Shown: positions 1-64,000 of the stretch, piece by piece | Layout of the letters: each line of letters begins with the position of its first letter | Numbering within the stretch: the stretch's first letter is position 1 | Assembly (NCBI GenBank): GCA_043826455.1 | Contig: JBDRQD010000046.1 | Coordinates: 32,001 to 96,000, forward strand | DNA: 64,000 nucleotides | Direction: 5' to 3' | From: Candidatus Bathyarchaeota archaeon | GTDB lineage: Archaea > Thermoproteota > Bathyarchaeia > TCS64 | Program-made: the position numbers and the translations under genes | The notes under the pieces: generated by a model | What the model was told of the DNA's origin: nothing | Databases searched by the model: none | Seen by the model: only the letters and a program-made list of their open reading frames with translations

Positions 1-30
1 GTCCGCCGGTATGTCGTATGCGGTTGTCAT
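1..30 (-). CDS. rps19e: 30S ribosomal protein S19e, 5' end only (runs off window)
   Basis: Reverse complement of 1-30 reads ATG ACA ACC GCA TAC GAC ATA CCG GCG GAC = MTTAYDIPAD, the typical archaeal eS19 N-terminus. Confidence 0.75.
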   Translation of the reverse strand, partial: MTTAYDIPAD

Positions 31-400
31 TTTCCTTCTTCCCAGATGCTTGAACCATACAGGGTTCCGGCATATATACCTAGCCTTTTCCTGTAGGTTT
101 CAGCAACTCATAACCTCAGAATTAAAATAAAAGGGTTTAGGCGCACGGAGGACGGAGGGAGATGCGCCTCGGTGGGTTCAGGGGGCTGGTAGACGCAGCT
201 GTCTGCAGGTTTTTCGTATTTTTTAGGTGATTTAACGCCTGTGTGATGAATGTGGTTTTTAACACTTTTATGTTAATTTCCGGGGGCCATAACCATCGTC
301 ATACATCGATATACCAGTAGTTTACCACAGGTTTACGCTCGTTAACAGATTAAAGTGATAAACAAGTATAGATTAATGGTCTGTAAAGAGGATCAAGAAG

Positions 401-886
401 ATGAAGAGACGAAACATCGCCCTGATGGTACTTCTCCTAGCCATGGCCGGGGTGACCTACACCCAGGCCTTCACCCTCACCCCCCTACAACAGGTGGCCG
501 AATTCTACGAGGCCACGACGACTGAATCTGATAGAGCCATATCCAACTTCAGGTCCAGGCCCCTGGGCAAGAACAAGATACTCATAACCTTCACTCTGAG
601 CGCAGGGACCCAGGACGCCAACGTGACCGTGCAGCCCATGGATGTAGACGGAAACATACTGACTAGTCAGGGTACCGGGTCACTGATACAGTACAAGGCG
701 GGAACAGGGAACCTGGTGAGCTGGAGAACTTTCCCCGTAGCAGGCGAGGAGATGTTCTTCTTCTACGAGTACAACAGCACTACAGGCCCAGGCTACCCGG
801 GGCCGGTGGACATCAGGGTGCTGTTCGCGATACCCAACATCGTGCTGAACTATGAGACCTGCCTGGTAGAGGTAAGGGACTACTGA
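401..886 (+). CDS. Hypothetical secreted protein
   Basis: 161 aa ORF with a signal-peptide-like N-terminus (MKRRNIALMVLLLAMAG) and a beta-rich mature region. Confidence 0.7.
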   Translation: MKRRNIALMVLLLAMAGVTYTQAFTLTPLQQVAEFYEATTTESDRAISNFRSRPLGKNKILITFTLSAGTQDANVTVQPMDVDGNILTSQGTGSLIQYKAGTGNLVSWRTFPVAGEEMFFFYEYNSTTGPGYPGPVDIRVLFAIPNIVLNYETCLVEVRDY

Positions 887-897
887 GAGGACTGGGG

Positions 898-1596
898 ATG
901 AGTGGGCAGAAGCTGTGCGTCTTCGTACAAGGAAGACTCTGCCCATTCCCTACCCAGGAGCTGCCCCTCCAGACGTGCCAAGTGTGCGTGGAGGCTTGGA
1001 AGACCGAGCTCACCATGAAGGCCCAGAGCCAGGCAACTGAGGCTCCCCTCAGGACGTTGACCGTCGCCCACGACGGCTCAGTGGCTGAGGCCCGGGAGAC
1101 CCTGAACAGGCTCAACGAGCTGGACGAGCTCTTCATGGGGGACAACCTGGACCCCATGGACTATGTGAGGCTCAGGAAGGAGCACATAGGCAAGCTGGCA
1201 TCGAACGACAGGCCCAGGCTCGTGCTGGAGGCCCTGGACGGGGAGACCGCGGCTCAGCCAACGCTCAGGGACACCCGACTGGTCCTGGTAGTGAGAAGCT
1301 TCCTGGGCGACAAGACGCACACCTATCCTCAGGGCTGGGACGCGCCTGAGGCCCTCAGCGAGGGAGTCATAGACCAGTTGTTCAAGCTGGCCGAGAGCAA
1401 GAAGGCTGAGGACATCAGGGCGGGGGCCGGGGGATACAGGTTCGCCTGCGTCCGCCACGGCAAGGGCAAATTACTGCTCATGGTGCTGGACGGCGACGAG
1501 GAGTTCGAGACCTACGAGGACGAGATAAGGCGCCTCTCCAAGGTGTTCAAGGGAGAGGGCCACTGGGTCAAGACCCTGAGAGAGATGAGAGGCTAG
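898..1596 (+). CDS. Hypothetical protein with N-terminal Cys cluster and possible longin/roadblock-like C-terminal domain
   Basis: 232 aa, 11 bp downstream of the previous gene; C-x7-C-x10-CxxC at the N-terminus; the C-terminal fold is a guess. Confidence 0.65.
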   Translation: MSGQKLCVFVQGRLCPFPTQELPLQTCQVCVEAWKTELTMKAQSQATEAPLRTLTVAHDGSVAEARETLNRLNELDELFMGDNLDPMDYVRLRKEHIGKLASNDRPRLVLEALDGETAAQPTLRDTRLVLVVRSFLGDKTHTYPQGWDAPEALSEGVIDQLFKLAESKKAEDIRAGAGGYRFACVRHGKGKLLLMVLDGDEEFETYEDEIRRLSKVFKGEGHWVKTLREMRG

Positions 1597-2519
1597 CCCT
1601 CCAGGTACCTTTTATCCAGTTTAGCAACCACCGTGTAGAGGGGGTCCACTATCTGGGCAACCCTTGCCTTGGCGGCCTGGCTCAGGAACATGTAAGCGTC
1701 GTCTCTGCTCCACCCGTAGTCAGTCATCCAGTGGATGAGCTCACGGTAGGCCAGGCGGGCCGCGTCCTCCAGGGGCCTAGCGCTGCACACGGCCATGATC
1801 TCTGAGGTGCTCTCTACTCTGGGCCAGGCTATGGTCTTGTGCTCTACGCTGAACCTAAGCTTCACGGTGGCCTCCACCTCGATGGCTGTGCCGCATATCT
1901 CGCCGTCGCCCTGGACGGCGTGTACGTCGCCTAGGCCGAAGAGGGCGCCCCTCTGGGACACGGGCAGGCTGAGTCGGTTCCCCGGCTTTATGTCGGGGCA
2001 GTCCATGTTGCCTCCGTGGGGGCCAGGCGCCAGGGTCTGGATGGCCTCGTGAGCCGGGGAGACGCCTATGGTGCCTATGAAGGGGTCGACGGGAATCTCC
2101 AGGACCTTGCCGTGGTCCGCCTCGTAGAGGACCTTACCGTCCTTGATGGCGCAGACCTTGGTCCTGGGCTCCATGAGGTTCAGCCAGCCTTCCAGTGCCC
2201 CGAAGCCGGGTATGATGCTGGCGGCGCCCCACTGGGGGAGATCGATGCCCAGGAGCTCCACGACAAGGGTGTCACCGGGCTCAGCCCCCTCCACGTATAT
2301 GGGGCCTGTCACCGGGTTCAAGGCGCCCACGAGGCCCTTCTCGGCCGCGTCCTGGAAGCTCTGGGTGGGGGACACAACGCCGCCGTAGGCGTCCCAGGTC
2401 TCCACATCCACAGTCTCCCCGGGCCTGACCCTGGCCACTGACGGGGTGTAGGGGTTGAGGGTGGAGTTATCCTTGGCGGTGAGCTGATCCCTCTCCTTGC
2501 GCTTGATCAGTTTAACCAT
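1593..2519 (-). CDS. Acetamidase/formamidase family protein
   Basis: Motifs NPVTGPIYVEGAEPGD, GPHGGNMD, GDVHAVQGDGEICGTAIE. Start moved to ATG 2519 (MVKLIKR). Confidence 0.9.
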   Translation of the reverse strand: MVKLIKRKERDQLTAKDNSTLNPYTPSVARVRPGETVDVETWDAYGGVVSPTQSFQDAAEKGLVGALNPVTGPIYVEGAEPGDTLVVELLGIDLPQWGAASIIPGFGALEGWLNLMEPRTKVCAIKDGKVLYEADHGKVLEIPVDPFIGTIGVSPAHEAIQTLAPGPHGGNMDCPDIKPGNRLSLPVSQRGALFGLGDVHAVQGDGEICGTAIEVEATVKLRFSVEHKTIAWPRVESTSEIMAVCSARPLEDAARLAYRELIHWMTDYGWSRDDAYMFLSQAAKARVAQIVDPLYTVVAKLDKRYLEG

Positions 2520-2660
2520 ACGACCACGGGTAGCCATGGGTTTCAGAGGGATTAAACGGTTGCCCGCCTGGGCGACGGCAAAAACGGAAAGAATAAAAAT
2601 AGGGGGTGTGGTTGTCATATAGCAGTCCGATAGGACAGACTATCAATAGAGGTGAAAAGT

Positions 2661-2963
2661 ATGGAATACATGTATGCCGCTATGCTCCTACACAGCGCAG
2701 GCAAGAAGATCACAGAGGAAGCCATCACAGGCACGCTCACAGCGGCGGGACTCAAGCCTGAACCCACAAGGGTCAAGGCCCTCGTCGCCGCCCTCTCAGA
2801 CATCAACATCGATGAGGCCCTCAAGGCGCCCGTCTTCACGGCCGGCGCCGCCCCCGCCGCTGCTCCGGCAGCCGCTGAGGAGGAGGCCGCTCCCGCTGAG
2901 GAGCCTGAAGAGGAGAAGAAGGAAGAGGAAGACCTGCAGGGTCTCGGCGCCCTCTTCGGCTAA
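2661..2963 (+). CDS. rpl12: 50S ribosomal stalk protein P1/L12
   Basis: [11 protein letters not shown] start, Ala/Glu-rich hinge, GLGALFG C-terminus; GAGGTGA Shine-Dalgarno before ATG 2661. Confidence 0.95.
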
Positions 2964-3108
2964 GTCTCCCCAAGTTTCTTTTAGGTATATCCACCCTATC
3001 CTAGTTTTAGGAGCCTGACCGTATGCAGATACCAACAGATAGCTTACATCTCGTTTATGTGCCTAAGATATCCTTAAATGATTTACAAATGCAACTAAGG
3101 TGGTTTAA

Positions 3109-4887
3109 TTGATTAGTTCTGACAAATTGAAAAAGATGTACTTGGAGTTTTTCCAAAAAAACGGACATAAAGTAATTGCGAACGCATCTCTTATACCAGA
3201 AAACGACCCAACCGCATTATTCATCTCAGCTGGGATGCACCCACTTGTACCATACCTACTGGGTCAACCGCATCCAAGTGGGAAAAAACTCGTAAACGTA
3301 CAGAAATGCCTCAGAACTAGCGACATCGATGAAGTGGGGGATAGTTTCCACCTGAGCTTCTTTGAGATGCTGGGAAACTGGTCTCTCGGAGACTACTTCA
3401 AGGAAGAATCAATTCCGTGGAGCTACGAGTTTCTCACGAGCAAAGAATGGCTCAATATCGATAAAAATAAGCTAAGTGTCACAGTCTTCGAAGGAGACGA
3501 AAAAGCACCAAGAGACACAGAAAGCGCGAAGATATGGGAAGGACTTGGAGTCCCCAAAGATCGAATATTCTATCTGCCTAGAGAGGATAACTGGTGGGGC
3601 CCCATAGGCAGCACTGGGCCATGTGGACCTGACACCGAGATGTTCTATGACACGGGTAAAGAGCCGTGCGGAAGTGAATGTAAGCCTGGTTGCTCCTGCG
3701 GAAAATTCAATGAGATATGGAACAATGTCTTCATGGAGTACAATAGAACCTCAGACGGAGAGTATGAACTGCTTGAACAGAAGAACGTTGACACGGGGAT
3801 GGGGGTTGAGCGAACAGTCGCGGTTTTACAGGGAAAGGATAACGTATATGAGACCGAGATATTCGCTCCCTTAATTGAAAAAATTATAGAACTTGCTGGT
3901 AATGGAGTAATCCCCTATGAAATCCCTGAAAATCAGATTAGAAGCGTCAGAATAATATGTGATCATTCTCGTGCAGCCACTTTTCTTCTAGCCGAAGGAA
4001 TAGTTCCTTTGAATGTGGAGCAAGGATACGTTTTAAGGAGAGTCATTAGAGGAGCTATCAGACACGGAAAACTGATAGGAATAGAAGACGAGTTCCTAAG
4101 CATACTAGCTCAGATCGTAATAGAAACATACTCTGAAGATTACCCTCACCTAAAGTCGAGTGAAGACTTTATCGTAACCGAGCTAGGAGAAGAGTACAAG
4201 AAATTTAACAACACACTGGCAAGGGGTTTAAACAGATTCAATAGAATAGCCAGAAACAATAAAAAAATCGACGGCAAGGACGCGTTCCTACTTTACCAGA
4301 GCTTTGGCTTCCCAATAGAAATAACGAAGGAGCTGGGGAAGGAGAACGGCATCTTCGTTGATGTAGATGGATTTCATGAGGAGTTCGAGAAACATCAAGA
4401 AGTGTCCAGAGCCAGCGCTGACAAAAAGTTTGGGAGCGGTCTAGCTGACACGGCTGACGAGACGGTGAAACTGCACACCGCGACACACTTGCTCAATGAG
4501 GCGTTGAGACGGGTCTTGGGGAAAGATATCACCCAGAAGGGCTCAAACATAACACAGGAGCGTCTACGGTTTGACTTCAACTTCGACAGAAAGCTATCTG
4601 ACGAAGAGATTGAGGAAGTGGAAAAGGTGGTTAACGAGCAGATCAGGAAAGCTCTTCCAGTTAAGAGAATTGAGACTACATTAGACAAAGCAATAAAGAT
4701 GGGGAGTCAGGCGGTGTTCGAGCAGAAATACGGGGAAAAGGTCTCGGTATATTCTGTTGGTGGCTTCTCGACGGAGCTATGCAGCGGCCCACATGTGAAG
4801 AATACGCGTGAGCTTGGACGATTTAAGATAGTTAAGGAAGAAGGTATCTCCGCAGGCGTCCGCAGGATAAGAGCAGTCCTCGAATAA
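3109..4887 (+). CDS. alaS: Alanine--tRNA ligase, short form lacking C-Ala
   Basis: QKCLRT, FFEMLGNWS, WWGPIGSTGPCGP, DTGMGVER; editing domain HTATH...CSGPH; ends GVRRIRAV at 592 aa. Confidence 0.95.
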   Translation: MISSDKLKKMYLEFFQKNGHKVIANASLIPENDPTALFISAGMHPLVPYLLGQPHPSGKKLVNVQKCLRTSDIDEVGDSFHLSFFEMLGNWSLGDYFKEESIPWSYEFLTSKEWLNIDKNKLSVTVFEGDEKAPRDTESAKIWEGLGVPKDRIFYLPREDNWWGPIGSTGPCGPDTEMFYDTGKEPCGSECKPGCSCGKFNEIWNNVFMEYNRTSDGEYELLEQKNVDTGMGVERTVAVLQGKDNVYETEIFAPLIEKIIELAGNGVIPYEIPENQIRSVRIICDHSRAATFLLAEGIVPLNVEQGYVLRRVIRGAIRHGKLIGIEDEFLSILAQIVIETYSEDYPHLKSSEDFIVTELGEEYKKFNNTLARGLNRFNRIARNNKKIDGKDAFLLYQSFGFPIEITKELGKENGIFVDVDGFHEEFEKHQEVSRASADKKFGSGLADTADETVKLHTATHLLNEALRRVLGKDITQKGSNITQERLRFDFNFDRKLSDEEIEEVEKVVNEQIRKALPVKRIETTLDKAIKMGSQAVFEQKYGEKVSVYSVGGFSTELCSGPHVKNTRELGRFKIVKEEGISAGVRRIRAVLE

Positions 4888-5010
4888 CTGGGCTCCAACC
4901 CAACTCCACCGGGATATTTGTTTCGAAACCAAAAATAGGCAACCGTTTTTACTCATAACCTTTATTCTAGCAGCGTCCAAGAATCACATTGGTTAGAGGA
5001 TAGAGCGCAT

Positions 5011-7926
5011 ATGGTTGACTGGAAACAGATCGAGGAGAAGTGGCAGAAACGGTGGGCCGAGGCAAAGGCATTCGAGACCGACCCCGACCCCGACAAGCCC
5101 AAGTTCTACCTGACAGTGGCGTACCCCTACCCCAACAGCCCCCAGCACATCGGCCACGGCCGCACGTACACCCTGACCGATGTGCACGCCAGGTACAAGC
5201 GGATGCACGGCTACAACGTGCTCCTGCCCATGGCCTGGCACTATACTGGTACTCCGCTGTTCGCCATGGTGGAGCGGCTTAAGGAGAAGGACCCAGCCCT
5301 CCTCGACACCTTCCTCAACCTTTACAACATCCCCAAGAAGAAGCTCAAAAGCCTGGAGGACCCCATCGCCATGGCCGAGTACTTCGCAGAGGAGATCAAG
5401 CACGGGATGCAGCGCATCGGGTACAGCATTGACTGGCGCCGCGAGTTCACTACGGTGGACGAGTACTACCACAAGTTCATAGAGTGGCAGTTCGAGAAGC
5501 TGCGGCAGCGCGGCTACATCACCCAGGGCAGCCACCCCGTGGGCTGGTGCCCAGGCTGCGGCAACCCCGTGGGCCAGCACGACACCGTGGGCGACAAGGA
5601 GCCCGAGATCGAGGAGTTCACGGTCATCAAGTTCACCAAGGACGACATGGTGTTCCCGGCGGGAACCCTGCGCCCCGAGACCGTGTTCGGGGTCACCAAC
5701 ATGTGGCTCAACCCCGACGCCGTCTACGTGGAGGCCAGGGTGGACGACGAGACCTGGGTGGTGAGCGCCGAGGCAGCCGACAAGATGCAGCTCCTGGGCC
5801 ACAAGTTGGAGATCATCAGCGAGTTCCAGGGAAGCCGCTTCATAGGCGCCACCCTCACCAACCCGGCCACAGGCAGAGAGATGCCCATACTGCCCGCCAC
5901 CTTCGTGGACCCCAAGGCGGTCACAGGCGTCGTCATGTCGGTGCCCGCCCACGCACCCTTCGACCTAGTCGCACTGGAGCAGCTGAAGCGGGACGTGAAG
6001 AAGAGCCCCAAGGACTACAAGTTCAAGCCCGAGGCCGTGAAGGACCTGGCGCCCATAAGCGTCATAGAGGCCAACGGCTACGGGGAGAGCCCCGCCGTGG
6101 ACGTCGTAGCCAAGATGGGCATCACCGACCAGAACGACGAGAGGCTCGAGAAGGCCACCAAGGAGGTTTACAGCGCAGAGTTCCACGGGGGCAGGATGAG
6201 AGGCAACACAGGCCAGTACTCTTCGCTACCCGTCCAGCAGGCCAAGGAGGCCGTCAAGCAGGACATGATCGCCAAGGGCACCGCCACCACCATGTACGAG
6301 CTCCTGGAGCCCATCAGGTGCCGCTGCGGCTCAGAGGTGGTCGTCAAGATATTCGAGAACCAGTGGTTCATCAACTACGGCGACCCGGCCTGGAAGAGGC
6401 TGGCCCACGAGAACATCGAGGCCATGGACATAGTGCCCAGGGAGCTACGGCAGGAGTACCATAACGTCATCGACTGGCTCAGAGAGAAGGCGTGCGCAAG
6501 GAAGGCCGGCCTGGGCACCAAGCTGCCCTGGGCCGAGGACTGGATCATCGAGGCCCTGAGCGACTCTGTGATTTACATGGCCTACTACACGGTCATCAAG
6601 GGCATCAACGAAGTGAAGCCGGAGCCCGAGCAGCTGACGGAGGACTTCTGGGACTACGTGTTCCTGGGCAGGGGCGACCCCCTGAAGGTGAGCGTCAAGA
6701 CAGGGTTCCCGGAGGATAAGCTGGGGGAGCTGCGCAGGGAGTTCACCTACTTCTACCCCATGGACGCCAGGCACAGCGGCCGCGACCTCATCAGCAACCA
6801 CCTCACATACATGGTGTTCTGCCACGACGGCATCTGGCCCAGAGACATGTGGCCCAGGGGCATCTACGTCAACGGCTCGGTGCTCATGGAGGGCGCCAAG
6901 ATGAGCAAGAGCCTCAACAACATAATACCCCTGATAAACGCCATCGACTTGTTCGGGGCCGACCCGCTGAGGCTGAGCCTCATGATCACCGCGGAGCCCC
7001 TCAAGGACGCCGACTTCAGCCCCGACCTGGCCAAGAGCATGAGGGACAACCTGGAGAAGTTCTACGCCAGGGCCCAGGAGATCATCAAGCAGGGCAAGGG
7101 CAGCCCCAAGGACCTGCGGGACATCGACCGCTGGATGCTCAGCAAGCTCCAGGGCTACATAGCCGAGGCCGACGAGGCCATGACCGAGCTGAAGATGAGG
7201 AAAACCATCCACGCCGCCCTATACGAGCTCAACCAGGACCTGGACTGGTACCTGAAACGCGTTGCCAGATACAGGGACAACAAGGACAGGAAGAAGGCCA
7301 TCCACCACGTGGAGTGGACTGTCCTGGACACCCAGGTCAGGATGCTCACCCCCTTCACACCCCACCTCAGCGAGGAGATATGGGAGATGATGAAAGGCGG
7401 CGGCTTCGTAGCCTTCGCCGAGTGGCCCAAGGTGGACCAGTCCCTCATCAGCAGGGACAGCGAGGAGCTGGAGAGGATAATCCAGAACAGCCTGGAGGAC
7501 GTCCAGAACATCACCAAGGTCACCAACATAACTCCGGCCAAGGTCCACTTCTACGCCGCCGACGGCTGGAAGTGGAAGATATACTTGAAGGCCCTGGAGC
7601 TGGCCAGGAGGAGCACCCTGGACGTGGGCACCCTCATCAAGGAGAGCTTCAAGGACGAGGAGATGAAGGTCCGCAGCAAGGTGGTGCCCGGCTTCGCCCG
7701 CGCCCTGGTGGACGACGTCATAAAGCTGCCCGCCCAAGACGTGGAGATGCGCCTCAAGATGGGGCAGCTCAACGAGGTCACCATACTGCAGGACGCCTCC
7801 AGCTTCCTGGAGGCCGAGTTCGGGTGCCCCGTGGTGTTCTCAGGGGAGTCTGACCCCTGGGTAGAGGACCCCGCCAAGCGCGCCAACAGGTCCAAGCCCT
7901 ACAGGCCGGCCATCTACGTCGAGTAG
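5011..7926 (+). CDS. leuS: Leucine--tRNA ligase (archaeal type)
   Basis: AYPYPNSPQHIGH (HIGH), TLRPET, KMSKS, C-terminal PYRPAIYVE. Confidence 0.97.
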   Translation: MVDWKQIEEKWQKRWAEAKAFETDPDPDKPKFYLTVAYPYPNSPQHIGHGRTYTLTDVHARYKRMHGYNVLLPMAWHYTGTPLFAMVERLKEKDPALLDTFLNLYNIPKKKLKSLEDPIAMAEYFAEEIKHGMQRIGYSIDWRREFTTVDEYYHKFIEWQFEKLRQRGYITQGSHPVGWCPGCGNPVGQHDTVGDKEPEIEEFTVIKFTKDDMVFPAGTLRPETVFGVTNMWLNPDAVYVEARVDDETWVVSAEAADKMQLLGHKLEIISEFQGSRFIGATLTNPATGREMPILPATFVDPKAVTGVVMSVPAHAPFDLVALEQLKRDVKKSPKDYKFKPEAVKDLAPISVIEANGYGESPAVDVVAKMGITDQNDERLEKATKEVYSAEFHGGRMRGNTGQYSSLPVQQAKEAVKQDMIAKGTATTMYELLEPIRCRCGSEVVVKIFENQWFINYGDPAWKRLAHENIEAMDIVPRELRQEYHNVIDWLREKACARKAGLGTKLPWAEDWIIEALSDSVIYMAYYTVIKGINEVKPEPEQLTEDFWDYVFLGRGDPLKVSVKTGFPEDKLGELRREFTYFYPMDARHSGRDLISNHLTYMVFCHDGIWPRDMWPRGIYVNGSVLMEGAKMSKSLNNIIPLINAIDLFGADPLRLSLMITAEPLKDADFSPDLAKSMRDNLEKFYARAQEIIKQGKGSPKDLRDIDRWMLSKLQGYIAEADEAMTELKMRKTIHAALYELNQDLDWYLKRVARYRDNKDRKKAIHHVEWTVLDTQVRMLTPFTPHLSEEIWEMMKGGGFVAFAEWPKVDQSLISRDSEELERIIQNSLEDVQNITKVTNITPAKVHFYAADGWKWKIYLKALELARRSTLDVGTLIKESFKDEEMKVRSKVVPGFARALVDDVIKLPAQDVEMRLKMGQLNEVTILQDASSFLEAEFGCPVVFSGESDPWVEDPAKRANRSKPYRPAIYVE

Positions 7927-7955
7927 AGGCCCTAATTTATATTTTACAGGTTTTT

Positions 7956-8017
7956 AAGCACGAAGAAAAAGATGGAAAATTTTTTCCGCCTTATATCCTC
8001 TAGGACGGTACAAGCCA
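7956..8017 (-). repeat. Dispersed non-coding element, copy C (core only)
   Basis: gatggaaaattttttccgccttatatcctctaggacggtacaagcca is nearly identical to the reverse complement of 49271-49317. Confidence 0.85.
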
Positions 8018-8033
8018 GCTACAGTGACGGGGG

Positions 8034-8693
8034 CTACCCGATGTTTATCTTGACGCCACTGAAGCCGGCGTCGGTCCTGAACCTGCCCTCGAAGAGCTGG
8101 TGGAAGCCCTGGAACTGCTCGTCCAGGCCGTCCAGCTCGAACTTGTAGAAGCCGCCCCTCGTCCTTATCTCCAGCTTATAGTAGACCTGCTCCACGGCCT
8201 CGCCCCCCCTGCCCCTGCGGTCACTGAACAGGCTCACCGTCTCCACGGAGTCATTGGGCAACACCTCAGAGCCCGGGTTATCGGCAACCACAGCCTCGTA
8301 GGTCCACCCCATGAACCTGTCAGCGTACCTGAAGCTGGTGCCCAGCTGGGCGCCCCACTGGTCCCAGAACCCCTTACCCTCGCCCTTTGCCTTGTCCCTG
8401 GCCTCATTGACGGCCTTGTTGATGGCTTCCCCCGTGAGGGGCACCAGGATCATCCTCTGAGGCGTCACCAAGAGGTTGAAGGTGTCCCACCTGCCGAAGC
8501 TCTTAGGCTTCTTCAAGCCGGTGACGGCAATGACCACCACCTCACCCACCTGCTGGCCACGCGAACCCTGGGCTGCCAGCGGAGGCGACTGGGCCTGCTG
8601 AGGCGAAGCCGCCTGCTTCAAGGCAGCGCCGCAGTCGCTACAGAACTTGTCCCCAGGCTGCACCTGGGCCCCACAGTTGGAGCAGAAAGGCAT
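8034..8693 (-). CDS. Zinc-ribbon domain protein with putative PH-like domain
   Basis: MPFCSNCG...KFCSDCG zinc ribbon followed by a Q/P linker; start moved to ATG 8693. Confidence 0.8.
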   Translation of the reverse strand: MPFCSNCGAQVQPGDKFCSDCGAALKQAASPQQAQSPPLAAQGSRGQQVGEVVVIAVTGLKKPKSFGRWDTFNLLVTPQRMILVPLTGEAINKAVNEARDKAKGEGKGFWDQWGAQLGTSFRYADRFMGWTYEAVVADNPGSEVLPNDSVETVSLFSDRRGRGGEAVEQVYYKLEIRTRGGFYKFELDGLDEQFQGFHQLFEGRFRTDAGFSGVKINIG

Positions 8694-8796
8694 AACGATT
8701 CCTTCTATCAAGCGCCGCAGGCCCGTTTATCACCCTTTCGGGCAACTCGAAGGCGCCTGTAAAGGTTTTTATGGGCTCCACGTTCACTCGGAGTGA

Positions 8797-9786
8797 ATGA
8801 TAGCGCTAGGCGTCGAGTCCACGGCGGACAACCTGGGCATAGGCATAGTGTCCAGCGACAAACGCGTCCTAGCCAACATACTGGACGTCCACGTCCCCCA
8901 GGAGGGCGGCATCCACCCACGGGAGGCCGCCAGGCACCACAGCGAGCAGATGGGCGCCACCGTCAGGAAGGCCCTCGACACCGCCGGCATAAGCATCAGC
9001 GAGGTGGACATCATAGCCTTCGCCCAGGGACCCGGCCTCGGCCCCTGCCTCAGAACCGGAGCCACCAGCGCCCGCGCCCTCGCCAGCTACCTGAACAAGC
9101 CCCTGGTGGGCGTCAACCACTGCGTCGCCCACGTGGAGATAGGCCGCATGGCCACAGGCGCAGAGGACCCCCTCACCCTATACGTCTCGGGGGGCAACAC
9201 CATAGTCAGCGGCTACGAGTCGGGCAGGTACCGCATATTCGGGGAGACCCTGGATATAGCCGTGGGCAACTGCCTAGACAGCTTCGCCCGGGCCGCCGGC
9301 CTCGAGTACCCCGGAGGCCCCGACATAGAGCGGAAGGCCGCCCAGGGCGAGAAGCTGATACCGCTACCCTACACGGTGAAGGGCATGGACCTCAGCTACA
9401 GCGGCCTGCTGACGGCCATCACAGCCGAACTCCAGACGGGCAGGCACAGAATCGAGGACCTGTGCTTCAGCCTTCAGGAAACGGCCTACGCCATGCTGGG
9501 GGAGATCACGGAGCGGGCTCTGGCCCACACCGCCAAGCCCGAGCTGCTCCTAACCGGCGGCGTCGCCGCCAACAAGCGGCTGGGCAGCATCGTCAAGGCT
9601 ATCGCGGAGGAGCACGGCGCCAAGCCCTTCGTGGTACCGATAAGGCTGGCGGCGGACAACGGCGCCATGATCGCGTGGACAGGGATACTCGCGTACAACT
9701 CCGGCATCAGGACACCCATAGAGGAGAGCCTCGTGAACCCAAGCTGGAGAATGGATCAGGTGGAGGTACCATGGCGAAGCTCATAG
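8797..9786 (+). CDS. kae1: KEOPS t6A threonylcarbamoyltransferase Kae1/TsaD
   Basis: GGIHPREAARHH, GPGLGPCL, VNHCVAHVE, GETLDIAVGN, DNGAMIA. Confidence 0.96.
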   Translation: MIALGVESTADNLGIGIVSSDKRVLANILDVHVPQEGGIHPREAARHHSEQMGATVRKALDTAGISISEVDIIAFAQGPGLGPCLRTGATSARALASYLNKPLVGVNHCVAHVEIGRMATGAEDPLTLYVSGGNTIVSGYESGRYRIFGETLDIAVGNCLDSFARAAGLEYPGGPDIERKAAQGEKLIPLPYTVKGMDLSYSGLLTAITAELQTGRHRIEDLCFSLQETAYAMLGEITERALAHTAKPELLLTGGVAANKRLGSIVKAIAEEHGAKPFVVPIRLAADNGAMIAWTGILAYNSGIRTPIEESLVNPSWRMDQVEVPWRSS

Positions 9787-10400
9787 CCAGAGGCGCCGAG
9801 GCCGACCTCATCCTCACAGACTGGAACGGGCTCAGAGCCCTCGTCAAGACCCGTAAACCAAAGAAGTACAGGCACCCCGAGCTGGACAGGCAGCTCAGGA
9901 AGACCCGCACCAGGGCCGAGGCGGACATCATCCACAGGGTCAAGGCGGCCGGCGTACCAACACCCCTCCTATACCAGGTGGACCCCGAGAACGCCATCAT
10001 AGTCATGGAGTACATCGACGGCGTCAAGGTCCGGGACCTGGTGGACAGGTTAAACGACGAGGATAGGCGAACCCTGTTCCTAAGGATCGGCCGCTACGCG
10101 GGCACGCTACACGGCATGGGCGTCATCCACGGGGACCTCACCACCAGCAACATAATAAAAAGCGGGGACAGGATCGTGTTCATAGACTTCGGCCTCAGCG
10201 AGGTGAGCCGGGAAGTGGAGAAACGGGGCGTGGACCTGAACCTCATGAACAGGATGCTCACCAGCACACACTACAGGCACCAGGAGGCCCTGCTCGAAGC
10301 CTTCAAGGCCGGTTACAGGGAGACCAACCCGGAGGCCGAGGAAGCCCTCCAGCGGATGGAGGAGGTCGCCCGGAGGGGACGCTACATTGAGAAGAACTAG
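9771..10400 (+). CDS. bud32: KEOPS kinase Bud32
   Basis: MAKLIARGAEA (ATG 9771), HGDLTTSN, IDFGL, C-terminal RRGRY. Confidence 0.95.
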   Translation: MAKLIARGAEADLILTDWNGLRALVKTRKPKKYRHPELDRQLRKTRTRAEADIIHRVKAAGVPTPLLYQVDPENAIIVMEYIDGVKVRDLVDRLNDEDRRTLFLRIGRYAGTLHGMGVIHGDLTTSNIIKSGDRIVFIDFGLSEVSREVEKRGVDLNLMNRMLTSTHYRHQEALLEAFKAGYRETNPEAEEALQRMEEVARRGRYIEKN

Positions 10401-10944
10401 GATATGGATGGGCACCAGCAGCGACCACAAATACGAGGAAGCAAAGGAAGTGCTCGCGGAGTACGGCGTCGAGCTGGAGCGCCTGGGCATAGACCGCGTA
10501 GAGATACAGGCGGACGACCCGGAGATCATCGCAGAGTTCAGCCTAAGGCAGCTGGACGTGGACGTGCCCATACTCATCGAGGACGCGGGCCTCTACATAG
10601 ACAAGTACTTCGGGTTCCCGGGCCCCTACAGCAGCTACACCCTCCGCACCATCAGCAACGAGGGCATACTCAAGCTCATGGAGGGCGAAGAAGAGCGCGG
10701 CGCCCGCTACCTCTCGGCTGTGGCCTACCGCGACGGCGACACCTCGGTCACCTTCACCGGCGAGGTCCGCGGAGTGATAGCCCACGAGTGCAGGGGCACC
10801 GGGGGCTTCGGCTACGACCCCATCTTCATCCCTGATGAGGGGGACTGGCGAACTTTCGGCGAGATGACCCCCGAGGAGAAGGCCAGAATAAGCCACAGGG
10901 CCAGAGCCTTCAGGAAGCTGGGGGAGTGGCTCAGGAAACAGTAG
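10387..10944 (+). CDS. rdgB: Non-canonical purine NTP pyrophosphatase (RdgB/HAM1)
   Basis: EDAGL, FPGPYS, GFGYDPIF, SHRARA. Confidence 0.95.
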   Translation: MRRTRIWMGTSSDHKYEEAKEVLAEYGVELERLGIDRVEIQADDPEIIAEFSLRQLDVDVPILIEDAGLYIDKYFGFPGPYSSYTLRTISNEGILKLMEGEEERGARYLSAVAYRDGDTSVTFTGEVRGVIAHECRGTGGFGYDPIFIPDEGDWRTFGEMTPEEKARISHRARAFRKLGEWLRKQ

Positions 10945-10948
10945 CCTA

Positions 10949-11887
10949 CTAGGCCAGAATTTCGGGCCACCTGTCGATCATGTACTTGGTGGCGTCCGCT
11001 ATCTCGAAGGGCCTCGAACCGTTGCCCGTGCGCACGTAGAAGTGCTGCTTGCCCTTGTGGCTCATGAAGGCGGGTTCCTGGCTGCTCTGCACGGTGACGC
11101 GGCACACCTCCATGCCGTCCACCTCGTAGAATCTGAACCTGACGTACCTGAGGTACAGGTCCCCGATCTTGTTGGAGATCTGGTTGATGATATAGTTCTC
11201 GAAGCCGTCCCTGTTGGGCTTAGGCAGTGTCCGGTAGTCGTGCCCCAGGCCCACCACGGCTCGGTCATCGTTCACACCTATGACCAGCTCGCCGCCGTCA
11301 GCGTTCATGAAGGCGCACAGCGTCTTCAGGCAGTTGACCTCAAGCTCCTGGTCCACACACTTGCCCCGGGTGTTGTACCTGAGGCTGGCCTTGAACTCCA
11401 GGTGGGGCCCCTCGTCCAGGTTTATAAGCTCCTCCACGTCCGGGGGGGCATTGAGCTCCCAGCTGTTCTTGGCGTAGTTCCTCATTATCTCGGGCTGAAG
11501 GCTGGCGATGTCGGTTAGGCTCAGGATGCCCAGGACCTTCCCCCCGTCTCGGGGGTGGATGACGGGCAGCTTCTTGATCCGTTTGTTGAGCATGATCTTG
11601 CCGGCCTCCTCTAGGCTCATCTCGGGGTCAGCCGAGATGACGGACCGGGTCATGACTTCCTCCACGGCGGTGACCTTGGGGTCCCTGCCGCTGGCCACCA
11701 CCCTCTGAAGGACGTCCCTCTCCGTGAGTATCCCGTCCACGTTGCCGCTGCCCGAGACGATGACGCTGCTGATGCCGAACCGGGTCATCACCCGGGCCGC
11801 GTCCTCCACGGACTCGACGGGGGAAATGGAGACGACGCTGAGAGTCATAAGGTCCTTTACCTTGAGGGCCGAAGCTTGTGGCCTCAT
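10949..11887 (-). CDS. CBS-pair plus Schlafen/AlbA_2 domain fusion protein
   Basis: N-terminal CBS pair (VKDLMT, GILTERD, KKLPV, GILSLTD); C-terminal EGPHLEFKAS, CAFMNADGGELVIGVND, FYVRTGNGS. Confidence 0.85.
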   Translation of the reverse strand: MRPQASALKVKDLMTLSVVSISPVESVEDAARVMTRFGISSVIVSGSGNVDGILTERDVLQRVVASGRDPKVTAVEEVMTRSVISADPEMSLEEAGKIMLNKRIKKLPVIHPRDGGKVLGILSLTDIASLQPEIMRNYAKNSWELNAPPDVEELINLDEGPHLEFKASLRYNTRGKCVDQELEVNCLKTLCAFMNADGGELVIGVNDDRAVVGLGHDYRTLPKPNRDGFENYIINQISNKIGDLYLRYVRFRFYEVDGMEVCRVTVQSSQEPAFMSHKGKQHFYVRTGNGSRPFEIADATKYMIDRWPEILA

Positions 11888-12044
11888 AGCGTTCTTCCCT
11901 CAGCCGTGAGCCTATTGATGGTTATGGAGCATTGTACTAGAGCCTTAAAGGGGTTTAATTATCCCTGAGTTTATCGGTGGCTGAAGATAACCCCAGGCCT
12001 CCAGACATATGGATAGACGCATGTGATGAGCGTCGGTGCGAAGG

Positions 12045-12968
12045 TCACATCGTCTTGTGCCAGTAATAGTAGTCATACCTCTCAGTGAACCCAGTCACCT
12101 CGTACAGCCGGTTCGCCGCCGGGTTGTCCGCTGCCCCGCCGATGTAAAGCAGCGCCGGATCATACCTCTCCAGGCGCCTGAAGCCCTCGCATAGTAGGGC
12201 CCTCGCAAGGCCTCGCCCACGGTACTCCGGGAGGGTCCCCATCGGCTCCAGCTCGGTTATACCGCTGGGAGGGTCCAGCCTGAAGGTGCAGAACGACGCT
12301 ATCTTCCCGTCCTGGTCAACGGCCACGAGGTCAAGGTCCTTATGATAGAACGACGCGCGGGAGGTCTCCTCCAAGACCTCCTTGGTGAACCACTCACCGT
12401 GCCCGAAGACAGCCCTGACGCCCCTGGCGATCTCCTCAAAGTCCTTCTCAGGGCATACGGACCGCACCTCAAACCCGTCCGGGACCCTGTAGCCGGGAAT
12501 GGGGGCGTCCACGTCGCGCAGACGCAGTATACCGTAGACCGCCCCTCTCTCGAAGCCGTGCCTCCGGAGCGCCTTCTCCCTCGCCGGGTTCCCCTCGAGG
12601 GCGACGACTGAGAGCCTCAGCCCCCCGGGCTCCGCCCTCTGAGCGGCGCTGTGATCCTCGATCCATTGGATGATCTCCTCCTCGAGGAAGCTGTGGTCAG
12701 GGTGGATCTGGATGAAATAGCGGAACTTGGCCTCGGGGTTGGCCACCGCCAGTATCCTCGGCCTCTGCTCTCCACTGCAGAACTCCCATATGCGTGTGTC
12801 GGACTCCATTCCTCTGCCGCTGTTCTCGAAGCGGGGTGGCAGCCAGTTGTGAAGGCTAGCAGTCTCGGAGTAGGTGTCCCGGAGAAAGCTCATTACCGCC
12901 TGGAAATCGTCTTCGCGTCGGTACCCGCGTGAAGATACTGGCATGCGTATTGGTGTCATGGGGATCAA
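12045..12968 (-). CDS. GNAT family N-acetyltransferase (tandem domain)
   Basis: EPMGTLPEYRGRGLARALL and NPAANRLYEVTGF; exact start uncertain. Confidence 0.88.
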   Translation of the reverse strand: MIPMTPIRMPVSSRGYRREDDFQAVMSFLRDTYSETASLHNWLPPRFENSGRGMESDTRIWEFCSGEQRPRILAVANPEAKFRYFIQIHPDHSFLEEEIIQWIEDHSAAQRAEPGGLRLSVVALEGNPAREKALRRHGFERGAVYGILRLRDVDAPIPGYRVPDGFEVRSVCPEKDFEEIARGVRAVFGHGEWFTKEVLEETSRASFYHKDLDLVAVDQDGKIASFCTFRLDPPSGITELEPMGTLPEYRGRGLARALLCEGFRRLERYDPALLYIGGAADNPAANRLYEVTGFTERYDYYYWHKTM

Positions 12969-13153
12969 ATTATCTCTTCTGGACGCGTTCGCTGTCCAGA
13001 TAACAAGCGCAGTAAAATAGTTGTCAACGCCCCAGCTTCAGTAAAACTAAAAGGAATAGCTGTTTTTAGTTATTTTTATTACAAGATAACGATACCAAAA
13101 ACCTTTTTATAGGCAGCAGAGTCTAACCTTAGAGCACCCGGAGAAAACACAGA

Positions 13154-13600
13154 ATGGTAGGAAAACTCTCAACGATGCGGGGCGGAAGCCGAAGCACCAG
13201 GCCGGTGAGCAAGAGGCCCCCCAACTGGGTAGTCTACCAGCCCGACGAAGTACAGGCACTCATCATAAACCTGACCAGGGAGGGCAAGACCCAGAGCCAG
13301 ATAGGCAACATCCTCAGAGACGTCCACGGAGTGCCTCTGGTCAAGCCTATAGTGGGCCACGGCATCAGGAAGGTCCTGGACGAGGCCGGGCTAGCTCCCA
13401 AGATCCCCGAGGACATCTACAACCTGATGGTGGTCGCCACGCGCCTCCGGAGACACCTGGACCGTAACCCCAAGGACTTTCACAACAAGAGGAGCCTCCA
13501 GCTGACGGAGAGCAAGATATACAGGCTCACCCGGTTCTACAAGAAGCGGGGACTTCTGCCCAAGGACTGGAGTCACAGGCAGGAGATAGTCACCGTCTAG
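13154..13600 (+). CDS. rps15: 30S ribosomal protein S15 (uS15)
   Basis: SQIGNILRDVHGVP, IPED, LTESKIYRL. Confidence 0.96.
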   Translation: MVGKLSTMRGGSRSTRPVSKRPPNWVVYQPDEVQALIINLTREGKTQSQIGNILRDVHGVPLVKPIVGHGIRKVLDEAGLAPKIPEDIYNLMVVATRLRRHLDRNPKDFHNKRSLQLTESKIYRLTRFYKKRGLLPKDWSHRQEIVTV

Positions 13601-13610
13601 CGGGGTCCCT

Positions 13611-15032
13611 ATGGCCCAGCCTGACGGCTTCCTTCGATCCTTTGCGCCCGCAGTCCACCTCTTTCGTGAGCACGCCAGTAGAGGCAGCAGGATACGTATT
13701 GTGACCCACAACGACGCTGACGGCCTCAGCAGCGGAGGCATAGTCTGCGTCGCCGCCCACAGGGCGGGAGCGTCTTTCAGGGTGACAAGCGAGAAGAAGC
13801 TGGACGAGAAGCTGGCCCGGAGCCTGGGGGATGAGAACCCGCCCCTGACGGTGTTCACTGACTTCGGCAGCGGCTACCTGGACATCATCTCGGAGAACCT
13901 GAGCCGTGACGTCATAGTGCTGGATCACCACCTGTGCCAGGAGGCTGAGGCGGCCAACATTGTCCACGTGAACCCCATGCTCCACGGTATCGACGGGGCC
14001 AGGGACATTGCGGCCTCGGGCATCAGCTACCTCTTCGCCAAGGCCCTTGACCCCAGGAACATGGACCTGAGCTGCCTGGGCCTCATAGGGGCCCTGGGGG
14101 ACCAGCAGGACAAGGGGGAGCGCAAGTCTCTCGCCGGCCTCAACGCGCTCATCGAGGAGGACGCAACAGGCGCTGGGCTCCTGGAGAAGCACGTGGGCCT
14201 CATCTTCTACGGGTACGAGACCAGGCCCCTGCCCAGAGCCATCGCCTACACCACAACCCCCTACATTCCTGGACTGAGCGGCAACGAGGGCAACTGCGTG
14301 GCCTTCCTCAAGCAGATAGGGATAGAGCTGAGCAAGGGGGAGCAGCTCAGGGCCCTCGCGGACCTCACGGAGGACGAGAAGCGCACCCTCTTCAGCGCCC
14401 TCAGCAGCCACATGGTGAGCACCGGCTGCGACCCGGGGAGCGTCCACGAGCTCATAGGCACCATCTACACCTTCAGGCTGGAGGACCCCGGCACCGCCCT
14501 CAGGAGCGGCCGCGAGTACGCCAGCCTCCTCAACGCCTGTGGCAGGATGGGGAAGGGGGGGCTCGGCCTCAGCATATGCCTCGGGGACAGGGGGGAGGCC
14601 ATGGAGGAGGCCCAGCAGACCCTGGACGAGTACCGCCGCAGGATCGGCTCGGCCCTGGACCTGGTGCAGATGAAGGGCATGGTGGAGGAGCTGGAGGGCA
14701 TCTACGTGATCCGGGCCGGGGACAGGATAGACGACACAGTCATAGGCGTCGTCTCAGGCATCCTTCTTAGTCAGGGGATGCTGAAGGCCACGAAGCCCAT
14801 AGTTGCCACGGCCCTCAGCGAGGACGACCAGGTAAAGGTCTCCGCCAGGGGCACCGAGGAGCTGGCCAAAGGGGGTCTCCACATGGGCAAGGTGATGCAG
14901 GAGGCGGCTGAGGCCCTGGGGGGCGGCGGCGGTGGACATGACGTGGCGGCCGGAGCATACGTACCTGTTGATAAGGAGGAAGATTTCATAGCTAAGGTGA
15001 ACAGCCTTGTCCGGGAGAAGCACGCCGAGTGA
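13611..15032 (+). CDS. RecJ-like DHH phosphoesterase
   Basis: HNDADG, DFG, DHH, DHHA1 GGGHDVAAGA; conserved position after rps15. Confidence 0.92.
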   Translation: MAQPDGFLRSFAPAVHLFREHASRGSRIRIVTHNDADGLSSGGIVCVAAHRAGASFRVTSEKKLDEKLARSLGDENPPLTVFTDFGSGYLDIISENLSRDVIVLDHHLCQEAEAANIVHVNPMLHGIDGARDIAASGISYLFAKALDPRNMDLSCLGLIGALGDQQDKGERKSLAGLNALIEEDATGAGLLEKHVGLIFYGYETRPLPRAIAYTTTPYIPGLSGNEGNCVAFLKQIGIELSKGEQLRALADLTEDEKRTLFSALSSHMVSTGCDPGSVHELIGTIYTFRLEDPGTALRSGREYASLLNACGRMGKGGLGLSICLGDRGEAMEEAQQTLDEYRRRIGSALDLVQMKGMVEELEGIYVIRAGDRIDDTVIGVVSGILLSQGMLKATKPIVATALSEDDQVKVSARGTEELAKGGLHMGKVMQEAAEALGGGGGGHDVAAGAYVPVDKEEDFIAKVNSLVREKHAE

Positions 15033-15264
15033 GACTAGGATCACCATCAGGTACAGCAGCCCCGAGGCCGCTGAGGCCATAATGAGGGCCATCGCGCCGG
15101 ACAACACGGGGGCCCCGGAGGGTATGAGCATTGAGGCTCATGTGGATGGAAGCACTCTCAGCGTCGACGTCGTGAGCAGCAGGGGTCTGGGAAGCCTGGT
15201 GTCCACCTTGGACGACCTTCTCAGCTGCGTCCAGGCCGCCGAGGCGGCTTTAAAACAGTTATAG
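15007..15264 (+). CDS. pcc1: KEOPS subunit Pcc1
   Basis: AIAPDN, LGSLVSTLDDLL; conserved synteny after the RecJ-like gene; start uncertain. Confidence 0.82.
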   Translation: MSGRSTPSETRITIRYSSPEAAEAIMRAIAPDNTGAPEGMSIEAHVDGSTLSVDVVSSRGLGSLVSTLDDLLSCVQAAEAALKQL

Positions 15265-15690
15265 TATGGTGATGGTCGGCTCTAGGGACACCTGGGCCTT
15301 GACGCTCTGCCAGATCAGGCTGTACTTCTCGGCCATCTGGAGGGCCCTGTTGACCCGGTCCTCCGTGGTGCCCCTCGCCACGATGTGGGGTTTGATGGTC
15401 ATCCTGCTGAAGGCGCTGGTCCTGTCCAGGTACTCCTCCACGTGGCCCGTAGTCTCGCAGCTGTAGCTCACGAGATCGATCTTGAGCTTCTCTGCAGCCC
15501 AGATGACCATCAGAGTGTAGCAGGTGTTGAGGGCGCCTACGAAGGCGTCCTCGGGCGTCAGCACCCCGTGCTCGCCGTGGAGGTCCTTGGGGGCGCTGAA
15601 GGGCATCTCGGCGCCGTTGCTGCACCTGAGGACGCCCCTGTGTCCGCCCAGCCACTCTACGCTTGTGTGGTACTCAGGCACCCTGCTCAC
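15259..15690 (-). CDS. OsmC/Ohr-family protein
   Basis: LTPEDAFVGALNTCY first Cys motif; the second motif reads AEKYSL (Ser where Cys is usual). Confidence 0.85.
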   Translation of the reverse strand: MSRVPEYHTSVEWLGGHRGVLRCSNGAEMPFSAPKDLHGEHGVLTPEDAFVGALNTCYTLMVIWAAEKLKIDLVSYSCETTGHVEEYLDRTSAFSRMTIKPHIVARGTTEDRVNRALQMAEKYSLIWQSVKAQVSLEPTITIL

Positions 15691-16084
15691 CCTGAACCCA
15701 GTCGATCTTCTCAGCTATCTCCAAGGCGACGCGCTCAGCCAGCTTAACATCATCTTCGCTGAGGACCCGCCTAGAAGCCGGGGGCTCCACGCCCCACCCC
15801 TCTATGAGGGCCTCCACGTCCACGTCCGCCGCCGTCAAGCCACTGTACTTCTCAATTGCCTTCTTGGCGCACTGCCTGTGGCAGCCATCCACGGGGATTG
15901 TGGGGAACCTTTGAGCGAACTCCCGTTCACCCGAGTCGCCCGCCAGGAATAGGGGCAGGCAGAGGGTGACCGTGCCGGGCCTTACCCCTTCAAGGATCAT
16001 ACGTGTCGCGACGCGGCTCAGGGTGCCCATGCTGCAGCACTCGCCGCTGCAGCTGATGACACCCACCTTGGGTTTGATATTCAT
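15674..16084 (-). CDS. DGC-domain putative zinc-binding protein
   Basis: SCSGECC, TLCL, VDGCHRQCA; true start ATG 16084 overlaps the upstream stop (ATGA). Confidence 0.85.
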   Translation of the reverse strand: MNIKPKVGVISCSGECCSMGTLSRVATRMILEGVRPGTVTLCLPLFLAGDSGEREFAQRFPTIPVDGCHRQCAKKAIEKYSGLTAADVDVEALIEGWGVEPPASRRVLSEDDVKLAERVALEIAEKIDWVQGEQGA

Positions 16085-16485
16085 TGCCTTTCCTCCAGCA
16101 GCTCGTCCACCTTGGCCGCTATCCTCTCGGCCAGCAGCCCTGAGAGCCTCTCTCCGTCCTCGTCCAGGAAGGTTACCTCCCTGGGCTTCAGTCCACGGTT
16201 CTCCCTGAGCAGGTCCATGACTCGTATGTGGGCCGCCACGTTGCCGCCCGCGATCTCGATGTTCTTGCCTGCGCACTCCAGGGGGCACCCGTCCACGGCT
16301 ATGCACTTGCTGCCCTTGACCTGCCTCGTGGCCTCCTTGTCCCCCATGACCAGTAGGCTCAGGCAGTTGGTCTCAGCCTTACCTGGGCGGAGCTCGTCCA
16401 CTACCCTGAACGTGGCGTCGCGGCCTATGGTTCCAAAGGGTTTCCCGATGCCGCTGCACGGGATTACCAGTATCTTATCAGTCAT
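16081..16485 (-). CDS. DGC-domain putative zinc-binding protein
   Basis: IPCSG, TNCL, VDGCPLECA. Confidence 0.85.
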   Translation of the reverse strand: MTDKILVIPCSGIGKPFGTIGRDATFRVVDELRPGKAETNCLSLLVMGDKEATRQVKGSKCIAVDGCPLECAGKNIEIAGGNVAAHIRVMDLLRENRGLKPREVTFLDEDGERLSGLLAERIAAKVDELLEERQ

Positions 16486-16942
16486 CCTCGGCCCCCTTGA
16501 GCTTCCTGACCTCTGCCTCCGCCTTCATCTTCATGTACTTGAAGTACTCCTGGTCGCTGAGGAGTCCCTTCATCTGGTTGGGGGCCACTGATTTCACCTC
16601 GGCGACCCATCCCTCCCCGTAGGGGTCCGTGTTCATGAGCTCAGGGTAATCGTTGAGGCGGTTGTTCACCCGAGCTACGCTGCAGTCGAAGGGGGCCTTG
16701 ACGTCCAGCACCGCCTTGATGGTCTCGTAGGCGGCCAGGGGCTCACCCATCTTTAACTCGCCCTGGCTCAGGAAGTCCACGAAGACTATGTCGCCGCCCA
16801 TCCTCTGGGCCAGGTCGGTGATGCCGACCCTGTAGGCTTCACCGGTCTGCTGGACCCAGACGTCGTCTTGGGTGTATCTCAGGCCCTTCCTGACCTTGAT
16901 TATGAACTTGTCTATTGTTGTGGAGATGTAATCGTCGGCCAT
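16478..16942 (-). CDS. Glycine cleavage H-like lipoyl-carrier protein
   Basis: VGITDLAQRMGGDIVFV, YETIKA (lipoyl Lys position), NTDPYGEGW. Confidence 0.9.
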   Translation of the reverse strand: MADDYISTTIDKFIIKVRKGLRYTQDDVWVQQTGEAYRVGITDLAQRMGGDIVFVDFLSQGELKMGEPLAAYETIKAVLDVKAPFDCSVARVNNRLNDYPELMNTDPYGEGWVAEVKSVAPNQMKGLLSDQEYFKYMKMKAEAEVRKLKGAEDD

Positions 16943-17014
16943 CTGCTCACTGTCCTGGAGTATGCTCCCCCGCGTTTCATATAAATATATTTAGATTTGT
17001 ATTGGTTGGGTTCG

Positions 17015-17392
17015 CTAAAGCTCCCCCATCCTCTCCTTGTAGCGGGACGACATGAAGGTCCACTTGCCCTCCTTCCGCTTCTCCACGAAGCCCTCGGCCT
17101 CCAGTATCTTCAGGTGGTGAGACAGGTTAGGCTGGCTTATCCCCAGGGCCACCATGAGCTCGCAGACGCACATATCCCTGACCTCCAGGAGCCTGAGTAT
17201 CCTGAGCCTCTTGGCGTCCGATAGGGCCTTGAAGACCCTGCTCTTCTTTCTGGCTTCCTTGGGCTCCGCTGCCTGGGCCGCCAGCTGCTTGAGCTCCTCC
17301 TTGTAGTCGGCTAGGCAGGTGCCGTCGCAGACGTTACTCTCTATGAGTCTCTGGAGCCTCTGATCTAGTACGTTCTTGGGCATCTGATCCAA
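17015..17392 (-). CDS. arsR: ArsR/SmtB metalloregulator
   Basis: FKALSD, MCVCEL alpha3 As-binding box, SQPNLSHHLKIL; start could be ATG 17383. Confidence 0.9.
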   Translation of the reverse strand: MDQMPKNVLDQRLQRLIESNVCDGTCLADYKEELKQLAAQAAEPKEARKKSRVFKALSDAKRLRILRLLEVRDMCVCELMVALGISQPNLSHHLKILEAEGFVEKRKEGKWTFMSSRYKERMGEL

Positions 17393-17402
17393 GTAATCTA
17401 TT

Positions 17403-17456
17403 TTTAAACGAATTTAAATATGTTTCAATCCAAGTTCATATAAACGGATTTAAATA
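17403..17456. promoter_or_regulatory. Putative ArsR operators (two copies)
   Basis: taaacgaatttaaata (17405) and taaacggatttaaata (17441) lie in the divergent arsR/acr3 spacer; the first is palindromic tttaaa-N4-tttaaa. Confidence 0.6.
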
Positions 17457-17487
17457 CAAGCATGGTGTACGGTCTCTGAATAGTAGG

Positions 17488-18516
17488 GTGAAACACGTGA
17501 CGGAGCAAAAACCTCACCTAGGTTTCTTCGAGAAGTACCTGGCCGTCTGGGTCATAGCCTGCATGGGCGTCGGCCTCGTCCTGTCCCAGTACCTGCCCGG
17601 CCTCAGCCAGGCCATAGACAGCTGGCAGATCAGGGGCATCAGTGTGCCCATCGGCATCTGCCTGTTCCTCATGATGTACCCGGCCTTGCTCAACCTCAGG
17701 CTCGAGGAGCTCAGGAAGCTGGCCAGGAACCCGAAACCCATCATCCTGACCCTGTTCAGCAACTGGGTCATAGCCCCCATAGTGACGGTTATACTGGCCA
17801 ACGTGTTCCTTAGGGGCTACGACCAGCTCACGGTGAGCCTTATACTGTTGGGGGCAAGCCCCTGCACGGCCATGGTGCTTGTGTGGGGCAGCCTGGCCGG
17901 GGGCAACCAGGAGCAGAACTTCATCACGACGAGCCTCAACACCATAACCATCATGATACTGTACGCGCCTCTGGTGGCCTTGCTCACCGGCGTCCAGAAC
18001 ATAGCCATCGACAGGGGGCTACTAGTAATATCGGTTCTGGTCTTTATCGGGGTGCCTCTCATCCTCGGCTACTTCAGCAGGAGGTACCTGACGAGCACGA
18101 GGGGCGAGAAATGGTTCCAGGGCGTCTACAGGCCCGCCGTGGGCAAGGTGGCCATCGCGGCCCTGCTGACCACCCTCATAGTGCTGTTCAGCCTGAACGG
18201 CGACGTGCTGCTCACTAACCCGGACCTCATGGTCCTCATGAGCGCGCCCCTGCTGGTGGGCTTCTTCGTGGTGGTGGGCTTCAACCTGGTTGTTACGAGG
18301 CTCATGGGGCTAAGGTACCGTGAGGGCATCATCACGGTCATCATCGGGAGCAGCAGCCACTTCGAGATAGCCATAGCCACCGCCATCAGCCTCTACGGGC
18401 TGGGGTCTCAGGCGGCCCTGGGCACCACCATGGGCCTCTTCTGGGAGGTCCCCATCATGCTGAGCCTGGTTTGGCTGGGCAAGAGGCTCAACGAGAAGGG
18501 CTTCTGGGGAAAATAG
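17488..18516 (+). CDS. acr3: Arsenite efflux transporter Acr3
   Basis: About 10 TM segments; LMMYP, PCTAMVLVW, FEIAIA, EVPIML. Confidence 0.93.
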   Translation: MKHVTEQKPHLGFFEKYLAVWVIACMGVGLVLSQYLPGLSQAIDSWQIRGISVPIGICLFLMMYPALLNLRLEELRKLARNPKPIILTLFSNWVIAPIVTVILANVFLRGYDQLTVSLILLGASPCTAMVLVWGSLAGGNQEQNFITTSLNTITIMILYAPLVALLTGVQNIAIDRGLLVISVLVFIGVPLILGYFSRRYLTSTRGEKWFQGVYRPAVGKVAIAALLTTLIVLFSLNGDVLLTNPDLMVLMSAPLLVGFFVVVGFNLVVTRLMGLRYREGIITVIIGSSSHFEIAIATAISLYGLGSQAALGTTMGLFWEVPIMLSLVWLGKRLNEKGFWGK

Positions 18517-18518
18517 GG

Positions 18519-18653
18519 TCACCCGAACGTAGTCTCAACCCACACTCTTATCTCGTCCCTGATCCTCCTAACCTGTGCTATGACTTCATTCTCAGAGCCT
18601 GCTATGGCTGAGGGGTCTCTGAAGCTGCGGTGGATAAGCTCACCCCCCGGGAA
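18519..18653 (-). pseudogene. arsC: C-terminal remnant of an LMWP-type arsenate reductase
   Basis: Minus strand reads FPGGELIHRSFRDPSAIAGSENEVIAQVRRIRDEIRVWVETTFG*; no start codon and no catalytic P-loop. Confidence 0.8.
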
Positions 18654-18677
18654 GCCTGGGAGATAAAAAGGGGTCGG

Positions 18678-19031
18678 TTAGAAGCTGACCACCCTGTCGC
18701 TGTCCCTTATCCACTCGGCCAGAATCTTCATGGAGCCCTTCTCCACGCCCTCCACCAGCTCCGAGGGGTCCAGGCCGCGGGCGGTTATGCAGGTGCCGCA
18801 TACCTTCACCTCCACTCCCCTGTGGATGAGGGCTTGGAGCATCTTCTCCATGTTGTAGAAGCCGTCAGGCGTCTTCTGGCCACGTTTTGCAGCCACCACG
18901 CTGTCCCCCATGAGGAACACCCGCACCTTCATAGCCATCTCTTCGGATGCAGCAGTTGAAGCCAGGCGCAGGGCGTTCCACGGCTTCTCAGAGCCGTAAG
19001 GCGGGTCGTTCACTATTATCGTCAGATTCAT
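18678..19031 (-). CDS. DsrE/DsrF-like (YchN) sulfur-relay protein
   Basis: PPYGSEKPWNALRLA, VFLMGDSV, CGTC. Confidence 0.9.
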   Translation of the reverse strand: MNLTIIVNDPPYGSEKPWNALRLASTAASEEMAMKVRVFLMGDSVVAAKRGQKTPDGFYNMEKMLQALIHRGVEVKVCGTCITARGLDPSELVEGVEKGSMKILAEWIRDSDRVVSF

Positions 19032-19145
19032 ACATCTGATGCACGGAAGCCGGAACTAAAGGGGTTTTCCTCCCGGACACTGTCAAAACCTATATATGAC
19101 TGCACTGCATTGTCTGGTCACTGAAACAGGGAGAGAAAAAACAGC

Positions 19146-19721
19146 TTGTCCAGGGCAGTCAGGGATAAATGGCGGCGCAAAGAGTGGTACGACATCATAC
19201 TGCCCCGCTACTTCGGGGAGACCAAGGTGGGGGAGACGCCATGCGAGGGCCCCGACAAGGTGATGGGCCGAGTCTTTGAGACCACCCTCGCAGCCATCAC
19301 GGGCGACTTCAGCCAGGAGTACATGAAGATGTACTTCCAGGTCAACGAGGTGGAGGGCCACACGGCCCGCACAGTCTTCAAGGGCCACGAGTACCTACGC
19401 GACTACCTCCGCAGCCTGGTCCGCAGGCGCAGCACCAAGGTGGACGGCTACTTCAGGGTCTACACCAAGGACGGGTACAGGATCAAGATCATAGTCACCG
19501 CCATGACCCAGACCAGGATAAAGACCAGCGACGAGAAGGTCATCCGCAAGATCATGGAGGACATAGTGACCGAGAAGACTCAGACCCTCACCTTCGACCA
19601 ATTGGCCCACGAGATGGTGCTGGGCAAGCTAGCCAGCGACGTCTACAACCTTGCCAAGAACATCACGGGCCTCAGGCACGTGGGGGTCAGGAAGAGCGAG
19701 CTCCTAGCCCTACCCAACTAA
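19146..19721 (+). CDS. rps3ae: 30S ribosomal protein S3Ae (eS1)
   Basis: RDKWRRKEWY, DYLRSLVRRRSTKVD, VRKSE. Confidence 0.96.
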   Translation: MSRAVRDKWRRKEWYDIILPRYFGETKVGETPCEGPDKVMGRVFETTLAAITGDFSQEYMKMYFQVNEVEGHTARTVFKGHEYLRDYLRSLVRRRSTKVDGYFRVYTKDGYRIKIIVTAMTQTRIKTSDEKVIRKIMEDIVTEKTQTLTFDQLAHEMVLGKLASDVYNLAKNITGLRHVGVRKSELLALPN

Positions 19722-19877
19722 ACCCTTATGGGGCGCCGCCCCTGCGCCCAGAAACGTTTTTAGCTAAAAGCAATCCAAAAAATATCACATTCTACCCAGC
19801 CACAGTCATCTCAAGCCACACCATCATGGCGTAGACCCCAAAGAAACAAAAGCCTAGACCTCCACAGAATCATTGAG

Positions 19878-20489
19878 TTGGACGCCCGCAGACAGGTAGC
19901 CTACGAGGCCGCCCGCCTCCTCTACGACGGAGCCTACGATGAGTACAAGGACGCCAAGGAGGTCGCAGCCACCAGCCTGGGAGTGAGAAGCATACCCAGC
20001 AACTACGAGGTCGCAGAGCAGCTGGAACGGGTAGCGGAGGCTGAGGAGGGCTCAGACCGGCTGAGAAGGCTCATGGAGATGAGGATGGTCGCCGTGGAAG
20101 TCATGAAGGCCCTGGGCGACGTGAGCCCCAGGCTCATAGGAAGCGTCTGGAGGGGCACGGCCAGAATGGGCAGCGACGTGGACGTGGTGGTCTACGGCGA
20201 CCACGACCTCGTGGAGTTAACGCTATCAGAGAAATACTCAGTGAAGGAGAAGACCGCCAAGTCATTCATGGTGGAGGGGGCCCCCAGGACCTCCACCCAC
20301 CTCAAACTAGAGGTGGGGGGCTACGACGTGGAGGTGGTGGTGCGCCCCCCCAGGGACGTAGAGGCGTACAGGGATGAGCGGTGCGACATCTACGGTGACT
20401 TTAAGCGCGGCGTGGGGCTGGGGGAGCTGGAAAGACTTATGAAGACTGACCCCCTCCGCAGATTCATCCCAAGGAGGCGGCAGCGTTAA
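19878..20489 (+). CDS. Predicted nucleotidyltransferase-domain protein
   Basis: LIGSVWRG...SDVDV motif, preceded by a helical EAARLLY domain. Confidence 0.85.
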   Translation: MDARRQVAYEAARLLYDGAYDEYKDAKEVAATSLGVRSIPSNYEVAEQLERVAEAEEGSDRLRRLMEMRMVAVEVMKALGDVSPRLIGSVWRGTARMGSDVDVVVYGDHDLVELTLSEKYSVKEKTAKSFMVEGAPRTSTHLKLEVGGYDVEVVVRPPRDVEAYRDERCDIYGDFKRGVGLGELERLMKTDPLRRFIPRRRQR

Positions 20490-21850
20490 AGCCCAAGCTC
20501 TTCGGCTCGTCAGGCATCAGAGGCCTCGCCAACGTGGAGGTCACAATCACGCTAGCCCAGCGGGTGGGGGCCGCCCTGGCCACGGTACACAGCGGCGGAA
20601 CCTTCGTCGTCGGCAGGGACGCCAGGACCACGGGCCCCATGCTGGAGGCCGCCCTCCTCAGCGGCATAGTCTCCGGGGGAGCCGACGCCCTCTCAGTGGG
20701 CATGGTGCCCACGCCGGTGGCGGCCTGGATGATCAAGGAGACGGGCTCCGAGGCCGGCGTCGCCATAACCGCCAGCCACAACCCCCCCGAGTACAACGGC
20801 CTTAAGGTCTTCAACGGGCGGGGCATGAGCCTCACCAACCGGGAGCAACTGGAGCTAGAGGCCGTCCTGGAGAAGGAGGCCTACAGCCTGGCCCGATGGG
20901 ACGAGGTGGGCACAGTGGACCAGGTGGACGCCGTTGAGCCCTACTTGGAGGCCGTCTCCGAAGCCCTAGACGAGCTGGGCGACCGCAAGGTGGCCTGCGA
21001 CCTGTTCAGCGGGGCCACCTGCACCGTGGCGCCTGCCGCCTTCCAGGAGCTGGGCGTGGAGGCAGAGTTCATCAACAGCGTCCCGGACGGGGCCTTCCCG
21101 GCAGGCAACCCCGAGCCGTTACCTGAGTCCCTGGCTCGGCTTGGAAGCTACCTGAAGGCAAGAGACCTAGATCTGGGCTTCGGGTTCGACGGCGACGGCG
21201 ACAGGATGATGCCCGTGGACAGGGGCGGCGTCACGGTTAGCCCGGACAGGGCCCTGGCGGCCTACGCCGGCTACGTGGTCGATCGGAAGGGCGGAGGCAC
21301 CGTGGTGACCCACGTAGGCGCCAGCATGAACGTGGACGACATGGTGGAGGAGGCGGGGGGCACCGTGGTGAGGACACCCGTGGGAGACGCTTTCATTACG
21401 GAGGCCATGGAGAAGCACAGGGCCGTCTTCGGCGGCGAGCCCGTGGGGGCCTGGGTGATGCCCGAGGTCCACATGTGCCCCGACGGGGTGCTCTCGGCCC
21501 TGAAGCTCCTGGAGGCCCTGGAGGACACGGGCCTCAGCCTCAGAAAGTTCGCGGAGAGGGCCCCCGAGTACCCCCTGGACAGGGCCAAGGTGGAGTGCCC
21601 CAACAGGCACAAGCAGAAGGCCATGGAGCTGCTGGCCGAGGAGTACCGGGGCGTCTTCGGTGAGGTCAAGGGCGTCAACACGGTGGACGGTGTGCGCTTG
21701 GAGCTGGAGGAGGGCTGGGTGCTCATCAGGCCCAGCGGCACAGAGCCCCTCATGAGGCTGACCGTGGAGGGCCGGGACTCTAAGAAGGTCCGGGGGCTAA
21801 TGGAAAAAGGTAAGACCCTGGTGAACAAGGTTATAGGGGGTCTGAAGTGA
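20486..21850 (+). CDS. glmM: Phosphoglucosamine mutase / phosphomannomutase
   Basis: KLFGSSGIRG N-terminus begins just after 20486 (upstream of GTG 20534); TASHNP, FDGDGDR, IRPSGTEP; adjacent to the glmU-like gene. The start codon at 20486 would be TTA. Confidence 0.9.
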   Translation, partial: LKPKLFGSSGIRGLANVEVTITLAQRVGAALATVHSGGTFVVGRDARTTGPMLEAALLSGIVSGGADALSVGMVPTPVAAWMIKETGSEAGVAITASHNPPEYNGLKVFNGRGMSLTNREQLELEAVLEKEAYSLARWDEVGTVDQVDAVEPYLEAVSEALDELGDRKVACDLFSGATCTVAPAAFQELGVEAEFINSVPDGAFPAGNPEPLPESLARLGSYLKARDLDLGFGFDGDGDRMMPVDRGGVTVSPDRALAAYAGYVVDRKGGGTVVTHVGASMNVDDMVEEAGGTVVRTPVGDAFITEAMEKHRAVFGGEPVGAWVMPEVHMCPDGVLSALKLLEALEDTGLSLRKFAERAPEYPLDRAKVECPNRHKQKAMELLAEEYRGVFGEVKGVNTVDGVRLELEEGWVLIRPSGTEPLMRLTVEGRDSKKVRGLMEKGKTLVNKVIGGLK

Positions 21851-23115
21851 AGGCAGTCATACTGGCCGCTGGTAAGGGTACCAGGCTTTGGCCGTTGACG
21901 GAGTACACGCCCAAGCCGCTGCTGCCCGTGGGGGGCCGCCCCCTACTAGAATGGATGATCCAGAGGGTCAGAGAGGCGGGCATACATGATGTCCTAATGG
22001 TCACCAACTACCTTGAGGACCAGATCAAGGGCCACTTCGGGGACGGCTCAGGCCACGGCGTCAGGATCAGCTACGCACGCCAGAACGAGATGCTGGGCAC
22101 CGCCGACGCCTTCAACGTAGCCCGGGACTGGGCCGCGGGTGACGAGTTCATGGGGCTCTACGGTGACCACTACCTGGCTGAGGGCACCTTGAAGAAGGTT
22201 ATTGAGGCCCACAGGCCGGGGGAGGTGACTGTCGCGGCCCTGGAGGTGAAAGACCCCAGCCAGTACGGAGCCTTCGCACTAGAGGGAGACCTCGTTAAAC
22301 GGGTGGTGGAGAAGCCCCCCAGGGGCAATGAGCCCAGCAAGCACGCCAACGTGGGCATCTACGTGTTCCCGCCACAGGTCTTCGACTACATCAGCAGGAC
22401 CCAGAAGAGCCCACGGGGCGAACATGAGATCACAGACACCCTGCAGCTCATGATAGACGAGGGCACCACGGTGAGGAAGCACGACCTGGGGCCAGGCGAC
22501 TGGTTGGACATAGGCCTCCCCTGGACACTGCTAGAGGCCAACGAGAGGGCCATGGTGGGCCTGGAGCGCAGGATCGAGGGAACGGTGGAGGAGGGGGCAC
22601 ACATCCACGGCCCCGTCTGGGTCAAGGAGGGGGCCCGCGTCAGGTCAGGCGCCTACATCGAGGGCCCTGTTGTGGTGGGGGAGGGCAGCGACGTGGGACC
22701 CAACTGCTACATCCGGGCAAACACCTGCCTCTGCAGGAACGTCCGGATAGGCAACGCCTGCGAGGTGAAGAACAGCGTAATCATGGACGGCACCCACGCC
22801 GCCCACCTCAGCTACATAGGGGACAGCGTCCTGGGCAAGGGCTGCAATCTGGGGGCCGGCACCATCACCGCCAACCTGCGCTTCGATAAATCGCCCATAG
22901 AGGTGACGGTTAAGGGGGAGCGCCTGGACAGCAGCCGACGGAAGCTGGGGGTCATCATGGGTGACAACGTGCAGACAGGGGTCAACGTGAGCATCCACCC
23001 CGGCGTCGTCATCGGTCCCGACGCCTGGATAGCCCCGGGGCTCATAATCCAGAAGGATGTCCCGGCCAAGGTGATCAAGTTCAGGATACCGGACAATAAG
23101 GAGAAGCAGCGGTAA
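21847..23115 (+). CDS. glmU: Bifunctional sugar-1-phosphate nucleotidyltransferase/acetyltransferase (GlmU-like)
   Basis: ILAAGKGTRLWPLT...PKPL, hexapeptide repeats, HLSYIGDS, GAGTITAN. Confidence 0.92.
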   Translation: MKAVILAAGKGTRLWPLTEYTPKPLLPVGGRPLLEWMIQRVREAGIHDVLMVTNYLEDQIKGHFGDGSGHGVRISYARQNEMLGTADAFNVARDWAAGDEFMGLYGDHYLAEGTLKKVIEAHRPGEVTVAALEVKDPSQYGAFALEGDLVKRVVEKPPRGNEPSKHANVGIYVFPPQVFDYISRTQKSPRGEHEITDTLQLMIDEGTTVRKHDLGPGDWLDIGLPWTLLEANERAMVGLERRIEGTVEEGAHIHGPVWVKEGARVRSGAYIEGPVVVGEGSDVGPNCYIRANTCLCRNVRIGNACEVKNSVIMDGTHAAHLSYIGDSVLGKGCNLGAGTITANLRFDKSPIEVTVKGERLDSSRRKLGVIMGDNVQTGVNVSIHPGVVIGPDAWIAPGLIIQKDVPAKVIKFRIPDNKEKQR

Positions 23116-23161
23116 CCCACCACATTTATTATACTCCAAGCATTTTGAGTGGCTGGACCAG

Positions 23162-23479
23162 ATGGAGCGCGACGATTTAAAGAAAAGGTACCCGGCCCTG
23201 GCCAAGGAGATGAAGGAGGGCAAGGGGAAGGCGGACCTCAGCTTCGAGGTAGAGGCCCCTCAGCCGGACCGCAGGTTCTCGGGCTACGACCCCAACGTTG
23301 TGGACTTCCTCCGAAGGTGCAGTAGCGACCAGGAGGCCCTGGAGATCATCGAGTACATGAGGAAACGAGGCGAGGTCACAGAGAAAGAGGCCGAGACGCT
23401 GTGCACCCAGCTGCAGGAGAAGGGAGTCAGAAGCTTCGGTCCCAAGAAGAAGCCCGGCTACTACGAGAAAGAGGGGTAG
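23162..23479 (+). CDS. DUF2095-like conserved archaeal protein
   Basis: YPALAKE, GYDPNVVDFLRRC, GVRSFGPKK. Confidence 0.82.
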   Translation: MERDDLKKRYPALAKEMKEGKGKADLSFEVEAPQPDRRFSGYDPNVVDFLRRCSSDQEALEIIEYMRKRGEVTEKEAETLCTQLQEKGVRSFGPKKKPGYYEKEG

Positions 23480-23537
23480 CCGGCACAATAAGGTAGGTAC
23501 CCCCGCCTGAATAGATTTGTAGAAATTTTCGGTTAAC

Positions 23538-23944
23538 CGTGTTTTCTGGGTCTCCAGAGTCTAGGACGAGGAGGCGTCTCACCGAGGAAAAAGCATGAAT
23601 CATGAGATGGAATTTTTTTTCCGCCTTATCCCGGCTGGCACGGGATAAGCCACCCAGGAAACTACACGCCAGCGCGTCGGCCCCAGGAATAAGGAGGGGG
23701 TAGAGCAGGTGAACCGGAAACGGCCGCACCACACCAAAAGGGCTCCTAAAACCGGTCCGACGCCGCAAGAATCTTCACAGAAACACGGTCTATTCAGCAC
23801 ATCAGACACGCTGCATCGGAGCCGATGTGAAAAAAGGTAGGGGGTATCACCTAATGACGATTTTCTCTATTATTAAGGGATACCCGCCCCCATGAAACCG
23901 ACACCCGAGGCACCAGCCAAAGAAGAACATAACCCAAATCCTCT
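23538..23944 (-). repeat. Dispersed non-coding element, copy A (full length)
   Basis: Reverse complement is colinear with 48942-49384 across many blocks; contains the hairpin cttatcccg/cgggataag. Confidence 0.88.
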
Positions 23945-23977
23945 TGTAATATAAGCAGGGGTTCCCCACAAGATATT

Positions 23978-24445
23978 ATGTCTGACATAGTCAAGAAGCT
24001 ACAGGAGCAGAAGGAGCTTGAGCTGAGCCACGTCAAGAGCCTGACGCCCTTGGCCAAGAAGACAGGCCACCCCCTAGTGAAGGTGATCCTCCAGTCCGTT
24101 ATCCATGACAGCGGTAAGCACGCCTCCATATGCCAGGCTCTAATAGACGTCAACGCCGGCGAGACGCCTTACAAGCTGGACCTGGACATGGCTAAGGCCG
24201 TGGAGTTGCACCAGAACATCAAGCAGCACATCAGGGTCGAGTCCAAGATGATCACAAGGCTCGAGACCATGGTGAAGGAGGCTAAGGATGACAGAGTCGC
24301 GGAGCTCCTCAGGTTCATGCTGGAGGACGAGAGGAGACACCATAGGCTCCTCACCGGGCTCTCCAACCTCCTGGACAGGGACGAGACCGCCCTGGACGAG
24401 TACATGAAGCTCTTCCAGACCTTCATGATCGTCCCCCCAGAGTAA
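23978..24445 (+). CDS. Ferritin-like (rubrerythrin-type) four-helix protein
   Basis: Duplicated E...DSGKH and E...DERRH motifs. Confidence 0.8.
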   Translation: MSDIVKKLQEQKELELSHVKSLTPLAKKTGHPLVKVILQSVIHDSGKHASICQALIDVNAGETPYKLDLDMAKAVELHQNIKQHIRVESKMITRLETMVKEAKDDRVAELLRFMLEDERRHHRLLTGLSNLLDRDETALDEYMKLFQTFMIVPPE

Positions 24446-24562
24446 TAACCCACCTTTTTCTTCATCCTCTTCACGTAGAGGGCGGATAGCAGAACTTTTA
24501 CAATGAAACTCTTTCATCCATAAACTTATGCAGCCTAAACCAACAGGATCATTGAAGCAGCC

Positions 24563-25774
24563 TTGCCCAAGATAGTCGGACTCGTCGGAAAAGCCAACGT
24601 CGGTAAGAGCACCTTCTTCGCGGCAGCCACCCTCAAACACGTAGAGATCGCGGCCTTCCCCTTCACCACCATCAAGGCCGATAGGGGGGTCGGCTACATC
24701 AGGGCCCCCTGCGTCTGCAAGGAGCTGGAGGTCACGGACAACCCCCAGAACAGCGCCTGCGTGGACGGCGTCCGCCTCATCCCCGTGGACCTCATAGACA
24801 CCCCCGGCCTCATCCCCGGCGCCCACATGGGCAAGGGCCTGGGCAACCAGTTCTTGGACGACGTGCGCCGCGCCGACGCCCTCATAGTTGTGGCCGACGC
24901 CTCGGGCGCCACGGACATCAACGGTCAGCCCACTGACCCGCTGAGCCACGACCCCGTGGAGGACGTCCAGATGTTCGAGGAGGAGTTCGACCTGTGGCTC
25001 AAGGCCCTTCTGGCCAAGGACTGGGACAGCATCGTCCGCACGGCCCAGGCCAAGAAGGAGAACGTGGACAGGCACCTGGAGGACAAGCTCACGGGCCTAG
25101 GCATCAACCGGGTTCAGATAGCTCAGGCGCTGCAGGAGGCCGGCCTGGACGGCTTCAAGAGCGGCCAGTGGACGGATGAAGATTTCATGGGGTTCGCCAC
25201 CACCCTCAGGAAGGTGAGCAAGCCCCTGATAGTGGCGGCCAACAAGGCGGACAGGGACGGCGCCGAGGAGAACGTGAAGAGGATCAGGGACGCAGGGTAC
25301 AGGGTGGTAGCCATCTGCGCGGAAGCCGAGCTTGCGCTGAGGCGGGCGGCGGACGCCGGCCTCGTGGAGTACACGCCGGGAGATGGTGACTTCAAGATCA
25401 AGAGCCCGGAGAAGCTTTCGGAGGGCCAGAGGCGGGCCCTGGAGAGGATCAGGGAGAAGGTTTTCAGTAAGTACGGGTCCACGGGGCTACAGCAGGCCAT
25501 CAACGAGGCGTTCTTCAGCCTCCTGGACATGATAACAGTGTACCCCGTGGAGAACGCTGAGAAGCTCACCAACCACCACGGCCACGTGCTCCCTGACTGC
25601 TACCTGGTCCCCAGGGGCACCACGGCCAAACAGTTCGCAGCCCTCATACACACGGAGCTGGCGGAGGGCTTCATATACGCCTTGGACGCCCGCACCAAGA
25701 AGCGGCTGGGCGACACCTATATCCTAGAGGACCGCGATGTTATTCAGATCGTCTCGGCCAGGGGCCGAAGATAG
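24563..25774 (+). CDS. Obg-family translation-associated GTPase/ATPase (YchF-like) with TGS domain
   Basis: GKANVGKST, FPFTT, GLGNQFLDD, ANKAD. Confidence 0.93.
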   Translation: MPKIVGLVGKANVGKSTFFAAATLKHVEIAAFPFTTIKADRGVGYIRAPCVCKELEVTDNPQNSACVDGVRLIPVDLIDTPGLIPGAHMGKGLGNQFLDDVRRADALIVVADASGATDINGQPTDPLSHDPVEDVQMFEEEFDLWLKALLAKDWDSIVRTAQAKKENVDRHLEDKLTGLGINRVQIAQALQEAGLDGFKSGQWTDEDFMGFATTLRKVSKPLIVAANKADRDGAEENVKRIRDAGYRVVAICAEAELALRRAADAGLVEYTPGDGDFKIKSPEKLSEGQRRALERIREKVFSKYGSTGLQQAINEAFFSLLDMITVYPVENAEKLTNHHGHVLPDCYLVPRGTTAKQFAALIHTELAEGFIYALDARTKKRLGDTYILEDRDVIQIVSARGRR

Positions 25775-25780
25775 GTGAAC

Positions 25781-26701
25781 ATGATGGTTAAGGTGCTGGT
25801 GGCGGACTCCATCCACGAGGACGGGGTCAAGATGATGAGGGACGCGGGCCTGGAGCTGGACCTCCAGACCGAGATCACGGCGGATGCCCTCAAGAAGGTG
25901 ATAGGCGGCTACGACGCCATAGTGGTCCGAAGTCGGACGAAGCTCACCAAGGAGGTCCTGGAGAAATCCGGGAAGCTGAAGGTGATCGCCAGGGCGGGCG
26001 TCGGCCTGGACAACGTGGACGTGGCCTACGCTAAGGAGAAAGGTATCGAGGTCTATAACAGCCCGGAGGCGCCCAGCAACGCGGTCGCGGAGCTGGTGCT
26101 GGGTTATATGCTGGACCTGGCCAGAAACATCAGCCGCGGCGACCACGGCCTCAAGCAGGGCAAGTGGCTCAAGAAGGACCTGGGCGGCTTCGAGCTCCAA
26201 GGTAAGACTCTGGGCATCATAGGGTTCGGCCGCATCGGGTACCTGCTGGGCAAGAAGGCCAAGGCCCTGGGCATGGAGGTCCTGGCCTACGACGTGATCA
26301 TGGACAAGCTCAGACACTTCGTCGTGGAGATAGGGGCCAGGGACGTGCCCCTGGACACCCTGCTGGCTGAGAGCGACTTCGTCACAGTCCACGTGCCCCT
26401 TCTACCCCAGACCAGGCACATGATCAGCGCAGCCCAGTTCAACAAGATGAAGAAGGGCTCCTACATCATCAACGCGGCCAGGGGCGGCGTCGTGGACGAG
26501 GCGGCCTTGAAGGCGGCTCTTGACGCGGGGCGGCTGGCGGGGGCCGCCCTGGATGTCTTCGAGCAGGAGCCGGACCCGGACCCTGACCTGGTGACCAGAC
26601 ACAACGTGGTGTGCACGCCCCACATAGGGGCGGAGAGCGAGGAGGCCCAGGTAGGCAACAGCACCATCGTGGCCGAGAAGCTCATCAAGTTCTTCAAGTA
26701 G
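25781..26701 (+). CDS. D-2-hydroxyacid dehydrogenase (SerA-like, no ACT domain)
   Basis: RAGVGLDNVD, GFGRIG, INAARGGVVDE, TPHIGA. Confidence 0.92.
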   Translation: MMVKVLVADSIHEDGVKMMRDAGLELDLQTEITADALKKVIGGYDAIVVRSRTKLTKEVLEKSGKLKVIARAGVGLDNVDVAYAKEKGIEVYNSPEAPSNAVAELVLGYMLDLARNISRGDHGLKQGKWLKKDLGGFELQGKTLGIIGFGRIGYLLGKKAKALGMEVLAYDVIMDKLRHFVVEIGARDVPLDTLLAESDFVTVHVPLLPQTRHMISAAQFNKMKKGSYIINAARGGVVDEAALKAALDAGRLAGAALDVFEQEPDPDPDLVTRHNVVCTPHIGAESEEAQVGNSTIVAEKLIKFFK

Positions 26702-26769
26702 CCCCCTTTTCTTCAACCACCCGAAATCGTATCATTCATTAACCTGTCCACCAGCCCTATGGATAACTG

Positions 26770-28047
26770 ATGATAACCATACTAGGTGCAGGCCTGGCGG
26801 GCCTCAGCGCCGCCTACCACCTGGGAGACGGCTACAGGGTCCTGGAGCGTGAGGCTGAGCCGGGCGGCCTGTGCAGAAGCTTCGAGGAGAAGGGCTACGT
26901 CTTCGACATCGCCCCCCACATACTGTTCTCGAGGGATGAGTACGCCCGCGGCCTCTTCGCCAGGCTGCTGGAGGGCAACCTGCTGACCCATGACCGCCGA
27001 GCCTACATCTACATGATGGGCACCTACGTCAAGTACCCCTTTGAAGTTAACCTGTACCCCCTTCCCCGGGAAGTCATAGAGGAGTGCATCCAGGGGGTGG
27101 TGGACAGGCCCGCCCTGAAGCCGGGTAACTTCAGGGAGTGGATTCTCGCCTCCTTCGGGGAGGGGATTGCCAGGCACTACATGGTGCCCTACAACGATAA
27201 AACATGGAAGTACCCCCTGGAGAAGATGAACACTGAGTGGCTAGGGGGCCGCGTCCCAAGCCCCAGCGTCGAGGAGATGAGGAGGGGCGCCAAGGGCGAG
27301 CAGGAAGTAGACTACGGCCCCAACGCCCAGTTCTGGTACCCCATGGTGGGCGGGATCGGCTCACTGCCCAATAGGCTGGCTGAGGGGCTGAACGTGTCCT
27401 ACGGGTCCGACGCCGTTGCGGTGAGGCCCACCGAGAAGGGTGTGAAGGTCACCTACAGGAAAGGTGGAGCCGCCAAGACGGTGGAGTCGGAGTACGTGAT
27501 GTCGTCGCTTCCTCTACCAGAGCTCGTGAAGATGTTGCCCGAGGTCCCCGAGGACGTGGTGAAGGCCACGGACAGGCTGGTCCACAACAGCATCGTCTGC
27601 GTCAATGTGGGGGTCAAGAGGCCCAGCATCACAGACAAGCACTGGCTCTACTTCCCGGAGGCCCACCTGCCCTTCAACAGGATCAGCTTCCCCATGAACT
27701 TCAGCCCGGGGACCACCCCGCCTGGCCGCAGCAGCGTCCTGGTGGAGGTGACGTACAGGAGCAGGCAGCCGGACCTAGAGGAGACAAAGGAGGGGGTGCT
27801 GCAGGGCCTGGTGGACGCGGAGCTCATGTTGGAGGGCGACGAGGTGGAGGTCTGCCAGGCGTCCAGCTACAGGTACGCCTACGTCATCTACGACCTGGAC
27901 CACAGGAGGAACGTCGAGGCCGTACACAGGTACCTCAGGGAGAACAGGGTCATACCCATAGGCAGGTTCGGGGAGTGGGAGTACTACAACATGGATAAGG
28001 CCATCCTCTCGGGTAAGAGAGCGGCTGAGGCCCTGAAGGGGAGCTAG
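26770..28047 (+). CDS. FAD-dependent oxidoreductase (UDP-galactopyranose mutase/HemY-like)
   Basis: ILGAGLAGL, GGLCRS, GRFGEWEYYNMD; coupled to a GT2 gene. Confidence 0.85.
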   Translation: MITILGAGLAGLSAAYHLGDGYRVLEREAEPGGLCRSFEEKGYVFDIAPHILFSRDEYARGLFARLLEGNLLTHDRRAYIYMMGTYVKYPFEVNLYPLPREVIEECIQGVVDRPALKPGNFREWILASFGEGIARHYMVPYNDKTWKYPLEKMNTEWLGGRVPSPSVEEMRRGAKGEQEVDYGPNAQFWYPMVGGIGSLPNRLAEGLNVSYGSDAVAVRPTEKGVKVTYRKGGAAKTVESEYVMSSLPLPELVKMLPEVPEDVVKATDRLVHNSIVCVNVGVKRPSITDKHWLYFPEAHLPFNRISFPMNFSPGTTPPGRSSVLVEVTYRSRQPDLEETKEGVLQGLVDAELMLEGDEVEVCQASSYRYAYVIYDLDHRRNVEAVHRYLRENRVIPIGRFGEWEYYNMDKAILSGKRAAEALKGS

Positions 28048-28048
28048 C

Positions 28049-28777
28049 ATGATCTCCGTGGTGGTGCCCACCTACAACGAGGAGAAGAACATAGAGGGCT
28101 GCCTAAGGTCACTGGTAGATCAGACGGTGCCCCGTGAAGAGATCGACATCATCGTGGTGGACGGGGACAGCACGGATCGGACCAGAGAGATCGCCGAGGG
28201 CATAGCCGACAACTTCATCATCCAAACCAGTGAGGGAGTGGGCGGAGCCAGGAACGACGGCTTCGCCATAGCTCGCGGCGAGATAGTGGCCACCACGGAC
28301 GCTGACTGCCACCCCTTCCCGGACTGGCTAGAGATCATCCAGCGCAACTTCATGGATCCGAAGGTTGTGGCCGTCACCGGGGTCCTGGTGCCCTTCGACT
28401 TCGGCGGCATGGGCAGAGTGGAGGAGTTCGCGTACCGGCTCCTCTTTGACCTGTCTAACGTCGCACTGGTGGTGATGAGCTGGTTCGGTAAGATGCACCT
28501 GTGCGGGGCCAACTCGGCCTTCAGGAAGGACGCGTTCCTGGAGGCTGGGGGCTACCTGCCCCTGGCCTACGCAGATGACGTGGAGATATACAAGAGGGTC
28601 AAGGAGAAGGGTACTGTGAGGCTGGACACCGGGATGAGGATAAACTATAGTGTCCGCCGCATCAGGAAGGTGGGGCTCCTAAGGTACATTCTGCTGTTGT
28701 TCAGGATGGAGTGGGATGTCATGGTGATGGGTAGGAAGCCTGTGAAGGGTGGGTACGCTAGGCAGACCTATGAGTGA
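28049..28777 (+). CDS. Glycosyltransferase family 2
   Basis: ISVVVPTYNEE, VVDGDSTD, ATTDAD. Confidence 0.92.
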   Translation: MISVVVPTYNEEKNIEGCLRSLVDQTVPREEIDIIVVDGDSTDRTREIAEGIADNFIIQTSEGVGGARNDGFAIARGEIVATTDADCHPFPDWLEIIQRNFMDPKVVAVTGVLVPFDFGGMGRVEEFAYRLLFDLSNVALVVMSWFGKMHLCGANSAFRKDAFLEAGGYLPLAYADDVEIYKRVKEKGTVRLDTGMRINYSVRRIRKVGLLRYILLLFRMEWDVMVMGRKPVKGGYARQTYE

Positions 28778-28969
28778 GGTGGGGTTTTTGTTGGGGGGAT
28801 CGTTGGGTCTTTGTGTTTTCGTTGTGTGCGCGTGGGGGGAGGGGGGGTCCCATCACCGCCACCGCGATTCCCCGTTTTCCGGCTTTTTTTCTGGTTCAGA
28901 GGCTTTTTTAGGGTTCTTTGGCGGTGGCGGTGGTTTGTGGTGTCCGTCGTGTCTGTGGTCGCGTGGGTT

Positions 28970-29203
28970 GTGTCGTTGTGGGGGGTGGTCGGTGTTCCTG
29001 TGTGGATCAGGGTCGTGTTAGACTGGTTTCTGGGGTCTTTTCGGTCTGGTGTGGACGTTTCTGGTTTCTCTGCCATCTCCCTTTCTGGGGGCTGGTGCCA
29101 GTGTGGTGGGTGATGAGTTGCATGCAAGGCTTATGCTCTCCAGGAGGGTGTAAGGTGGAAAAATATTCCATCTCCTGCCTCATGATTTTACTTCAGTGAG
29201 ATG
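28970..29203 (+). repeat. Dispersed non-coding element, copy D (diverged, in a G/T-skewed tract)
   Basis: actggtttctggggtcttttcggtctggtgtggacgtttctgg and ggcttatgctctccaggagggtgtaaggtggaaaaatattccatc match copies A and B; left boundary uncertain. Confidence 0.8.
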
Positions 29204-29282
29204 TTTCCCCGTTTAACTGGTTTGTTACATGGAACAATGTAGCTAACATCCCATTTTCTGAATTCTTCATAGGTGAACTGGT

Positions 29283-30197
29283 CTACTCTCTGTTTCTCAG
29301 CTTCACCGCGTCGTAGACCCCCGCCAACAGAAACTGAACACCCACACCCAGGAACAGCCCCGAGTCGAACACCAGCCTATCATACCTCTCCCTCAGCCCC
29401 GGCAACTCAAAGACGACCCTGAAAGACTGTAGCAGAGGATACCCGTGAGGACTACCGAACCTGACGCTGCCCTCCAAGATGAGAGACCTGTGACCCGCCG
29501 CCCACTCGCGCCAGTAGATCGACTCGCCCACCGGCTGAGGAATTGACTCCACGACCCTGCTTTCAACGGGCAGGTCCACCCTCAGGCTGACCAGCGGCTC
29601 ACCGCTCAGCCAGCAGGCGTCAGGCCTCACATCCAGCGCCGCCTCCGAGTCGCTGTTGCTGAAGGGCACGGCCAGCTCGTAGCTCGTGTACCCGACCCTG
29701 GAGACCGCACCGAACCACCGGAAGCTCACCATGACCGTGAACATCGGGTACTTCGACTCCGGCTTGAACTCATAGTACATGACCGAGACGTCCTCTTCGG
29801 GCACCCACTCTATGACCGCGTCCCCCGTGTAGTATATCTCCCGGGACTTCTCGTCGTCGAGCCCCATCACCTTGAAGAAGGCACCCTCGACCCTGTGGGG
29901 CACCTGCAGGCCGAACATGATCTCCCCCTCGCCCTGTACAGCGACCTCCCCCGCCAGCATGCAGTCCACGTACCCCTCCTCCAGCGAGATCGACGTCACC
30001 TCGAAGGTCATCTCATCGGCCTCAAAGTCCCGCGACGCGAAGGGCAGAACACCGTAGTAGGGGAGGATGACCGCCTGGTGCCCCTGCGAGACCTCCATGG
30101 AATACATCACCCCGAGGGCCGTGAACACGATCCCCACCACAAGCGGGAAATACACTATAGCGGCCCGCAGCCTCTGACGGTAAAGGCGCTCAAACAT
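29283..30197 (-). CDS. Hypothetical membrane protein (two TM, beta-rich loop)
   Basis: 304 aa ORF with hydrophobic segments near both termini. Confidence 0.7.
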   Translation of the reverse strand: MFERLYRQRLRAAIVYFPLVVGIVFTALGVMYSMEVSQGHQAVILPYYGVLPFASRDFEADEMTFEVTSISLEEGYVDCMLAGEVAVQGEGEIMFGLQVPHRVEGAFFKVMGLDDEKSREIYYTGDAVIEWVPEEDVSVMYYEFKPESKYPMFTVMVSFRWFGAVSRVGYTSYELAVPFSNSDSEAALDVRPDACWLSGEPLVSLRVDLPVESRVVESIPQPVGESIYWREWAAGHRSLILEGSVRFGSPHGYPLLQSFRVVFELPGLRERYDRLVFDSGLFLGVGVQFLLAGVYDAVKLRNRE

Positions 30198-30450
30198 GAA
30201 TAATCATCGCGAGCCACGACATATATAGCGTTAATCAGCAGGCAACACTGAAAAGACGACGCAAAGAACCATTACAATTGTTATCCTTTTAATAATTTCA
30301 ACGTAGAACATAGATGTGATAAACCATGAAGCGTGCGCGCTCCGTTTCTATAACAATTAATTATTATAAGACGAGAAAGTGCACTGAAATCTTCCACCTT
30401 TTACATGGAACACGTTCAAATGAAACCTGGTCGATTGTAGGGTTTCTGGG

Positions 30451-30909
30451 CTAGTTCTTTCTGCCTGCGACCCAGCCCACGTCCTTGTCGGACTTTATGG
30501 CCGGGTGGCTTGGGTCCACCATGATTACCTCGAACCACTTGTAGCGGCCGTCCTGCCACACCCAGTAGCTGTTAAGCACCTCCATGTTGGGGTACTTCCG
30601 GGCCGCCCTCTCCTCGGCTATGAGCCTCCTGCTCTTGGCCGGCGTGTACTTGGTTACGCCCATCCGTTTCTGCCTGCGCCCCAGCACCGGCCTCAGCTTC
30701 TTGCGGCCGCCCCTGGGCACCCGTGACCTGACCACAACGAAGCCCTTCTTAGCCTTGTAGCCCAGGCTGTGGGCCCTGTCGAGCCTCGTGGGCGTGTCCA
30801 GTCTGACCACTGAGGGCTGCTTGCGCCAGGTTATGGCCCTCTCCCGCATGATGTCTTGAACGTAGCTGTCCTTGGGGCTCTTCCAAGCGTCTCTGAGGTA
30901 CTTGTACAT
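30451..30909 (-). CDS. rpl15e: 50S ribosomal protein L15e (short)
   Basis: [46 protein letters not shown]. Confidence 0.95.
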
Positions 30910-30981
30910 GGCTGTTTTCCTCGTTGGGCTATCAAAGTAGACTGGTTCAAACTAATAAAGATAATGGGAACCCCGCACCGC

Positions 30982-33030
30982 CTAGAATATGGAGAAGAGG
31001 AGGAAGAGGGGCAGGAAGACGTGGGCCACCAGCCCGATGACCGTGATGAGCGTGTTCAGGCTGGGCCCCGCCGTGTCCTTGAAGGGGTCACCCACGGTAT
31101 CGCCTATGACAGCGGCGTGGTGGGCGTCGCTGCCCTTGCCTCCCAGATGGCCCTCCTCTATGTACTTCTTGGCGTTGTCCCAGAGGCCGCCCGCGTTGCT
31201 CATGAGGAGCGCTAACAGGAGGCCGCTGAAGATGCAGCCCGCAAGGTACCCGCCCAATGCCTCCACGCCGAAGATGAAGCCCACGGCCAGGGTCACGACG
31301 ATGGCCGTGACGCTGGCGGGCAGCAGCTCCTTGATGGCGCCCACTGTGGCTATGTCCACGCACTTGGCGTAGTCGGGCACGACGCCCTCCTTACCCTCCC
31401 GGAGGCCCGGTATCTCGCGGAACTGGCGCTGGATCTCCTCGATCATCCTAGACGCGTTCCTGCCGACCCCCAGCATGAGCTGGCTGCTGAAAACAGCTGG
31501 CATGGCGACGCCGATAAGGGCGCCCACCATGACCAGGGGGTTCATGAGGTCGAAGGAGACCGCGGCGCCCAGCTCGGCCTCGGCCACCGCCTTGAAGGCG
31601 GCTAGGATGCTGATGACCGTCAGCCCGGCCGCGCCAATGGCGAAGCCCTTGGTGATGGCCTTGCTGGTGTTGCCGGCCGCGTCCATGGCGTCCAGTATCT
31701 CGATTGTCTTGTGGTCCAGGCCACCCTGCTCGGCGATGCCCTTGGCGTTGTCACCGATGGGGCCGAAGCTGTCGGTAGCCACCACCATGCCCACGATGCT
31801 GAGCATACCGAAGGCGGCGATGCCGATGCCGTAGACGCCGTAACCGGGGCCTATGGCCTCGGTCACCGTGTGGGCTATCCACGCGGCCAGGCCGATCCCC
31901 ACCAGGGGCGGGAACACGCTGAGGAGCCCGTAGCTGAAGCCCGTGATGATGTTGATGGCGGCGCCCGTGACGCTGCTCTCGGCAGTGTTCTTGGCTGGGG
32001 GCCGGTTGATGCTGGTGAAGTAGTCGCTGGTGACGCCAATGACAACACCGGCGATGAGACCTACAGCTGCGGCGCCCCAGAACCTGATGTTATAGCCCAG
32101 CATAGTGGTAGCCAGGTAGCTGAGAACCATGAAGAGGCCCACAGTGACGTAGGTGCCCCTGTTGAGCACCGAGCCTGGGTCCCCGCCCTCCTTGACGCGG
32201 ACCACGAAGATGCCTATGAGGCTGCTGAAGGCGCCAAGGCCCGCGAAGACCAGAGGCAGCTCCAGTAGGTAGCCGCCCAGCACCTGGCCCAAGACCATGA
32301 CGGCCATGAGGCTGGCCACGTAGCTGTCGTAGAGGTCGGCGCCCATCCCCGCAACATCGCCCACGTTGTCGCCCACGTTGTCGGCGATGACAGCAGGGTT
32401 CCTAGGGTCGTCCTCGTCCAGGTCCATCTCCACCTTGCCCACGAGGTCTGCGCCGATGTCAGCCGTCTTAGTGAATATGCCTCCGCCGGCCTTGGCGAAG
32501 AGAGCCATGGCCGAGGCCCCGAAGCTGAACCCCAGGATGACGTTGGGGTCGCGGGTGAGGAAGTATAGGACGCTGACCCCGGCCAGCGCTAGGCCTATGA
32601 CGCTGGTGCCCATGACGGCTCCGCCCCTGAAGGCTATGGGGAAGGCCTTGGTGATGCCCTTGCGGGCCGCGCTGGCCGCCCTCAGGTTGGCGTCCGTGGC
32701 CACGTCCATCCCCAGCCAGCCGGCGATGGCGCTGCACACGGAGCCGAAGACGTAGCCGACGGCCAGTATGACGTTGGCCATGATGTTGTCGGTGGCCCAG
32801 ATGGGGTGGGGCAGGAAGATGAGGAGCACCAAGGCCATGACTGCGACGAACACGCCGAGGGTTCTGTACATGCGGTTGAGGAAGGCCCTCGCACCCTCCT
32901 TGATGGCGCCAGCCACGAACTGCATTCGCTCCGTGCCGGTGTCCTGCTTCCTCACGAAGTCGTGGATGTAGAAACCTACGAGAATCGATATAATCGCCGA
33001 TACTGGGGCTATGTACCATGCGTCAACCAT
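30982..33030 (-). CDS. hppA: Membrane-bound H+-translocating pyrophosphatase, predicted K+-independent
   Basis: [37 protein letters not shown] carries Lys at the K+-determinant position. Confidence 0.95.
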
Positions 33031-33117
33031 TGACCTCAAAACCTCCGGGGTTTTTCTCTAATCCGGCATTATACGAGCCATAATGTATAAAAATGTGTGG
33101 GGTGATAGCCCCGTTTT

Positions 33118-35883
33118 TTACTGTTTTTTGTGCTCCACGTACCGTCTCCGCGGTATGAGCTTACCCGGAATTATGAGGAACGCCGTGAAGCTGCCCAGCA
33201 TGCACAGCCCCAGGAGGAAGGGCGACAACGGCACCACGTGGAATATCTCTGCTAGCGCGGGGGTGTAGAGTATCAGTATCTGAAGCCCATAGCCGACAGC
33301 CACCGACACGAAGAGCCACTTGTTGGCCGTGATCCCCTTCCAGCCCATCTGGAAGATGTGCTTGGTCTCGCTTCTACATTGATAGGCCAGCAGGAACTCG
33401 AAGAACACGATGCTTGAGAAGGCAACTGTTCTGGCCGTGGTGGCGGCCAGCTCATAGTCACCTGTGACCTCGAAAGTAGTCACAAAGGTGTAGAAGAAGG
33501 GTATGAAGTCGCTGATGAAATCCACCAGGGCGGCGAAGAGGATGAACCTCCAGAACCGCCTCAGTATGTCCTCCTTGGGGTCCCTGGGCGGGTACTTCAT
33601 GATGTCCGGGTCCGGTGGGTCAATGCTCAGTGCCACGGCCGGCAGCCCGTCCGTCACTAGGTTGATCCACAGCACATGTATCGGCAGGAAGGGCACGGGT
33701 AGGCCTAGGGCGGCCGTGACCGTGATCTCGATGAACTCGTCGAAGTTGGCCGCCAGCATGAGCCGGATGTACTTGGCCACGTTGTCGTATATCTCCCTGC
33801 CACCCTTGATGGCCGTGACGATGGTGGCGAAGTTATCGTCCTCCAGCACCATGTCGCTGGCCTCCTTGGTGACGTCGGTGCCCTTGATACCCATGGCCAC
33901 ACCTATGTCGGCGGCCTTCAGGGCCGGGGCGTCGTTGACGCCGTCCCCCGTCATGGCCACGATGTGGCCGAGGCGTTTAAGGCTCTGGGCGATCCTCATC
34001 TTGTGGGCGGGGCTCACCCTGGCGCAGACGCGCACATCCTCGATGGTCTCGTCCAGCTCTTCGTCTGTGAGGGTCTCCAGCTCGAAGCCCTCCAGCACCG
34101 ATTCGTTGGTCTCCTCCTTGAGGATGCCGATCTGGCTAGCAATGGCTACCGCCGTGACCCTGTGGTCACCGGTGACCATGATCGTCCTGATACCCGCGCT
34201 CTGGGCGGTCCTGATGGCCAAGGGCACCTCCTCCCTCGGAGGGTCAATCATGCCCTGTATCCCTACGAAGGTGAGGCCGCTCTCCACATCCTCCACGTCA
34301 AGGTCGGCGAGGTCGTAGTCGTCCGGCAGCCACTTGTAGCTCATGGCCAGGACGCGGAGGGCGTCGGCGGCCATGCTCTTCATCTGATTCAGGTTCTGCT
34401 TCAGGTCGGCCTCGTTGATGGTCCTGGGCTCCCCGTCCAGTACGCTGGTGCACCTGTCGATGATGATCTCGGGGGCCCCCTTCACGTAGGCCACGAGCCT
34501 GCCCTCGGGGGTCTTGTGGATGGTGGTCATGCGTTTACGGGACGAGTCGAAGGGAAGCTCGGCGACCCGCAGGTACCTCTCGTTGAGCTCTTTGACGGGC
34601 ATCCCGGCCTTCTCGGCTGCCACCACCAGGGCGCCCTCAGTGGGGTCCCCGAAGACCACCCAAGAGCCGTTGTTGTTTTGGAGGTGGGCGTCGTTGTTGA
34701 GGGCCCCGATCCTGAGGAGGAGCTCCATTGTCGGGTCCGACGCGGGGTCCGTCTTGGCTCCGTCGCCGTGGAACTCTCCCATGGGGTCGTACCCTGCCCC
34801 CGTGACATCCAGGGTCACCCCGTTGGCGCTGATTCGAGTGACCGTCATCTCGTTCTTGGTCAGGGTCCCCGTCTTGTCGCTGCATATCACGGTGGTGCTG
34901 CCCAGGGTCTCAACGCTGGCCAGCTTCCTCACTATGGCTCTCTGCCGGGCCATGCGGGCCGTCCCCAAGGCTAGGGTGATGGTGAGCACGGCGGGCAGCC
35001 CCTCAGGTATGGCTGACACGGCCAGGCTGATGCTGGTCATGAAAACATCCTTCAGGGACCTGTCGTGGACGAAGAGGAGGACGAAGAAAACGAAGACTGT
35101 GCAAGCCACGCTTATCTGGGCCAGCTGCCTCCCCAGCCGCTCCATCTTCTTGCGCAGGGGCGGGTCCTCGGTGTCGATGGACTGAACCATGCCGGCGATC
35201 TTGCCGAACTGGCTACTCATCCCCGTGTCGGTCACCAGGGCCACGGCGCGGCCGTTGGTGATCACTGTACCCATGAACACCATGTTCTTCTGGTCGCCGA
35301 CGCCCGCTTCAGGCGCGACCACCTTCAGGCTCTTGCTCACGGACCTGGACTCGCCTGTGAGAGCGGCCTCGTCCACCTCAAGGTTGGCGGCCTCGATCAG
35401 CCTACAGTCCGCTGGCACCCGGCTCCCCGCATCCAGCAGCACGATGTCCCCGGGAACCAGATCCTTGGAGTCGATGGACTCCTCCTTTCCGCCCCTGAGA
35501 ACCAGGACGTGGGGCGAAACCATGGCCTTGAGGGCCTCCACGGCCTGCTCGGCCCTGTACTCCTGGACGAAGCCCAGGATGCCGTTCATTACCACGATGA
35601 AGAGGATGACCCACGTGTCCGTCATAGGCTCCCCCTCCTGGATAGCTATGTAGGCGGACACGATGGCCGCGATAATCAGTATGATGACGAGGATGCTGGT
35701 GAACTGCTCGTAGAGGAGGTGATACCACTTGGTCTTCTTCTCCTCCACCAGCTCGTTGGGGCCGTAAAGCTGGAGGCGGCGCTCAACCTCCTCATCAGTG
35801 ATGCCCTGCCTGCCCGACTCGAGGCTCTTCAGGGCGTCATCGATCTCTGTGGCATGCCAGTTACTCTTCTCCAAAGCCGACAC
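33118..35883 (-). CDS. P-type cation (Ca2+-type IIA) ATPase
   Basis: LTGES, IPEGLP, DKTGTLT, KGAPE, TGDGVNDAPAL, WINLVTDG. Confidence 0.95.
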   Translation of the reverse strand: MSALEKSNWHATEIDDALKSLESGRQGITDEEVERRLQLYGPNELVEEKKTKWYHLLYEQFTSILVIILIIAAIVSAYIAIQEGEPMTDTWVILFIVVMNGILGFVQEYRAEQAVEALKAMVSPHVLVLRGGKEESIDSKDLVPGDIVLLDAGSRVPADCRLIEAANLEVDEAALTGESRSVSKSLKVVAPEAGVGDQKNMVFMGTVITNGRAVALVTDTGMSSQFGKIAGMVQSIDTEDPPLRKKMERLGRQLAQISVACTVFVFFVLLFVHDRSLKDVFMTSISLAVSAIPEGLPAVLTITLALGTARMARQRAIVRKLASVETLGSTTVICSDKTGTLTKNEMTVTRISANGVTLDVTGAGYDPMGEFHGDGAKTDPASDPTMELLLRIGALNNDAHLQNNNGSWVVFGDPTEGALVVAAEKAGMPVKELNERYLRVAELPFDSSRKRMTTIHKTPEGRLVAYVKGAPEIIIDRCTSVLDGEPRTINEADLKQNLNQMKSMAADALRVLAMSYKWLPDDYDLADLDVEDVESGLTFVGIQGMIDPPREEVPLAIRTAQSAGIRTIMVTGDHRVTAVAIASQIGILKEETNESVLEGFELETLTDEELDETIEDVRVCARVSPAHKMRIAQSLKRLGHIVAMTGDGVNDAPALKAADIGVAMGIKGTDVTKEASDMVLEDDNFATIVTAIKGGREIYDNVAKYIRLMLAANFDEFIEITVTAALGLPVPFLPIHVLWINLVTDGLPAVALSIDPPDPDIMKYPPRDPKEDILRRFWRFILFAALVDFISDFIPFFYTFVTTFEVTGDYELAATTARTVAFSSIVFFEFLLAYQCRSETKHIFQMGWKGITANKWLFVSVAVGYGLQILILYTPALAEIFHVVPLSPFLLGLCMLGSFTAFLIIPGKLIPRRRYVEHKKQ

Positions 35884-35988
35884 CGTGTTAAAGTCTAGGC
35901 GCTTTCACTAACCTATGTCCACAAAGGGAATGTATTCAGACTTAAAACTTATACGCTGATAATCAAACCCAACCCGAAAAACCAGTAA

Positions 35989-36387
35989 CTACTCTACTAC
36001 CAAATATCTCTTCTGGCGCATGTAGAGTACCCTCAAGCCCCTGTCCCTGAGCCGCCTCCTGAGCTCCGAGTCCGTCGTGGCGACCACGTAATTATACTCT
36101 GAGGCGAGCCGGATTAGGGAGTCGTCCACCGTCTCACCCTCCCGGGGCTCGTCCTCGACGACTATGCACCGGGAGGCCAGGGTCAATGCAAAGTCTAGCT
36201 CCCTCTGGAACTTAGGCCCAGCTTCCTCCTTCAGGGACTCCATCTCTCTCAGCACGCCGGAAGTGACTGTTGGCTCCACAAGCTGGTTGAGGGCCCTCTC
36301 CGCCTCTGCGAATATGTCCACGCCGAAACGGATGGGTACCAGTAAAAAGTTGGTGTCGACTAGAACCTTGGCCGGCAACTCAGCCAC
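35989..36387 (-). CDS. PIN-domain protein (Fcf1/Utp24-like)
   Basis: VLVDTNFL, VDD, VATTD; conserved position after aIF2-gamma. Confidence 0.88.
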   Translation of the reverse strand: MAELPAKVLVDTNFLLVPIRFGVDIFAEAERALNQLVEPTVTSGVLREMESLKEEAGPKFQRELDFALTLASRCIVVEDEPREGETVDDSLIRLASEYNYVVATTDSELRRRLRDRGLRVLYMRQKRYLVVE

Positions 36388-37618
36388 TTACGGTCCCTAC
36401 TCCGATGAGCCTCCACCTGCTCCCTATGCGCCTGCTGATGGCGACCCTGTCGCCCGTATCCGCGCATACGGGGATGCTGAGGCTGGCCTCCATGGTGGAC
36501 TTCCTGATGTCTGTGACGTCCCCCATGGTCTTGGCGGTGCCCACGTTCAGTAGAAGCTTCTCACCCTTGGCCACCTTGGCCACCTTCTCCTTCTCCCGGC
36601 TGCCCACCACGTTCTCGAAGAGCTCATAGTCCAATACAAGCTTCTCCAGGACCTCTGGCAGTGTACCCGGTTTGCCCACCAGGCTGCCTACAAGCCCGTC
36701 GCTCTTGGTGATGGAGGGGTCCAGCATGGTACCCACACCCGCCAACCCGCCGGGTACAGCCTCGTCCACCCCCGTGCCGCCGACGTGGAGGCTGGTTATC
36801 TCTGTGAGAAGCTCCCGCATCTTGATCCTGTTCTTCTGCCGCGTAGGCAGGCCTGGCCTGATCTCCACTTCGTCCCCCATATTGAAGTTGCCCTGGGTTA
36901 TGCTCCCCCCCAGGACGCCTCCAACGATTTCCTCGACGGCTGTGCCCGGCTTGTTGACGTCGAAGCTTCTGATGATGTACATCCTGGGCGGCAGGTCTGG
37001 GTCCCTCTCAGGCGTGGGCAGGTACTGCTCCATAGCCTGGATGAGGAGGTCTATGTTGATCTCCTGCTGGGCCGAGACCGGGATGATGGGGGCGCCATCG
37101 GCGATGCTGCCCTTGACGAAGGCCTTGATCTGGTCATAGTTCTTCAGGGAGTCTTCCCTGGACACCAAGTCGATCTTGTTCTGGACTATGATGAGGTTCC
37201 GGAGGCCCACGGCCTCTATGGCGGCCAGGTGCTCCCGGGTCTGGGGCTGGGGGCACTGCTCGTTGGCCGCGATGACCAGTATGGCGCCGTCCATCACGGC
37301 GGCCCCGCTGAGCATTGTGGCCATGAGTATCTCGTGGCCGGGAGCGTCCACGAAGCTCACGGTCCGCTGAAGCTCGGCGTCCCCGCCGCAGGCGGGGCAC
37401 TTCTCGGACACGCAGTAGCACTGGGGCTCGTCGCAGTTGGGGCACTTGTAGATGGCCGCGTCGGCGTAGCCCAGCTTGATGGTGATGCCTCGCTTGAGCT
37501 CCTCGCTGTGACGGCTGGCCCACTGCCCCGTGAGGGCCTGGACTAGGGTGGTCTTGCCGTGGTCCACGTGGCCTATGGTGCCAATGTTGATCTCCGGTTG
37601 GCGCGGTAGTTTTGCGAT
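36380..37618 (-). CDS. eif2g: Translation initiation factor aIF2 gamma subunit
   Basis: RQPEINIGTIGHVDHGKTT, RGITIKLGYA, DAPGH, QNKID, RWRLIG. The N-terminus extends upstream of GTG 37567 to a non-canonical start (ATC 37618/37624 or ATA 37627). Confidence 0.95.
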   Translation of the reverse strand: MAKLPRQPEINIGTIGHVDHGKTTLVQALTGQWASRHSEELKRGITIKLGYADAAIYKCPNCDEPQCYCVSEKCPACGGDAELQRTVSFVDAPGHEILMATMLSGAAVMDGAILVIAANEQCPQPQTREHLAAIEAVGLRNLIIVQNKIDLVSREDSLKNYDQIKAFVKGSIADGAPIIPVSAQQEINIDLLIQAMEQYLPTPERDPDLPPRMYIIRSFDVNKPGTAVEEIVGGVLGGSITQGNFNMGDEVEIRPGLPTRQKNRIKMRELLTEITSLHVGGTGVDEAVPGGLAGVGTMLDPSITKSDGLVGSLVGKPGTLPEVLEKLVLDYELFENVVGSREKEKVAKVAKGEKLLLNVGTAKTMGDVTDIRKSTMEASLSIPVCADTGDRVAISRRIGSRWRLIGVGTVSG

Positions 37619-37775
37619 GACGATTATCCCCCTGAACTAGTGGATTAGCTACTGCGCCTTATCTTAAATACATATCTCTGAAGGCTAGGAGGGTGGCTAC
37701 TCACCATGTTTTGGTAGTGTTTTGGTAACAGTTATATTAGGTTCTCGCGGACTTGAATCAGACAAGGTGCACCCA

Positions 37776-37979
37776 TTGAGCGAGGACAAGGTACCTGTGA
37801 TGATCCCCCGCAGCCTCTACCAGAAGATCGAGGAGAAGATCGCGGGCACCAGCTTCACCACCGTTGAGGAGTACGTGGCGCTGCTTCTGGAGAACGAGTT
37901 CCCGGAGGAGACGGAGTACAGCGAGGAGGAGGAGGCCCTCATCCGTGAGCGCCTCAGGAAGCTCGGATACATAGAGTGA
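37776..37979 (+). CDS. Small CopG/RHH-like protein with C-terminal ERLRKLGY motif
   Basis: VMIPRSLYQKIEEK...VEEYV; probable TTG start at 37776; directly upstream of sat. Confidence 0.75.
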   Translation: MSEDKVPVMIPRSLYQKIEEKIAGTSFTTVEEYVALLLENEFPEETEYSEEEEALIRERLRKLGYIE

Positions 37980-37984
37980 TCAAG

Positions 37985-39130
37985 ATGCCCAGACCCCACG
38001 GAGGACGCCTAGTGGACAGGCTCACCCCACCAGCCGCTGTTGAAAAGGTGCGCGGCGAAGCCACCGAACTAGTCAAGCTCGACGTGTCCGAGGAGCTGAG
38101 CCTGGACTTTGAGAACATAGCCTTTGGCCTCTACAGCCCCCTTGTGGGGCCCCTTAACCAGGACGAGTACATGACGGTTCTGGCCAAGGGGCGGCTAGCC
38201 AACGACCTGCCCTGGACGATACCCATACTCCTGGACGTGTCGGAGGAAGAGGCGGCAGGGTTCAGTGTAGGCGACAGGCTGTGCTTAGTCTGCGAGGGTG
38301 AGCCCTTCGCGGTCATGGACGTGGAGGAGAAGTACGGCTGGGACAGGAAGACCCACTGTGAGAGGATATACAAGACCACGGACCCGGCTCACCCAGGCGT
38401 AGCCAAGACCCATGAGATGAAGGAGACCCTCGTAGGGGGGTGCGTCGATGTCTACGAGCCCTCACCCGGGAAGTACCCAAAGTACCGCCTGAAGCCTCGG
38501 GAGACCCGGTTCCTGTTCAGGGAGAAGGGGTGGAGGACGGTGGCCGGGTTCCAGACCAGGAACGCGCCCCACATAGGCCACGAGTACGTGCAGAAGACGG
38601 CCCTGGCCTTCGTGGACGGTCTGTTCATCAACCCGCTGATCGGTAAGAAGAAGTCGGGGGATTTCACGGACGAGGTGATACTAGAGACCTACGAGGAGGT
38701 CATCAGGCACTACTTCCTCAGGAACAGCGCCACCATGGTGACCCTGGAGATGGAGATGAGGTACGCGGGCCCCAAGGAGGCCATACACCACGCCATCATC
38801 AGGAAGAACTACGGTTGCAGCCACTTCATAGTGGGCCGCGACCACGCCGGCGTCGGCAACTACTACGGACCCTTCGAGGCCCAGGAGATCTTCGAGGACT
38901 ACCCGGACCTGGGGATCATGCCCATCTTCTTCCGCAACTTCTTCCACTGCAGGAAGTGTGGGGGCCCCCAGAACGACAAGATATGCCCACACGGAGCGGA
39001 GGCCCACGTGAACTACAGCGGCACCAAGATGAGGAGCCTGCTGCTGGAGGGGAAGAGGCCGGACGAGACCATGATGAGGCCCGAGGTGGTGGACGTAATC
39101 CTGCGCCACAAGGAGCCCTTCAACCCCTAA
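37985..39130 (+). CDS. sat: Sulfate adenylyltransferase
   Basis: PHGG, FQTRNAPHIGHE, MRYAGPKEA, VGRDHAGVG. Confidence 0.96.
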   Translation: MPRPHGGRLVDRLTPPAAVEKVRGEATELVKLDVSEELSLDFENIAFGLYSPLVGPLNQDEYMTVLAKGRLANDLPWTIPILLDVSEEEAAGFSVGDRLCLVCEGEPFAVMDVEEKYGWDRKTHCERIYKTTDPAHPGVAKTHEMKETLVGGCVDVYEPSPGKYPKYRLKPRETRFLFREKGWRTVAGFQTRNAPHIGHEYVQKTALAFVDGLFINPLIGKKKSGDFTDEVILETYEEVIRHYFLRNSATMVTLEMEMRYAGPKEAIHHAIIRKNYGCSHFIVGRDHAGVGNYYGPFEAQEIFEDYPDLGIMPIFFRNFFHCRKCGGPQNDKICPHGAEAHVNYSGTKMRSLLLEGKRPDETMMRPEVVDVILRHKEPFNP

Positions 39131-39178
39131 CACCTCACTACCCTTATCAGCGGCCCTGCACCAGCTTGTGGGATCGAG

Positions 39179-39457
39179 ATGGCTAATAAGATAAACGCAT
39201 CCCACATCCTGGTGGAGAAGCAGAGCCAGGCACTGAAGATACTGGAGGAGCTGAAGAAGGGCTCCGACTTCAAGGAGCTGGCAAAGAAGCACAGCACCTG
39301 CCCCAGCGGTAAACGGGGCGGCGACCTGGGCAGCTTCGGCAGGGGCCAGATGGTTAAACCCTTCGAGGACGCGGCCTTCGCGTTGAACGTGGGGGAGACC
39401 ACTAAGGAGCCCGTGAGAACCCAGTTCGGGTACCACATCATCAAGAGAACTGGTTAA
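39179..39457 (+). CDS. ppiC: Parvulin-type peptidyl-prolyl isomerase
   Basis: [27 protein letters not shown]. Confidence 0.94.
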
Positions 39458-40466
39458 AGGACCACAGGAACGCCCTCAGCAGCCTCCTCCAGTCCTTGGG
39501 GATGTCCCTGAAGGCGTCACACTCCAGCCAGCACGTGGGGCACCCGAGGGAGCCTATGATTCTCCGCGCCTCCTCGGCTTTATCTGAGGAGAGTATCTCT
39601 TTTAGGGGCGTCTCGAAGGCGTTGCCCATTAGGTGGTTCATGACTATGCAGGGGTAGACGTCACCGGACGCGTCTATGAACACGGACTCCTCCGCCGCCG
39701 AGCACGCCATGGAGCGGCCCTCAACTAGGAACTCCGTCATTCCCTGTAGGTACGCGAGGCTGGTCAGGCCCTTGAGGGTCCCCTTGTCCTCTTTGACCCA
39801 CGAGGCTAACTGTTTGACCACCGGCTCCATGTCCTCCGCGGTGATCTGCCTGGTCTCGCCCAGGTTCTGGTAGTAGTGCTCGCTGATGTTGACGGGCCTG
39901 ACGCTGAACTCGGCGCCGTACTGGCCTGACATCTTCTGGATTATGGGGGCCTGCTGGTAGTTGGCGGCTGTCAAGGTGAAGCCGGCGGATAGGTGGAGGC
40001 GGGGATACTTTTTCTTAAGCTCCGACAGCAGCCTCAGGGTCGTCATGGCGAGCCTGAAGCTGCCGTCTATGCCTCTCTGGATGTCGTGGGACTCGCCTTC
40101 ACCGTCCAGGGACACGGTCACACCCAGATGTGGCTCGTCGACGTCTACGAGCATCTGCTTGGTCATGTCGGCGACCTTCTCGGGTAGAAGCCCGTTAGTG
40201 GGTATCCAGATCATGCAGTGGGGCAGCGCGTCGTGGACGGCCTCCGCTATCTCTGGCAGGTCGTCCCTGAGGAAAGGCTCACCCCCTGTGAGCTGGATGA
40301 ACCTGAGGTGCCTCAGCGTGGCCCTGTTGTCGTGGAGGAACCGGGTGATCTGTTCGAGGGGCGGGTCCGGGCGGGGGTCCATCTTCCATATGTTGCAGGT
40401 GTTGCAGCGCCCGTTGCACCTGTTGGTGACAGCGAGGTTGCTGATGGCTGTGAGGGGCCTTGACAT
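39441..40466 (-). CDS. Radical SAM/SPASM-domain protein
   Basis: [17 protein letters not shown]...[14 protein letters not shown]. Confidence 0.9.
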
Positions 40467-40548
40467 CGAATCCAATATAATTATATTCGTAGATAAAACT
40501 TAACCGCCAGATATTTACAGTGGGCACACCTTGGATACCTCGACCGAG

Positions 40549-40908
40549 ATGAAGATAACGAGGATAGACCACCTGCACTTCTTCACAACCGACCTGGACG
40601 AGGCCATAGGGTTCTACGAGGACCTGGGCTTCACCCTCAGCCACAGGCTCCAGCACGGGGGAAGGGAGGCGGCTCAGCTTGCAGCGGGCGATGTCACCGT
40701 GGACCTCAACCAGACCAGGGCCGCGGACAACCCTGGGTACAGCCACTTCGCCGTACAGGTGGACGACCTGGACGAGGCGTGTGAGATGCTGAGGGGTAAG
40801 GGCTATGATGTGGACGGCCCGACGTACAACCAGGACACCAAGAGGTGGATTCTAACTGTGAGAGACCCTAACGGGTTCCTGGTACAGATGGTGAAAGCAG
40901 AGAAGTAA
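40549..40908 (+). CDS. VOC/glyoxalase family protein
   Basis: IDHLH, SHFAVQVDD, VRDPNG. Confidence 0.88.
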   Translation: MKITRIDHLHFFTTDLDEAIGFYEDLGFTLSHRLQHGGREAAQLAAGDVTVDLNQTRAADNPGYSHFAVQVDDLDEACEMLRGKGYDVDGPTYNQDTKRWILTVRDPNGFLVQMVKAEK

Positions 40909-40928
40909 AACTACATGGAGAATGAGAT

Positions 40929-41735
40929 ATGAAAGTGTACGTGGTCTGCGACCTGGAGGGCGTCGCAGGAGTGGTTGACTTCAGGAAGCAGTGCATGGAG
41001 GATGGAGCGTATTACCAGCAGGCTATCAAGTTGGCCACCCTTGAACTGAACGCGTTGGTGGAGGGCGCCCTCGAGGGCGGGGCCACGGAGGTCTACGCGT
41101 GGCCGGGCCACGGGGACTTCCCCGGCGGCATCGACGTGGAGCTTCTTCACCCCGAGTGCAAGCTAGTCATGCACGCGGGAGACGGGGGCCCGGCAGGGAT
41201 CGACGGCTCCTTCGACGCCATGATGCTCCACGGGCTCCACGGCATGGCTGGCTCCGAGAACGGCGTCCTGTCCCACAGCTTCATGCCTTTCCTGCGGAAC
41301 GTCTGGCTCAACGAACTGAAGATAGGTGAGATCGCCATGAACATGATCAGCTTCGGTGACCACGGTGTCCCGACGGTCATGGTCACGGGGGACCAGGCAG
41401 CGGTGGACGAGGCAAAGGCCCTTGTCCCCGGCGTCGAGGGAGCGACGGTGAAGTGGGGCCTGGAGGAGAAGCACAGGCTCGGCGCCCTCTCTGTTAGAAG
41501 AGCGGTGTCCCTCTCACCAGTGAAATCTAGGAGCCTGATAAGAAACGTGGCTAAGAGGGCCATGGGGCGGATCGGCGCAGTCGAGCCCTTCACCATGGAG
41601 CCGCCCTACGTGATGAGGGTCGAGTACACGGAAAGCAAGTACGCCGAGGCGGCGGCGATGAACCCCGGAGTGCAGCGGATAGACGAAAACACTGTAACCC
41701 AGACGCGCGGCAGGCTCCAGGAACTCGTATTCTGA
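40929..41735 (+). CDS. D-aminopeptidase (peptidase M55, DppA-like)
   Basis: MKVYVVCDLEGVAGV, GVLSHS, VTGD. Confidence 0.9.
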   Translation: MKVYVVCDLEGVAGVVDFRKQCMEDGAYYQQAIKLATLELNALVEGALEGGATEVYAWPGHGDFPGGIDVELLHPECKLVMHAGDGGPAGIDGSFDAMMLHGLHGMAGSENGVLSHSFMPFLRNVWLNELKIGEIAMNMISFGDHGVPTVMVTGDQAAVDEAKALVPGVEGATVKWGLEEKHRLGALSVRRAVSLSPVKSRSLIRNVAKRAMGRIGAVEPFTMEPPYVMRVEYTESKYAEAAAMNPGVQRIDENTVTQTRGRLQELVF

Positions 41736-41805
41736 TCTGTTTCACACACGACTCCTCACCCCCAGGCTCCGCCCCACTTATAACGGGGCCTCTGAGAGTG
41801 AAGCC

Positions 41806-42474
41806 GTGCAGCGTCAGTTGCTGGAGAGACCGAGGCTGGGCGAGTCAAGCATGCATCTCTTCCTCAAACAAGTGGGGAGACTGTTCCTCCTCAACCAGGG
41901 GTGCCACACCGTGGAGACAGAGGTCAGGCTCAACCAGCTAGGCCTCCAGCGCCTTGACGAGCTGGACAACAAGAAGATAGTGGACGTGCTCGGCGTAAGC
42001 CTCAGGTACAAGCCCATCAACTGCAAGATGGCGCAGGGAGAGAACTGCGAGGACTTCACCCTGCCCCAGCCAAGCCTGTACGATGTAGGTATCAACGTCC
42101 TCAGGGGGGTGGAGGTGAAGGTGAGCAGAGGCGACTTCAGGAACGGGTTCATATGCGCCGGCTGCAACTACAACTACGTCCTCACCCCCACCAGGCTCGT
42201 GTCCCCCAGCCTCCTCCCCAAGGGCGTGGGCCTCATAGAGTACAACAGGTACAAGTTCAGCTGCGAGCCATCAGACGACCCCGAGAGACGCCCATACAGG
42301 ATCAGTGGGCTCAGGGTAGTCCGACGGGCACAGTACAAGGAGCTGCCCCGGTTCCAGGTGGACCACGCCATCGCCGCCGTGGCGGAGAGGAGGCTGTCAG
42401 AGGCTCAGAGGGCCGCACTTGCAGAGGTGCTGACAAGCCTGGACGACCCCGAGCTTGTGTACCAGGCACCCTAA
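41806..42474 (+). CDS. Hypothetical PD-(D/E)xK protein (MmcB-like)
   Basis: VDV...GVEVKVSRGDF...YNYVLTP...LPKGVGLI. Confidence 0.6.
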   Translation: MQRQLLERPRLGESSMHLFLKQVGRLFLLNQGCHTVETEVRLNQLGLQRLDELDNKKIVDVLGVSLRYKPINCKMAQGENCEDFTLPQPSLYDVGINVLRGVEVKVSRGDFRNGFICAGCNYNYVLTPTRLVSPSLLPKGVGLIEYNRYKFSCEPSDDPERRPYRISGLRVVRRAQYKELPRFQVDHAIAAVAERRLSEAQRAALAEVLTSLDDPELVYQAP

Positions 42475-43355
42475 TCGTTGAACAAGCTCTCGATGCCCTT
42501 GAGCCGGTTCCTCAGGGTGACCTCGGTGGTGCCCGCCGCCAACGCGACGTCCTTCTGGATGCGCTTCTCCTGGGTCACAATACAAGCCTTGTAGAGGGCT
42601 GCGGCCGCAAGGCCCCGGGGGTCCTTCCCCGTGAGGCCCTGCCTCTCCCCGGCCGCGACGAGGAGGTCTATGGCGTACCTCTCGGTGCGGGTGTTCAGGT
42701 TCAGCTTGGAGGCGATGCTGGGCACAAACTTTATGGGGTCATCCACGGGCATCCTGAGGCCCAGCTCCCTGATCATGAGCCTGTAGGTGCGCGCCACCTC
42801 GGCGTGGTCCCTAGTGGAAGCCTTCGACAGGTCCTTCAATGGGCGGGGCACCTTCAACTGTCTGCACGCGGCGTACACGCTGGCCGCCACGAAAGCGTCT
42901 ATGCTCCTGCCCCTGAGAAGGTCCTTCTTGAAGGCCCGCCTGTAGATGAGGGCGGCCCTCTCCTTCACGTTCCCGGGCAGGTGGAGCTGGGCTGACAGGC
43001 GGTCCAGCTCGGACATGGCCAGGTTCAGGTTCCTCTGCTGAGTGGTGTCCAGCTTGGCCCTGTTATCGAAACGCCTGAGCCGGGTCATCTTGATGCGGGT
43101 CTCGTCGTCCAGCCGGTTGCCGTTGTGGTCCTTGTCGGCCCTGAAGACAGTGGACAGCCCCTTATCGTAGAGGGCCAGCGACGAGGCGAGCCCGGCCCTG
43201 CTGCGGCTCTGGTTCTCCTGGGTGGTGAAGGCCCTCCACTCGGGGCCGGGGTCCACGATGCTGCTCTGAACCACAAGGCCGCATGCTCCGCAAACCTCCT
43301 CGCCGGTGTCGTAGTCGATTATCAGGTTAGAGCTTCCGCAGCTTGGGCACTTTAT
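42471..43355 (-). CDS. tfb: Transcription initiation factor IIB (TFB)
   Basis: Zn ribbon CPSCGS...CGACG lies upstream of GTG 43274; GPEWRAF, RGRS, GKDPRGLAAA, TEVTLRNR. Start probably ATA 43355 or CTG 43361. Confidence 0.93.
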   Translation of the reverse strand: MKCPSCGSSNLIIDYDTGEEVCGACGLVVQSSIVDPGPEWRAFTTQENQSRSRAGLASSLALYDKGLSTVFRADKDHNGNRLDDETRIKMTRLRRFDNRAKLDTTQQRNLNLAMSELDRLSAQLHLPGNVKERAALIYRRAFKKDLLRGRSIDAFVAASVYAACRQLKVPRPLKDLSKASTRDHAEVARTYRLMIRELGLRMPVDDPIKFVPSIASKLNLNTRTERYAIDLLVAAGERQGLTGKDPRGLAAAALYKACIVTQEKRIQKDVALAAGTTEVTLRNRLKGIESLFND

Positions 43356-43489
43356 ATTCAGTAGCCTCCGAACCTTAGGCTTCGGATGTGGGTTTCACTC
43401 GGAGGACGCGTTATAAGGATGCCGAGTACACCTAGATGCCTCAGATTGATAACCCATATATAGTGGGGCAAGTGTGTTCATCTGTAATC

Positions 43490-44059
43490 ATGAGCGGAAA
43501 GGACCCATTCCCGAAGGAGAAGACGGCCACCAGAACCATACGTATCAACGAGGCCTACGACGAGGCCCTGAGGTACGAGGCCGAGCGCCACGGTGTCAGC
43601 GTCAACACCCTGGTGGACCAGGTGCTGAGGCGGTACTCCCACAGCTACAGGTACTTCGACAACCTGAGCGCCGTCACCATAAGCGGCAAGACCCTGGAGA
43701 GGCTGCTCAGCAACATCCCGAAGGAGAAGATGGGCGAAATGGGCAAGGCCCTGGGGGAGGAGAGGCCCAAGAATCTGCTGCTGCTGAGGGGCCTGCCCCT
43801 GGACTACAACTCGGTGATGTGGTACCTGACCGAGCTCCTGGGGGACACCAGCAACTGGTACAGGGCTACGTACCATCGTAGGGGGGAATACGACATCCTG
43901 CACCTGAGCCACGGCTTGGGAGAGGGGTGGAGCCTCTTCCTGGAGAGGTACGTGACGGCCTTCTTCAGGGAGGTCCTGGGTATAACCCCCGAGACGGAGA
44001 CCCTGGGCGGCTCGGTCACCTTCACCATCGACATATCTAAACTCAAGAAAGGTAAATGA
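43490..44059 (+). CDS. Hypothetical RHH-like DNA-binding protein with C-terminal ligand-binding-like domain
   Basis: TRTIRINE...AERHGVSVNTLVDQVL; divergent from tfb; start placed at ATG 43490. Confidence 0.7.
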   Translation: MSGKDPFPKEKTATRTIRINEAYDEALRYEAERHGVSVNTLVDQVLRRYSHSYRYFDNLSAVTISGKTLERLLSNIPKEKMGEMGKALGEERPKNLLLLRGLPLDYNSVMWYLTELLGDTSNWYRATYHRRGEYDILHLSHGLGEGWSLFLERYVTAFFREVLGITPETETLGGSVTFTIDISKLKKGK

Positions 44060-44178
44060 GCACACGGCTAAAACGACTATCACTAAACAACCACATGGAT
44101 AGATCATCGTTTCATTTCGGTAGGTTTATACTGTCTAATCTCTCATTGTGAATAAAACCACTGAAAGGTGCATAGCGA

Positions 44179-44577
44179 ATGTCATTCAAGATGGCCAGAG
44201 TCGGAGAACTCAAGGAAGGAAGCTACGCCATAATCAACGACGAGCCCAGCCAGATAGTACAGATCCAGAAGAGCAAACCCGGAAAGCACGGGAGCGCCAA
44301 GTTCAGGTGCACCGCCATCAGCATCTTCGACGGCCGGAAACAGAGCTTCGTCAGCAGCGTGGACGCCACAGTCCAGATACCCATGGTCGACAAGAGGAGC
44401 GGCCAGATCGTGAGCATGGGCCCCAGCAGCCTACAGCTCATGGACATGGAGACCTACGACATCAAGGACGTGGCGCTGCCCATCGACGAAGAGATCAAGG
44501 CGAAGCTGGAGGCCGGCAAGGAAGTTGAGTACTGGATCATCATGGACAGGGTAAAGATCCAGCGCGTCAAGAACTGA
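44179..44577 (+). CDS. eif5a: Translation factor aIF5A
   Basis: SKPGKHGSAK hypusine motif. Confidence 0.96.
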   Translation: MSFKMARVGELKEGSYAIINDEPSQIVQIQKSKPGKHGSAKFRCTAISIFDGRKQSFVSSVDATVQIPMVDKRSGQIVSMGPSSLQLMDMETYDIKDVALPIDEEIKAKLEAGKEVEYWIIMDRVKIQRVKN

Positions 44578-44587
44578 AGGCGCACAG

Positions 44588-45526
44588 ATGAAGCGAGTTC
44601 ACCAGATGCGGCTCCGCCCCGGCATGACCGCCCTTGAGCTGGCGGAGGAGATGAAGCGGGCCGGGGTCATAGGGGCCGGACGGGTCGGCAGAGCCGTGGA
44701 CATCGTGGCGGAGATGTTCAGCGACCCCGAGTACACGGTTTTCATCACATTATCCGGGCCCCTGGTGCCCGGTGGACTCAGGCTGGTCTTCAGGGACCTC
44801 ATCAGGGACGGCTACGTGGACGCCGTGGTGACCAACGGCGCCAACATGGTCCACGACATAGTGGAGGCCATGGGCCGGAGCCACCTGGTGGGCACCGTGA
44901 ACGTGGACGACCAGCAGCTCTACGAGGAGGGCTACAATAGAGCCTACGACATCTTCATAGAGAGCCAGGCCTTCGTGGACATCGAGGGCTTCATAGGGGG
45001 AATCCTGGACGACATCCCGGAGGATAAACGCGTTGACACACCCATCCACGGGCTTCTCCGCGAGATAGGGCTCAGGCTCAAAGACCCTGACAGCATCCTA
45101 CACACGGCGGCCGAGAAGAACGTGCCCATATTCAGCCCCGGATTCCTGGACAGCATGCTGGGCATACCCCTGTGGCTCTACAGCCAGAGGAAGAAGCTGA
45201 CCATCAACCCGCTGAAGGACTTCAACCTGCTCTCGGACATGGTTTACGAGGCCAAGAAGTCGGGGGTCATCATCCTGGGCGGGGGCACACCGAAGCACCA
45301 CGCCCAGTACATGCACACCCTGAGGGACGGCCTGGACGCCGCTGTCCAGATAAGCAGCGCCAGGGTGGAGGACGGCAGCCTCAGCGGGGCACCCCTCTCG
45401 GAGTCCATAACGTGGGGGAAGCTCAAGGAGGGCGTCCTGGAGGAGAAGACCTCCACCATCTTCGGGGAGGTCACCACCATATTCCCCCTGATAGTGGCGG
45501 CCGCCCTGGAGAAGATCAGTGGCTAG
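44588..45526 (+). CDS. dys: Deoxyhypusine synthase
   Basis: NMVHD, LGGGTPKH, DGSLSGAP, WGK (catalytic Lys); adjacent to aIF5A. Confidence 0.94.
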   Translation: MKRVHQMRLRPGMTALELAEEMKRAGVIGAGRVGRAVDIVAEMFSDPEYTVFITLSGPLVPGGLRLVFRDLIRDGYVDAVVTNGANMVHDIVEAMGRSHLVGTVNVDDQQLYEEGYNRAYDIFIESQAFVDIEGFIGGILDDIPEDKRVDTPIHGLLREIGLRLKDPDSILHTAAEKNVPIFSPGFLDSMLGIPLWLYSQRKKLTINPLKDFNLLSDMVYEAKKSGVIILGGGTPKHHAQYMHTLRDGLDAAVQISSARVEDGSLSGAPLSESITWGKLKEGVLEEKTSTIFGEVTTIFPLIVAAALEKISG

Positions 45527-46248
45527 ACCAGTAGACGGGTGCCGCCATCCACCTGTAGGGTGGCTCCGGTGATGTATCGTGCCTCATCGGAGGCCAGGAA
45601 AAGGATCGGGCACGCAATGTCCCCAGGCTCCCCTACCCGCTTCAGGAGGGTCCTCTCCGTCCAGTACGTCTTCTCCTCCTCGGTCATACCCCACGTGTCC
45701 ACGGCGCCGGGGGAGACGGCGTTGACTCTCACTGGCGCGAGCTCCCGGGCGAGGCCGCGGGTGAGAGGCGTACCGGCGGCCTTGGTGAGGGTGTACCCCA
45801 CGCCCCCGGCGTCCCAGTCCATTACCACGTTCACTATGCAACCCGCGGCCTCCTTAAGGCGGGGGGCCGCCGCCCTGCTGCACACGATGACGGCCATCAC
45901 GTTCACCTCCATCATCCTTCTCCAGTGGCCCCAGTCGGGCTCCACCAAGCTGAACATGGGGGGAGGATGCACGGCAGCGTTGTTGACGAGGACATTCAGC
46001 CTACCGAGGCGCCGGGCGGCCTCCTCCACCATCTTCTCGGCTTCCGCGGGGCTGCTGAGGTCCGCTTGCAGTGTGAATGCGTTCCTGTGCATCTCGGCTA
46101 TCTTCCTGGCAACGTTCTCAGCGTTCTCTCTTCTGGAGTTGTAGTGGACCGCCACGTCGGCCCCCTTCTCAGCGAAGAGGAGAGCCGTGCGTCCGCCGAT
46201 CCCGCCGCTGGCCCCGGTAATTAGCACGCCCTTGCCTTTGAAGCTCAT
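45523..46248 (-). CDS. Short-chain dehydrogenase/reductase
   Basis: TGASGGIG, LVNNA, YTLTK, VDGG; start ATG 46248. Confidence 0.92.
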   Translation of the reverse strand: MSFKGKGVLITGASGGIGGRTALLFAEKGADVAVHYNSRRENAENVARKIAEMHRNAFTLQADLSSPAEAEKMVEEAARRLGRLNVLVNNAAVHPPPMFSLVEPDWGHWRRMMEVNVMAVIVCSRAAAPRLKEAAGCIVNVVMDWDAGGVGYTLTKAAGTPLTRGLARELAPVRVNAVSPGAVDTWGMTEEEKTYWTERTLLKRVGEPGDIACPILFLASDEARYITGATLQVDGGTRLLV

Positions 46249-46922
46249 CGGCTCACCCCCTCGGCGAAGGGCCTGTACTTCTCCAGGTCGCCCCTCCAGT
46301 CCACCTGGTTGATGGGCCACGTGTAGTGGGCCCGCCTGGGCTTGCAGATGAGTTCAAGGACCTCGAAGCCCTTGAAGAAGTCCACCGTGTTGGCGGCCTG
46401 GGCAACGATGGCCGTGTCCAGGCCCACCCAGCTCCCGGCCATGGCCACCGCCTCCTCCCCAGCCTCCAGATGGTCGGCGTCTGTGGCCTCCAGAACCGCT
46501 GTCATGCATACGTGGACTCCTCCGCAGATGACCTTGTAGAACATCATGCCAAGTTTGCCGGTGTCGATGAGGGGGCTGTGGGCGCCCAGGTTCCAGAAGG
46601 GGTCGGTTCCTCTCACCACGGGCGCCCCAAGCTCACTGATCCTCCTGAGCATCCCCTCGTCAGGTATCCCTATCCTGAGGTCGCCTATGGGGGTGTTCTC
46701 CACCCTCGTGCCGGCCGCGGAGGTGACGACGATGACCCTCTTCCCCTTGAAGACCTTGATGGCTTCAAGGGCGGTCAGCCCGGTCTCCGAGGCCACCACG
46801 GCCCTGTCTATTCCCAGCTCCAAGGCTCGGGCGTAGGCCAGCTCAATGGTCTTACCGGTGTTGATCTCTCCGTGGGCGTCGAAGTAGAAGCAGCCACGGT
46901 TGACGCCTAACTCGCCTCCCAT
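46245..46922 (-). CDS. Conserved archaeal protein, pyruvate-kinase C-terminal-like domain
   Basis: YFDAHGEINT, VVASETGLTA, GLDTA, ELICKP. Confidence 0.8.
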   Translation of the reverse strand: MGGELGVNRGCFYFDAHGEINTGKTIELAYARALELGIDRAVVASETGLTALEAIKVFKGKRVIVVTSAAGTRVENTPIGDLRIGIPDEGMLRRISELGAPVVRGTDPFWNLGAHSPLIDTGKLGMMFYKVICGGVHVCMTAVLEATDADHLEAGEEAVAMAGSWVGLDTAIVAQAANTVDFFKGFEVLELICKPRRAHYTWPINQVDWRGDLEKYRPFAEGVSR

Positions 46923-47015
46923 GGCCTGATTTATCGCGCAGTGAATATAAAACCGTGAAGGTTGGATGAGGCGGGGCTCACGCTCACCTTTTGAGCTGAA
47001 AAAAAGATGATGCTT

Positions 47016-47031
47016 GACCGGTTTTCCGGTC
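47016..47031. terminator. Perfect hairpin, possible terminator or protein site
   Basis: gaccgg-tttt-ccggtc downstream of the minus-strand cupin gene, followed on the minus strand by a T run. Confidence 0.35.
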
Positions 47032-47072
47032 TGCTTCTCATAAAAATGGAAGGGGACAGCGAGGCTCCGGCT

Positions 47073-47456
47073 TCACGTAGCCTTCTTGAAGTGCTCCGGG
47101 CCGACCTTGCCCTTCACATACTTCTTGAACTCGCTGCTGCACAGCTCAGCCACGAAGTCCCCGTCCCACCACTCGAAGGTGGTGATGTCCTCCTCCACCA
47201 CCATCACGTGGGGGACGCCGGCCTCCACCGTCGCCACCTCGCCGACCATGAGAGGCACCTCACGGTACCCTCCGCCCTCGTAGAGCACGTACTTGGCCTT
47301 GCCCGACACCAGCAGCGTGTACTGGCGGTTCGGGTGGATGTGGTTGCCCCTGTAGGAGCCCCTACGGGTCTCCAGCAGCGAGTAGAATCTTCCCTCTCGG
47401 TTGAAGGCGTAGCCTTTGCCTATTCCTTCAAAGGTTCCCCAGTCGTCTAGTTTCAG
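47073..47456 (-). CDS. Cupin-domain protein
   Basis: The open frame continues upstream of GTG 47309 as LKLDDWGTFEG...GSYRGNHIHP, cupin motif 1; motif 2 is GVPH. Probable CTG start at 47456. Confidence 0.7.
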   Translation of the reverse strand: MKLDDWGTFEGIGKGYAFNREGRFYSLLETRRGSYRGNHIHPNRQYTLLVSGKAKYVLYEGGGYREVPLMVGEVATVEAGVPHVMVVEEDITTFEWWDGDFVAELCSSEFKKYVKGKVGPEHFKKAT

Positions 47457-47648
47457 TGTGAGTTCTCGTTCACTCCTTTCCTTGGGATACTCTCAACCCC
47501 CATATTCCAATATTTATCATTTTTTGTAAATAATATTCCCCAGGGACTAGGGGTCACTCCGCGGGCAACGCGACTCATGCCCCGGCTAATATAACTTAGC
47601 CGAAAAAATGACGAAAAGAATATATTCACACACCATATCACCATAGGC

Positions 47649-48206
47649 ATGCTACCCGCCATCGACATAATCCCTGACAGACGCCGAAAACTGGGGCTCA
47701 CCCAGAACCAGCTGGCGGACCTGGCCGGAGTCAGCCAGAGCTACATAGCCAAGCTGGAAGCCGGGAAGATAGAGCCCAGCTACCTGAAGGTGAAGTCCAT
47801 CTTCGAGGCCCTGGACAAGATAGAGAGGAGGAAGGAAGTGTCAGCGGCCGAGATAATGACCGCGGACGTCATCAGCGTCCGGGCTGACGCAGCCATCCAC
47901 GAGGCCGTCGATATCATGCGTAGGCACGGGTTCAGCCAGCTTCCCGTGATGGACAGCGACAAGCCGGTGGGCGGCGTATCGGAGAGAACCCTCCTGGACC
48001 AGATCCTGTACCCTGACGACGACACCCCCCCGGGGCAGAAGAAAGTGAAGGACATCATGGAGGACAGCTTCCCCCAGGTCTCCGAGGACGCCCCCCTCAG
48101 CCTGCTATCGAGCCTACTGAAGTACTACCCAGCCGTGCTGGTGCAGAAGAAGGGAGAAGTGGTGGGCATCGTGACCAAGGCTGACCTCCTGGGAGTGATA
48201 AGCTAA
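47649..48206 (+). CDS. XRE-HTH plus CBS-domain transcriptional regulator
   Basis: LTQNQLADLAGVSQSYIAKLEAG HTH; FSQLPV and GIVTKADLL CBS pair. Confidence 0.92.
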   Translation: MLPAIDIIPDRRRKLGLTQNQLADLAGVSQSYIAKLEAGKIEPSYLKVKSIFEALDKIERRKEVSAAEIMTADVISVRADAAIHEAVDIMRRHGFSQLPVMDSDKPVGGVSERTLLDQILYPDDDTPPGQKKVKDIMEDSFPQVSEDAPLSLLSSLLKYYPAVLVQKKGEVVGIVTKADLLGVIS

Positions 48207-48243
48207 ACAACTTTTAAGAGCCACACGGGTGACCACTCTACCC

Positions 48244-48861
48244 ATGAAGCTCACGAAGAAAAACGTCCTGACCGCCGTGGTGCTGTTCCTCTTCTCGGGT
48301 TCAATTATTATCGGAGTAGCAAACCTATTGTTGAAGGAACCCGAGATGAAGGAGACAGCGGTACTGGAGACCAGCCTGGGAGTCATAGAGATCGAGCTTG
48401 ACAGGGCGAAGGCACCCAAGACGGTGGAGAACTTCATAGCCTACGTTGCGCAGGGCTTCTACGATGGCCTGATCTTTCACAGAGTCATGGCAGGATTCAT
48501 GATCCAGGGGGGAGGCTTCGAGCCTGACGGCACCTGGAGAACCCCCACCAGGGACCCTGTGAAGAGCGAGGCCAGGAACGGCCTGAAGAACGTGAGAGGC
48601 GCCATAGCCATGGCCAGGTCCGCTGAACCGGACTCGGCCACCAGCCAGTTCTACATAAACACGGTGGACAACCCCAACCTGGACTACCCTAACCCAGACG
48701 GCTACGGGTACACGGTGTTCGGCAAGGTGGTGAAGGGCATGGACGTGGTGGACGATATAGAGGCATCCCAGACGGGTAGAAAGATAACCCCATACGGTGC
48801 CATGAACGACTGGCCCACCGAAGACATAGTCATCATAAGGGTTTACATGAAGGAGAAGTAG
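48244..48861 (+). CDS. Cyclophilin-type PPIase with N-terminal membrane anchor
   Basis: FHRVMAGFMIQGGG, AMARS, SATSQFYIN, YTVFGKV. Confidence 0.93.
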   Translation: MKLTKKNVLTAVVLFLFSGSIIIGVANLLLKEPEMKETAVLETSLGVIEIELDRAKAPKTVENFIAYVAQGFYDGLIFHRVMAGFMIQGGGFEPDGTWRTPTRDPVKSEARNGLKNVRGAIAMARSAEPDSATSQFYINTVDNPNLDYPNPDGYGYTVFGKVVKGMDVVDDIEASQTGRKITPYGAMNDWPTEDIVIIRVYMKEK

Positions 48862-48941
48862 AACAAAGTCCCTCTCATGAGGAATTTAAACACCGATCCT
48901 TTTTTTCTGTGACGGCGATGTTGTACCTGGCCGTAAAATAT

Positions 48942-49384
48942 AGAGGGTTTTGGTTCTCTTTGGTTTGGCGCCAGGTCGCAGGCATCGGGGCTGGTGTCCT
49001 CTCTAATGATAGAAAAATTCGCCATTAGGTGATCCCCCCCCCCCACCTTTTTTCACATCCGGCATCTGTTGCGCCGTGTTTGATGTGCTGAGTGGGCCGT
49101 GTTTTTGTGTGGAATGGACGGCGTTTTTACATAGAATGGGATCGCATCTGACTGGTTCCGTGGCTCCTTTTGGCGCGGGGCACCTGTTTCCGGTTCCTCC
49201 GCTCTACCCCCCCTCCACCCCTCTATCCGGTGCCCGGTGCTGGCGTGTCGATTGCGCCGTTTTCCGGGTGTGGCTTATACCGTCCTAGAGGGTATAAGGC
49301 GGAAAAAAAATTCCATCTTTTACTTCATGTTTTTCATTGTTGAGGTTTCTACGATCCAATGGCTCTGGAGTCCTAAAAAACTCG
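48942..49384 (+). repeat. Dispersed non-coding element, copy B (full length)
   Basis: Colinear with the reverse complement of 23538-23944; hairpin cttatacc/ggtataag followed by gcggaaaaaaaattccatc. Confidence 0.88.
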
Positions 49385-49411
49385 ATTTTAATCAATAACA
49401 GAAAAAATGGT

Positions 49412-50584
49412 TTAGAGGCTGTGCACAACCTCTCCGTCTATGATGACCTTCTCCACCTTGGTGGCGTACTCCAGGGGGTCGCCGCTCAGCAGCCTCAGGT
49501 CAGCGTCCTTACCCACCTCTAGGCTGCCCACCCTGTCCGCGACGCCCATGATCTCGGCCGGCACGATGGTGATGGCCTTCAGGGCGTAATCGTAGGGTAA
49601 GCCCTCCTTGACGCTGAGAGCCGCGCATATGGGCAGGAACCTGATGGTGCTGCCCACGGCGTCCGTCTGGATGGCGAACTTAACCCCCGCGTCGTACATT
49701 ACCTTGGGGGTGTCGTAGCCCAGCTCCCTCATCTCCCACTTGCCGCGGGCCGTGAGGCTGGGGCCCCACACCGCGGGAATCCCCTTCTCGGCTATCCACT
49801 TGGCAATCCTGTGGCCCTCTGTGGCGTGCTCCCAGCTCATGTCCACGCCGAACTCCTCGCAGATGCGGACCGCCGTGGCAACGTCGTCGGCCCTGTGGGC
49901 GTGGGCCCTCAGCGGGATCTCCCTTTTGAGCACTGGGACCAAGGGCTCCAGCCTGATGTCATACTCGGGCTGCTTATCGGGCTCGTCCACGAACTTCTCC
50001 TTCTTCTCCATGTAGTTCTTGGTCTTCTGGAGCCACTCCCTGAGGACGCCGGCGACACCCATCCTGGTGCTGGGCATCTTCTTCTGCTCGACGCCGTACA
50101 CCCGTCGGGGGTTCTCCCCGAAGGCGATCTTCATTCCGCTGGGGTCCTTGACGACCATCTCATCTACTGTGGTCTTGGGGGCGGTCTTCAGGACTACCCC
50201 GGTTCCTCCGATGACGTTGGCGCTGCCAGGAAGCACCTGGGCCGTGGTTATCCCCTCGAAGAGGGCCGCCTCCAGGCCCCCCTCGTCGGCGTTAGCCTTG
50301 ATGCCGTCGATGGCGCGGACGTGGGGGGTGGCGGGCTCCGTCATCTCGTTGCCGTCGCTCCCAGCCCAGCCTATCTTCTCCTCCCAGATGCCTATGTGGC
50401 AGTGGGCCTCCACCAGGCCGGGCATCACGTACTTGGCCTTCAGGGCCTTGACCCCGTCGGGCACCTTTACATCCGGCCCTAGGGCCTTGATCTTGCCTTT
50501 CTCGATGAGCACAACGCCGTCCTCTATGACGCCGTTGGTTATGGTCAGAACCTTCTTACCTTTCACAGCTAGCAAGCTTTGCAC
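49412..50584 (-). CDS. Amidohydrolase (imidazolonepropionase-like)
   Basis: PGLVEAHCH, KIAFGENP, HAHRADD, GSLEVGKDAD. Confidence 0.92.
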   Translation of the reverse strand: MQSLLAVKGKKVLTITNGVIEDGVVLIEKGKIKALGPDVKVPDGVKALKAKYVMPGLVEAHCHIGIWEEKIGWAGSDGNEMTEPATPHVRAIDGIKANADEGGLEAALFEGITTAQVLPGSANVIGGTGVVLKTAPKTTVDEMVVKDPSGMKIAFGENPRRVYGVEQKKMPSTRMGVAGVLREWLQKTKNYMEKKEKFVDEPDKQPEYDIRLEPLVPVLKREIPLRAHAHRADDVATAVRICEEFGVDMSWEHATEGHRIAKWIAEKGIPAVWGPSLTARGKWEMRELGYDTPKVMYDAGVKFAIQTDAVGSTIRFLPICAALSVKEGLPYDYALKAITIVPAEIMGVADRVGSLEVGKDADLRLLSGDPLEYATKVEKVIIDGEVVHSL

Positions 50585-50666
50585 CGGATCGAGTATGCCC
50601 GGTTCAATTATAGGGTTTTCTATGGATGGGACATGAGAAAGAAAATAAAAGAGGAAAAAATTTGGG

Positions 50667-51389
50667 TTACACTTCGGGTGTCTTCTTGCGGGTCAGGTCC
50701 CACCCTATCATGCTGGCGAGCATGATGAAGGCGATGACCCAGAAGGCCAACTGGTTTTCGGGGTCGTTCGGCGGGATTCCCAGAAGGAACTGGGAGCGGC
50801 CGATGAAGAGGCTGTACCTGGTGAGCACCGTGTATCCATAAGCTGAGCCGAACCCAGCCATCATGGTGTACCGGGCGATCTTCTCCACTACCTTCATGGG
50901 CGCGCTCTCGCGAGCGGTGCCTGTGAACCAGAAGTAGAGGAGTACGCTTGGTACCATGATCTGGATGAGTATGTTGTTGACGGTAGCCCCCATGTTCCCC
51001 GCGACAAAGAAGGGTGTCTTCGACTGGGCGACGATCTGCTCCAGGAACTGGGCGAATACGACCGTCCTCAGAGCCATGCCGATGCCTGTGCCCACCACTA
51101 TGGCCAGGGGCCACCTGTAGAGGTAGAAGGTGCTCTTGTTGAACCTTCCATACCACAGGATGCCTATGACCATGACTATGGCGAACAGCAGCATCATCCC
51201 GGCGCTGGCGCTCCACTGGCCGCTCCACTGGTTCCTGATGTAGAGCAGGTCCACCGAGACACCGTATCCCACGGCGACGCCTAGGTAGACCGACTCCGCG
51301 ATGCGGTACCAGGGGTTCTCACGGTACAGGATGCTGTAGATGCCTAATGTGAAGAACACCGCTGTCCATACAGCGATTATGTCCACCAT
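50667..51389 (-). CDS. Uncharacterised polytopic membrane protein (gene 4 of operon)
   Basis: About 6-7 hydrophobic segments; YRENPWYRIAE, GFGSAYGYT. Confidence 0.8.
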   Translation of the reverse strand: MVDIIAVWTAVFFTLGIYSILYRENPWYRIAESVYLGVAVGYGVSVDLLYIRNQWSGQWSASAGMMLLFAIVMVIGILWYGRFNKSTFYLYRWPLAIVVGTGIGMALRTVVFAQFLEQIVAQSKTPFFVAGNMGATVNNILIQIMVPSVLLYFWFTGTARESAPMKVVEKIARYTMMAGFGSAYGYTVLTRYSLFIGRSQFLLGIPPNDPENQLAFWVIAFIMLASMIGWDLTRKKTPEV

Positions 51390-52222
51390 TACTTCTCGTC
51401 CCCCTTTGTCATGAAGTAGGCGATGTTACCTATCACGACCAGCAGCACGATCAGCAAGTGCGACGTGGATACAGCGTCTACGCCGGCCACGGCCAGGCCT
51501 GGCTTCTGCAGCAGCAGCTCATACTCGGCGCTTACGGTCAGACCTGGCATGAGGGCCGAGATCTGGCCCGAGTTAACGTAGGGTATCATCCCTGGCACGG
51601 ATACGCCGATGCAGCCCACGATCATGGGTATTCCATATGCCGTGTTCCATTGCCGTAGCCACTCGGATGCGCCGGGGGTTCCCGTCTCGAAGCTCATGAT
51701 GAGGTCGATGTCAGTAGCGGTCTTGATGTTGTCCATAATAGCGAAGCTGCTCAGGGGTCTCCCCTCCACGAAGTCGTTCGCCACAGAGTTCTGGAAGCTT
51801 GTGGCCAACGCGCCCATGGCGGTCTCGCCCCCGGGTAGGTAGCCCAGGTTGATCCAGTCAACACCGTAGACGTAGCCGAAGTCGGCGGGGTTCACCTGCC
51901 GTAGCATGGCGGTGAAGACCAGGGGGCCCTCTGTCCAGAAGCTCAGCACCACGATTTTAACGTCCTTCTGGAGGAGGTGCTTCATGGTGGCGACGGTCAT
52001 TGGGAACAGCTCAGGCATGCCTGAGGTGCCGTACATGGGTGCGAAGATCACTGTGTCTCCGTCTTTGACGTTATTCTCGACGTAGCTGTGCCAGGCCCTG
52101 GCGTCGCTGCCGATGGGGATGGGTAGGCCGAGGGGGAATATCAGCGGGAAGAGGACAAATATCCAGGCCAGGAGGTAGATAATCCTCCTGTCCAGGTTAT
52201 TGATCTTGTCCATGATAGACAT
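51389..52222 (-). CDS. Uncharacterised membrane protein with large soluble domain (gene 3)
   Basis: DRRIIY plus a TM segment, YGVDWINLGYLPG, PYVNSGQ, AEYE, C-terminal TM. Confidence 0.8.
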   Translation of the reverse strand: MSIMDKINNLDRRIIYLLAWIFVLFPLIFPLGLPIPIGSDARAWHSYVENNVKDGDTVIFAPMYGTSGMPELFPMTVATMKHLLQKDVKIVVLSFWTEGPLVFTAMLRQVNPADFGYVYGVDWINLGYLPGGETAMGALATSFQNSVANDFVEGRPLSSFAIMDNIKTATDIDLIMSFETGTPGASEWLRQWNTAYGIPMIVGCIGVSVPGMIPYVNSGQISALMPGLTVSAEYELLLQKPGLAVAGVDAVSTSHLLIVLLVVIGNIAYFMTKGDEK

Positions 52223-52223
52223 T

Positions 52224-52880
52224 TTACTCTTCGCCTCCTCCTCTCAGGTAGCCGCGCTCGATGCCCATCAGGGTTCTGACGGCTAGAGCGATGGCTCCTA
52301 GAGCTGCTCCGATCATGACTCCCCTCATGGTAGCCATGTTGGGTACGTTACGGATCCATAGGCTGATGTCTACAAGCACCGGAATAGGGCTGGTGAACAG
52401 CGGGGCATTCCCCATGACCATCAGCGTGCCCGAGACGAGCACTATGGCTGCCTCGATGTTTCGAGCCTTGAAGGCCCTGACGGCTGCTGAGGTGATGAAG
52501 AAGGCCAGGATGCTGTACATTGTGCCTCCTAGAGGTGTCTGGATGTTTGTGAATACCCAGTTGAAGATAGAGTTGTTCCTGCCTAGGCCAAACTCCGCGA
52601 GCGGTAGACCAGTCAACACCATGATTATTACGAAGACGAACACGAGAACGCTGAAGTACCACCCCTCGACCCTCCTCTGCACACGTTTACCGTGCACCTG
52701 GAGGATAGAGATGACACCGACGAAGGTAGCACAAGCTACAATGAGTAATACCCCGTTTGAAGCGGTTCCCGCTGCGTCCTTCAGCACCGGGATATCGAAG
52801 TAGTAGGGTATTACCTGTAGAAGCGTCGCAATGATGGTCAACGCTATCGGGATCTCGATTCTCTTTAATGCTTCACCCAT
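52224..52880 (-). CDS. Uncharacterised polytopic membrane protein (gene 2)
   Basis: About 6 TM; TMYSILAFFITSAAVRAF, GIERGYL. Confidence 0.8.
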   Translation of the reverse strand: MGEALKRIEIPIALTIIATLLQVIPYYFDIPVLKDAAGTASNGVLLIVACATFVGVISILQVHGKRVQRRVEGWYFSVLVFVFVIIMVLTGLPLAEFGLGRNNSIFNWVFTNIQTPLGGTMYSILAFFITSAAVRAFKARNIEAAIVLVSGTLMVMGNAPLFTSPIPVLVDISLWIRNVPNMATMRGVMIGAALGAIALAVRTLMGIERGYLRGGGEE

Positions 52881-52886
52881 TTTTCA

Positions 52887-53672
52887 TCACATCGCGAATA
52901 GGTCTAGGAGAATTCTGCTGCCCATGGTAAACGTGACGGCGCCGAGGAAGCTCAGCACGACAGCGACGATACGCCCCACGTCCTGGCCAGCCAGGCTGGC
53001 GATGAGCGTCGCTTCGTTGGTCAGGTAGGCCCCGGCGGAGTAGATCTCCTCGCCGATGAGACAGTAGTCCGATGTCACTAGGAAGAAGGGTATCTGCGAC
53101 GTCTGGGCGGTTCCCGTGATCTGCATGGCGCCGATCCTTGAACCAGTCTCGGCCAGCTGGAGGGACTCGGCCCAGTAGGCGCCCACCATGATGTTGGCGC
53201 CGGGCTTCTCCCTCATCATCAGCCCCATGTAGTTGCTAGAGAAACCGAACTGCTCGCTGGAGAGGAACTGGACGCTGTCAGGGTCGAACTCCTCACCTTT
53301 GCCAGCCAGCTTGTACTCAGTCTCCACGATGTCAGATGCGATAGGCCATACCTCAGGCTGCCTGACGGGGACCACGATCCTGGCCCCGACAGCAACGCAG
53401 CGCTTTGCGACGTAGTTGAGGACACTGAGACCAGCTATGGTCTGGGGCCCTGTAGTCGCGTCACGGAGGTTGGCGATGCCGTGACTGCAGAAGACGGGTC
53501 GCCCCATCTCCACAGCTCGGCCGATTGACTCGTCTATGGCGTCGATGCCGGGTATGCGTCTTACCTTAGGTACTTTGCCTGCCTGCGCTTGTTTGATGTA
53601 GTAGGCCACTGCGGCCATGATGAACAGTAGACAGATTAACCCGAAGATTCTGCCTTGGATTAGGAAAGCCAT
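52887..53672 (-). CDS. DUF6754-like membrane protein (gene 1)
   Basis: RRIPGIDAIDESIGRAVEMGRP, AESLQLAETG, DYCLIGEEIYSAGAYL; start moved to ATG 53672. Family assigned from memory. Confidence 0.75.
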   Translation of the reverse strand: MAFLIQGRIFGLICLLFIMAAVAYYIKQAQAGKVPKVRRIPGIDAIDESIGRAVEMGRPVFCSHGIANLRDATTGPQTIAGLSVLNYVAKRCVAVGARIVVPVRQPEVWPIASDIVETEYKLAGKGEEFDPDSVQFLSSEQFGFSSNYMGLMMREKPGANIMVGAYWAESLQLAETGSRIGAMQITGTAQTSQIPFFLVTSDYCLIGEEIYSAGAYLTNEATLIASLAGQDVGRIVAVVLSFLGAVTFTMGSRILLDLFAM

Positions 53673-53847
53673 TTTTGGTAGTCTCCTTTTCTCCGTGAAG
53701 TATTTGTTTTGTTTTAATATATAATATTCATCCTCGAATGATGTTGGTAATGTAGGAAACATCGGTAAAACGGGGCACTTTCACACGTCTCCGCTACACT
53801 TCAGTAGGTAAACCTCATGAACCCTTATGTCGGCGGATTAGACTAGT

Positions 53848-54585
53848 TTGACCCCCGAGATGCATAGACAGATACTGAAAGCTATTCTAAATGGAACACA
53901 GCCGGGGCCCGTTGCCTTAGATACATTAAAAGAGAAACTGAACATTACAGGCGAAGCGCTGGAAGATGCGCTGAACAATCTACAGGAGGAGGGTCTAGTA
54001 ACCGTGAGCGGCGACGCCCTGGAGCTCACGCGGGATAACAGGCTGGGACTAGCAGTCAAAGCCATTGAGCTGGGCGCAGACTTCCAAGCAGTGAGCCGGA
54101 GCCTGGGCTGGCTGGAGTTCGAGGAGCTGGCCGCACACGTCTTCGAGATGAACGGGTACAGCGTCCACAGGAGGTTCAGGTTCCAGGCCGAGGGGCGGCG
54201 CTGGGAGATGGACGTCCTTGCCCTCAGGAGCCCCTACATAGTCTGCGCCGAGTGCAAGCACTGGACGAAGGGCATCGGCAACAGCACGGCCCGAGGCATC
54301 ATTGAGACACACCTGGAGAAGACGGAGGTCTTCAGCAGGCACCTGCACCATATGGCCAAGAAGGTACGGGCCCACAGGTGGGGCAACGCCACCGTGGTGC
54401 CCCTAGCCCTCACCATGGCCCCCACCGACATGAACATCTACAGGAGGGTGCCGTCCGTAAGCATCCTGGCCCTACCCAGCTTCCTAGACGAGTTCGGGGG
54501 CCAGCTGGAGAGGCTGGTGTATCACAGGGTGGAGCTCCCCCCGTGGAAGCCTAAGCCGACCCAGACGAGACTGAGGCTGAGTTAG
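53848..54585 (+). CDS. wHTH plus restriction-endonuclease-like (Mrr-type PD-(D/E)xK) protein
   Basis: WLEFEE...EMDVLA...AECKHW. Confidence 0.75.
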   Translation: MTPEMHRQILKAILNGTQPGPVALDTLKEKLNITGEALEDALNNLQEEGLVTVSGDALELTRDNRLGLAVKAIELGADFQAVSRSLGWLEFEELAAHVFEMNGYSVHRRFRFQAEGRRWEMDVLALRSPYIVCAECKHWTKGIGNSTARGIIETHLEKTEVFSRHLHHMAKKVRAHRWGNATVVPLALTMAPTDMNIYRRVPSVSILALPSFLDEFGGQLERLVYHRVELPPWKPKPTQTRLRLS

Positions 54586-54662
54586 CCCAAGCTAAGAAAC
54601 ACCCATGTTTTTAGGCTGGCTAAAGGTAACCCCTAAAAGCGAGGACTACAGTGTTTGCCCGC

Positions 54663-55529
54663 ATGGAGAAGCAGGAGCTGGCGGCCGCAGCCGTGGTGGG
54701 GGGCCTAGTCATCTTCGCGGTGAAGCTTTACAGTTACTTCATATCGGGTAGCGTGGCTCTTCTCTCGGACGCATTGGAGTCCATTGTGAACATTCTTGCT
54801 TCGCTGATGATGCTTGTGAGTATCAGGGTCTCCTTGAGGCCGCCGGACGAGTCGCACCGGTATGGGCACCAGAAGGTTGAGAACATTTCGTCGTTTGTGG
54901 AGGGGGCTCTGGTGCTGTTGGCTGGTCTCCTCATAGGCCGTGAGGCTGTGCTGAGGCTGTTTAAGCCTGTGGCGCCGATGCAGCTGGGCTTCGCTGTGCT
55001 ACTGTCACTGGTGGCCACCGCTATGAACGGGGGGCTCTCCTGGCTACTGATGCGGAAGGCTAAGGAGACGGGCTCCATGGCATTGGAGGGGGACGCCATG
55101 CACTTGCTGTCGGACGTGGTTTCATCGGTGGGGGTGGCGGCGGGGCTCCTGGTGGCCGATAGGCTGAGTATGCCGGTCCTGGACCCCGTCATGGCTCTCG
55201 TGGTCGCGGTGCTGGTTCTGCGCATGGGTGTCTCCCTGCTAGGGAAGAGCAGCCAGGGCCTCATGGACCACGCTTGCCCAGAGTCCGAGAAGCGGATCAT
55301 GGAGATCATGAACCGCCACAGGAGCCAGTTCCTGGATTTCCACAATCTGAAGACGCGGCGTAGCGGGGACAGGGTGTACGCGGAGCTGCACATGAGGGTG
55401 GACGGCGATTTATCGGTGCAGGAGGCTCACGACCTCATGGACCACCTAGAGGCGGACATACGGAAGGAGGTCCCCGGCATGGAGATCACCATGCACGTGG
55501 AGCCGCCGAGAGAAAAAACAAGTGATTAA
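54663..55529 (+). CDS. Cation diffusion facilitator transporter
   Basis: SVALLSDALES, HRYGHQKVE, HLLSD, HVEP; start may be GTG 54651. Confidence 0.93.
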   Translation: MEKQELAAAAVVGGLVIFAVKLYSYFISGSVALLSDALESIVNILASLMMLVSIRVSLRPPDESHRYGHQKVENISSFVEGALVLLAGLLIGREAVLRLFKPVAPMQLGFAVLLSLVATAMNGGLSWLLMRKAKETGSMALEGDAMHLLSDVVSSVGVAAGLLVADRLSMPVLDPVMALVVAVLVLRMGVSLLGKSSQGLMDHACPESEKRIMEIMNRHRSQFLDFHNLKTRRSGDRVYAELHMRVDGDLSVQEAHDLMDHLEADIRKEVPGMEITMHVEPPREKTSD

Positions 55530-55542
55530 AAAAGGGGTGGGT

Positions 55543-57396
55543 TTAACCTGCTCTTCTAGTGTAGAGGTAGGCTACCGCCAATATGGTAAGCCCCGCAGCC
55601 CCATAGATGAAGTACGTCATCGTCTGGCTGGTCTCGGGTTCTGACGGCTCCGTGGGTTCAGTGGGCTCTGTGGGCTGGGTCTCAGCCTCCTCCAGCACGG
55701 TCCAGGTGCTGAAGTGGCTGGTCTCTGCCTCGAGCACGCCGTTCTCGTCTAGGTGGCTGTTCACATGCATCCAGGTCTCACCGTTCCAGTAGGCCCAGGT
55801 GAGCCTCTGGGGGTCTACTTCTCGGCCCAGCTGCGCCTGCAGCGCCACGGGGTCTATCTCGACGCCCAGGCGAGCCTGCAGGGGTATGGTTGCGTTAGGC
55901 TCTATTAGGCAGTAGAACCCAAGCCCGTTCACAGGGCCACCGACATCGGAGGGTTTCTCGGCCTGCAGCCTGATCTGTAGCTCAAGCGCCTCGCTGGGCT
56001 CCAGCTCCAGGCGGAAGAGGCGTTGACGGAACTCTTCCTGGGCTGTGATCCTCAGCTGAACCTTCTTGGTCGAGTTGAAGACCATGGCCGTGTTTCTGAA
56101 CTGGAGAGTGTTAGATTCCTGCTCCCGTAGCGTCCATTTGAAGGCCTCGGGCACCTTGTCTGTGTAGTTGAAGGCTCTGGTAGTCTCAGGGACGCCGGGG
56201 ATTTCTGGTCTCTGAGTCTCTCTGTTGAGCCTGGTGTCCTGCACGGTCCAGACGGAGAAGTGGCTGGTCTCAGCTACCAGCACGCCGTCCTCGTCCAGCG
56301 TGCTGGGGACCTCTACCCACCTCATTCCGTTCCAGTAGCACCAGGCCAGGTGCTGTGGGTCCACGTCCAGCCCGGTCTGCTCTCGGATGGCTGCGGGCTC
56401 TATGAGAACCCCCAGCTTCGCCTTAACGGGCTCCGTCGCGTTGGGCTCGATCTCCAAGTAGAAGCCTATGTGGTTTCTCGCTGGGTCTATGGATTCCGGC
56501 TTTGTTGCCCTGAACCTCACCTCCAGCTCCATGGCTTTACCTGGCTCCACGTCGAGCCTGAAGAGCCTCTGCTTCACCTCGCTCTCCGAGTTGATCCTAA
56601 GCTGGACCCTGTCGGTGGAGTTGAACACCATTGCCATGTTCTTGAAGGTGAAGCAGGCCTCCTCCCGCTCGCTGAGTGTCCAGGAGAACCCCTCTGGTAC
56701 CTGGTCGGAGTAGTTGTAGGTCCTCGTCTTCTCGGGTACTCCGGGTATCTCGGGTGTGGGCACCTCGTTGGGCTTCTTGTTCTCAGCCACGGTCCAGACG
56801 GAGAAGTGGCCGGTCTCGGCCTCCAGGAAGCCCTGGTCGTCCATGCGGCTGGGCACGTTCTCCCAGCCTGTGCCGTTCCAGTAGCACCAGGTGAGCCTCT
56901 CCCTCAGTATGGGCCTGCCTAGCTCGTCGGCTAGGCCGGCGTCGTCGATGTACAGGCGCAGAGTAGCTCTGAAGGGCTCTGTGCCGTTGTTCTCCAGTGT
57001 GAAGTACCTTCTCAGCCCGAAGGCGGCCTCAGGCGTGTCCGTCGGGGGCTCGTTACAAGCATACATGTTGACGTGCATGTTCCTGTTGGCCACCATGTTC
57101 ATGGCGAAGTAGGATGCCTTGAGGCCGGGGGCCTGGGAGATGTTTAGCTGAAGCCTGTGTGTGGCTCTGAACTCCATGGTTGATGCGCCCATCCTCAGGA
57201 CCTGGGAGACGCCCTCGGGCACAGTGTGCTGAACCCGGTTCATGTTGGTGTAGTTGAACCTGGGGGCGTCCGCAGGTGGGTCAGGCGTGCCAGCGCCTTT
57301 GGGTGTGGCTGTCTGGGCGCCTAAGGCGCCTGGGGGTACTATGAACGCCGCCAGCATCAGCAGCGTCAAGGCGAGCTTCATTTGAGTCTTACTCAT
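55543..57396 (-). CDS. Cell-surface glycoprotein with three ~180-aa repeats and C-terminal TM anchor
   Basis: Signal peptide; three W-x-YWNG-x2-W...AET(G/S)HFS(V/T)W repeats; PTE linker; TM plus RR; many N-x-S/T sequons. Confidence 0.85.
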   Translation of the reverse strand: MSKTQMKLALTLLMLAAFIVPPGALGAQTATPKGAGTPDPPADAPRFNYTNMNRVQHTVPEGVSQVLRMGASTMEFRATHRLQLNISQAPGLKASYFAMNMVANRNMHVNMYACNEPPTDTPEAAFGLRRYFTLENNGTEPFRATLRLYIDDAGLADELGRPILRERLTWCYWNGTGWENVPSRMDDQGFLEAETGHFSVWTVAENKKPNEVPTPEIPGVPEKTRTYNYSDQVPEGFSWTLSEREEACFTFKNMAMVFNSTDRVQLRINSESEVKQRLFRLDVEPGKAMELEVRFRATKPESIDPARNHIGFYLEIEPNATEPVKAKLGVLIEPAAIREQTGLDVDPQHLAWCYWNGMRWVEVPSTLDEDGVLVAETSHFSVWTVQDTRLNRETQRPEIPGVPETTRAFNYTDKVPEAFKWTLREQESNTLQFRNTAMVFNSTKKVQLRITAQEEFRQRLFRLELEPSEALELQIRLQAEKPSDVGGPVNGLGFYCLIEPNATIPLQARLGVEIDPVALQAQLGREVDPQRLTWAYWNGETWMHVNSHLDENGVLEAETSHFSTWTVLEEAETQPTEPTEPTEPSEPETSQTMTYFIYGAAGLTILAVAYLYTRRAG

Positions 57397-57451
57397 GTCA
57401 ATCGGAAGGTAATATCTCAGATAGATATATCAGGAATACAGATGAACGGCG

Positions 57452-57467
57452 TGGAACATTTGTTCCA
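57452..57467. promoter_or_regulatory. Palindromic operator candidate
   Basis: tggaaca-tt-tgttcca, about 55 bp upstream of the surface-protein start. Confidence 0.5.
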
Positions 57468-57484
57468 GAAATAAAGATAGGGGG

Positions 57485-59317
57485 TTAACCCAGTTTCACG
57501 TACTTGGAGAGCTGCTCAGCCTCCTTCTCGAGGCCCAGCCACTTCAACGTGGCCCTGGTGGGGACTCCCTGCTTGTCCCAGCCCCGCTTGTCGTAGTATC
57601 TCTGGAGTAGCCCGTCGTACTTCTTCTCATCCAGCTTGGCTCCCTTGAGGGGCCCCTTGGGCAGCGGGTGCTTGAACCACCTAGCCGGCGGGTAGTCCAT
57701 CTTCCTGCTCCACTTGTCGCCGTACTCCCGGACCCAGAAGGCCCGCATCAGCGCGTAGACGCGGTCGCCCATCTCCCACATCTCGTCCAGGGTCATCTTG
57801 ACGCCCGTGGCCGCCTCAAGGTACTTGGGGTAGTCCTCCAGAGGGTACCCCAGCTCTATCCACGGGAACCTGCACGAGACCAGAGTCTCGAACATGCCTC
57901 CCCTGATGCGCTGAAACTCGATGACCTTGTCCGCCTTCTCCGGCCCATAGCTGTCCCGTTTGCCGCTGCTGATCTCCCAGCTGATGACCCAGGCGTCCTT
58001 GTGGTGGGCGCCTATGGGGCTGGTGCCGAAGCTGAGGGCCATGCCGGGGCAGGCGTGGCAGTCGTAGGCGCTCACCTCCAGGCCCTTGGCGTGGATGGCG
58101 AGGTCCTCCGAGCCTTTACCTATCTTCTCGGCGGCCTTCCTGACGCCGAGGCCGAATACGGCTCCCTTGTCCCTCATGTAGGCCATGTCTAGGAGGAGCT
58201 TCTTGGCGCCCTCGAAGTCACCGAACCTGATGGGCATGTCCACCAGGCCCTTCTCGGCGCACTCCATGGCGAAGCCTATGGCGCTGCCGGCGCTGATGGT
58301 GTCTAGGCCCAGCTCGTCGCACATCCTGTTGAGGGTGCCGATCTGCTCCAGGTCGCCGAGGCCTATGTTGCTGCCCAGCATGGTGACGTTCTCGTAGTCC
58401 AGCTCAGACTCCCTGCCCTCGCTGTCCAGGATGGTGTTGCCGCAGATCATGTTGCAGTTGGGGCAGCCCCGCTGGACCACGGTGGCGGCGTGGACGGCGT
58501 CGCCGTTCACGTTGGCTATGTGCTCGAACTGGCCCTCGCTGAAGTTGCGGGTGGGTAGGGCGCTGGCCGTCTGCATCATGTCGGCGGCCATCATGGTGCC
58601 AATCTTCTTCCAGTAGGGGTAGGCGTCGAACTTGGGTATCCTGTCGAAGCCCTTTCTGCCCAGGTCCTTGAGCATGGCCGGGTCGGCCGCGGGCAGCTCC
58701 TTGCTGCCCTTGAAGACGGCGGCCTTCAGATTCTTGCTGCCCATGACTGCGCCCATGCCGGGGCGACCGCCGGCCCTGCCCTTCTGGCTGACCACGGTGG
58801 AGAAGAGGCACTTGTTCTCGCCGCTCTGGCCCGTGAGGAGGGTGCCGGAGGCCTTGCCGTGCTTGTCCTTGAGCCAGTCCTCGGCCTCGTAGCTGTCCTT
58901 GCCCCACAGGTGGCCGGCGTCCAGTATCTCGGCCTTGTCGTCCTCCACGTAGAGGTACACTGGCTTCTTGGCCCGGCCCGTGATGACCACGGCGTCCAGG
59001 CCACACTTCCGCATGTTCGTGGAGGCCAGGGTGCCCAGGTTTCCGTCACCGTAGCCGCCCGTCAGTGGGCTCTTGGCCGCCACCACCATCTTGCCGCTGT
59101 TGGGCACCTGGAAGCCCGTGTAGGGGCCCGTGGCAAAGATGAGCATGTTCTCGGGGCCCAGGGGGTCCGCGCCGGCGGGGAGCTCGTCCCAGAGTAGCTT
59201 GACGGCTAGGCCTCTGCCTCCTATGAACTTCTTGGCTACTTCCTCGGGGTAGGGTGTGACCTTCGCGGTTCCCTTGGTGAGGTCTACCCTGAGGAGCTTA
59301 CCGTTCCATCCCTTCAT
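57485..59317 (-). CDS. Tungsten aldehyde:ferredoxin oxidoreductase family (FOR/AOR-like)
   Basis: IGGRGL, KSPLTG, GAVMGSKNLKA, CPNCNMIC, DELGLDTIS, YYDKRGWD. Confidence 0.94.
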   Translation of the reverse strand: MKGWNGKLLRVDLTKGTAKVTPYPEEVAKKFIGGRGLAVKLLWDELPAGADPLGPENMLIFATGPYTGFQVPNSGKMVVAAKSPLTGGYGDGNLGTLASTNMRKCGLDAVVITGRAKKPVYLYVEDDKAEILDAGHLWGKDSYEAEDWLKDKHGKASGTLLTGQSGENKCLFSTVVSQKGRAGGRPGMGAVMGSKNLKAAVFKGSKELPAADPAMLKDLGRKGFDRIPKFDAYPYWKKIGTMMAADMMQTASALPTRNFSEGQFEHIANVNGDAVHAATVVQRGCPNCNMICGNTILDSEGRESELDYENVTMLGSNIGLGDLEQIGTLNRMCDELGLDTISAGSAIGFAMECAEKGLVDMPIRFGDFEGAKKLLLDMAYMRDKGAVFGLGVRKAAEKIGKGSEDLAIHAKGLEVSAYDCHACPGMALSFGTSPIGAHHKDAWVISWEISSGKRDSYGPEKADKVIEFQRIRGGMFETLVSCRFPWIELGYPLEDYPKYLEAATGVKMTLDEMWEMGDRVYALMRAFWVREYGDKWSRKMDYPPARWFKHPLPKGPLKGAKLDEKKYDGLLQRYYDKRGWDKQGVPTRATLKWLGLEKEAEQLSKYVKLG

Positions 59318-59513
59318 GGTTATCGTTTAAAGTGGATGTGTGACGGGTTTAAGCCTTTTACCATCGACCTGCAGGAAGGTTCAACTCGAAATGCGTGTTG
59401 GTGCGTCCCCAGTTCAGCTTTACGTGTAATTTATAATGATGACAGCTGCGTGGAAGAATGTGAAATTTTTTCGTGTTAATTTTCGGATTATTTTAATAGA
59501 GTCCGGTCGGTGT

Positions 59514-59792
59514 TCAGCCGCCCACCACGAAGGGCATGATGACCACGTCGTCCTCGTCGCAGAGTCTGGTCTCCACGCCGTCTAGAAGCTGGATGTTCTT
59601 ACCGTTCACCATGACTGCCAGGTCGGCGCCCCCGACCTTGAACTCCCCCAGGTATCCTTGGCGCGTCTGCCCCGCCTTGGAGGCTAGGAGGTTGGCCAGG
59701 TGGCGAACTGTGGCTCCGTCCTCTAGCTCGATGTCGTGTTTGCTGCCGACGGTGGACGCTACGTCGCCGAAGATGCGGACCCTGACCTTCAT
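59514..59792 (-). CDS. MoaD/ThiS/SAMP ubiquitin-like sulfur carrier
   Basis: VMVNG and C-terminal VVGG. Confidence 0.9.
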   Translation of the reverse strand: MKVRVRIFGDVASTVGSKHDIELEDGATVRHLANLLASKAGQTRQGYLGEFKVGGADLAVMVNGKNIQLLDGVETRLCDEDDVVIMPFVVGG

Positions 59793-59849
59793 ACTTGTAT
59801 TTGATGGTGTAGCGGTTGATAAACAATAGGTAAGGTCATCTGTTACGCT

Positions 59850-60236
59850 CTACCAATCCGTGCTCACGACGTCCCGAAGCGCCCTGTCCGTTGTTACCAC
59901 TGTGGCGCCGGTCTCGATGGCTAATGAGGCTATCAACGAGTCGAAGTAGTCGAGACCCCTATCCTGGAGGGCTACGGCGTCACGCAGCGATGTGACCGTG
60001 TTGGAGACCACTTTATCAGCCGATATCCAGCCCTCGAAGGCCCGCCAGGTCAGCCTCCGCTCCTCGGCGCTGTAGCCTCTGGTCTTCATCACTAGGTCGG
60101 CTTCTAGAAGTACTACCATGGGTACGCGGGTCTCTCCTCCTTCCCTCAGCTCTTCAAGGTGTATGACGCTCTCAGCGTGGTGCCTGCTCCCCGTGTTCAA
60201 TGCGCCTATCAGTGTCACGGTGTCAAGGAGCCGCAT
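59850..60236 (-). CDS. PIN-domain toxin (VapC-like)
   Basis: LLDT...E...DYFDSL...TTD; overlaps the upstream antitoxin. Confidence 0.88.
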   Translation of the reverse strand: MRLLDTVTLIGALNTGSRHHAESVIHLEELREGGETRVPMVVLLEADLVMKTRGYSAEERRLTWRAFEGWISADKVVSNTVTSLRDAVALQDRGLDYFDSLIASLAIETGATVVTTDRALRDVVSTDW

Positions 60237-60486
60237 CTCTGTGCTTCTCAGCCTCCTTGGTGATCAGCCTTGTTGCTTCGTGGTCCTCCTCCGCCCAGCC
60301 CTTTAGTTTGGCTGCCCCTACCTCTCTGGCCTTCCTCATAAGGGTCTCGGGATCGATGAGCTCCACGTGGCCCTCCTCTTTTACGTTTACTACTAGGACG
60401 GTGTTGGCCTTTATTCGGGCCTCCTCCCTTATCTTCTTAGGTAGGACTAGCCTCCCCTTATCGTCCATAGTGACTGTTTCGCCCAC
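60223..60486 (-). CDS. AbrB/MazE-fold antitoxin (VapB-like)
   Basis: MDDKGRLVLPKKIRE. Confidence 0.88.
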   Translation of the reverse strand: MGETVTMDDKGRLVLPKKIREEARIKANTVLVVNVKEEGHVELIDPETLMRKAREVGAAKLKGWAEEDHEATRLITKEAEKHRDAAP

Positions 60487-60501
60487 AGTTAGTCATAGTT
60501 C

Positions 60502-60565
60502 ATCCCACTATATTAAATGGGTGGGATATAGTGAGTTATAATCCCATAAAATTAAATAAGTGGGA
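60502..60565. promoter_or_regulatory. Two TCCCA-N14-TGGGA operators upstream of the TA pair
   Basis: 60503-60526 and 60542-60565; same spacing, both with an attaaat core. Confidence 0.6.
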
Positions 60566-60570
60566 ATGGA

Positions 60571-62436
60571 TTACCTGAGCTCGGCCATGGTCTTCTCCAG
60601 AAAGCTCATGTCAAGCCTCTTCAGGGCCTCCTTCGTCGGGATACCCCGCTCGTCCCAGCCCAGTGTTTCGAAGTAGGCGAGACGCCTGCGCTTCACCAGC
60701 TCACGGTCCGTGGTCCTACCCTTGTAGGGGCCCGAGGGCAGGGGCTCGTAGAACCTGTCGGGGTTCTCGTCGTCCTTCACGGGCTCCCAGGTCACGTCCG
60801 GGCCTCCCAGAAGCAGCAGGGCCTTCTGCAGGGTCACTATCCTGGGCCCGTTGACCCTGCGCCATGATTCGATGGATATGTCGTACCCGGTAATGGCCTT
60901 GGCGTAGTCGAATATCAGCTCCTGGGGGGCCCTGGCAAAGTTGCAGTAGACGGCTGAGTCGCTGAACACGGAGCCTGACATGTCGTGGTACCCGTCCCTG
61001 ACGATGCTTGTGTGGTCGCCGCCCTGCACGTTGACGGCGTAGCCGATGTCGTGGGCCAGGAAGTCGGCGTCGCTGCGGGTGCCGTGGGCGCCCACCTCGA
61101 TGCCCTTCACGTGGACCGCGTACTTGAGAAGCTCTTCGGGCTCAAGTCCCTTCATCTCCGCGATCTTCAGGGCCGCCCGGTAGGTGCCCTCGGCGAGGAT
61201 GTCGCCGATGCCCTCCCGGTAGGCTATGATCCTCGCTAGCCTGTCGAAGGCCCCGACGTCACCCCACTCCAGCTTGAACCCTATGTCCTCCTCGGTGAGG
61301 ATGCCCCGCTGGTAAAGTTCAGCCGCGTACCCCATGGTGTTGGCGCCGCCGATGCCCGAGTGGCCCAGGTTGTCAATGAGGGCGCTCAGGTGGATGTCGT
61401 CGGCTGGGTCGAAGATGCCGAAATTGGCCCCGCAGTAGGCCTGGAGCTCGTAGTCGGGGTTGTCGGTGATGTCCCCCTTCCAGGGGCCGCTCTTGACACA
61501 GCTCAGCTTCATGCAGCCGGTGGTGCAGTTGAAGTCGGCCCACTGCTTCTTCACCCAGAACCCGGTCTCGAAGGCCGGGCCCCCGAAGCTCCTCCTGTCG
61601 TGCCACTCCTCCTGCCAGTTCCTGATGGGCTCACTGCTGTAGGTGTTGGCCGTGGACCAGCCGCCGTAGCCGGTGCCCATGCGCCTGAAGCTGTCATTGG
61701 CTATCAGGTGCTCGTGGGCCCTCTTCCACAGGAGCTTCACGGCCTCCGGGGCGTAGACGTCGGGCAGGGGCCCCCAGCCCTTGGCGACTATGGCCTTCAG
61801 GTTCTTGGATCCCATGACGGAGCCATAGCCGCCGTATCCCGCCGCATGGCACAGCTTGGTCATGACGCAGGCGTTCCTCACCATGTTCTCCCCGGCTGGC
61901 CCGACATAGATCATCCCAGGCTCCTTAACTAGGCCCCTGGCGGGGTCGCGCCCGGATAGCTCCTCGGAGACCTCCTTGTTGAGAACCTTGATGGTCTCCT
62001 CGCCCATGGCGCCCCACAGGTGGCCGGCGTCCCTGATCTCGCCCCCGTCCTCAGTGACCAGGACGTAGACCGGCTCATCGGCCCTGCCCGAGACTATTAC
62101 TCCGTCGTAGCCCGCCGTCCTCAGCTCGTGGGCGAACTCGGTGCTTGCCGTGGAGCCCACGGTCCCGTTGCTGACAGGCGACTTCCCGGTGCAGCATATG
62201 CGGCCGCCGGGGTAGATGCCCGTCATGGGTCCTGTGAGGGCCAGGAACAGGTTGTCTGGGCCGAGGGGGTCAACCTCGCTCCACCTCTCGCCGATGCGGT
62301 CCCACAGGATCTTGGCGCCGAGACCTCTGCCGCCGAAGTACTGCTCAAGGATTCGCCCAGGGAAGGTGACATCCCTTGTCTTCCCCGTGGTGAGGTCAAC
62401 GTCCAGGTACTTGCCAGCGTAGCCTCCCGGGGTCAC
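60571..62436 (-). CDS. Tungsten oxidoreductase, AOR family (WOR5-like)
   Basis: True start GTG 62436 (MTPGGYAGKYL); GGRGL, KSPVSNG, VMGSKNLKA, GWDERGIP. Confidence 0.92.
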   Translation of the reverse strand: MTPGGYAGKYLDVDLTTGKTRDVTFPGRILEQYFGGRGLGAKILWDRIGERWSEVDPLGPDNLFLALTGPMTGIYPGGRICCTGKSPVSNGTVGSTASTEFAHELRTAGYDGVIVSGRADEPVYVLVTEDGGEIRDAGHLWGAMGEETIKVLNKEVSEELSGRDPARGLVKEPGMIYVGPAGENMVRNACVMTKLCHAAGYGGYGSVMGSKNLKAIVAKGWGPLPDVYAPEAVKLLWKRAHEHLIANDSFRRMGTGYGGWSTANTYSSEPIRNWQEEWHDRRSFGGPAFETGFWVKKQWADFNCTTGCMKLSCVKSGPWKGDITDNPDYELQAYCGANFGIFDPADDIHLSALIDNLGHSGIGGANTMGYAAELYQRGILTEEDIGFKLEWGDVGAFDRLARIIAYREGIGDILAEGTYRAALKIAEMKGLEPEELLKYAVHVKGIEVGAHGTRSDADFLAHDIGYAVNVQGGDHTSIVRDGYHDMSGSVFSDSAVYCNFARAPQELIFDYAKAITGYDISIESWRRVNGPRIVTLQKALLLLGGPDVTWEPVKDDENPDRFYEPLPSGPYKGRTTDRELVKRRRLAYFETLGWDERGIPTKEALKRLDMSFLEKTMAELR

Positions 62437-62954
62437 GCTATCACCTCCTCGCCCTTCTCCCCGAAGAGCTTCACGGCCAGCATCCTGGCCACCTCCACGG
62501 GGTTTCTGGAGAACAGCTTCCGGCTGCTGCTCATCCCCTCGTGGACCAGCCTCAGCGCGTTGTACCCGGCCTCCCCGCAGACCTTGACGCACTCGGGGTC
62601 GCCGCCGCACAGGTCGCAGATGGTGGCCTTCCTGTCCCTGGGGTGAAGATAGGGGACGGTGCCGGGGCAGGCCCGTACACAGGACCCGCACCCTGTGCAG
62701 GCTTCCCTGTCCACGATGACGGCCGTGGTCTTGCTGTCCATCGACAGCGCCTGAACGGGGCAGGCTTTGACGCAGGGGTAGTCGTCGCACTGGGCGCACA
62801 GGTGAGCCACCTCCAGGCCCGGGAAGGGCATGAACACTCGTACCCTTGACGCCTCGGGCCACATCCAGCCCTCGTGGTGCATGCTGCAGGCTAGTTCGCA
62901 GCGCCTGCACCCTGAGCAGTTCTCGTAGTCTCTAACGATCCAGATAGAACTCAT
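62433..62954 (-). CDS. 4Fe-4S dicluster (polyferredoxin) subunit
   Basis: CSGCRRCELAC, CAQCDDYPCVKACP, CTGCGSCVRACP, CDLCGGDPECVKVC. Confidence 0.93.
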   Translation of the reverse strand: MSSIWIVRDYENCSGCRRCELACSMHHEGWMWPEASRVRVFMPFPGLEVAHLCAQCDDYPCVKACPVQALSMDSKTTAVIVDREACTGCGSCVRACPGTVPYLHPRDRKATICDLCGGDPECVKVCGEAGYNALRLVHEGMSSSRKLFSRNPVEVARMLAVKLFGEKGEEVIA

Positions 62955-63012
62955 GGCATTAGCTAGGGCGGGTGGTGTCATGAAACTTTTGGTAAAGAAA
63001 ATTGGTGAGGGT

Positions 63013-64000
63013 TTACCTCAGCTTGGCCATGCTCTTCTCTAGGAAGCCCAGATCCAGCTTCTTCAGGGTCTCCTTTGTCGGGATGCCCCGCTCGTCCCAG
63101 CCCAGGGTCTCGTTGTAGGCCTTGAGCTTCTCGTCCACTAGCTTCCTGTCCGTGGTCTTGCCCTTGTAGGGGCCGCTGGGCAGGGGCTCGTAGAACCTGG
63201 GCGGGTTGTCGTCGTCCTTCACCGGCGTCCACTTGAGGTCGGGTCCGCCCAGCATGAGGAGCGCCCTCTGCAGGGTGACGATCCTGGGGCCGTTGACGCT
63301 GCGCCAGCCGTGGAGGGTTATGGGGAACCCTGTTATGGCCTTGGCGTAGTCGAAGACCAGGCTCTGGGGGACGCCGTAGAAGGTGAAGTTGCAGAAGACG
63401 GCGCTGTCGGTGAAGACGGCTCCGCTCATGTCGTTGTACCCGTCGGTGCTGGTGCTGGTGTGGTCGCCGCCCTGGACGTTGGCTGCGTAGCTGATGTCGT
63501 GGGTGTAGTCGGCGTCGCTTCTGGTCCCGTGGGCTCCGATCTCGATGCCCTTCACGTGGACCGCGTACTTCAGCAGCTCCTCGGGCTTTCTGCCCTTCAT
63601 CTTGGCGATGATGTGAGCCGCCTGGTAGGTGCCCTCGGCCAGTGCGTCGCCGATCTTCTCCCTCTTGGCCATCATCCGGAGTATCTTGTCGAAGGTCTCC
63701 GGGTCGCCCCACTTGGGCTTGAAGCCGAAGTCGCTGTCCTTCAGTATGCCCCGCTGGTGGAGCTCAACGGCGAAGGCTGCCGTGTTGGGGCCGTTGATTC
63801 CGCTGTGGCCCAGCTGGTCGGCTAGGGCCGAGAGGTGGATGTTGGCCGCGGGGTCGAAGATGCCGAAGTTGGTTCCACAGTAGGCTTGGAGCTCGTAGTC
63901 TGGCATGTCGGTGATGTCGCCCTTCCAGGGCCCCGTCATTATGCAGCTCACCTTCATGCAGCTAGTGGTGCAGTTGAAGTCGGCCCACTTCTTCTTCACC
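63013..64000 (-). CDS. AOR-family tungsten oxidoreductase, C-terminal part (paralog of 60571-62436)
   Basis: Highly similar to the downstream paralog (WADFNCTT, PDYELQAYCG, HGTRSDAD); runs off the window. Confidence 0.92.
   Translation of the reverse strand, partial: VKKKWADFNCTTSCMKVSCIMTGPWKGDITDMPDYELQAYCGTNFGIFDPAANIHLSALADQLGHSGINGPNTAAFAVELHQRGILKDSDFGFKPKWGDPETFDKILRMMAKREKIGDALAEGTYQAAHIIAKMKGRKPEELLKYAVHVKGIEIGAHGTRSDADYTHDISYAANVQGGDHTSTSTDGYNDMSGAVFTDSAVFCNFTFYGVPQSLVFDYAKAITGFPITLHGWRSVNGPRIVTLQRALLMLGGPDLKWTPVKDDDNPPRFYEPLPSGPYKGKTTDRKLVDEKLKAYNETLGWDERGIPTKETLKKLDLGFLEKSMAKLR

Follow-up and report, generated by a model that had tools for sequence, protein, structure and literature searches.

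A CBS-pair–Schlafen fusion protein of Bathyarchaeia, a candidate adenylate-gated tRNA nuclease

The window, that is, the whole stretch of 64,000 nucleotides of bathyarchaeal DNA analysed here, carries a gene in which a CBS pair is joined to a Schlafen (AlbA_2) domain, a real sensor-effector variant that has apparently not been described. The fusion is near-core in the host genus, shows largely vertical descent, stands mostly at one housekeeping site (rdgB/rps15) and is under purifying selection. Regarding its function, we tentatively favour, at somewhat short of an even chance, a CBS-dimerised, adenylate-gated tRNA nuclease that would act as an energy/stress translation brake of the host. The features of the locus are collected in Table 1.

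Table 1. Features of the fusion locus, with positions in the window
Feature	Position	Strand	Basis
CBS-pair + Schlafen (AlbA_2) fusion gene, 312 aa	10949..11887	-	ORF, Pfam, 80 two-domain homologues
CBS pair (Bateman module), aa 8-132	11492..11866	-	Pfam, fold, alignment
Linker, aa 133-149, variable, low-confidence	11441..11491	-	pLDDT, alignment
Schlafen/AlbA_2 nuclease domain (predicted), single-lobe, aa 150-307	10967..11440	-	Pfam, fold
Catalytic motif (predicted) E159-x4-E164-F-K166	11390..11413	-	invariant 57/57; SLFN14 alignment
GVxD motif G204-V-N-D207	11267..11278	-	G and D invariant; = SLFN14 D249 by counting
Upstream element TCCATAA	11922..11928	-	conserved; common to host stand-alone CBS genes
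kae1-bud32-rdgB, bordering the insertion site on the left; context, outside the system	8797..10944	+	Pfam, synteny
GNAT acetyltransferase, variable slot cargo	12045..12968	-	only 2 other fusion loci have it
rps15-recJ(DHH)-pcc1, right flank of the insertion site, context	13154..15264	+	Pfam, synteny

The fusion protein and its two halves

The gene is an intact open reading frame of 312 codons, running from ATG to TAG. Pfam profiles recognised two CBS stretches in the product (E = 2.3e-26) and SLFN_AlbA_2 at residues 159-294 (E = 5.2e-20; score 72.6 bits, cut-off 25.3). A protein search of a 90% cluster database returned 112 matches, 80 of them with both domains, so the fusion is neither a chance event nor an assembly chimera, and the combination of a CBS pair with AlbA_2 that an earlier note had read from this DNA is borne out. 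The Schlafen domain is attached to CBS2 through a linker whose length varies among aligned homologues, with pLDDT of 57-63 over residues 131-150. In two of four long-piece RNA runs (X2 and X4, from two studies), contigs of relatives, approximately 90-97% alike, cover parts of the gene; strand and level are unreadable there and DNA carry-over is possible, so no claim of expression is made.

Both CBS motifs of the first half contain G-h-h-T/S-x-x-D/N, as a Bateman module demands under the definitions in the accessible text of PMC6429129. The motif reads G52-I-L-T55-E-R-D58 in CBS1, where G52, T55 and D58 are invariant in 57/57 homologues, and G120-I-L-S123-L-T-D126 in CBS2, where G120 and D126 are equally invariant and position 123 is Ser or Thr; the predicted ribose-binding aspartates, D58 and D126, are therefore retained throughout. 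The h-y-y-h-P stretch is complete in CBS2 (I104-K105-K106-L107 invariant, P108 in 55/57) and reads I39-S-S-V-I43, without proline, in CBS1. Being basic, R/K57, K105 and K106 would be suited to phosphates.

By fold, the CBS part matches solved CBS pairs with Z up to 17. By sequence, it matches the generic pair 4fry (E = 9.3e-17) and chains of ribosome hibernation factors (9zni_6, E = 2.9e-14; 9sr9_H, E = 3.7e-9). The latter matches, together with the binding of ribosomes and AMP by archaeal CBS tetrads (described in the accessible text of PMC13728122) and the location of most fusion copies among translation genes (KEOPS, leuS, rps15, rps8e, SRP19, thiI), would suit a factor of ribosome or RNA turnover, in which the CBS dimer would dock as a four-CBS module on ribosome or tRNA and the Schlafen domain would make a specific processing or recycling cut without translation shutdown. 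We consider this improbable. The hibernation-chain matches are no better than those to generic CBS pairs, the chain has two CBS motifs and no HPF domain, its CBS part groups with stand-alone CBS pairs of the host, and proximity to translation genes is commonplace in the genomes of archaea.

In support of a putative CBS dimer, a model of two copies scored 0.66 against 0.01 for the best control, a pass that may reflect resemblance to solved CBS modules; the mark was attained by 20 of 30 solved pairs and by one of 23 single chains. Between runs, 69% or more of the contacts coincided, and pLDDT was at least 80. In this model the confident interface lies between CBS1 and CBS1 (residues 27-35 and 56-71) and is formed by conserved residues, and no confident contact was found between the Schlafen domains. 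AMP was included without scoring of its position.

Regarding the ligand, the earlier note had suggested control by energy charge or by a second messenger. The nucleotide-gated RNase stays the leading model, with the CBS ligand motifs intact, and the part concerning c-di-AMP is unlikely. Diadenylate cyclase (DAC) was found in 0/32 host-genus genomes, which are incomplete (control 11/14); Cas10/Cmr2 occurs in one of the 32 and not in the host; and weak SMODS matches in 21 of the 32 were CCA-adding enzymes in both cases checked. Because of these counts, c-di-AMP, cOA and CBASS ligands, and a dedicated cyclic messenger in general, are unlikely, and an ordinary adenylate is taken as the default candidate.

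In the second half, the sequence reads E159-G-P-H-L-E164-F-K166 plus G204-V-N-D207. Residues E159, E164, K166, E183, K188, N195, G204, D207, R286, N289, S291 and R292 are invariant in 57 aligned fusions, and E159, E164, K166 and D207 also in 40/40 Schlafen domains, including 20 bacterial outgroup rows. A profile of the domain finds the structures of human SLFN14, SLFN11, SLFN12 and SLFN5 and rat SLFN13 by sequence (E = 1.5e-8 to 1.2e-3). E159/E164/K166 align with SLFN14 E206/E211/K213, so that the E-x4-E-F-K active-site pattern claimed earlier is intact, and D207 falls on D249 when counted along the same alignment. In SLFN11, according to the accessible text of PMC9482658, E209, E214 and K216 are essential and the D252A mutant remains active. 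GVxD, which had been cited alongside, therefore stands as a family motif that may not be catalytic everywhere, and is weaker evidence than was implied. The spacing of E159/E164/E183/D207 appears similar to that of the four acids E14/D19/D45/E65 used by bacterial Avs9 (PMC12680541, accessible part).

Since CBS matches filled the whole-protein fold searches, the Schlafen domain was folded separately, giving a model with pLDDT of 94.3. It matched DIP2311 (Z = 13.8, rmsd 3.2, 142 aligned), SAMD9 (Z = 13.1, rmsd 3.4, 154 aligned), SLFN11 7zep (Z = 9.9, rmsd 3.8, 125 aligned) and SLFN13 (Z = 9.8, rmsd 2.9, 116 aligned). The structures of SLFN11/13/14 gave Z of 9.5-10.3 in comparison with at most 4.6 for unrelated folds, and the comparison with SLFN11 and SLFN13 that had been proposed thus yields a Schlafen fold. 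With the AlbA_2 profile and fold, the Ex4(E/D)xK motif in its sequence and the fusion to a sensor/oligomerisation domain, the protein is a prokaryotic Schlafen by fold and motif.

One might still suppose that the CBS pair serves dimerisation alone, as a scaffold, or that the Schlafen domain binds nucleic acid and does nothing more, leaving the protein ungated or without nuclease activity. The missing proline of CBS1, the unscored AMP and the existence of inactive Schlafens (PMC9482658, accessible part) lean towards such a reading. The inactive Schlafens, however, are without the E/E/K residues that are invariant here, and the two G-h-h-T/S-x-x-D motifs, like I-K-K-L, show little or no variation; we give this reading little credence.

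Distribution, descent and genomic setting

A scan of one genome per species yielded 40 fusion loci, of which 36 are titled Bathyarchaeia or Bathyarchaeota, two uncultured archaeon, and two bear bacterial titles. The latter two records (L001 and L030) have archaeal gene order and are nested among Bathyarchaeia in the tree; their titles are probably mislabels. Among 401 genomes of the class, judged by a match at E < 1e-60 spanning the CBS and Schlafen domains, the fusion is present in 27/32 genomes of the host genus, in 4/18 of another genus from its family and in 0/351 others. In a 28th host-genus genome the copy is frameshifted and lies next to an assembly gap; in two near-complete genomes the slot is taken by other genes, with no fusion there; and the remaining two of the 32 could not be judged. 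Two fusion loci occur in 11 of the 31 carriers, one such locus having internal stops. In a 50% cluster library, six of the best 150 of 2043 strong matches span both domains, and a distant independent fusion could rank lower. In a phylum sample, the Schlafen profile matched 4/301 genomes, the CBS fusion occurring in the host genome only. None of 11 pattern matches in viral contigs was a relative, and in a search for longer fused forms none of 113 matches contained both domains (7999 candidates scored). Within the genomes sampled, the fusion is found only in Bathyarchaeia. In one genome (L036:4789-6807) an upstream PrpD-family gene and the fusion form one 673-codon frame, which represents a frameshift, an assembly error or a true triple fusion.

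In the tree, one bathyarchaeal TIR-Schlafen groups with all 38 fusion Schlafen domains in a clade of 39 rows (99/95), which comprises three fusion subclades and a base whose branching is not settled; a single origin would be consistent with this. Further relatives are the C-terminal parts of GmrSD, type I HsdR, Eco57I/MmeI-type, BrxL, TIR, STAND and bPH_2 proteins, and the Schlafen half probably derives from a defence-protein lineage (TIR, GmrSD and HsdR fusions). The CBS part groups, with modest support, among stand-alone CBS proteins of approximately 150 aa from the host's order. The most likely origin of the gene is the appending of a defence-type Schlafen domain to a duplicated host CBS gene whose promoter was retained; TCCATAA is common to the fusion and the stand-alone CBS genes.

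Several neighbouring architectures were observed in the course of this comparison. The TIR-Schlafen (about 470 aa; L039:877-2292; P0256, P0259, P0270), from one bathyarchaeal record, is the closest non-CBS Schlafen relative, at 50% identity; a metagenome scan for its context found nothing, and no full-length TIR-Schlafen occurs in the 401 class genomes. Fusions of bPH_2 with Schlafen (about 330 aa; L042-L076) from Patescibacteria account for 13 of 20 outgroup loci scanned and are absent from the 55 architectures of PMC13056530. In two other Bathyarchaeia (L193:886-6174 and L110:4781-9856), an SF2 helicase, an SMC-like ATPase and a Schlafen protein of about 310 aa form a three-gene cassette that resembles a defence system. 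From a different class of the phylum comes an EVE-GmrSD-Schlafen fusion of 909 aa (L194:5775-8501), encoded close to an Eco57I-type methylase.

The element TCCATAA lies 41 nt before the fusion ATG; it occupies the BRE position, and a weak TATA-like box follows after ~4 nt. TCC(A/G)(T/C)AA is found upstream in 31/34 fusion loci of all subclades (4% of shuffles), in 27/29 stand-alone CBS genes of the related group, one miss having its upstream region cut, and in 0/14 other CBS genes. In the host genome TCCATAA precedes the fusion and 2/13 other CBS genes, and tRNA promoters show a plain purine-rich BRE where it stands. The TATA box averages 4.7 of 6 in fusion genes (n = 31) against 5.3 in stand-alone genes (n = 20); since the rows are kin, a weaker box in the fusion genes is suggestive. 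A bacterial sigma-70 scan was uninformative for this archaeal promoter. In 9/10 genomes of other genera the 7-nt element also stands upstream of a TrmB-family regulator gene; in the host genus, 20/20 genomes have a TCCAGA(A/T) variant there. TCCA(T/G)A(A/T), seen in the host genome also at C64:37009 and C61:32330, is common to stand-alone CBS genes, the fusion and the TrmB-family regulator gene across one Bathyarchaeia order, possibly as a small regulon or a TFB-specific promoter class. It may act as an operator or serve a single TFB as its BRE. The host genome has 11 TFB paralogues, one of which (C9) has TCCATAA 41 nt upstream of the called start and a wider gap to a TATA-like box. Genome-wide, TCCATAA gave 12 upstream matches in the host compared with 3-7 for five control words, which does not establish a regulon, and 35 matches against 10 controls in five relatives, some counted twice.

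At the left flank, Pfam confirmed Kae1 (TsaD), Bud32 (RIO1/kinase) and RdgB (Ham1). The rdgB stop ends 4 nt from that of the fusion, and the two genes are convergent in 24/40 loci; the remaining copies occupy a few other sites, including hsp20/thiI, rps8e/SRP19 and transglutaminase/mscS. In 5/5 outgroup genomes examined, rdgB leads to rps15 with no fusion between, and the rdgB-rps15 interval is therefore regarded as an insertion slot. Other cargo of the slot comprises GNAT, PrpD and Dam and, by inspection, a PLP enzyme and transporters; the orphan Dam accompanies the fusion in four loci and also occupies the slot without it. The convergent position against kae1-bud32-rdgB remarked earlier is thus correct, and reflects insertion between rdgB and rps15, other copies lying at unrelated sites. 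A functional link to KEOPS is unsupported, given the outgroups without the fusion and the paralogues elsewhere, and the adjacency looks incidental. Elsewhere in the window, the GC content of an alaS-like gene (3109-4887, 592 aa) is 44-46% in surroundings of about 60%, and its counterparts in several relatives are only 26-42% identical, possibly a gene replacement.

PADLOC was run on 127 representatives of neighbour families, taken from 423 called genes at 50 partly redundant loci; flanks were 6-8 kb or less, and contig ends often truncated them. One match was of defence type, a Dam-type methylase lacking a restriction partner; the other matches were generic (Bud32 kinase, SMC/ABC ATPase, HTH proteins). 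The fusion protein itself matched 0 families at E up to 1. As controls, a GmrSD-Schlafen was recognised and two TIR-Schlafens were missed, so the library has blind spots. Apart from the orphan Dam, known defence genes, which accompany most published prokaryotic Schlafens (pSlfns), were not found within these flanks of 6-8 kb or less. The earlier suggestion of a defence effector finds no backing in this context, the neighbours (1/127 families of defence type) speaking against a defence island.

Over 19 syntenic loci, fusion distances follow those of kae1+bud32+rdgB (rho 0.76, with 0/300 permutations as high), and the main clades of the fusion and its neighbours agree. The fusion is about twice as diverged as they are (p-distance 0.378 versus 0.193), with a median identity of 58% against 74-85%. 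Five neighbours gave crude pairwise dN/dS of 0.12-0.21 and the fusion 0.21 (46 pairs); when all copies were taken, median values were 0.30 in the CBS part (64/528 pairs usable) and 0.35 in the Schlafen part (91/528), with a maximum of 0.65.

Proposed mechanism and physiological role

We infer the ligand, direction of gating, substrate and physiological role in the following steps. A stand-alone CBS-pair gene of the host would have been duplicated with its promoter and gained a C-terminal Schlafen domain from a defence lineage. In the product, the CBS pairs are modelled as dimerising head to head. They would bind or exchange an ordinary adenylate, either AMP/ADP versus ATP, or Ap4A. The adenylate change would then reshape the CBS module and pair two single-lobe Schlafen domains into a cutting-competent form, by precedent of MgtE and CNNM, in which ligand binding flattens or closes the CBS module according to the accessible accounts, and of SLFN-pAgo, whose single-lobe domains must pair to create the cleft (10.64898/2026.05.29.728809, accessible part). 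Subsequently, the putative metal site of E159/E164/K166 would cut tRNA and slow translation, as is suggested by SLFN11, RorSlfn5 and Cash. The protein would be kept as an energy/stress translation brake of the host rather than as an island-borne antiviral gene.

Near-core presence, vertical descent, the fixed site and the shared promoter element favour this brake. The faster divergence, the loss from two near-complete genomes and the duplication in 11/31 carriers also fit defence genes, and the nearest Schlafen domains, which belong to defence proteins, count against the brake. So do the antiviral role of all characterised prokaryotic Schlafens compared here, the want of a confident contact between Schlafen domains in the two-copy model and the fact that destruction of tRNA is a costly way to idle. 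Furthermore, the host has a multi-CBS protein of 391 aa (L198:121-1293; AHA/HibA-like in size, Pfam CBS only) that may already be a protective hibernation factor, which would likewise count against the brake. In a related reading, possible and held with limited confidence, a Schlafen tRNase would have been domesticated from defence and wired to the host CBS energy sensor and promoter, so that low energy charge would lead to tRNA cutting, translation arrest and dormancy. If true, one genus of sediment Bathyarchaeia would possess a one-protein route from low energy to dormancy.

The main competitor, which we judge less likely than the brake, is an antiviral abortive-infection effector outside islands: the CBS pair would sense adenine nucleotides shifted by infection, or a viral protein, and free the Schlafen tRNase in the manner of DS-11, whose phage defence needs both the CBS ligand residue and the HEPN catalytic residues (PMC13092281, accessible part). 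The company of the closest Schlafen domains (TIR, GmrSD, HsdR, Eco57I/MmeI-type and BrxL domains), the TIR-Schlafen within the 39-row clade (99/95), the faster evolution, losses and duplications, and the orphan Dam at four loci are all compatible with it, as is the 30.4% of published prokaryotic Schlafens without known defence neighbours (PMC13056530, accessible part). Near-core presence in the genus, the fixed site and largely vertical descent argue in the other direction, and so do the metabolic nature of the other cargo (GNAT, PrpD, PLP enzyme, transporters), the occupation of the slot by Dam without the fusion, the want of a PADLOC match for the protein and the retained host-type promoter. 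The energy brake and the antiviral role could both be valid if infection and starvation shift the same adenylate pool.

The characterised prokaryotic Schlafens compared here are all antiviral, triggered by phage proteins, cA4 or guide-target pairing. The fusion family is a compact candidate for a non-immune Schlafen and for a tRNase that a core metabolite controls directly. If the brake is real, it would link CBS energy sensing, tied to archaeal ribosome hibernation, to RNA cleavage in slow-growing sediment archaea. If the protein is antiviral, it would join DS-11 as a second CBS-gated defence nuclease and offer a way to the ligand of the latter. On either reading, it is a candidate ligand-switchable RNase of 312 aa that is readily assayed.

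Comparison with known systems

No description of a CBS-Schlafen protein was found in the literature covered, which included few subscription papers; a CBS class might be listed among the 103,533 proteins of the SLFN-pAgo survey. In the accessible text of PMC13056530, whose genomes are without Bathyarchaeia, a CBS class is absent from the 55 prokaryotic Schlafen architectures and no table entry names CBS, PF00571 or Bathyarch. There, 69.6% of pSlfns have known defence genes within 10 kb, and non-immune roles of some are thought possible, without example. These pSlfn1-55 (including RorSlfn5 with its Ig-like sensor and EcoSlfn7 with DUF262) share with the fusion a single-lobe AlbA_2 domain, the Ex4(E/D)xK motif and a putative sensor, and the nearest relatives of its Schlafen domain include DUF262/GmrSD fusions, as in EcoSlfn7. 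The fusion differs in having a candidate metabolite sensor in place of a phage-protein sensor, a housekeeping site and near-core presence in one genus.

Human SLFN11/13/14 and the SAMD9 tRNase domain resemble it in fold (Z = 9.5-13.1) and in the E/E/K/D site, at 19-24% identity; the fusion is without their N-lobe, zinc finger and helicase/NTPase. Stand-alone CBS pairs (4fry, 2yzi, 2rc3) and the hibernation factors AHA/HibA, Sri and Dri share the Bateman fold and ligand motifs and are without a nuclease. According to the accessible text of PMC13728122, these factors are CBS tetrads. They protect ribosomes rather than cut RNA, and each chain carries four CBS motifs, in some cases with HPF, whereas the fusion combines two such motifs with a Schlafen domain. 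SLFN-pAgo RzAgo also has a single-lobe Schlafen domain and rebuilds the two-lobed cleft by nucleotide-driven oligomerisation, unlike the fusion using a GHKL ATPase and Argonaute as sensor (10.64898/2026.05.29.728809, accessible part).

Cash (Schlafen-Csx15) is likewise a Schlafen tRNase with an E-D/E-K triad, switched by an adenine-nucleotide sensor through a change of oligomer; its sensor, however, is the Rossmann-like Csx15, which binds cA4 of type III CRISPR, and a CBS fusion is not described in the accessible text and supplements of PMC13462974. With CBS as its sensor and Cas10/Cmr2 in 1/32 genomes, the fusion stands outside Cash. CBS-HEPN proteins were proposed as nucleotide-responsive regulators of RNA stability (PMC3710099, accessible part). 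Among them, DS-11 (NCBIfam NF053863) is an anti-phage protein of demonstrated defence activity, and no CBS-containing defence system had been characterised previously, as stated in the accessible text of PMC13092281. DS-11 likewise combines a CBS module and an RNase in one protein, with dimerisation thought necessary and control by an adenine derivative proposed, its effector being HEPN and not Schlafen. The fusion matches NF053863 over residues 80-129 only, within the CBS part, at 20.2 bits against a cut-off of 260, and is not a DS-11 member. By analogy, it is DS-11 and Cash that the fusion appears to resemble most in logic.

Follow-up and report, generated by a model that had tools for sequence, protein, structure and literature searches.

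Probable near-cognate start codons in a Bathyarchaeota contig and the conserved ATH codon at the likely start of the aIF2γ gene

The 64,000-nucleotide stretch of DNA analysed here (the window), from an uncultured archaeon of sediment type, contains four genes, encoding phosphoglucosamine mutase (GlmM), the initiation factor subunit aIF2γ, a paralogue of TFB and a cupin-like protein, which have no canonical start codon in front of their conserved N-termini. They raise the question of whether start-codon selection is relaxed in this lineage, as originally predicted, or whether such starts belong to archaeal initiation in general. As judged from sequence comparison, the four genes probably use near-cognate starts positioned by Shine-Dalgarno (SD) sites under an ordinary archaeal tolerance, and the ATH codon of aIF2γ is probably a selected weak start. 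This reading rests on the absence of in-frame canonical codons, SD sites at 8-9 nt, conservation that is particular to each gene, and rates equal to those in other genomes.

The four start sites

The frames of all four genes are open from the preceding stop to the conserved motif and contain no ATG, GTG or TTG before it (4/4), as the original prediction stated. No single phenomenon covers the four sites: the change in glmM is private, those in the TFB paralogue and the cupin gene are genus-wide, and that in aIF2γ is order-wide.

The glmM frame (20486..21850, plus strand) matches TIGR03990 with 469 bits (cut-off 439); residue 16 of its stop-to-stop frame corresponds to position 2 of the profile, and the first GTG is codon 29. 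The likely start is a TTA (20486..20488) private to the population, 8 nt behind an AGGAGG SD site (20472..20477, plus strand) that falls inside the 3'-terminal part of the preceding nucleotidyltransferase-domain gene. Relatives keep a GAGGCG/GAGACG-type site, and the slot is ATG, GTG or TTG in 23 of the 24 relatives read and CTG in the other one. Base 20488 is A in contigs of run X1 and G in contigs of runs X2, X4 and X7. The TTA overlaps the TAA stop of the upstream gene (20487-20489) by 4 nt (TTAA), where the closest relatives have TTGA. As the start overlaps this stop and the SD site is strong, the change from TTG to TTA was likely tolerated through termination-reinitiation. Overlaps of -4 nt cause reinitiation in H. 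volcanii (PMC10666635); glmM shares the NTGA-type arrangement of start and upstream stop, but differs in that its overlap is TTAA, giving a TTA start. Coupling to upstream termination is a candidate mechanism, and the parallel covers glmM alone.

The aIF2γ gene (36380..37618, minus strand, 412 codons from ATC) is single-copy, with one match in the genome of the window (G000), and its product is a translation initiation factor by matches above cut-off to TIGR03680 (643 bits) and NF003077 (655 bits). Position 2 of TIGR03680 falls on residue 12 of the stop-to-stop frame. The originally proposed ATC (37616..37618) holds as the likely start; it occupies a slot six codons before a QP motif, with a G-rich SD-like site (AGGGGGA, 37627..37633) 8 nt upstream and a putative TATA-like box (TATTTAAG, 37663..37670) on the same strand, which would imply a short leadered mRNA. 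The first GTG (37565-37567) encodes the valine of the GHVDHGKT P-loop, and this sole downstream canonical alternative would cut the P-loop.

Among 55 genomes of the order the slot is ATC in 32, ATA in 12, ATT in 6, ATG in 2 and another codon in 3, so that ATH accounts for 50/55. In G080 and G026 this slot reads ATG, and in G036 it reads TTG. A G-rich site stands at the SD position in nearly all genomes read, and residues are variable 5' of the slot (stop, L, Q, T, S, D, E) and conserved 3' of it. No in-frame canonical codon exists back to the previous stop in 30 of the 50 ATH genomes, in three a stop codon stands two codons ahead of the slot, and 33 lack ATG, GTG and TTG in any frame within 21 nt on either side. 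The other 20 carry an in-frame ATG, GTG or TTG somewhere upstream (only two codons before the slot in G042, G045, G050, G073 and G075), and the ATH slot is therefore not forced there; in G047, G027 and G028 it has been abandoned for a codon next to it, either ATG or ACG, one position further. Among the closest database entries (n=120), 46 are cut within or after the GTP-binding loop (P-loop) and 22 have long unconserved extensions, which bears out the predicted truncation of such genes by gene callers; wrong starts of this kind likely affect a few per cent of the genes of archaea. Near-cognate aIF2γ starts occur in 3/107 other archaea (CTG in two marine loci, ATA in one Woesearchaeota locus), and an enrichment of this gene for odd starts across archaea was rejected, as this count is indistinguishable from that of neighbouring genes. 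No paper describing a conserved near-cognate aIF2γ start was found in a search of mostly open literature.

The TFB paralogue (42471..43355, minus strand, frame from ATA; NF001658, PF08271 and PF00382) is found in a genome with at least four TFB-like matches. Alignment with relatives supports the predicted ATA (43353..43355), 9 nt behind a GGAGG SD site (43365..43369), and not the alternative CTG six bases upstream, which two relatives do not keep in frame. The slot is ATA or ATT in 9/11 genomes and ATG in 2/11, and the Zn-ribbon (PF08271, residues 15-56) lies upstream of the first GTG (43272-43274). The cupin-like gene (47073..47462, minus strand, 129 codons from CTC) is represented by homologues in 50 of the 64 genomes of the family and matches Cupin_2 (PF07883) weakly, with 25.7 bits against a Pfam cut-off of 27.2. 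The CTG originally chosen as its start (47454-47456) is replaced by CTA, TTA, TTC or ATA among relatives that do not share it; their alignment gives instead a CTC (47460..47462), preceded by the SD site AAGGAGTGA (47470..47478) and kept in 10/11 genomes, with ATG in 1/11. GTG does not occur in frame before codon 52 of the 129, a position inside the Cupin_2 match.

Measured at the alignment-projected slot in G000, the mean SD duplex energy is -7.1 kcal/mol for 10 near-cognate genes vs -4.8 kcal/mol for 605 genes (p = 0.017); the corresponding excess in G036 is not significant (p = 0.08). The proposed SD-driven permissive initiation thus stands insofar as the starts are real and lie behind stronger-than-average SD sites, and falls insofar as it was held to be peculiar to this lineage.

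Selection or accident at the aIF2γ start

The ATH codon of aIF2γ is likely a deliberately weak, aIF1-sensitive start, with infC-like feedback as a putative consequence. SD pairing would anchor the 30S subunit at the near-cognate codon, where Met-tRNAi would pair with two of three bases at AUH and with one at CUC; aIF1 proofreading would then reject most near-cognate complexes, and protein with Met1 would be produced at a lowered rate. For aIF2γ, such a start may cap the dose of a core subunit of the ternary complex in a manner linked to aIF1 stringency.

The slot contains 1 ATG among 51 ATN tips. At 98 four-fold columns of the same aIF2γ genes, none (0/98) has one G tip or fewer and the median is 13, that is, AUG at the slot is rarer than G at any of the 98 neutral sites. 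The per-change test for AUG avoidance is not significant, with one of eight third-base changes leading to G against an expected share of 0.34 (p = 0.19). Internal isoleucine columns of aIF2γ are as conserved as the slot, and a conserved isoleucine residue would yield the same ATH pattern.

The codon may instead be a frozen accident, in which AUG was lost once, the SD site and promoter compensate, and no regulatory role exists. A quick tree agrees with this insofar as ATH has a single origin in a 54-row clade (SH-aLRT 99, G026 outside; a FastTree was used besides), and one reversion to ATG and two slot shifts have proved viable; the outcome of the per-change test and the scarcity of odd aIF2γ starts in other archaea, where they do not clearly exceed those of adjacent genes, point the same way. 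However, the third base has changed eight times and reached G once, against the neutral median of 13 G tips, 12 genomes are a single transition (ATA>ATG) away from AUG, and reversion would be expected of a weak start that an essential gene merely tolerates. The accident is unlikely.

A broader form of the selected weak start, in which the strictness of aIF1 towards AUH sets the supply of ternary complex, the TFB paralogue and the cupin-like protein as an archaeal fidelity sensor, with convergent cases elsewhere, is conceivable but rather doubtful. If it were true, archaea would start a few per cent of their genes outside AUG, GUG and UUG, including at the two-mismatch CUC.

Less probable alternatives: lineage-wide relaxation, other routes and sequence error

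A relaxation of start-codon selection across the genus, family or order through changed initiation factors is decidedly improbable, and is largely refuted for the genus. It would accommodate the CTG, ATH, ACG, TTA or CTC at which 15 genes of G000 identified to date likely start, as well as the two-mismatch CTC kept in the cupin gene. The genome-wide count, however, gives no excess in this lineage. In a symmetric N-terminal comparison, based on small hand-curated counts from differing gene sets, with control genomes as samples of 0.4-0.8 Mb, near-cognate starts are forced in 10 of 641 testable genes of G000 (1.6%), in 8/371 and 3/380 genes of G036 and G037 from two other Bathyarchaeia orders (0.8-2.2%), in 2/216 of G025 from a sister family, and in 5-7/431 genes of archaeal loci outside Bathyarchaeia (1.2-1.6%; Fisher tests against G000, p = 0.39-1.0). 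Detectability was 0.42 in G000, 0.28 in G036, 0.53 in G037, 0.32 in G025 and 0.50 in other archaea, and the detection-corrected rate is highest in G036, at about 7.7% vs 3.7% in G000. Curation dropped 4/14 rows in G000 (a domain fragment, two overlap- or frameshift-like cases and a cimA frameshift gene), 4/12 in G036 (two shadow frames, one ambiguous case and cimA), 3/6 in G037, 4/6 in G025 and 6-8/13 in the archaeal loci. A looser first screen was dominated by upstream-gene overlaps among close relatives and supplied only five extra cases from G000 and G018.

The occurrence of four such genes in 64 kb, originally taken as a signal, is not clearly above chance: with an estimated 55-65 genes in the window, the probability of at least four forced genes is 0.15-0.22 at the detection-corrected 3.7%, and 0.01-0.02 at the uncorrected 1.6%. 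Frequent use of TTG and GTG is likewise no lineage trait, as slot-exact starts in G000 (n=371) are ATG, GTG and TTG in 57, 18 and 25%, and the combined 43% falls between the 64% and 42% of the two other orders.

The initiation apparatus offers the relaxed reading a partial foothold. Unusual substitutions, which aIF1 and the initiator tRNA were proposed to be inspected for, exist in aIF1: the three genus genomes read carry a tryptophan in KWGKKWT and a methionine for glutamine in the LQGD motif, both absent from ten other Bathyarchaeia, with the basic loop kept. However, the ATH start of aIF2γ also occurs in families whose aIF1 lacks the two changes. Three aIF1A paralogues are present, but aIF1A is multi-copy in 11 of the 58 class genomes with a match, inside and outside the order, a patchiness for which its duplication was set aside as a cause. 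The initiator tRNA (A1-U72 and G:C anticodon-stem pairs present) and the anti-SD sequence (GGAUCACCUCC) are normal, and both were rejected as causes. Loss of aIF1 was rejected too, as the gene was found in 37 of 41 genomes, and so was a weak start on aIF1 itself, whose start codon is ATG in G000 and in all but one of 12 relatives, the exception having TTG. aIF2α/β, aIF1A and aIF5B are present with canonical starts available. The four starts likely reflect the ordinary, low tolerance of archaea and not a ribosome relaxed in this lineage. This negative result matters, as the effect does not appear to stem from the ribosome of the lineage.

Still less probable is that the N-termini are reached by reinitiation, editing, removal of an intron or a programmed frameshift that begins at an ATG in another frame. 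A cimA/leuA-family gene, one of 14 candidates picked automatically in G000, has an out-of-frame ATG leader, and glmM overlaps an upstream stop; but 33 of 50 aIF2γ 5' ends are devoid of ATG, GTG and TTG in any frame within 21 nt, no same-strand gene end adjoins the aIF2γ slot in G000, the out-of-frame GTG before the cupin gene is part of its SD site and not conserved in frame, and some relatives have ATG at the slots of the TFB paralogue and the cupin gene.

The cimA/leuA-family gene is an observation in its own right, in which the leader and the conserved site TTT ATY accompany a +1 frameshift (21 genomes). A TTA as its conserved start was rejected in favour of the leader, and no paper describing the frameshift was found in a search of mostly open literature.

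Sequencing or assembly errors or pseudogenes, to which a MAG contamination of 7.2% and a glmM TTA seen in no relative and backed only by a run that is possibly the source might point, are extremely improbable overall and refuted for aIF2γ, TFB and the cupin gene, as three of the four sites are common to 9-50 independent genomes and the reading frames are intact. In line with the original doubt about errors, the X1 contigs show 0 differences from the window over 37388-45342, 45413-47600 and 20380-20640 at a depth of 13.5-15, an agreement that is not independent because X1 is possibly the source of the window DNA. For transcripts, contigs of run X12 do not include the aIF2γ start.

Relation to known initiation systems

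The available parts of PMC7531240 and PMC4705826 name no archaeal starts other than AUG, GUG and UUG. The present genome agrees with this scheme in its initiation factors, initiator tRNA and anti-SD, which are present and largely standard, but differs in that an essential single-copy aIF2γ likely relies on AUH and a conserved cupin gene on CUC. The factor rejecting the codon in archaea is aIF1, and with aIF1 of S. solfataricus the 30S complex binds AUG mRNA but not AUU mRNA (PMC4705826); if essential aIF2γ depends on a codon rejected by aIF1 in vitro, some tolerance beyond that of Sulfolobus is suggested.

Eukaryotic eIF1 autoregulation and near-cognate CUG, ACG and AUH initiation, as described in PMC4705826 and PMC6237735, involve the homologous e/aIF1, e/aIF1A and e/aIF2 and share the idea that weak starts read out the level of a fidelity factor. 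In eukaryotes the weak element is an AUG in poor context on eIF1, whereas the archaeal case has SD placement without scanning or Kozak context, the codon itself is weak, and the gene encodes the γ subunit.

Bacterial infC, encoding IF3 (PMC5499595 and PMC4705826), resembles aIF2γ in being an initiation-factor gene with an AUH start over a wide clade, a third base varying among non-G letters and an upstream SD site. It differs in that IF3 is itself the proofreader, with autocontrol through its AUU/AUC start, and aIF2γ is the tRNA carrier; proofreading falls to aIF1, whose gene has an ATG start, so that the arrangement does not amount to plain negative self-control. The aIF2γ trait also spans one archaeal order and not a domain, and feedback in archaea is putative. 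Likely initiated at AUC, AUA or AUU through a whole Bathyarchaeia order, aIF2γ provides a natural, testable case for the tuning of archaeal start fidelity and for a possible infC-like feedback.

Genes without a canonical start codon

Four genes of the window (C46:32001–96000) in G000, the genome under study (2.95 Mb, 57.8% G+C, 81 contigs, completeness 97.7%, contamination 7.2%), likely use a near-cognate start (other than ATG, GTG or TTG), as the original prediction held: glmM (likely start at 20486–20488, +), aIF2γ (37616–37618, −), a TFB paralogue (43353–43355, −) and a cupin gene (47460–47462, −). The absence of a canonical start is confirmed in all four, none being present in frame between the upstream stop and the conserved N-terminal motif. 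In profile matches, the family models begin upstream of the first canonical codon in glmM (TIGR03990 position 2 aligns to residue 16; GTG first appears at codon 29), aIF2γ (TIGR03680 position 2 aligns to residue 12; the earliest GTG falls within GHVDHGKT) and TFB (Zn-ribbon at residues 15–56, the earliest GTG lying behind its cysteines), and the earliest GTG of the cupin gene is codon 52, numbering from CTC. Contigs of sequencing run X1 are identical to the window over 37388–45342, 45413–47600 and 20380–20640 (depth 13.5–15), an agreement that is not independent if X1, as is possible, is the source of the window DNA.

The sites of aIF2γ, TFB and cupin are kept in relatives, while the TTA of glmM is private. 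The glmM slot (the alignment position of the likely start codon) carries ATG, GTG or TTG in 23 of 24 readable relatives (25 looked at) and CTG in G073; the two closest relatives have TTG, and related contigs of runs X2, X4 and X7 have G at position 20488, which identifies TTA as a private change. It converts the overlap with the upstream gene from TTGA to TTAA, retaining the stop of that gene, and the weak start is likely tolerated, probably aided by reinitiation (PMC10666635).

TFB was read in 11 genomes, namely G000 and 10 of the roughly 19 probable orthologues. Two codons ahead of the first Cys stand ATA (7 genomes), ATT (2) or ATG (2), and G064, G002 and G018 have stop codons two or three codons before that position. 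Of the ATA and CTG starts proposed earlier, ATA (ATA/ATT in 9/11) is thus retained, and CTG, which G064 and G002 have in another frame, is not. The CTG proposed for the cupin gene falls as well, as it varies like an ordinary hydrophobic residue; in 10 of 11 genomes (G000 and 10 of 49 with a match) the invariant codon is CTC after the SD site, with ATG in the same slot of G043, a one-codon displacement in G070, and an additional in-frame GTG three codons earlier in G009. CUC has two mismatches to AUG. Strong SD sites also precede a CTC at forced starts (no canonical codon in reach) in G025 (L107:14582–16105) and in aEF-2 of G036 (L081:4747–6924).

The start of aIF2γ

For aIF2γ, the 5' ends of 55 genomes of the order were read. 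A match was present in 64 of 70 genomes, of which 8 were not read and 4 start inside the gene; 3 further genomes were added. The slot, six codons before the QP motif, holds ATC in 32, ATA in 12, ATT in 6, ATG in 2 (G080 and G026), and GTC, GCC or GAC in one each, these last three having ATG or ACG one codon further. In 30 of the 50 ATH genomes (H = A, C or T), the frame is free of canonical codons up to the preceding stop; in 3, a stop sits two codons upstream of the slot; in 33, ATG, GTG and TTG are absent from all frames within 21 nt; and in 20, an in-frame canonical codon lies 2 to 33 codons upstream at an unconserved distance. The translation is conserved downstream of the slot and unconserved upstream, and ahead of the slot lies a G-rich SD-like site in nearly all genomes read. 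Internal Ile columns are equally conserved, so ATH conservation alone is compatible with a residue as well as with a start codon; what separates the two is the stops upstream and the ATG/TTG toggling at the slot.

In a quick tree, the ATH genomes form a single clade (54 rows, SH-aLRT 99, G026 outside), and named Bathyarchaeia loci adjoin the order; the closest named homologues of the G000 protein are 'Candidatus Bathyarchaeota/Bathyarchaeia archaeon' proteins. By parsimony the slot's third base underwent 8 changes, of which one gave G (p = 0.19, the neutral expectation being a share of 0.34). ATG occurs in 1 of 51 ATN tips, and no four-fold column among 98 in these genes goes as low in G tips (median 13). 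The order-wide AUH start is judged real, and selection on it likely, as it persisted while neutral sites saturated.

Outside the order, 120 loci were taken from about 4,400 aIF2γ matches. Of the 107 non-Bathyarchaeia genes, 98 offer a canonical codon within 20 codons, 7 have one further up and 2 have none; near-cognate starts were judged in three, each behind an SD site: likely CTG in a Poseidoniales locus (L131:2612–3853) and a second marine locus (L156:5866–7218), and likely ATA in a Woesearchaeota locus (L157:5803–7248), all likely of independent origin. The 13 Bathyarchaeia loci comprise 11 canonical starts and two ATH slots (L125 and L153). Gene callers were predicted to truncate such genes, and 46 of the 120 closest database proteins indeed have their first residue within or beyond the P-loop; another 22 carry extensions, 41 start close to the slot and 11 exactly at it. 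Most of these are NCBI entries, so some annotation pipelines already put Met there, uncommented. No paper on a non-AUG aIF2γ start was found in the literature searched, which excluded most subscription papers.

Genome-wide rate of near-cognate starts

The comparison set stop-to-stop frames of G000 against two genomes of other orders, G036 and G037 (0.8 Mb each), the sister-family genome G025 (0.38 Mb), G018 from the same genus (0.4 Mb) and 0.72 Mb of loci from mixed archaea. A gene counted as testable if a partner at 35–80% identity has a canonical start where the alignment begins. Automatic forced calls (G000 14/641, G036 12/371, G037 6/380, G025 6/216, archaeal loci 13/471) were reduced by inspection to 10/641, 8/371, 3/380, 2/216 and, for non-Bathyarchaeia, 5–7/431, i.e. 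1.6%, 2.2%, 0.8%, 0.9% and 1.2–1.6%. A lost start was detectable in 156/371, 52/186, 102/193, 45/139 and 150/303 cases, respectively, giving corrected rates of about 3.7%, 7.7%, 1.5%, 2.9% and 2.3–3.2%, which come from small hand-curated counts, differing gene sets and controls weighted toward aIF2γ neighbours. The G000 rate does not significantly exceed that of the comparison sets (Fisher p = 0.39–1.0), and the lineage-wide relaxation of start-codon selection originally proposed is not supported. At 3.7%, four such genes in a window of 55–65 genes (P = 0.15–0.22) are unremarkable. The proposed association with SD sites holds in G000, where near-cognate sites show stronger pairing at the projected slot (−7.1 vs −4.8 kcal/mol, p = 0.017; G036 p = 0.08). 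Of 15 near-cognate cases collected in G000, CTG is the most frequent codon.

ATG/GTG/TTG shares (%) are 57/18/25 in G000, 35/23/41 in G036, 58/5/37 in G037 and 69/13/18 in other archaea. G036 (L063–L082, L273–L292) combines the lowest ATG share with the highest corrected rate, its near-cognate genes including uS9, ArgRS and aEF-2, and is the better candidate for relaxation, if any lineage is relaxed. In Methanomassiliicoccales genes (L151:1027–1701, L151:1670–2737, L129:7753–8814), CTG and GTA/GTC occupy slots that hold ATG in a relative.

A LeuA/CimA-family gene outside the window (C57:58187–59707, −), one of the automatic calls, has no in-frame start, and a near-cognate start was rejected for it, a conserved out-of-frame leader being found instead. 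Relatives (L102:17027–18562, L292:13265–14800, L373–L386, L388, L389, L391, L392) share the leader, present at 21 of 23 Bathyarchaeia 5' ends (the two exceptions are canonical-start paralogues): ATG (18) or GTG (3), 2–3 codons, TTT ATY, then a stop within 0–4 codons, with the enzyme frame at +1 and synonymous variation in the leader frame. It is a candidate +1 programmed frameshift that would sense isoleucine through a hungry Ile codon, comparable to prfB. Frameshifted copies score higher than the paralogues with the CimA model and lower with bacterial LeuA, all below the CimA cut-off, and the product is probably citramalate synthase. The literature searched yielded no description of this frameshift; one archaeal −1 case is given in PMC8211752.

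Initiation machinery and known systems

The initiator tRNA (C39:12842–12919) has A1-U72 and G:C pairs in the anticodon stem, which are initiator identity elements. A second copy (C48:11304–11379, −), whose anticodon stem is mismatched and whose T-stem is broken, is likely a pseudogene or integration scar. The 16S 3' end reads GGAUCACCUCC. Canonical starts are available for aIF2α, aIF2β, aIF5B and the three aIF1A genes (C15:92627–92815, C15:50890–51075, C62:29079–29261); two of the latter are divergent, G018 has one divergent copy (L050), and among the 58 genomes of the class that have a match, 11 carry at least two copies. The rpL15e gene (30451–30909, −; 152 aa, model positions 5–154 of 196) ends about 40 residues early; as L153 has the same end, the shortening is likely lineage-wide rather than an error, with full length in G036.

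Present in 37 of 41 genomes, aIF1 starts with ATG in G000 (C57:29073–29288, +) and keeps the basic loop RKWGK, whose role is known from P. abyssi (PMC6237735). The search for odd substitutions in initiation components left the initiator tRNA normal and gave two in aIF1 of three genus genomes (also L041, L042) not seen in ten other Bathyarchaeia: a Trp following the basic loop, and a Met replacing the conserved Gln in LQGD. The ATH start of aIF2γ also occurs in families without them.

Around the observed geometry, conservation and rates, a mechanism can be proposed in which SD pairing would position the near-cognate codon in the P site for imperfect pairing with Met-tRNAi, and aIF1 would discard most such complexes, in line with reports on AUU and S. 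solfataricus factors (PMC4705826, PMC6237735). Most near-cognate starts, that of glmM among them, would be transient and tolerated, and the weak start of aIF2γ is probably selected for a capped, aIF1-dependent dose. Archaeal starts are given as AUG, GUG and UUG in PMC7531240, and PMC11456600 reports CTG for 5% of the unannotated small ORFs in M. mazei. The closest known case is infC of bacterial IF3, which has an AUU or AUC start and is autoregulated by IF3 (PMC5499595); unlike IF3, however, the product of the aIF2γ gene is not the proofreader, so true autoregulation is less certain.

What the first reader, a model, noticed from the sequence alone, without database searches (positions are those of the whole stretch)
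23538..49384. Unannotated ~400-440 bp dispersed non-coding element, four diverged copies in 64 kb
Seen in sequence: the intergenic blocks 23538-23944 (minus) and 48942-49384 (plus) are colinear homologs. Shared blocks include cattaggtgat-C-run-accttttttcacatc, tgatgtgctga, gtttccggttc..gctctacccc, gctggcgtgt, tggcttat-hairpin-ataaggcggaaaaaaaattccatc and ctctggag. A more diverged copy lies at ~28970-29203 and a core-only copy at 7956-8017. The copies differ by indels, so they are non-coding. All four are intergenic and three lie between convergent genes. No transposase is present in the window and I saw no clear terminal inverted repeats. Inference: either a family of non-autonomous mobile elements recognised at a hairpin (HUH/Y1 or REP-like logic), a multi-copy structured ncRNA, or a chromosome-organisation site. 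At this density the family may be abundant genome-wide.
Basis: partly seen in the sequence, partly recalled or inferred. Interest (0 to 1): 0.85.

Follow-up and report, generated by a model that had tools for sequence, protein, structure and literature searches.

The report
IS5 mini-transposon with self-shuffling interior
The four repeats are copies of a non-coding mini-transposon, present at about 60 places in this archaeal genome, whose ends match an IS5 insertion sequence that likely moved it, and whose interior has likely been swapped piecemeal between copies after insertion.

Summary
The four window copies belong to a family at 59 loci in this 2.95-Mb archaeal genome, median identity 72%. 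These ends match a 1,236-bp IS5 with an unbroken transposase frame in a relative; a broken copy of that IS5 lies in this genome. Orthologous sites are empty in other species. It is a type II IS5 MITE, with no RNA structure or Rfam match. The less ordinary part is the interior. In a sister species (90% intergenic identity), same-site copies are no more alike inside than random copies. Tandem A units change in number in place, and the central module also occurs without IS5 ends in other relatives. Gene conversion between copies is the likely cause. The scan already noted this family on another piece of the same genome (e1-9863392).

The parts
23522..23943 (-). Copy 1, full MITE (422 bp): both TIRs, one A unit, B module with a 22-bp deletion, C module; flanked by TACA on both sides with a one-base offset at the left end
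23928..23943 (-). Copy 1 left TIR (matches the IS5 end downstream of the transposase)
23522..23534 (-). Copy 1 right TIR, outer bases mutated (matches the IS5 end upstream of the transposase)
23851..23875 (-). Copy 1 A-unit imperfect palindrome, followed by C-run and T-run; the sister species has three A units at this site
   Evidence: L250
23626..23648 (-). Copy 1 C-module 23-bp palindrome (7-9-7)
48943..49397 (+). Copy 2, full-length MITE with decayed right end; site empty in 10 congeners, filled (two A units) in sister species G065
48943..48958 (+). Copy 2 left TIR
48960..49059 (+). Copy 2 A unit (~95 bp; palindrome at 49003-49028); present in 1-3 tandem copies across the family
49097..49218 (+). 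Copy 2 B module: two ~22-bp direct repeats, then a C-tract about 105 bp later; also found without IS5 ends in relatives
49275..49318 (+). Copy 2 C-module palindrome (49275-49297) plus conserved A-run block
28976..29215 (+). Copy 3, truncated at both ends (model 148-400), diverged
7956..8029 (-). Copy 4, C-module fragment (model 299-372) at the leuS 3' end

Best explanation
This is a non-coding miniature transposon (type II MITE, ~420-660 bp) with IS5-type terminal inverted repeats and 4-bp target duplications, likely moved in trans by an IS5 transposase, whose interior has likely been rewritten in place by gene conversion between its ~60 copies. Shown: TIRs, 4-bp duplications, the match to a real IS5, empty orthologous sites, block mosaicism, and loss of same-site identity in the interior. 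Inferred, step by step: (1) The IS5 DDE transposase binds the two ~17-bp ends, excises or copies the element and inserts it with a 4-bp staggered cut. (2) Insertions survive mainly in gaps between gene 3' ends. (3) The interior (A palindrome unit, B module, C palindrome) is not IS5-derived; it was likely captured from older dispersed repeats of this lineage. (4) Ordinary homologous recombination between the many moderately diverged copies converts tracts of roughly 20-130 bp, changes the number of tandem A units, and occasionally swaps flanks. (5) The transposase here now appears dead (broken remnant), so today's change is probably recombination, not transposition.
For: TIRs: left end in 24 and right end in 24 of 59 loci, both in 15. 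4-bp duplication: 38 of 60 positions match versus 20.7 expected, 0 of 2000 shuffles reached it, 6 of 15 perfect; lengths 2, 3 and 5-10 not significant. The TIR pattern hit 21 of 70 genomes of the own family and 9 of 330 other class genomes, and bounds a 1,236-bp element in G054. That element has a 312-aa frame scoring 230 bits on NF033581 IS5 (cut-off 140) and a perfect 4-bp duplication. Of 30 related IS5 loci with GAG ends and flanks, 22 have a perfect 4-bp duplication, 0 a 3-bp one and 2 a 5-bp one. A broken cognate IS5 with its TIR lies at G000:C32. Empty sites: copy 2 gap is 25-87 bp in 10 congeners versus 550 here; copy 1 gap is 77-80 bp in 2 versus 498. One clean filled/empty pair between sister species has TTAA on both sides of a 459-bp insert. 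Mosaicism: r2 falls from 0.22 to 0.04 with distance, 0 of 500 permutations as strong, and identical 127-128-bp tracts occur between copies 84-86% alike. In 10 same-site pairs with G065, the ortholog was the best match in 0 of 9-10 pairs for four interior segments and about as alike as the median paralog, while intergenic DNA is 90% identical. Short-patch recombination between diverged DNAs is documented in Sulfolobus (PMC3367456, abstract); conversion of IS copies is reported for Wolbachia (PMC3196728, passages).
Against: 9 of 15 two-ended copies lack a perfect duplication, and 26 of the 59 loci show neither end above the display cut-off. No unbroken cognate transposase was found in this assembly. 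Transposition was not observed. Empty sites for the window copies are in species ~80% identical, so a single target copy cannot be read there; two of three apparent empty sites versus G065 look like deletions. Five of the 10 ortholog pairs rest on one syntenic flank. One B-containing ortholog fragment is still 90% identical and another 86%, so scrambling is not universal. Conversion is inferred from patterns; no enzyme was identified.
Confidence: 0.85

Rival explanations
1. The IS5 ends explain spread, but the interior is an active recombination handle: the B module and/or the palindromes are bound by a lineage-specific protein (nickase or relaxed-specificity tyrosine recombinase) that starts exchange, so the MITE carries recombination hot spots around the genome.
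For: Forms lacking B keep 89-91% same-site identity (3 of 3 such pairs), while B-containing ones are mostly scrambled. The B core occurs in 9 of 79 order genomes and has no IS5 TIR near it in 13 of 13 loci from 6 relatives; in G011 it forms ~480-520-bp head-to-tail repeats with a C-like palindrome. Modules bound toxin-antitoxin cassettes at a hot spot after PCNA in three genomes. An archaeal integrase that recombines identical segments as short as 104 bp is known (PMC8371274, passage). The genome has 6 tyrosine-recombinase hits.
Against: Forms lacking B are also shorter, so less homology explains their stability equally well. Same-site identity is best kept at the ends, as expected for passive conversion. 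L252 contains B and is unconverted. No cognate transposase lay near the B core in 20 metagenome loci (other enzymes were not searched there), and the core was not found in viral contigs.
Confidence: 0.17
2. The mosaic interior is an assembly artefact of short-read binning (the MITE identity itself would stand).
For: Both genomes are fragmented, many copies sit at contig ends, and G000 is listed at 7% contamination.
Against: Copies average 72% identity, and mosaic blocks are much shorter than the few long identical tracts. A separately assembled contig from the possible source run matches 23625-23805 of copy 1 with 0 differences, and its neighbours match both flanks with 0 differences (not an independent sample). 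Ortholog pairs keep locus-specific letters between swapped blocks.
Confidence: 0.05
3. HUH/Y1-mobilised hairpin element (IS200/IS605 derivative, REP/REPIN-like).
For: Conserved palindromes in A and C; the C spacer occurs in flipped form in at least 3 of 39 matches. An IS605 exists in the genome.
Against: TIRs and variable 4-bp duplications do not fit Y1 chemistry (recalled). The IS605 at C11 gives no profile hit. The ends match an IS5.
Confidence: 0.03
4. Multi-copy structured non-coding RNA, or a chromosome-organisation site.
For: The central blocks are well conserved; copies are enriched between convergent genes (19 of 51 versus 63 of 314 similar-sized gaps, p=0.01).
Against: No consensus fold on either strand, and the top covarying column pairs are short-range haplotype blocks, mostly non-complementary. 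No Rfam match. Sites are empty in most congeners and presence is patchy. The palindrome is 7-9-7 and multi-copy, unlike the single-copy 11-6-11 dif site.
Confidence: 0.04

Closest known systems
Archaeal IS5-family MITEs (partners of ISMma12, ISMac15, ISMba19, ISMbu10; PMC3852290 Table 4, passages seen)
   Same: Non-coding, multi-copy, similarity to the IS partner confined to IRs of under ~20 bp, IS5 partner family.
   Different: Those are 140-252 bp in 5-24 copies; this one is 420-660 bp at 59 loci, with a modular interior, tandem A units and in-place mosaicism. I did not compare sequences with those named elements (ISfinder not available).
Type II MITEs (PMC10969869, passages seen)
   Same: Conservation with the autonomous element confined to the TIRs.
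   Different: The words 'gene conversion', 'mosaic' and 'modular' do not occur in that review's main text.
IS5 transposons of the NF033581 (transpos_IS5_4) type in Bathyarchaeia and methanogens
   Same: Same GAGG-type ends and 4-bp duplication.
   Different: They encode a ~310-aa DUF772+DDE transposase; the MITE has none and shares no interior sequence.
Gene conversion among IS copies in Wolbachia wBm (as cited in PMC3196728, passages)
   Same: Recombination between dispersed non-functional element copies.
   Different: There it keeps copies highly similar; here it shuffles a standing pool of 2-3 block alleles among copies ~72% alike.
Modular interspersed repeats such as BOX and BIME, and mobile insertion cassettes (recalled, not from a call)
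   Same: Variable numbers of internal modules; passenger genes between modules at one locus.
   Different: Bounded here by IS5 TIRs; no TIR was found on the cassette-bearing locus, so its mobility as a unit is unshown.

Membership tests
MITE (type II) of an IS5 element | Short, multi-copy, no transposase | tested here: met
   59 loci, none overlapping a called ORF by more than 60 bp
MITE (type II) of an IS5 element | Terminal inverted repeats | tested here: met
   24 left and 24 right ends, 15 loci with both
MITE (type II) of an IS5 element | Target-site duplication of the partner's length | tested here: met
   4 bp in the MITE; 4 bp in 22 of 30 partner-type IS5 loci
MITE (type II) of an IS5 element | TIRs shared with an autonomous IS5; interior unrelated | tested here: met
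   L107 ends and transposase; only a 21-bp, E=0.03 profile hit inside the IS
MITE (type II) of an IS5 element | Filled and empty alleles at orthologous sites | tested here: met
MITE (type II) of an IS5 element | Mobilisation in trans by the transposase | not testable with these tools
   needs an experiment
IS200/IS605 or REP/RAYT (HUH) derivative | No TIR and no target duplication; ends shared with a Y1 element (recalled definition) | tested here: not met
Structured ncRNA | Conserved covarying secondary structure or Rfam match | tested here: not met
Structured ncRNA | Discrete transcript | tested here: inconclusive
   only contig-level RNA runs from other strains, short pieces
Xer/dif site | Single-copy 11-6-11 inverted repeat (PMC8371274) | tested here: not met
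   7-9-7 palindrome, 39 matches
Already catalogued MITE (ISfinder or published survey) | Sequence match to a catalogued element | not testable with these tools
   no ISfinder tool; supplement of PMC11602168 unreadable

The most novel reading that the evidence does not exclude
The MITE is a vehicle for an older, lineage-wide recombination-initiating DNA site (B module plus palindromes). IS5 ends scatter the site, and a dedicated archaeal nickase or relaxed-specificity recombinase then drives short-patch exchange, tandem-unit gain and loss, and toxin-antitoxin cassette swapping between copies only ~72% alike.
Probability: 0.15. Interest if true: 0.75.

Novelty: new variant of a known kind. Interest (0 to 1): 0.36.

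Why it matters
As an IS5 MITE it is ordinary. The interior gives a natural, genome-wide readout of recombination between diverged repeats in an uncultured archaeon: the middle of most same-site copies turned over while neighbouring intergenic DNA changed about 10%. That makes tolerance of mismatched recombination in this lineage measurable from metagenomes, and it means copy similarity cannot be used to date such MITEs. If the B module proved to be an active initiation site, it would be a new route for gene shuffling in archaea.

Tried and rejected
Rfam: no match at gathering scores in the window; only chance-level hits for copy 2, best E=0.75; none at E<=0.1 in five other copies and two G011 repeats. 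RNAalifold and mutual-information covariation: no global structure. Y1/TnpB element at C11, IS110 genes and the six DDE_Tnp_1 hits of this genome: no matching ends. A 437-aa frame between A and C pieces in G013, first suspected to be a transposase, is a PLP-enzyme/SelA-like gene. The TIR-pattern hit in G014 lies inside a coding gene. Viral contigs: 0 B-core matches; 2 matches to a loose palindrome pattern, not examined. Metagenome scan: 20 loci, none with the cognate transposase. The adjacent G/T-rich repeat is near a MITE piece in 3 of 43 cases, about what 56 MITE-bearing gaps of 676 predict. RNA runs gave only short pieces from other strains and say nothing on expression; small-share runs were not used as habitat evidence. 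L214 and L216 were dropped as empty-site evidence because they look like deletions. The cluster look-up for names could not be made, so this genome's taxon rests on its archaeal genes, the Bathyarchaeia-labelled relatives of the IS5 and earlier scan notes. My notebook figure of 10/330 for one search was a miscount; it is 9 of 330.
Full report
Observation. The four blocks are real and homologous: copies 1 and 2 align at 68% over 410 columns (E=5e-31), copy 3 at E=3e-8, copy 4 at E=8e-16. The window is G000:C46:32001-96000 of a 2.95-Mb, 81-contig genome with archaeal genes. An iterated profile found 78 hits at 59 loci; 40 long hits built the final profile. The 36 near-complete copies have median identity 72%, range 57-93%. 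Of 51 loci with both neighbours called, 19 lie between convergent genes, against 63 of 314 gaps of 350-1200 bp (p=0.01). This fits insertions surviving away from promoters (inference).

Anatomy. In the finding's orientation: left TIR, one to three tandem ~95-bp A units (imperfect palindrome, C-run, T-run), a B module (two ~22-bp direct repeats and a C-tract ~105 bp later), a C module (23-bp 7-9-7 palindrome and A-run), right TIR. Short forms join A directly to C (~270 bp). The C spacer occurs in exact reverse-complement form in at least 3 of 39 matches.

Ends. A position-weight search found the left end in 24 and the right end in 24 of 59 loci, both in 15. The four bases outside the ends match at 38 of 60 positions (shuffled mean 20.7; 0 of 2000 shuffles reached it), 6 of 15 perfectly. 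Lengths 2, 3 and 5-10 were not significant (nearest: 8 bp, p=0.057). Nine of 15 are imperfect, which age or flank exchange could explain (inference).

Partner. No Y1, IS110 or DDE_Tnp_1 hit of this genome has these ends. A TIR pattern searched over 401 class genomes hit 21 of 70 in the own family and 9 of 330 elsewhere, and gave two inverted pairs ~1.2 kb apart. L107 (G054) is 1,236 bp with a 312-aa frame, NF033581 IS5 230 bits against a cut-off of 140, Pfam DUF772 + DDE_Tnp_1; L108 (G070) is a frameshifted relative. The two IS ends differ at the same position as the two MITE ends (TTAAC versus TTATC). Relatives occur in Bathyarchaeia-labelled, methanogen and Thermoplasmata records. Of the 80 loci returned I examined 71; 33 gave a TIR pair, 30 had GAG ends with flanks, and 22 of these 30 have a perfect 4-bp duplication. 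This genome holds a broken cognate at C32: residues 1-113 at 61% and 196-238 at 81%, with its TIR and in-frame stops. The IS interior is unrelated to the MITE interior, the pattern of type II MITEs (PMC10969869 and PMC3852290, passages).

Empty sites. For copy 2, of 18 congener loci examined, 10 have both flanking genes 25-87 bp apart with no element, 1 (G065) is filled, 1 has a 1.2-kb gap without a hit, and 6 are not syntenic. For copy 1, of 16 loci, 2 are empty (77-80 bp), 1 has a 1.1-kb gap without a hit and 13 are not syntenic. G065 carries a 459-bp copy flanked by TTAA where G000 has an empty site; two other apparent empty sites look like deletions and were set aside.

Not an RNA. RNAalifold gives -5 and -4 kcal/mol against mean single folds of -127 and -109, and the strongest covariation is short-range and mostly non-complementary. 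Rfam finds nothing. Expression stays untested: the RNA runs are contigs from other strains.

The interior is scrambled in place. Across 127 informative columns in 40 copies, r2 falls from 0.22 (1-5 bp) to 0.04 (161-420 bp); none of 500 permutations was as strong. Copies 84-86% alike share identical tracts of 127-128 bp, and each segment has a different nearest neighbour. G065 is a sister species: coding DNA 92.8% (48,439 bp), intergenic 90.0% (7,557 bp). Of 30 G065 loci examined (40 pattern hits, the last 10 being opposite-strand reads of listed palindromes), 19 mapped to a G000 copy. I compared the 10 near-complete pairs, leaving out short forms, fragments, a duplicate and a truncated partner; 5 of the 10 have both flanks syntenic. 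For model segments 101-145, 146-200, 262-310 and 311-360 the same-site copy was the best match in 0 of 9-10 pairs. Its mean identity (0.63, 0.70, 0.56, 0.85) was near the median paralog (0.63, 0.77, 0.62, 0.82) and below the best paralog (0.82, 0.94, 0.77, 0.96). At the two ends it was best in 3 of 9-10. A-unit number differs at the same site: 1 versus 3 at window copy 1, 1 versus 2 at copy 2. Against this: two A+C forms and one C-only form keep 89-91%, and two B-containing fragments keep 90% and 86%. An assembly cause is unlikely: a separately assembled contig of the possible source run matches 181 bp inside copy 1 without differences, though that run is not an independent sample.

Origin of the interior. 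The B core matched 9 of 79 order genomes. In 13 loci from six relatives no IS5 TIR pattern lay near it; it stands as a ~130-bp repeat in G017, G063 and G085, and in G011 within ~480-520-bp head-to-tail repeats with a C-like palindrome. The modules therefore likely predate the MITE (inference). A, B and C pieces bound PIN and HEPN toxin-antitoxin genes at a site after PCNA in G000, G013 and G019. Twenty metagenome loci and the viral collection gave no cognate transposase or viral source.

Mechanism. IS5 transposition in trans explains spread (0.85 for the whole best explanation; the MITE identity alone is firmer than the cause of the mosaicism). Passive short-patch recombination is the simplest cause: Sulfolobus recombination generates diversity from short, moderately diverged DNAs (PMC3367456, abstract only), and conversion of IS copies is known (PMC3196728, passages). 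An active site acted on by a dedicated enzyme is not excluded; an archaeal integrase recombines identical segments of 104 bp (PMC8371274, passages).

Novelty. Searches listed no paper on this element (listings and abstract starts seen). ISfinder could not be searched, and the supplement of a survey of 8,220 archaeal genomes (PMC11602168, passages) could not be read; it may hold this family. An earlier scan note on another piece of this genome reached the IS5-MITE reading (e1-9863392); I saw it after my TIR and duplication test and then tested the partner link myself. Verdict: a new, unusually modular and recombining variant of a known kind; interest 0.36.

Noticed in passing
window 28824-28942 (+): A separate ~125-bp G/T-rich repeat with 43 hits in the genome abuts copy 3. 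It is near a MITE piece in 3 of 43 cases (chance level), each time in the same orientation and at a truncation.
   Followed up: partly
G000:C31:8145-9592; L011:5064-8572; L012:3814-16829: Variable region after the PCNA gene holding PIN and HEPN/nucleotidyltransferase toxin-antitoxin cassettes bounded by A, B and C modules in three genomes.
   Followed up: partly
L099, L104, L105, L111, L116-L118: A second, ~105-bp MITE family with the same IS5 ends in G015, G066, G073 and G083, several with 4-bp duplications.
   Followed up: no
L238, L244, L255-L263 (G011): A ~480-520-bp head-to-tail repeat without IS5 ends that contains the B core and a C-like palindrome.
   Followed up: partly
window 7926-8029; L018, L218: The gap after leuS also carries a B-type repeat in G011 and G063, in the opposite orientation to copy 4; possibly a repeat-landing hot spot.
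   Followed up: no
G000:C11:12.6-14.1 kb (L031): IS605-type element with tnpA (one TAA inside the match) and tnpB, in a contig with integrase and large unknown genes.
   Followed up: no
G000:C36:24451, C46:15348, C55:74226: Another short dispersed repeat seen three times during the end scan.
   Followed up: no
L188, L199, L201, L203, L207 (G065): Five G065 copies have their two flanks on different G000 contigs, possibly rearrangements at the element or contig breaks.
   Followed up: no

Follow-up and report, generated by a model that had tools for sequence, protein, structure and literature searches.

Translational autorepression of infC, the bacterial gene for initiation factor IF3, was reportedly described by Butler in 1987. 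IF3 is a start-selection factor, and its own gene carries a conserved start codon with a third-position mismatch behind a Shine-Dalgarno (SD) sequence (PMC5499595 and PMC4705826, in their passages on infC); the former names AUU or AUC as the codon that serves autoregulation. In eukaryotes, the relevant part of PMC6237735 describes a weak start signal on the gene of the initiation factor eIF1, which is kept by selection and consists of an AUG in poor context that works together with scanning. Among archaea, a passage of PMC2678158 reports an ATC start, inferred from an alignment, for an essential translation gene, L12ae of Staphylothermus marinus. That passage is a remark on a single genome and contains no analysis of conservation, selection or regulation.

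In the passages concerned, two reviews (PMC7531240 and PMC4705826) name no archaeal start codons other than AUG, GUG and UUG and leave open the role of weak starts in archaeal translational control. In the available portion of the 2020 review PMC7531240, the strings "autoreg" and "Bathy" are absent. A search of the main text of non-subscription papers found no report of a non-AUG aIF2-gamma start or of archaeal start-codon autoregulation.

The window analysed here, a 64,000-nucleotide stretch of the genome of an uncultured Candidatus Bathyarchaeota archaeon, contains an aIF2-gamma gene that combines features of these systems. Like canonical archaeal aIF2-gamma (TIGR03680, PRK04000; PDB 1KK1, 2AHO), it is a full-length orthologue with a zinc knuckle, a P-loop and a downstream PIN gene, and it differs in its start codon only, since ATG, GTG or TTG is available in most sampled orthologues. 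Like infC, it has a conserved third-position-mismatch start behind an SD on the gene of a factor involved in initiation. However, IF3 is the discriminator itself, whereas the factor here is the GTPase that delivers the tRNA, and aIF1, the analogue of IF3, starts at ATG in the host family. Repression is also proven for infC, and for aIF2-gamma it is a candidate. In contrast to eIF1, the signal is a non-AUG codon placed by an SD, on another factor. The near-cognate start is a real and selected feature of an essential initiation factor and a variant of the infC theme, with a regulatory function as a candidate.

Identity and reading frame of the gene

The gene occupies a stop-to-stop frame at 36380-37636 on the minus strand (Table 1). 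Over its full length, the product scores 643 bits against TIGR03680 (cut-off 514.5) and 655 against PRK04000 (cut-off 315). Solved aIF2-gamma structures in the PDB align from residue 11 of the stop-to-stop frame, and the whole genome contains one match. After the TAG, the minus strand reads TTC AGG GGG ATA(37627) ATC(37624) GTC ATC(37618) GCA AAA CTA CCG CGC CAA CCG GAG. The first-pass annotation had proposed that the gene begins at a non-AUG codon, ATC or ATA, and its letters for 37640-37565, including the in-frame TAG at 37639-37637, are exact. As it stated, no ATG, GTG or TTG occurs between the TAG and the P-loop, and the first in-frame canonical codon is GTG 37567. It had also assigned QPEINIGTIGH, ahead of that codon, to the G1 P-loop; the segment does precede the first canonical codon, but QPEINIG is the strand that leads into G1, and the loop itself is GHVDHGKT.

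Table 1. Positions of the features discussed, in window coordinates
Feature	Position	Strand	Remarks
aIF2-gamma CDS	36380..37618	-	412 aa counted from ATC start; NCBIfam equivalogs, PDB matches, single copy
Near-cognate start codon ATC	37616..37618	-	ATH in 60/63 family genomes; codon-like conservation directly after
Shine-Dalgarno-like purine tract	37625..37632	-	conserved -13 to -7 in 54 family loci
TATA-box-like element	37663..37670	-	most family loci have TTTAA/TATAA near -45 to -54
In-frame TAG	37637..37639	-	rules out an in-frame start farther upstream
First canonical codon, GTG	37565..37567	-	Val of P-loop GHVDHGKT
PIN/Fcf1-like gene	35989..36387	-	PF18477, PF04900 above cut-off; overlaps aIF2-gamma stop by 8 nt
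Small divergent gene	37776..37979	+	no Pfam or NCBIfam match
TFB paralogue	42471..43355	-	start ATA 43355 behind GGAGG; zinc ribbon PF08271 upstream of first GTG

An open reading frame limited to ATG, GTG and TTG begins at GTG 37567, encodes 395 aa that read MDHGKT, and loses the first strand and two P-loop residues. A protein started there would be a broken GTPase, and this codon is ruled out as the start because it breaks the P-loop. The G1 loop and the N-terminal strand are intact only with a start at or before ATC 37618.

Other sequence data agree at this site. A contig from run X1, possibly the source data, has 0 differences over 37388-38000, and contig X2, from a different strain in another study, has 36 differences over 986 nt; those listed include 37613, 37620, 37621 and 37631, with none listed at 37616-37618. 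The earlier caveat that reads might show ATG at 37618 finds no support in these contigs, and the two contigs, together with an ATH site (ATA, ATC or ATT) in 60 independent assemblies, rule out an assembly error. The closest named relative, Ca. Bathyarchaeota RBG_13_60_20 (90% identity), has ATC at the same site and a stop five codons upstream. RNA contigs from X16, which belong to another, related strain, extend to the start site but terminate within 3-6 nt of it, so that they speak neither for nor against RNA editing.

Position of the start codon

Start and SD statistics were derived from a training set of 437 unambiguous genes of the source genome, 83 of which have an SD-like motif, mostly 4-7 nt from the start. 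The GGGGGA tract that had been noted 8 nt before ATC 37618 is present at 37632-37627, and the SD lies 5 nt from this ATC, inside the genome's 4-7 nt mode. ATA 37627 and ATC 37624 lie in or against the SD motif, are unconserved, and were rejected as starts. SD spacing and homologous position therefore narrow the proposed ATC or ATA to ATC 37618, and the start is almost certainly non-AUG.

Conservation across 54 family loci spans -13 to -7 (5 of these 7 positions at 1.2-1.9 bits) but not the spacer from -6 to -1. The A of the start codon is kept in 52 loci and the T in 53, and codon-periodic conservation begins immediately 3' of it. SD pairing is predicted at -9.1 kcal/mol with a consensus anti-SD, the genome's own 16S 3' end not having been found; only 16% of the 437 training starts have stronger predicted pairing. 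Among aIF2-gamma genes, those with an ATG start have weaker SDs (median -4.8) than those with near-cognate starts (-7.3 to -11.3). The position of the TATA-box-like element would imply a short, SD-led leader of roughly 20-28 nt.

Conservation of the site and selection against ATG

In the host family, 63 of 71 genomes were matched, with codons read by eye, one EF-Tu-like row dropped and one duplicate counted once. The start site is ATC in 34, ATA in 18 and ATT in 8 of these, so that 60 of 63 carry ATH; the possibility, raised in advance, that close relatives would all have ATG, GTG or TTG here is not borne out, and the non-AUG start is conserved. Three family genomes have canonical starts. In G042, whose sister G261 carries ATA, ATG stands exactly at the site; in the other two, ATG or TTG comes one codon later. 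At the homologous position, ATG occurs in G020 and TTG in G030. In 30 of 54 family loci, the stretch from the upstream stop to the P-loop Gly is free of canonical codons, and in 33 of 54 none lies in any frame within the last 25 nt before the site. In G009 and G019, a stop lies two codons upstream and any canonical alternative is absent, which pins their start at ATH; G007 and G224 share the stop but have a canonical codon 3-4 codons downstream.

The ATH state spans a 57-row clade of three families with support 99 in a quick IQ-TREE analysis that left out three truncated rows. Two genomes of family f4 (L019, L020) have lost ATH and have ACG one codon later and an ATG within QPEM, before the first strand; their start may have shifted. 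Among 53 genes with AT at the site, parsimony counts 9 third-base changes, 1 of them to G, and G stands at this base in 1 gene. For the 93 four-fold sites within aIF2-gamma, the median number of genomes with G is 12, and no site has one or fewer. Invariant Ile sites in aIF2-gamma show the same third-base pattern as the start site. The third-base comparison supports selection that keeps the codon mismatched and acts against ATG. Related genomes are not independent, and the independent units are four clades rather than 60 genomes.

Recurrence in other lineages

In a second group of Bathyarchaeia (six genomes, of which five were fetched), the same position is CTG, preceded by GGAGG. One of the fetched genomes (G098) has no canonical alternative, another (G146) has only a distant TTG, and three have ATG or TTG three codons downstream. 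In family f26, after enoyl-CoA hydratase rows were dropped, 21 genomes of two genera start directly before QPE, with ATC in 8, CTG in 7, ATT in 2, TTG in 2, ATG in 1 and TTC in 1; other genera of this family have an ATG start further upstream. The Asgard sample matched 82 of 111 genomes, with five Lokiarchaeia-like loci not parsed. In three of its genomes, one of them Atabeyarchaeum deiterrae, ATT follows at a distance of six bases from an SD containing an in-frame stop. Two of the three have no canonical codon before the P-loop, as does one further Asgard genome, and six Asgard genomes have CTG behind GGAGG with ATGs downstream.

In a midpoint-rooted FastTree of 172 proteins, near-cognate aIF2-gamma starts fall into four groups with canonical clades between them; the four groups may reflect independent origin or ancestral retention. 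A canonical start is available in 49 of 51 parsed non-Bathyarchaeia loci and, as judged by eye, in nearly all rows of a phylum sample (113 of 136 matched). In Methanoperedens (L251-L287) and Methanomicrobiales (L271, L274, L289), aIF2-gamma starts are mostly TTG. A wider bias of aIF2-gamma away from ATG is possible.

Specificity among initiation factors and across the genome

In the host family, all 64 matched genomes use ATG for aIF1, and eIF5A has a canonical start in 21 of 21. The starts of aIF2-alpha (n=52, six off-target rows dropped) are ATG in 39, TTG in 10 and GTG in 3, and those of aIF2-beta are ATG in 27 and TTG in 1 (30 loci fetched from 65 matched genomes, two cut). The near-cognate start is thus specific to aIF2-gamma when set against aIF1, aIF2-alpha, aIF2-beta and eIF5A.

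Weak canonical codons account for 136 of the 437 training starts, and the initiator tRNA is standard, with a CAU anticodon and A1-U72. Codons behind strong SDs show no genome-wide near-cognate excess: 179 of 301 are canonical, and the rest include 5 CTG, with 2.7 expected. The standard CAU initiator and the lack of ATH enrichment behind strong SDs speak against an altered genetic code or a special initiator tRNA, and the same codons give no support to genome-wide ATH initiation. A self-trained screen with a sensitivity of 26% picked out 37 of 2812 gene models in which coding signal precedes the first canonical codon, and about 15 of these look like real CTG, ATA or TTA starts. As a rough inference, this suggests near-cognate starts in 1-3% of the genes of the source genome. 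Six sporadic cases (ScpB, TFS, Mrp, GatC, a phosphomutase and adenylate kinase) are canonical in up to five other genera, except for one ACG.

One of six TFB paralogues in the source genome also has a near-cognate start (Table 1), and the other five start canonically. Its orthologues within the genus have ATA or ATT in 18 of 21 loci and ATG in 3. Since near-cognate starts occur on other genes of this genome, and this one keeps ATA throughout the genus, a translation-factor loop does not follow from conservation.

Candidate explanations for the near-cognate start

The explanation we favour, although we stop short of calling it probable, is that the near-cognate start provides stringency-dependent feedback on aIF2-gamma synthesis in the manner of infC. 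Comparative evidence indicates that aIF2-gamma would be translated from its own short SD-led mRNA with its start at AUC 37618. The ordinary initiator tRNA (CAU) would read AUC with a third-position mismatch, while a good SD would hold the position. By analogy with infC and eIF1, strong aIF1/aIF2 proofreading would reject the AUH start and leave less gamma, and slack proofreading would allow more to be made. Passages of the literature bear on such a loop: aIF2 assists codon probing and moves the tRNA outward if it fails to pair with a start codon (PMC5103072), but discrimination against AUU is assigned to aIF1, in Sulfolobus (PMC4705826); aIF1 and aIF2 interact in a proofreading complex (PMC6237735). 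The locus shares with infC and eIF1 a conserved poor start signal on the factor's own gene, here with ATH in 60 of 63 genomes and avoidance of third-base G. Moreover, the genome has many weak canonical starts, and aIF2-alpha relies on such codons in 13 of 52 loci, but low output alone would not require the mismatch and the above-average SD that aIF2-gamma keeps. The canonical starts of aIF1 and aIF2-beta, the recurrence in four clades set apart by canonical ones, and the normal initiator tRNA also speak for feedback.

Which way any feedback would run is uncertain, since aIF2 is carrier and proofreader of the initiator tRNA at once. A title in the reference list of PMC5499595 states that AUU initiation in E. 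coli is highly IF2-dependent; since aIF2 delivers the tRNA, more aIF2 could raise AUH initiation. Near-cognate starts on unrelated genes, the three canonical family genomes, the interchangeable codons of family f26 and the availability of a canonical start in most other sampled archaea all count against feedback. A broader conjecture, which we advance with slightly less confidence than feedback at this locus, is that archaea repeatedly evolved infC-like stringency feedback and tied it to different initiation factors in different lineages. In this Bathyarchaeia order, in two further clades of Bathyarchaeia and among some Asgard archaea, aIF2-gamma would be limited by its own near-cognate start, possibly with a small co-regulated set such as the TFB paralogue.

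Most of the data would also follow from a fixed dosage cap, which comes close behind feedback as a plausible, though less favoured, account. On this view, AUH keeps gamma low and proportionate to alpha and beta, with free gamma being harmful and no feedback involved; in one variant, the coupled PIN gene may be capped together with aIF2-gamma. Passages of PMC3828320 and PMC3936769 are in keeping with a need for restraint: aIF2-gamma is essential in Haloferax volcanii and its overexpression impairs growth, and the Sulfolobus protein binds 5'-triphosphate mRNA ends. The interchange of various weak codons in family f26, the TTG starts in Methanoperedens and Methanomicrobiales, and the stronger SDs of near-cognate starts relative to ATG starts, as compensation would give, all fit a cap. 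Nevertheless, TTG, GTG or a weaker SD offers a simpler route to low output, but ATH and a conserved SD are kept in 60 of 63 genomes. The strong SDs that accompany near-cognate starts also suit an improbable bypass, in which SD-led AUH is read best through aIF2-independent delivery of the tRNA by aIF5B, and gamma is still made when aIF2 is scarce. A review (PMC6412873) leaves room in archaea for recruitment by aIF5B independently of aIF2, but the relevant passages give no direct evidence for such an archaeal path.

Neutral drift under lax start selection, with a codon that decayed once and was never repaired, is very unlikely. Sporadic CTG, TTA, ATA and ACG starts in the source genome and one relative give it some footing, but these starts are canonical in the other genera checked, and strong SDs reveal no genome-wide near-cognate enrichment. 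The third-base test largely refutes drift, as the aIF2-gamma site avoids G across an order-level clade, and the state recurs in other clades. Less likely still is that ATH is a conserved internal Ile and that the start lies elsewhere, through an upstream start, a leader-ORF frameshift, an intron or RNA editing. In its favour, ATC, ATT and ATA make up the full set of Ile codons, the invariant Ile sites vary at the third base as this site does, and an in-frame canonical codon stands 2-9 codons upstream in some relatives. However, these upstream codons are unconserved and lie in or beside the SD, and 33 of 54 loci have no canonical codon in any frame over the last 25 nt. An internal Ile is rejected because of the stops two codons upstream in G009 and G019 (also G007 and G224), the SD, and the ATG, TTG or CTG that replaces ATH at the same position in other genomes.

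A selected near-cognate start on the carrier of the initiator tRNA is a natural substrate for testing archaeal start-codon control in vitro, in Pyrococcus and Sulfolobus systems. If feedback is true, the third domain and a new factor would join the known cases of start-codon autoregulation. In addition, gene callers limited to ATG, GTG and TTG cut aIF2-gamma, an essential marker protein, within its P-loop.

Neighbouring genes and additional observations

The PIN/Fcf1-like gene is probably co-transcribed and translationally coupled with aIF2-gamma. Its start is canonical in 34 of the 39 family loci with a match and unresolved in 5. The small divergent gene stands beside aIF2-gamma in 33 of 54 family loci, and its start is canonical in all 33.

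Five of the sporadic cases are seen in the source genome only. ScpB, TFS, Mrp and GatC apparently start with CTG and adenylate kinase with ATA (L173, L174, L175, L178 and L179, on G000 contigs C56, C31, C2, C59 and C6). TFS of G174 has ACG after a stop. Within the window, a phosphoglucomutase-family gene on the plus strand has an apparent TTA start at 20486-20488 with a strong SD, and five relatives have GTG, ATG or TTG. In a LeuA-family gene (L171, G000:C57:58184-59707, minus strand), the first in-frame canonical codon lies 123 codons in. Its orthologues (4 of 4, drawn from three genera) share a mini-ORF of six codons, which starts at an out-of-frame ATG and runs over a conserved TTA TTA of the main frame; programmed frameshifting, reinitiation and a leucine-codon start are candidate explanations.

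The Sulfolobales-like rows of the phylum sample also have a TTG start on aIF2-gamma. Asgard loci L343-L350 encode aIF2-gamma with an N-terminal extension of about 100 residues, which begins with what we take to be a helix-hairpin-helix-like segment. Archaeal aIF2-gamma contigs also occur in assemblies labelled as bacteria (L220, L227, L235, L291) and are probably mis-binned.
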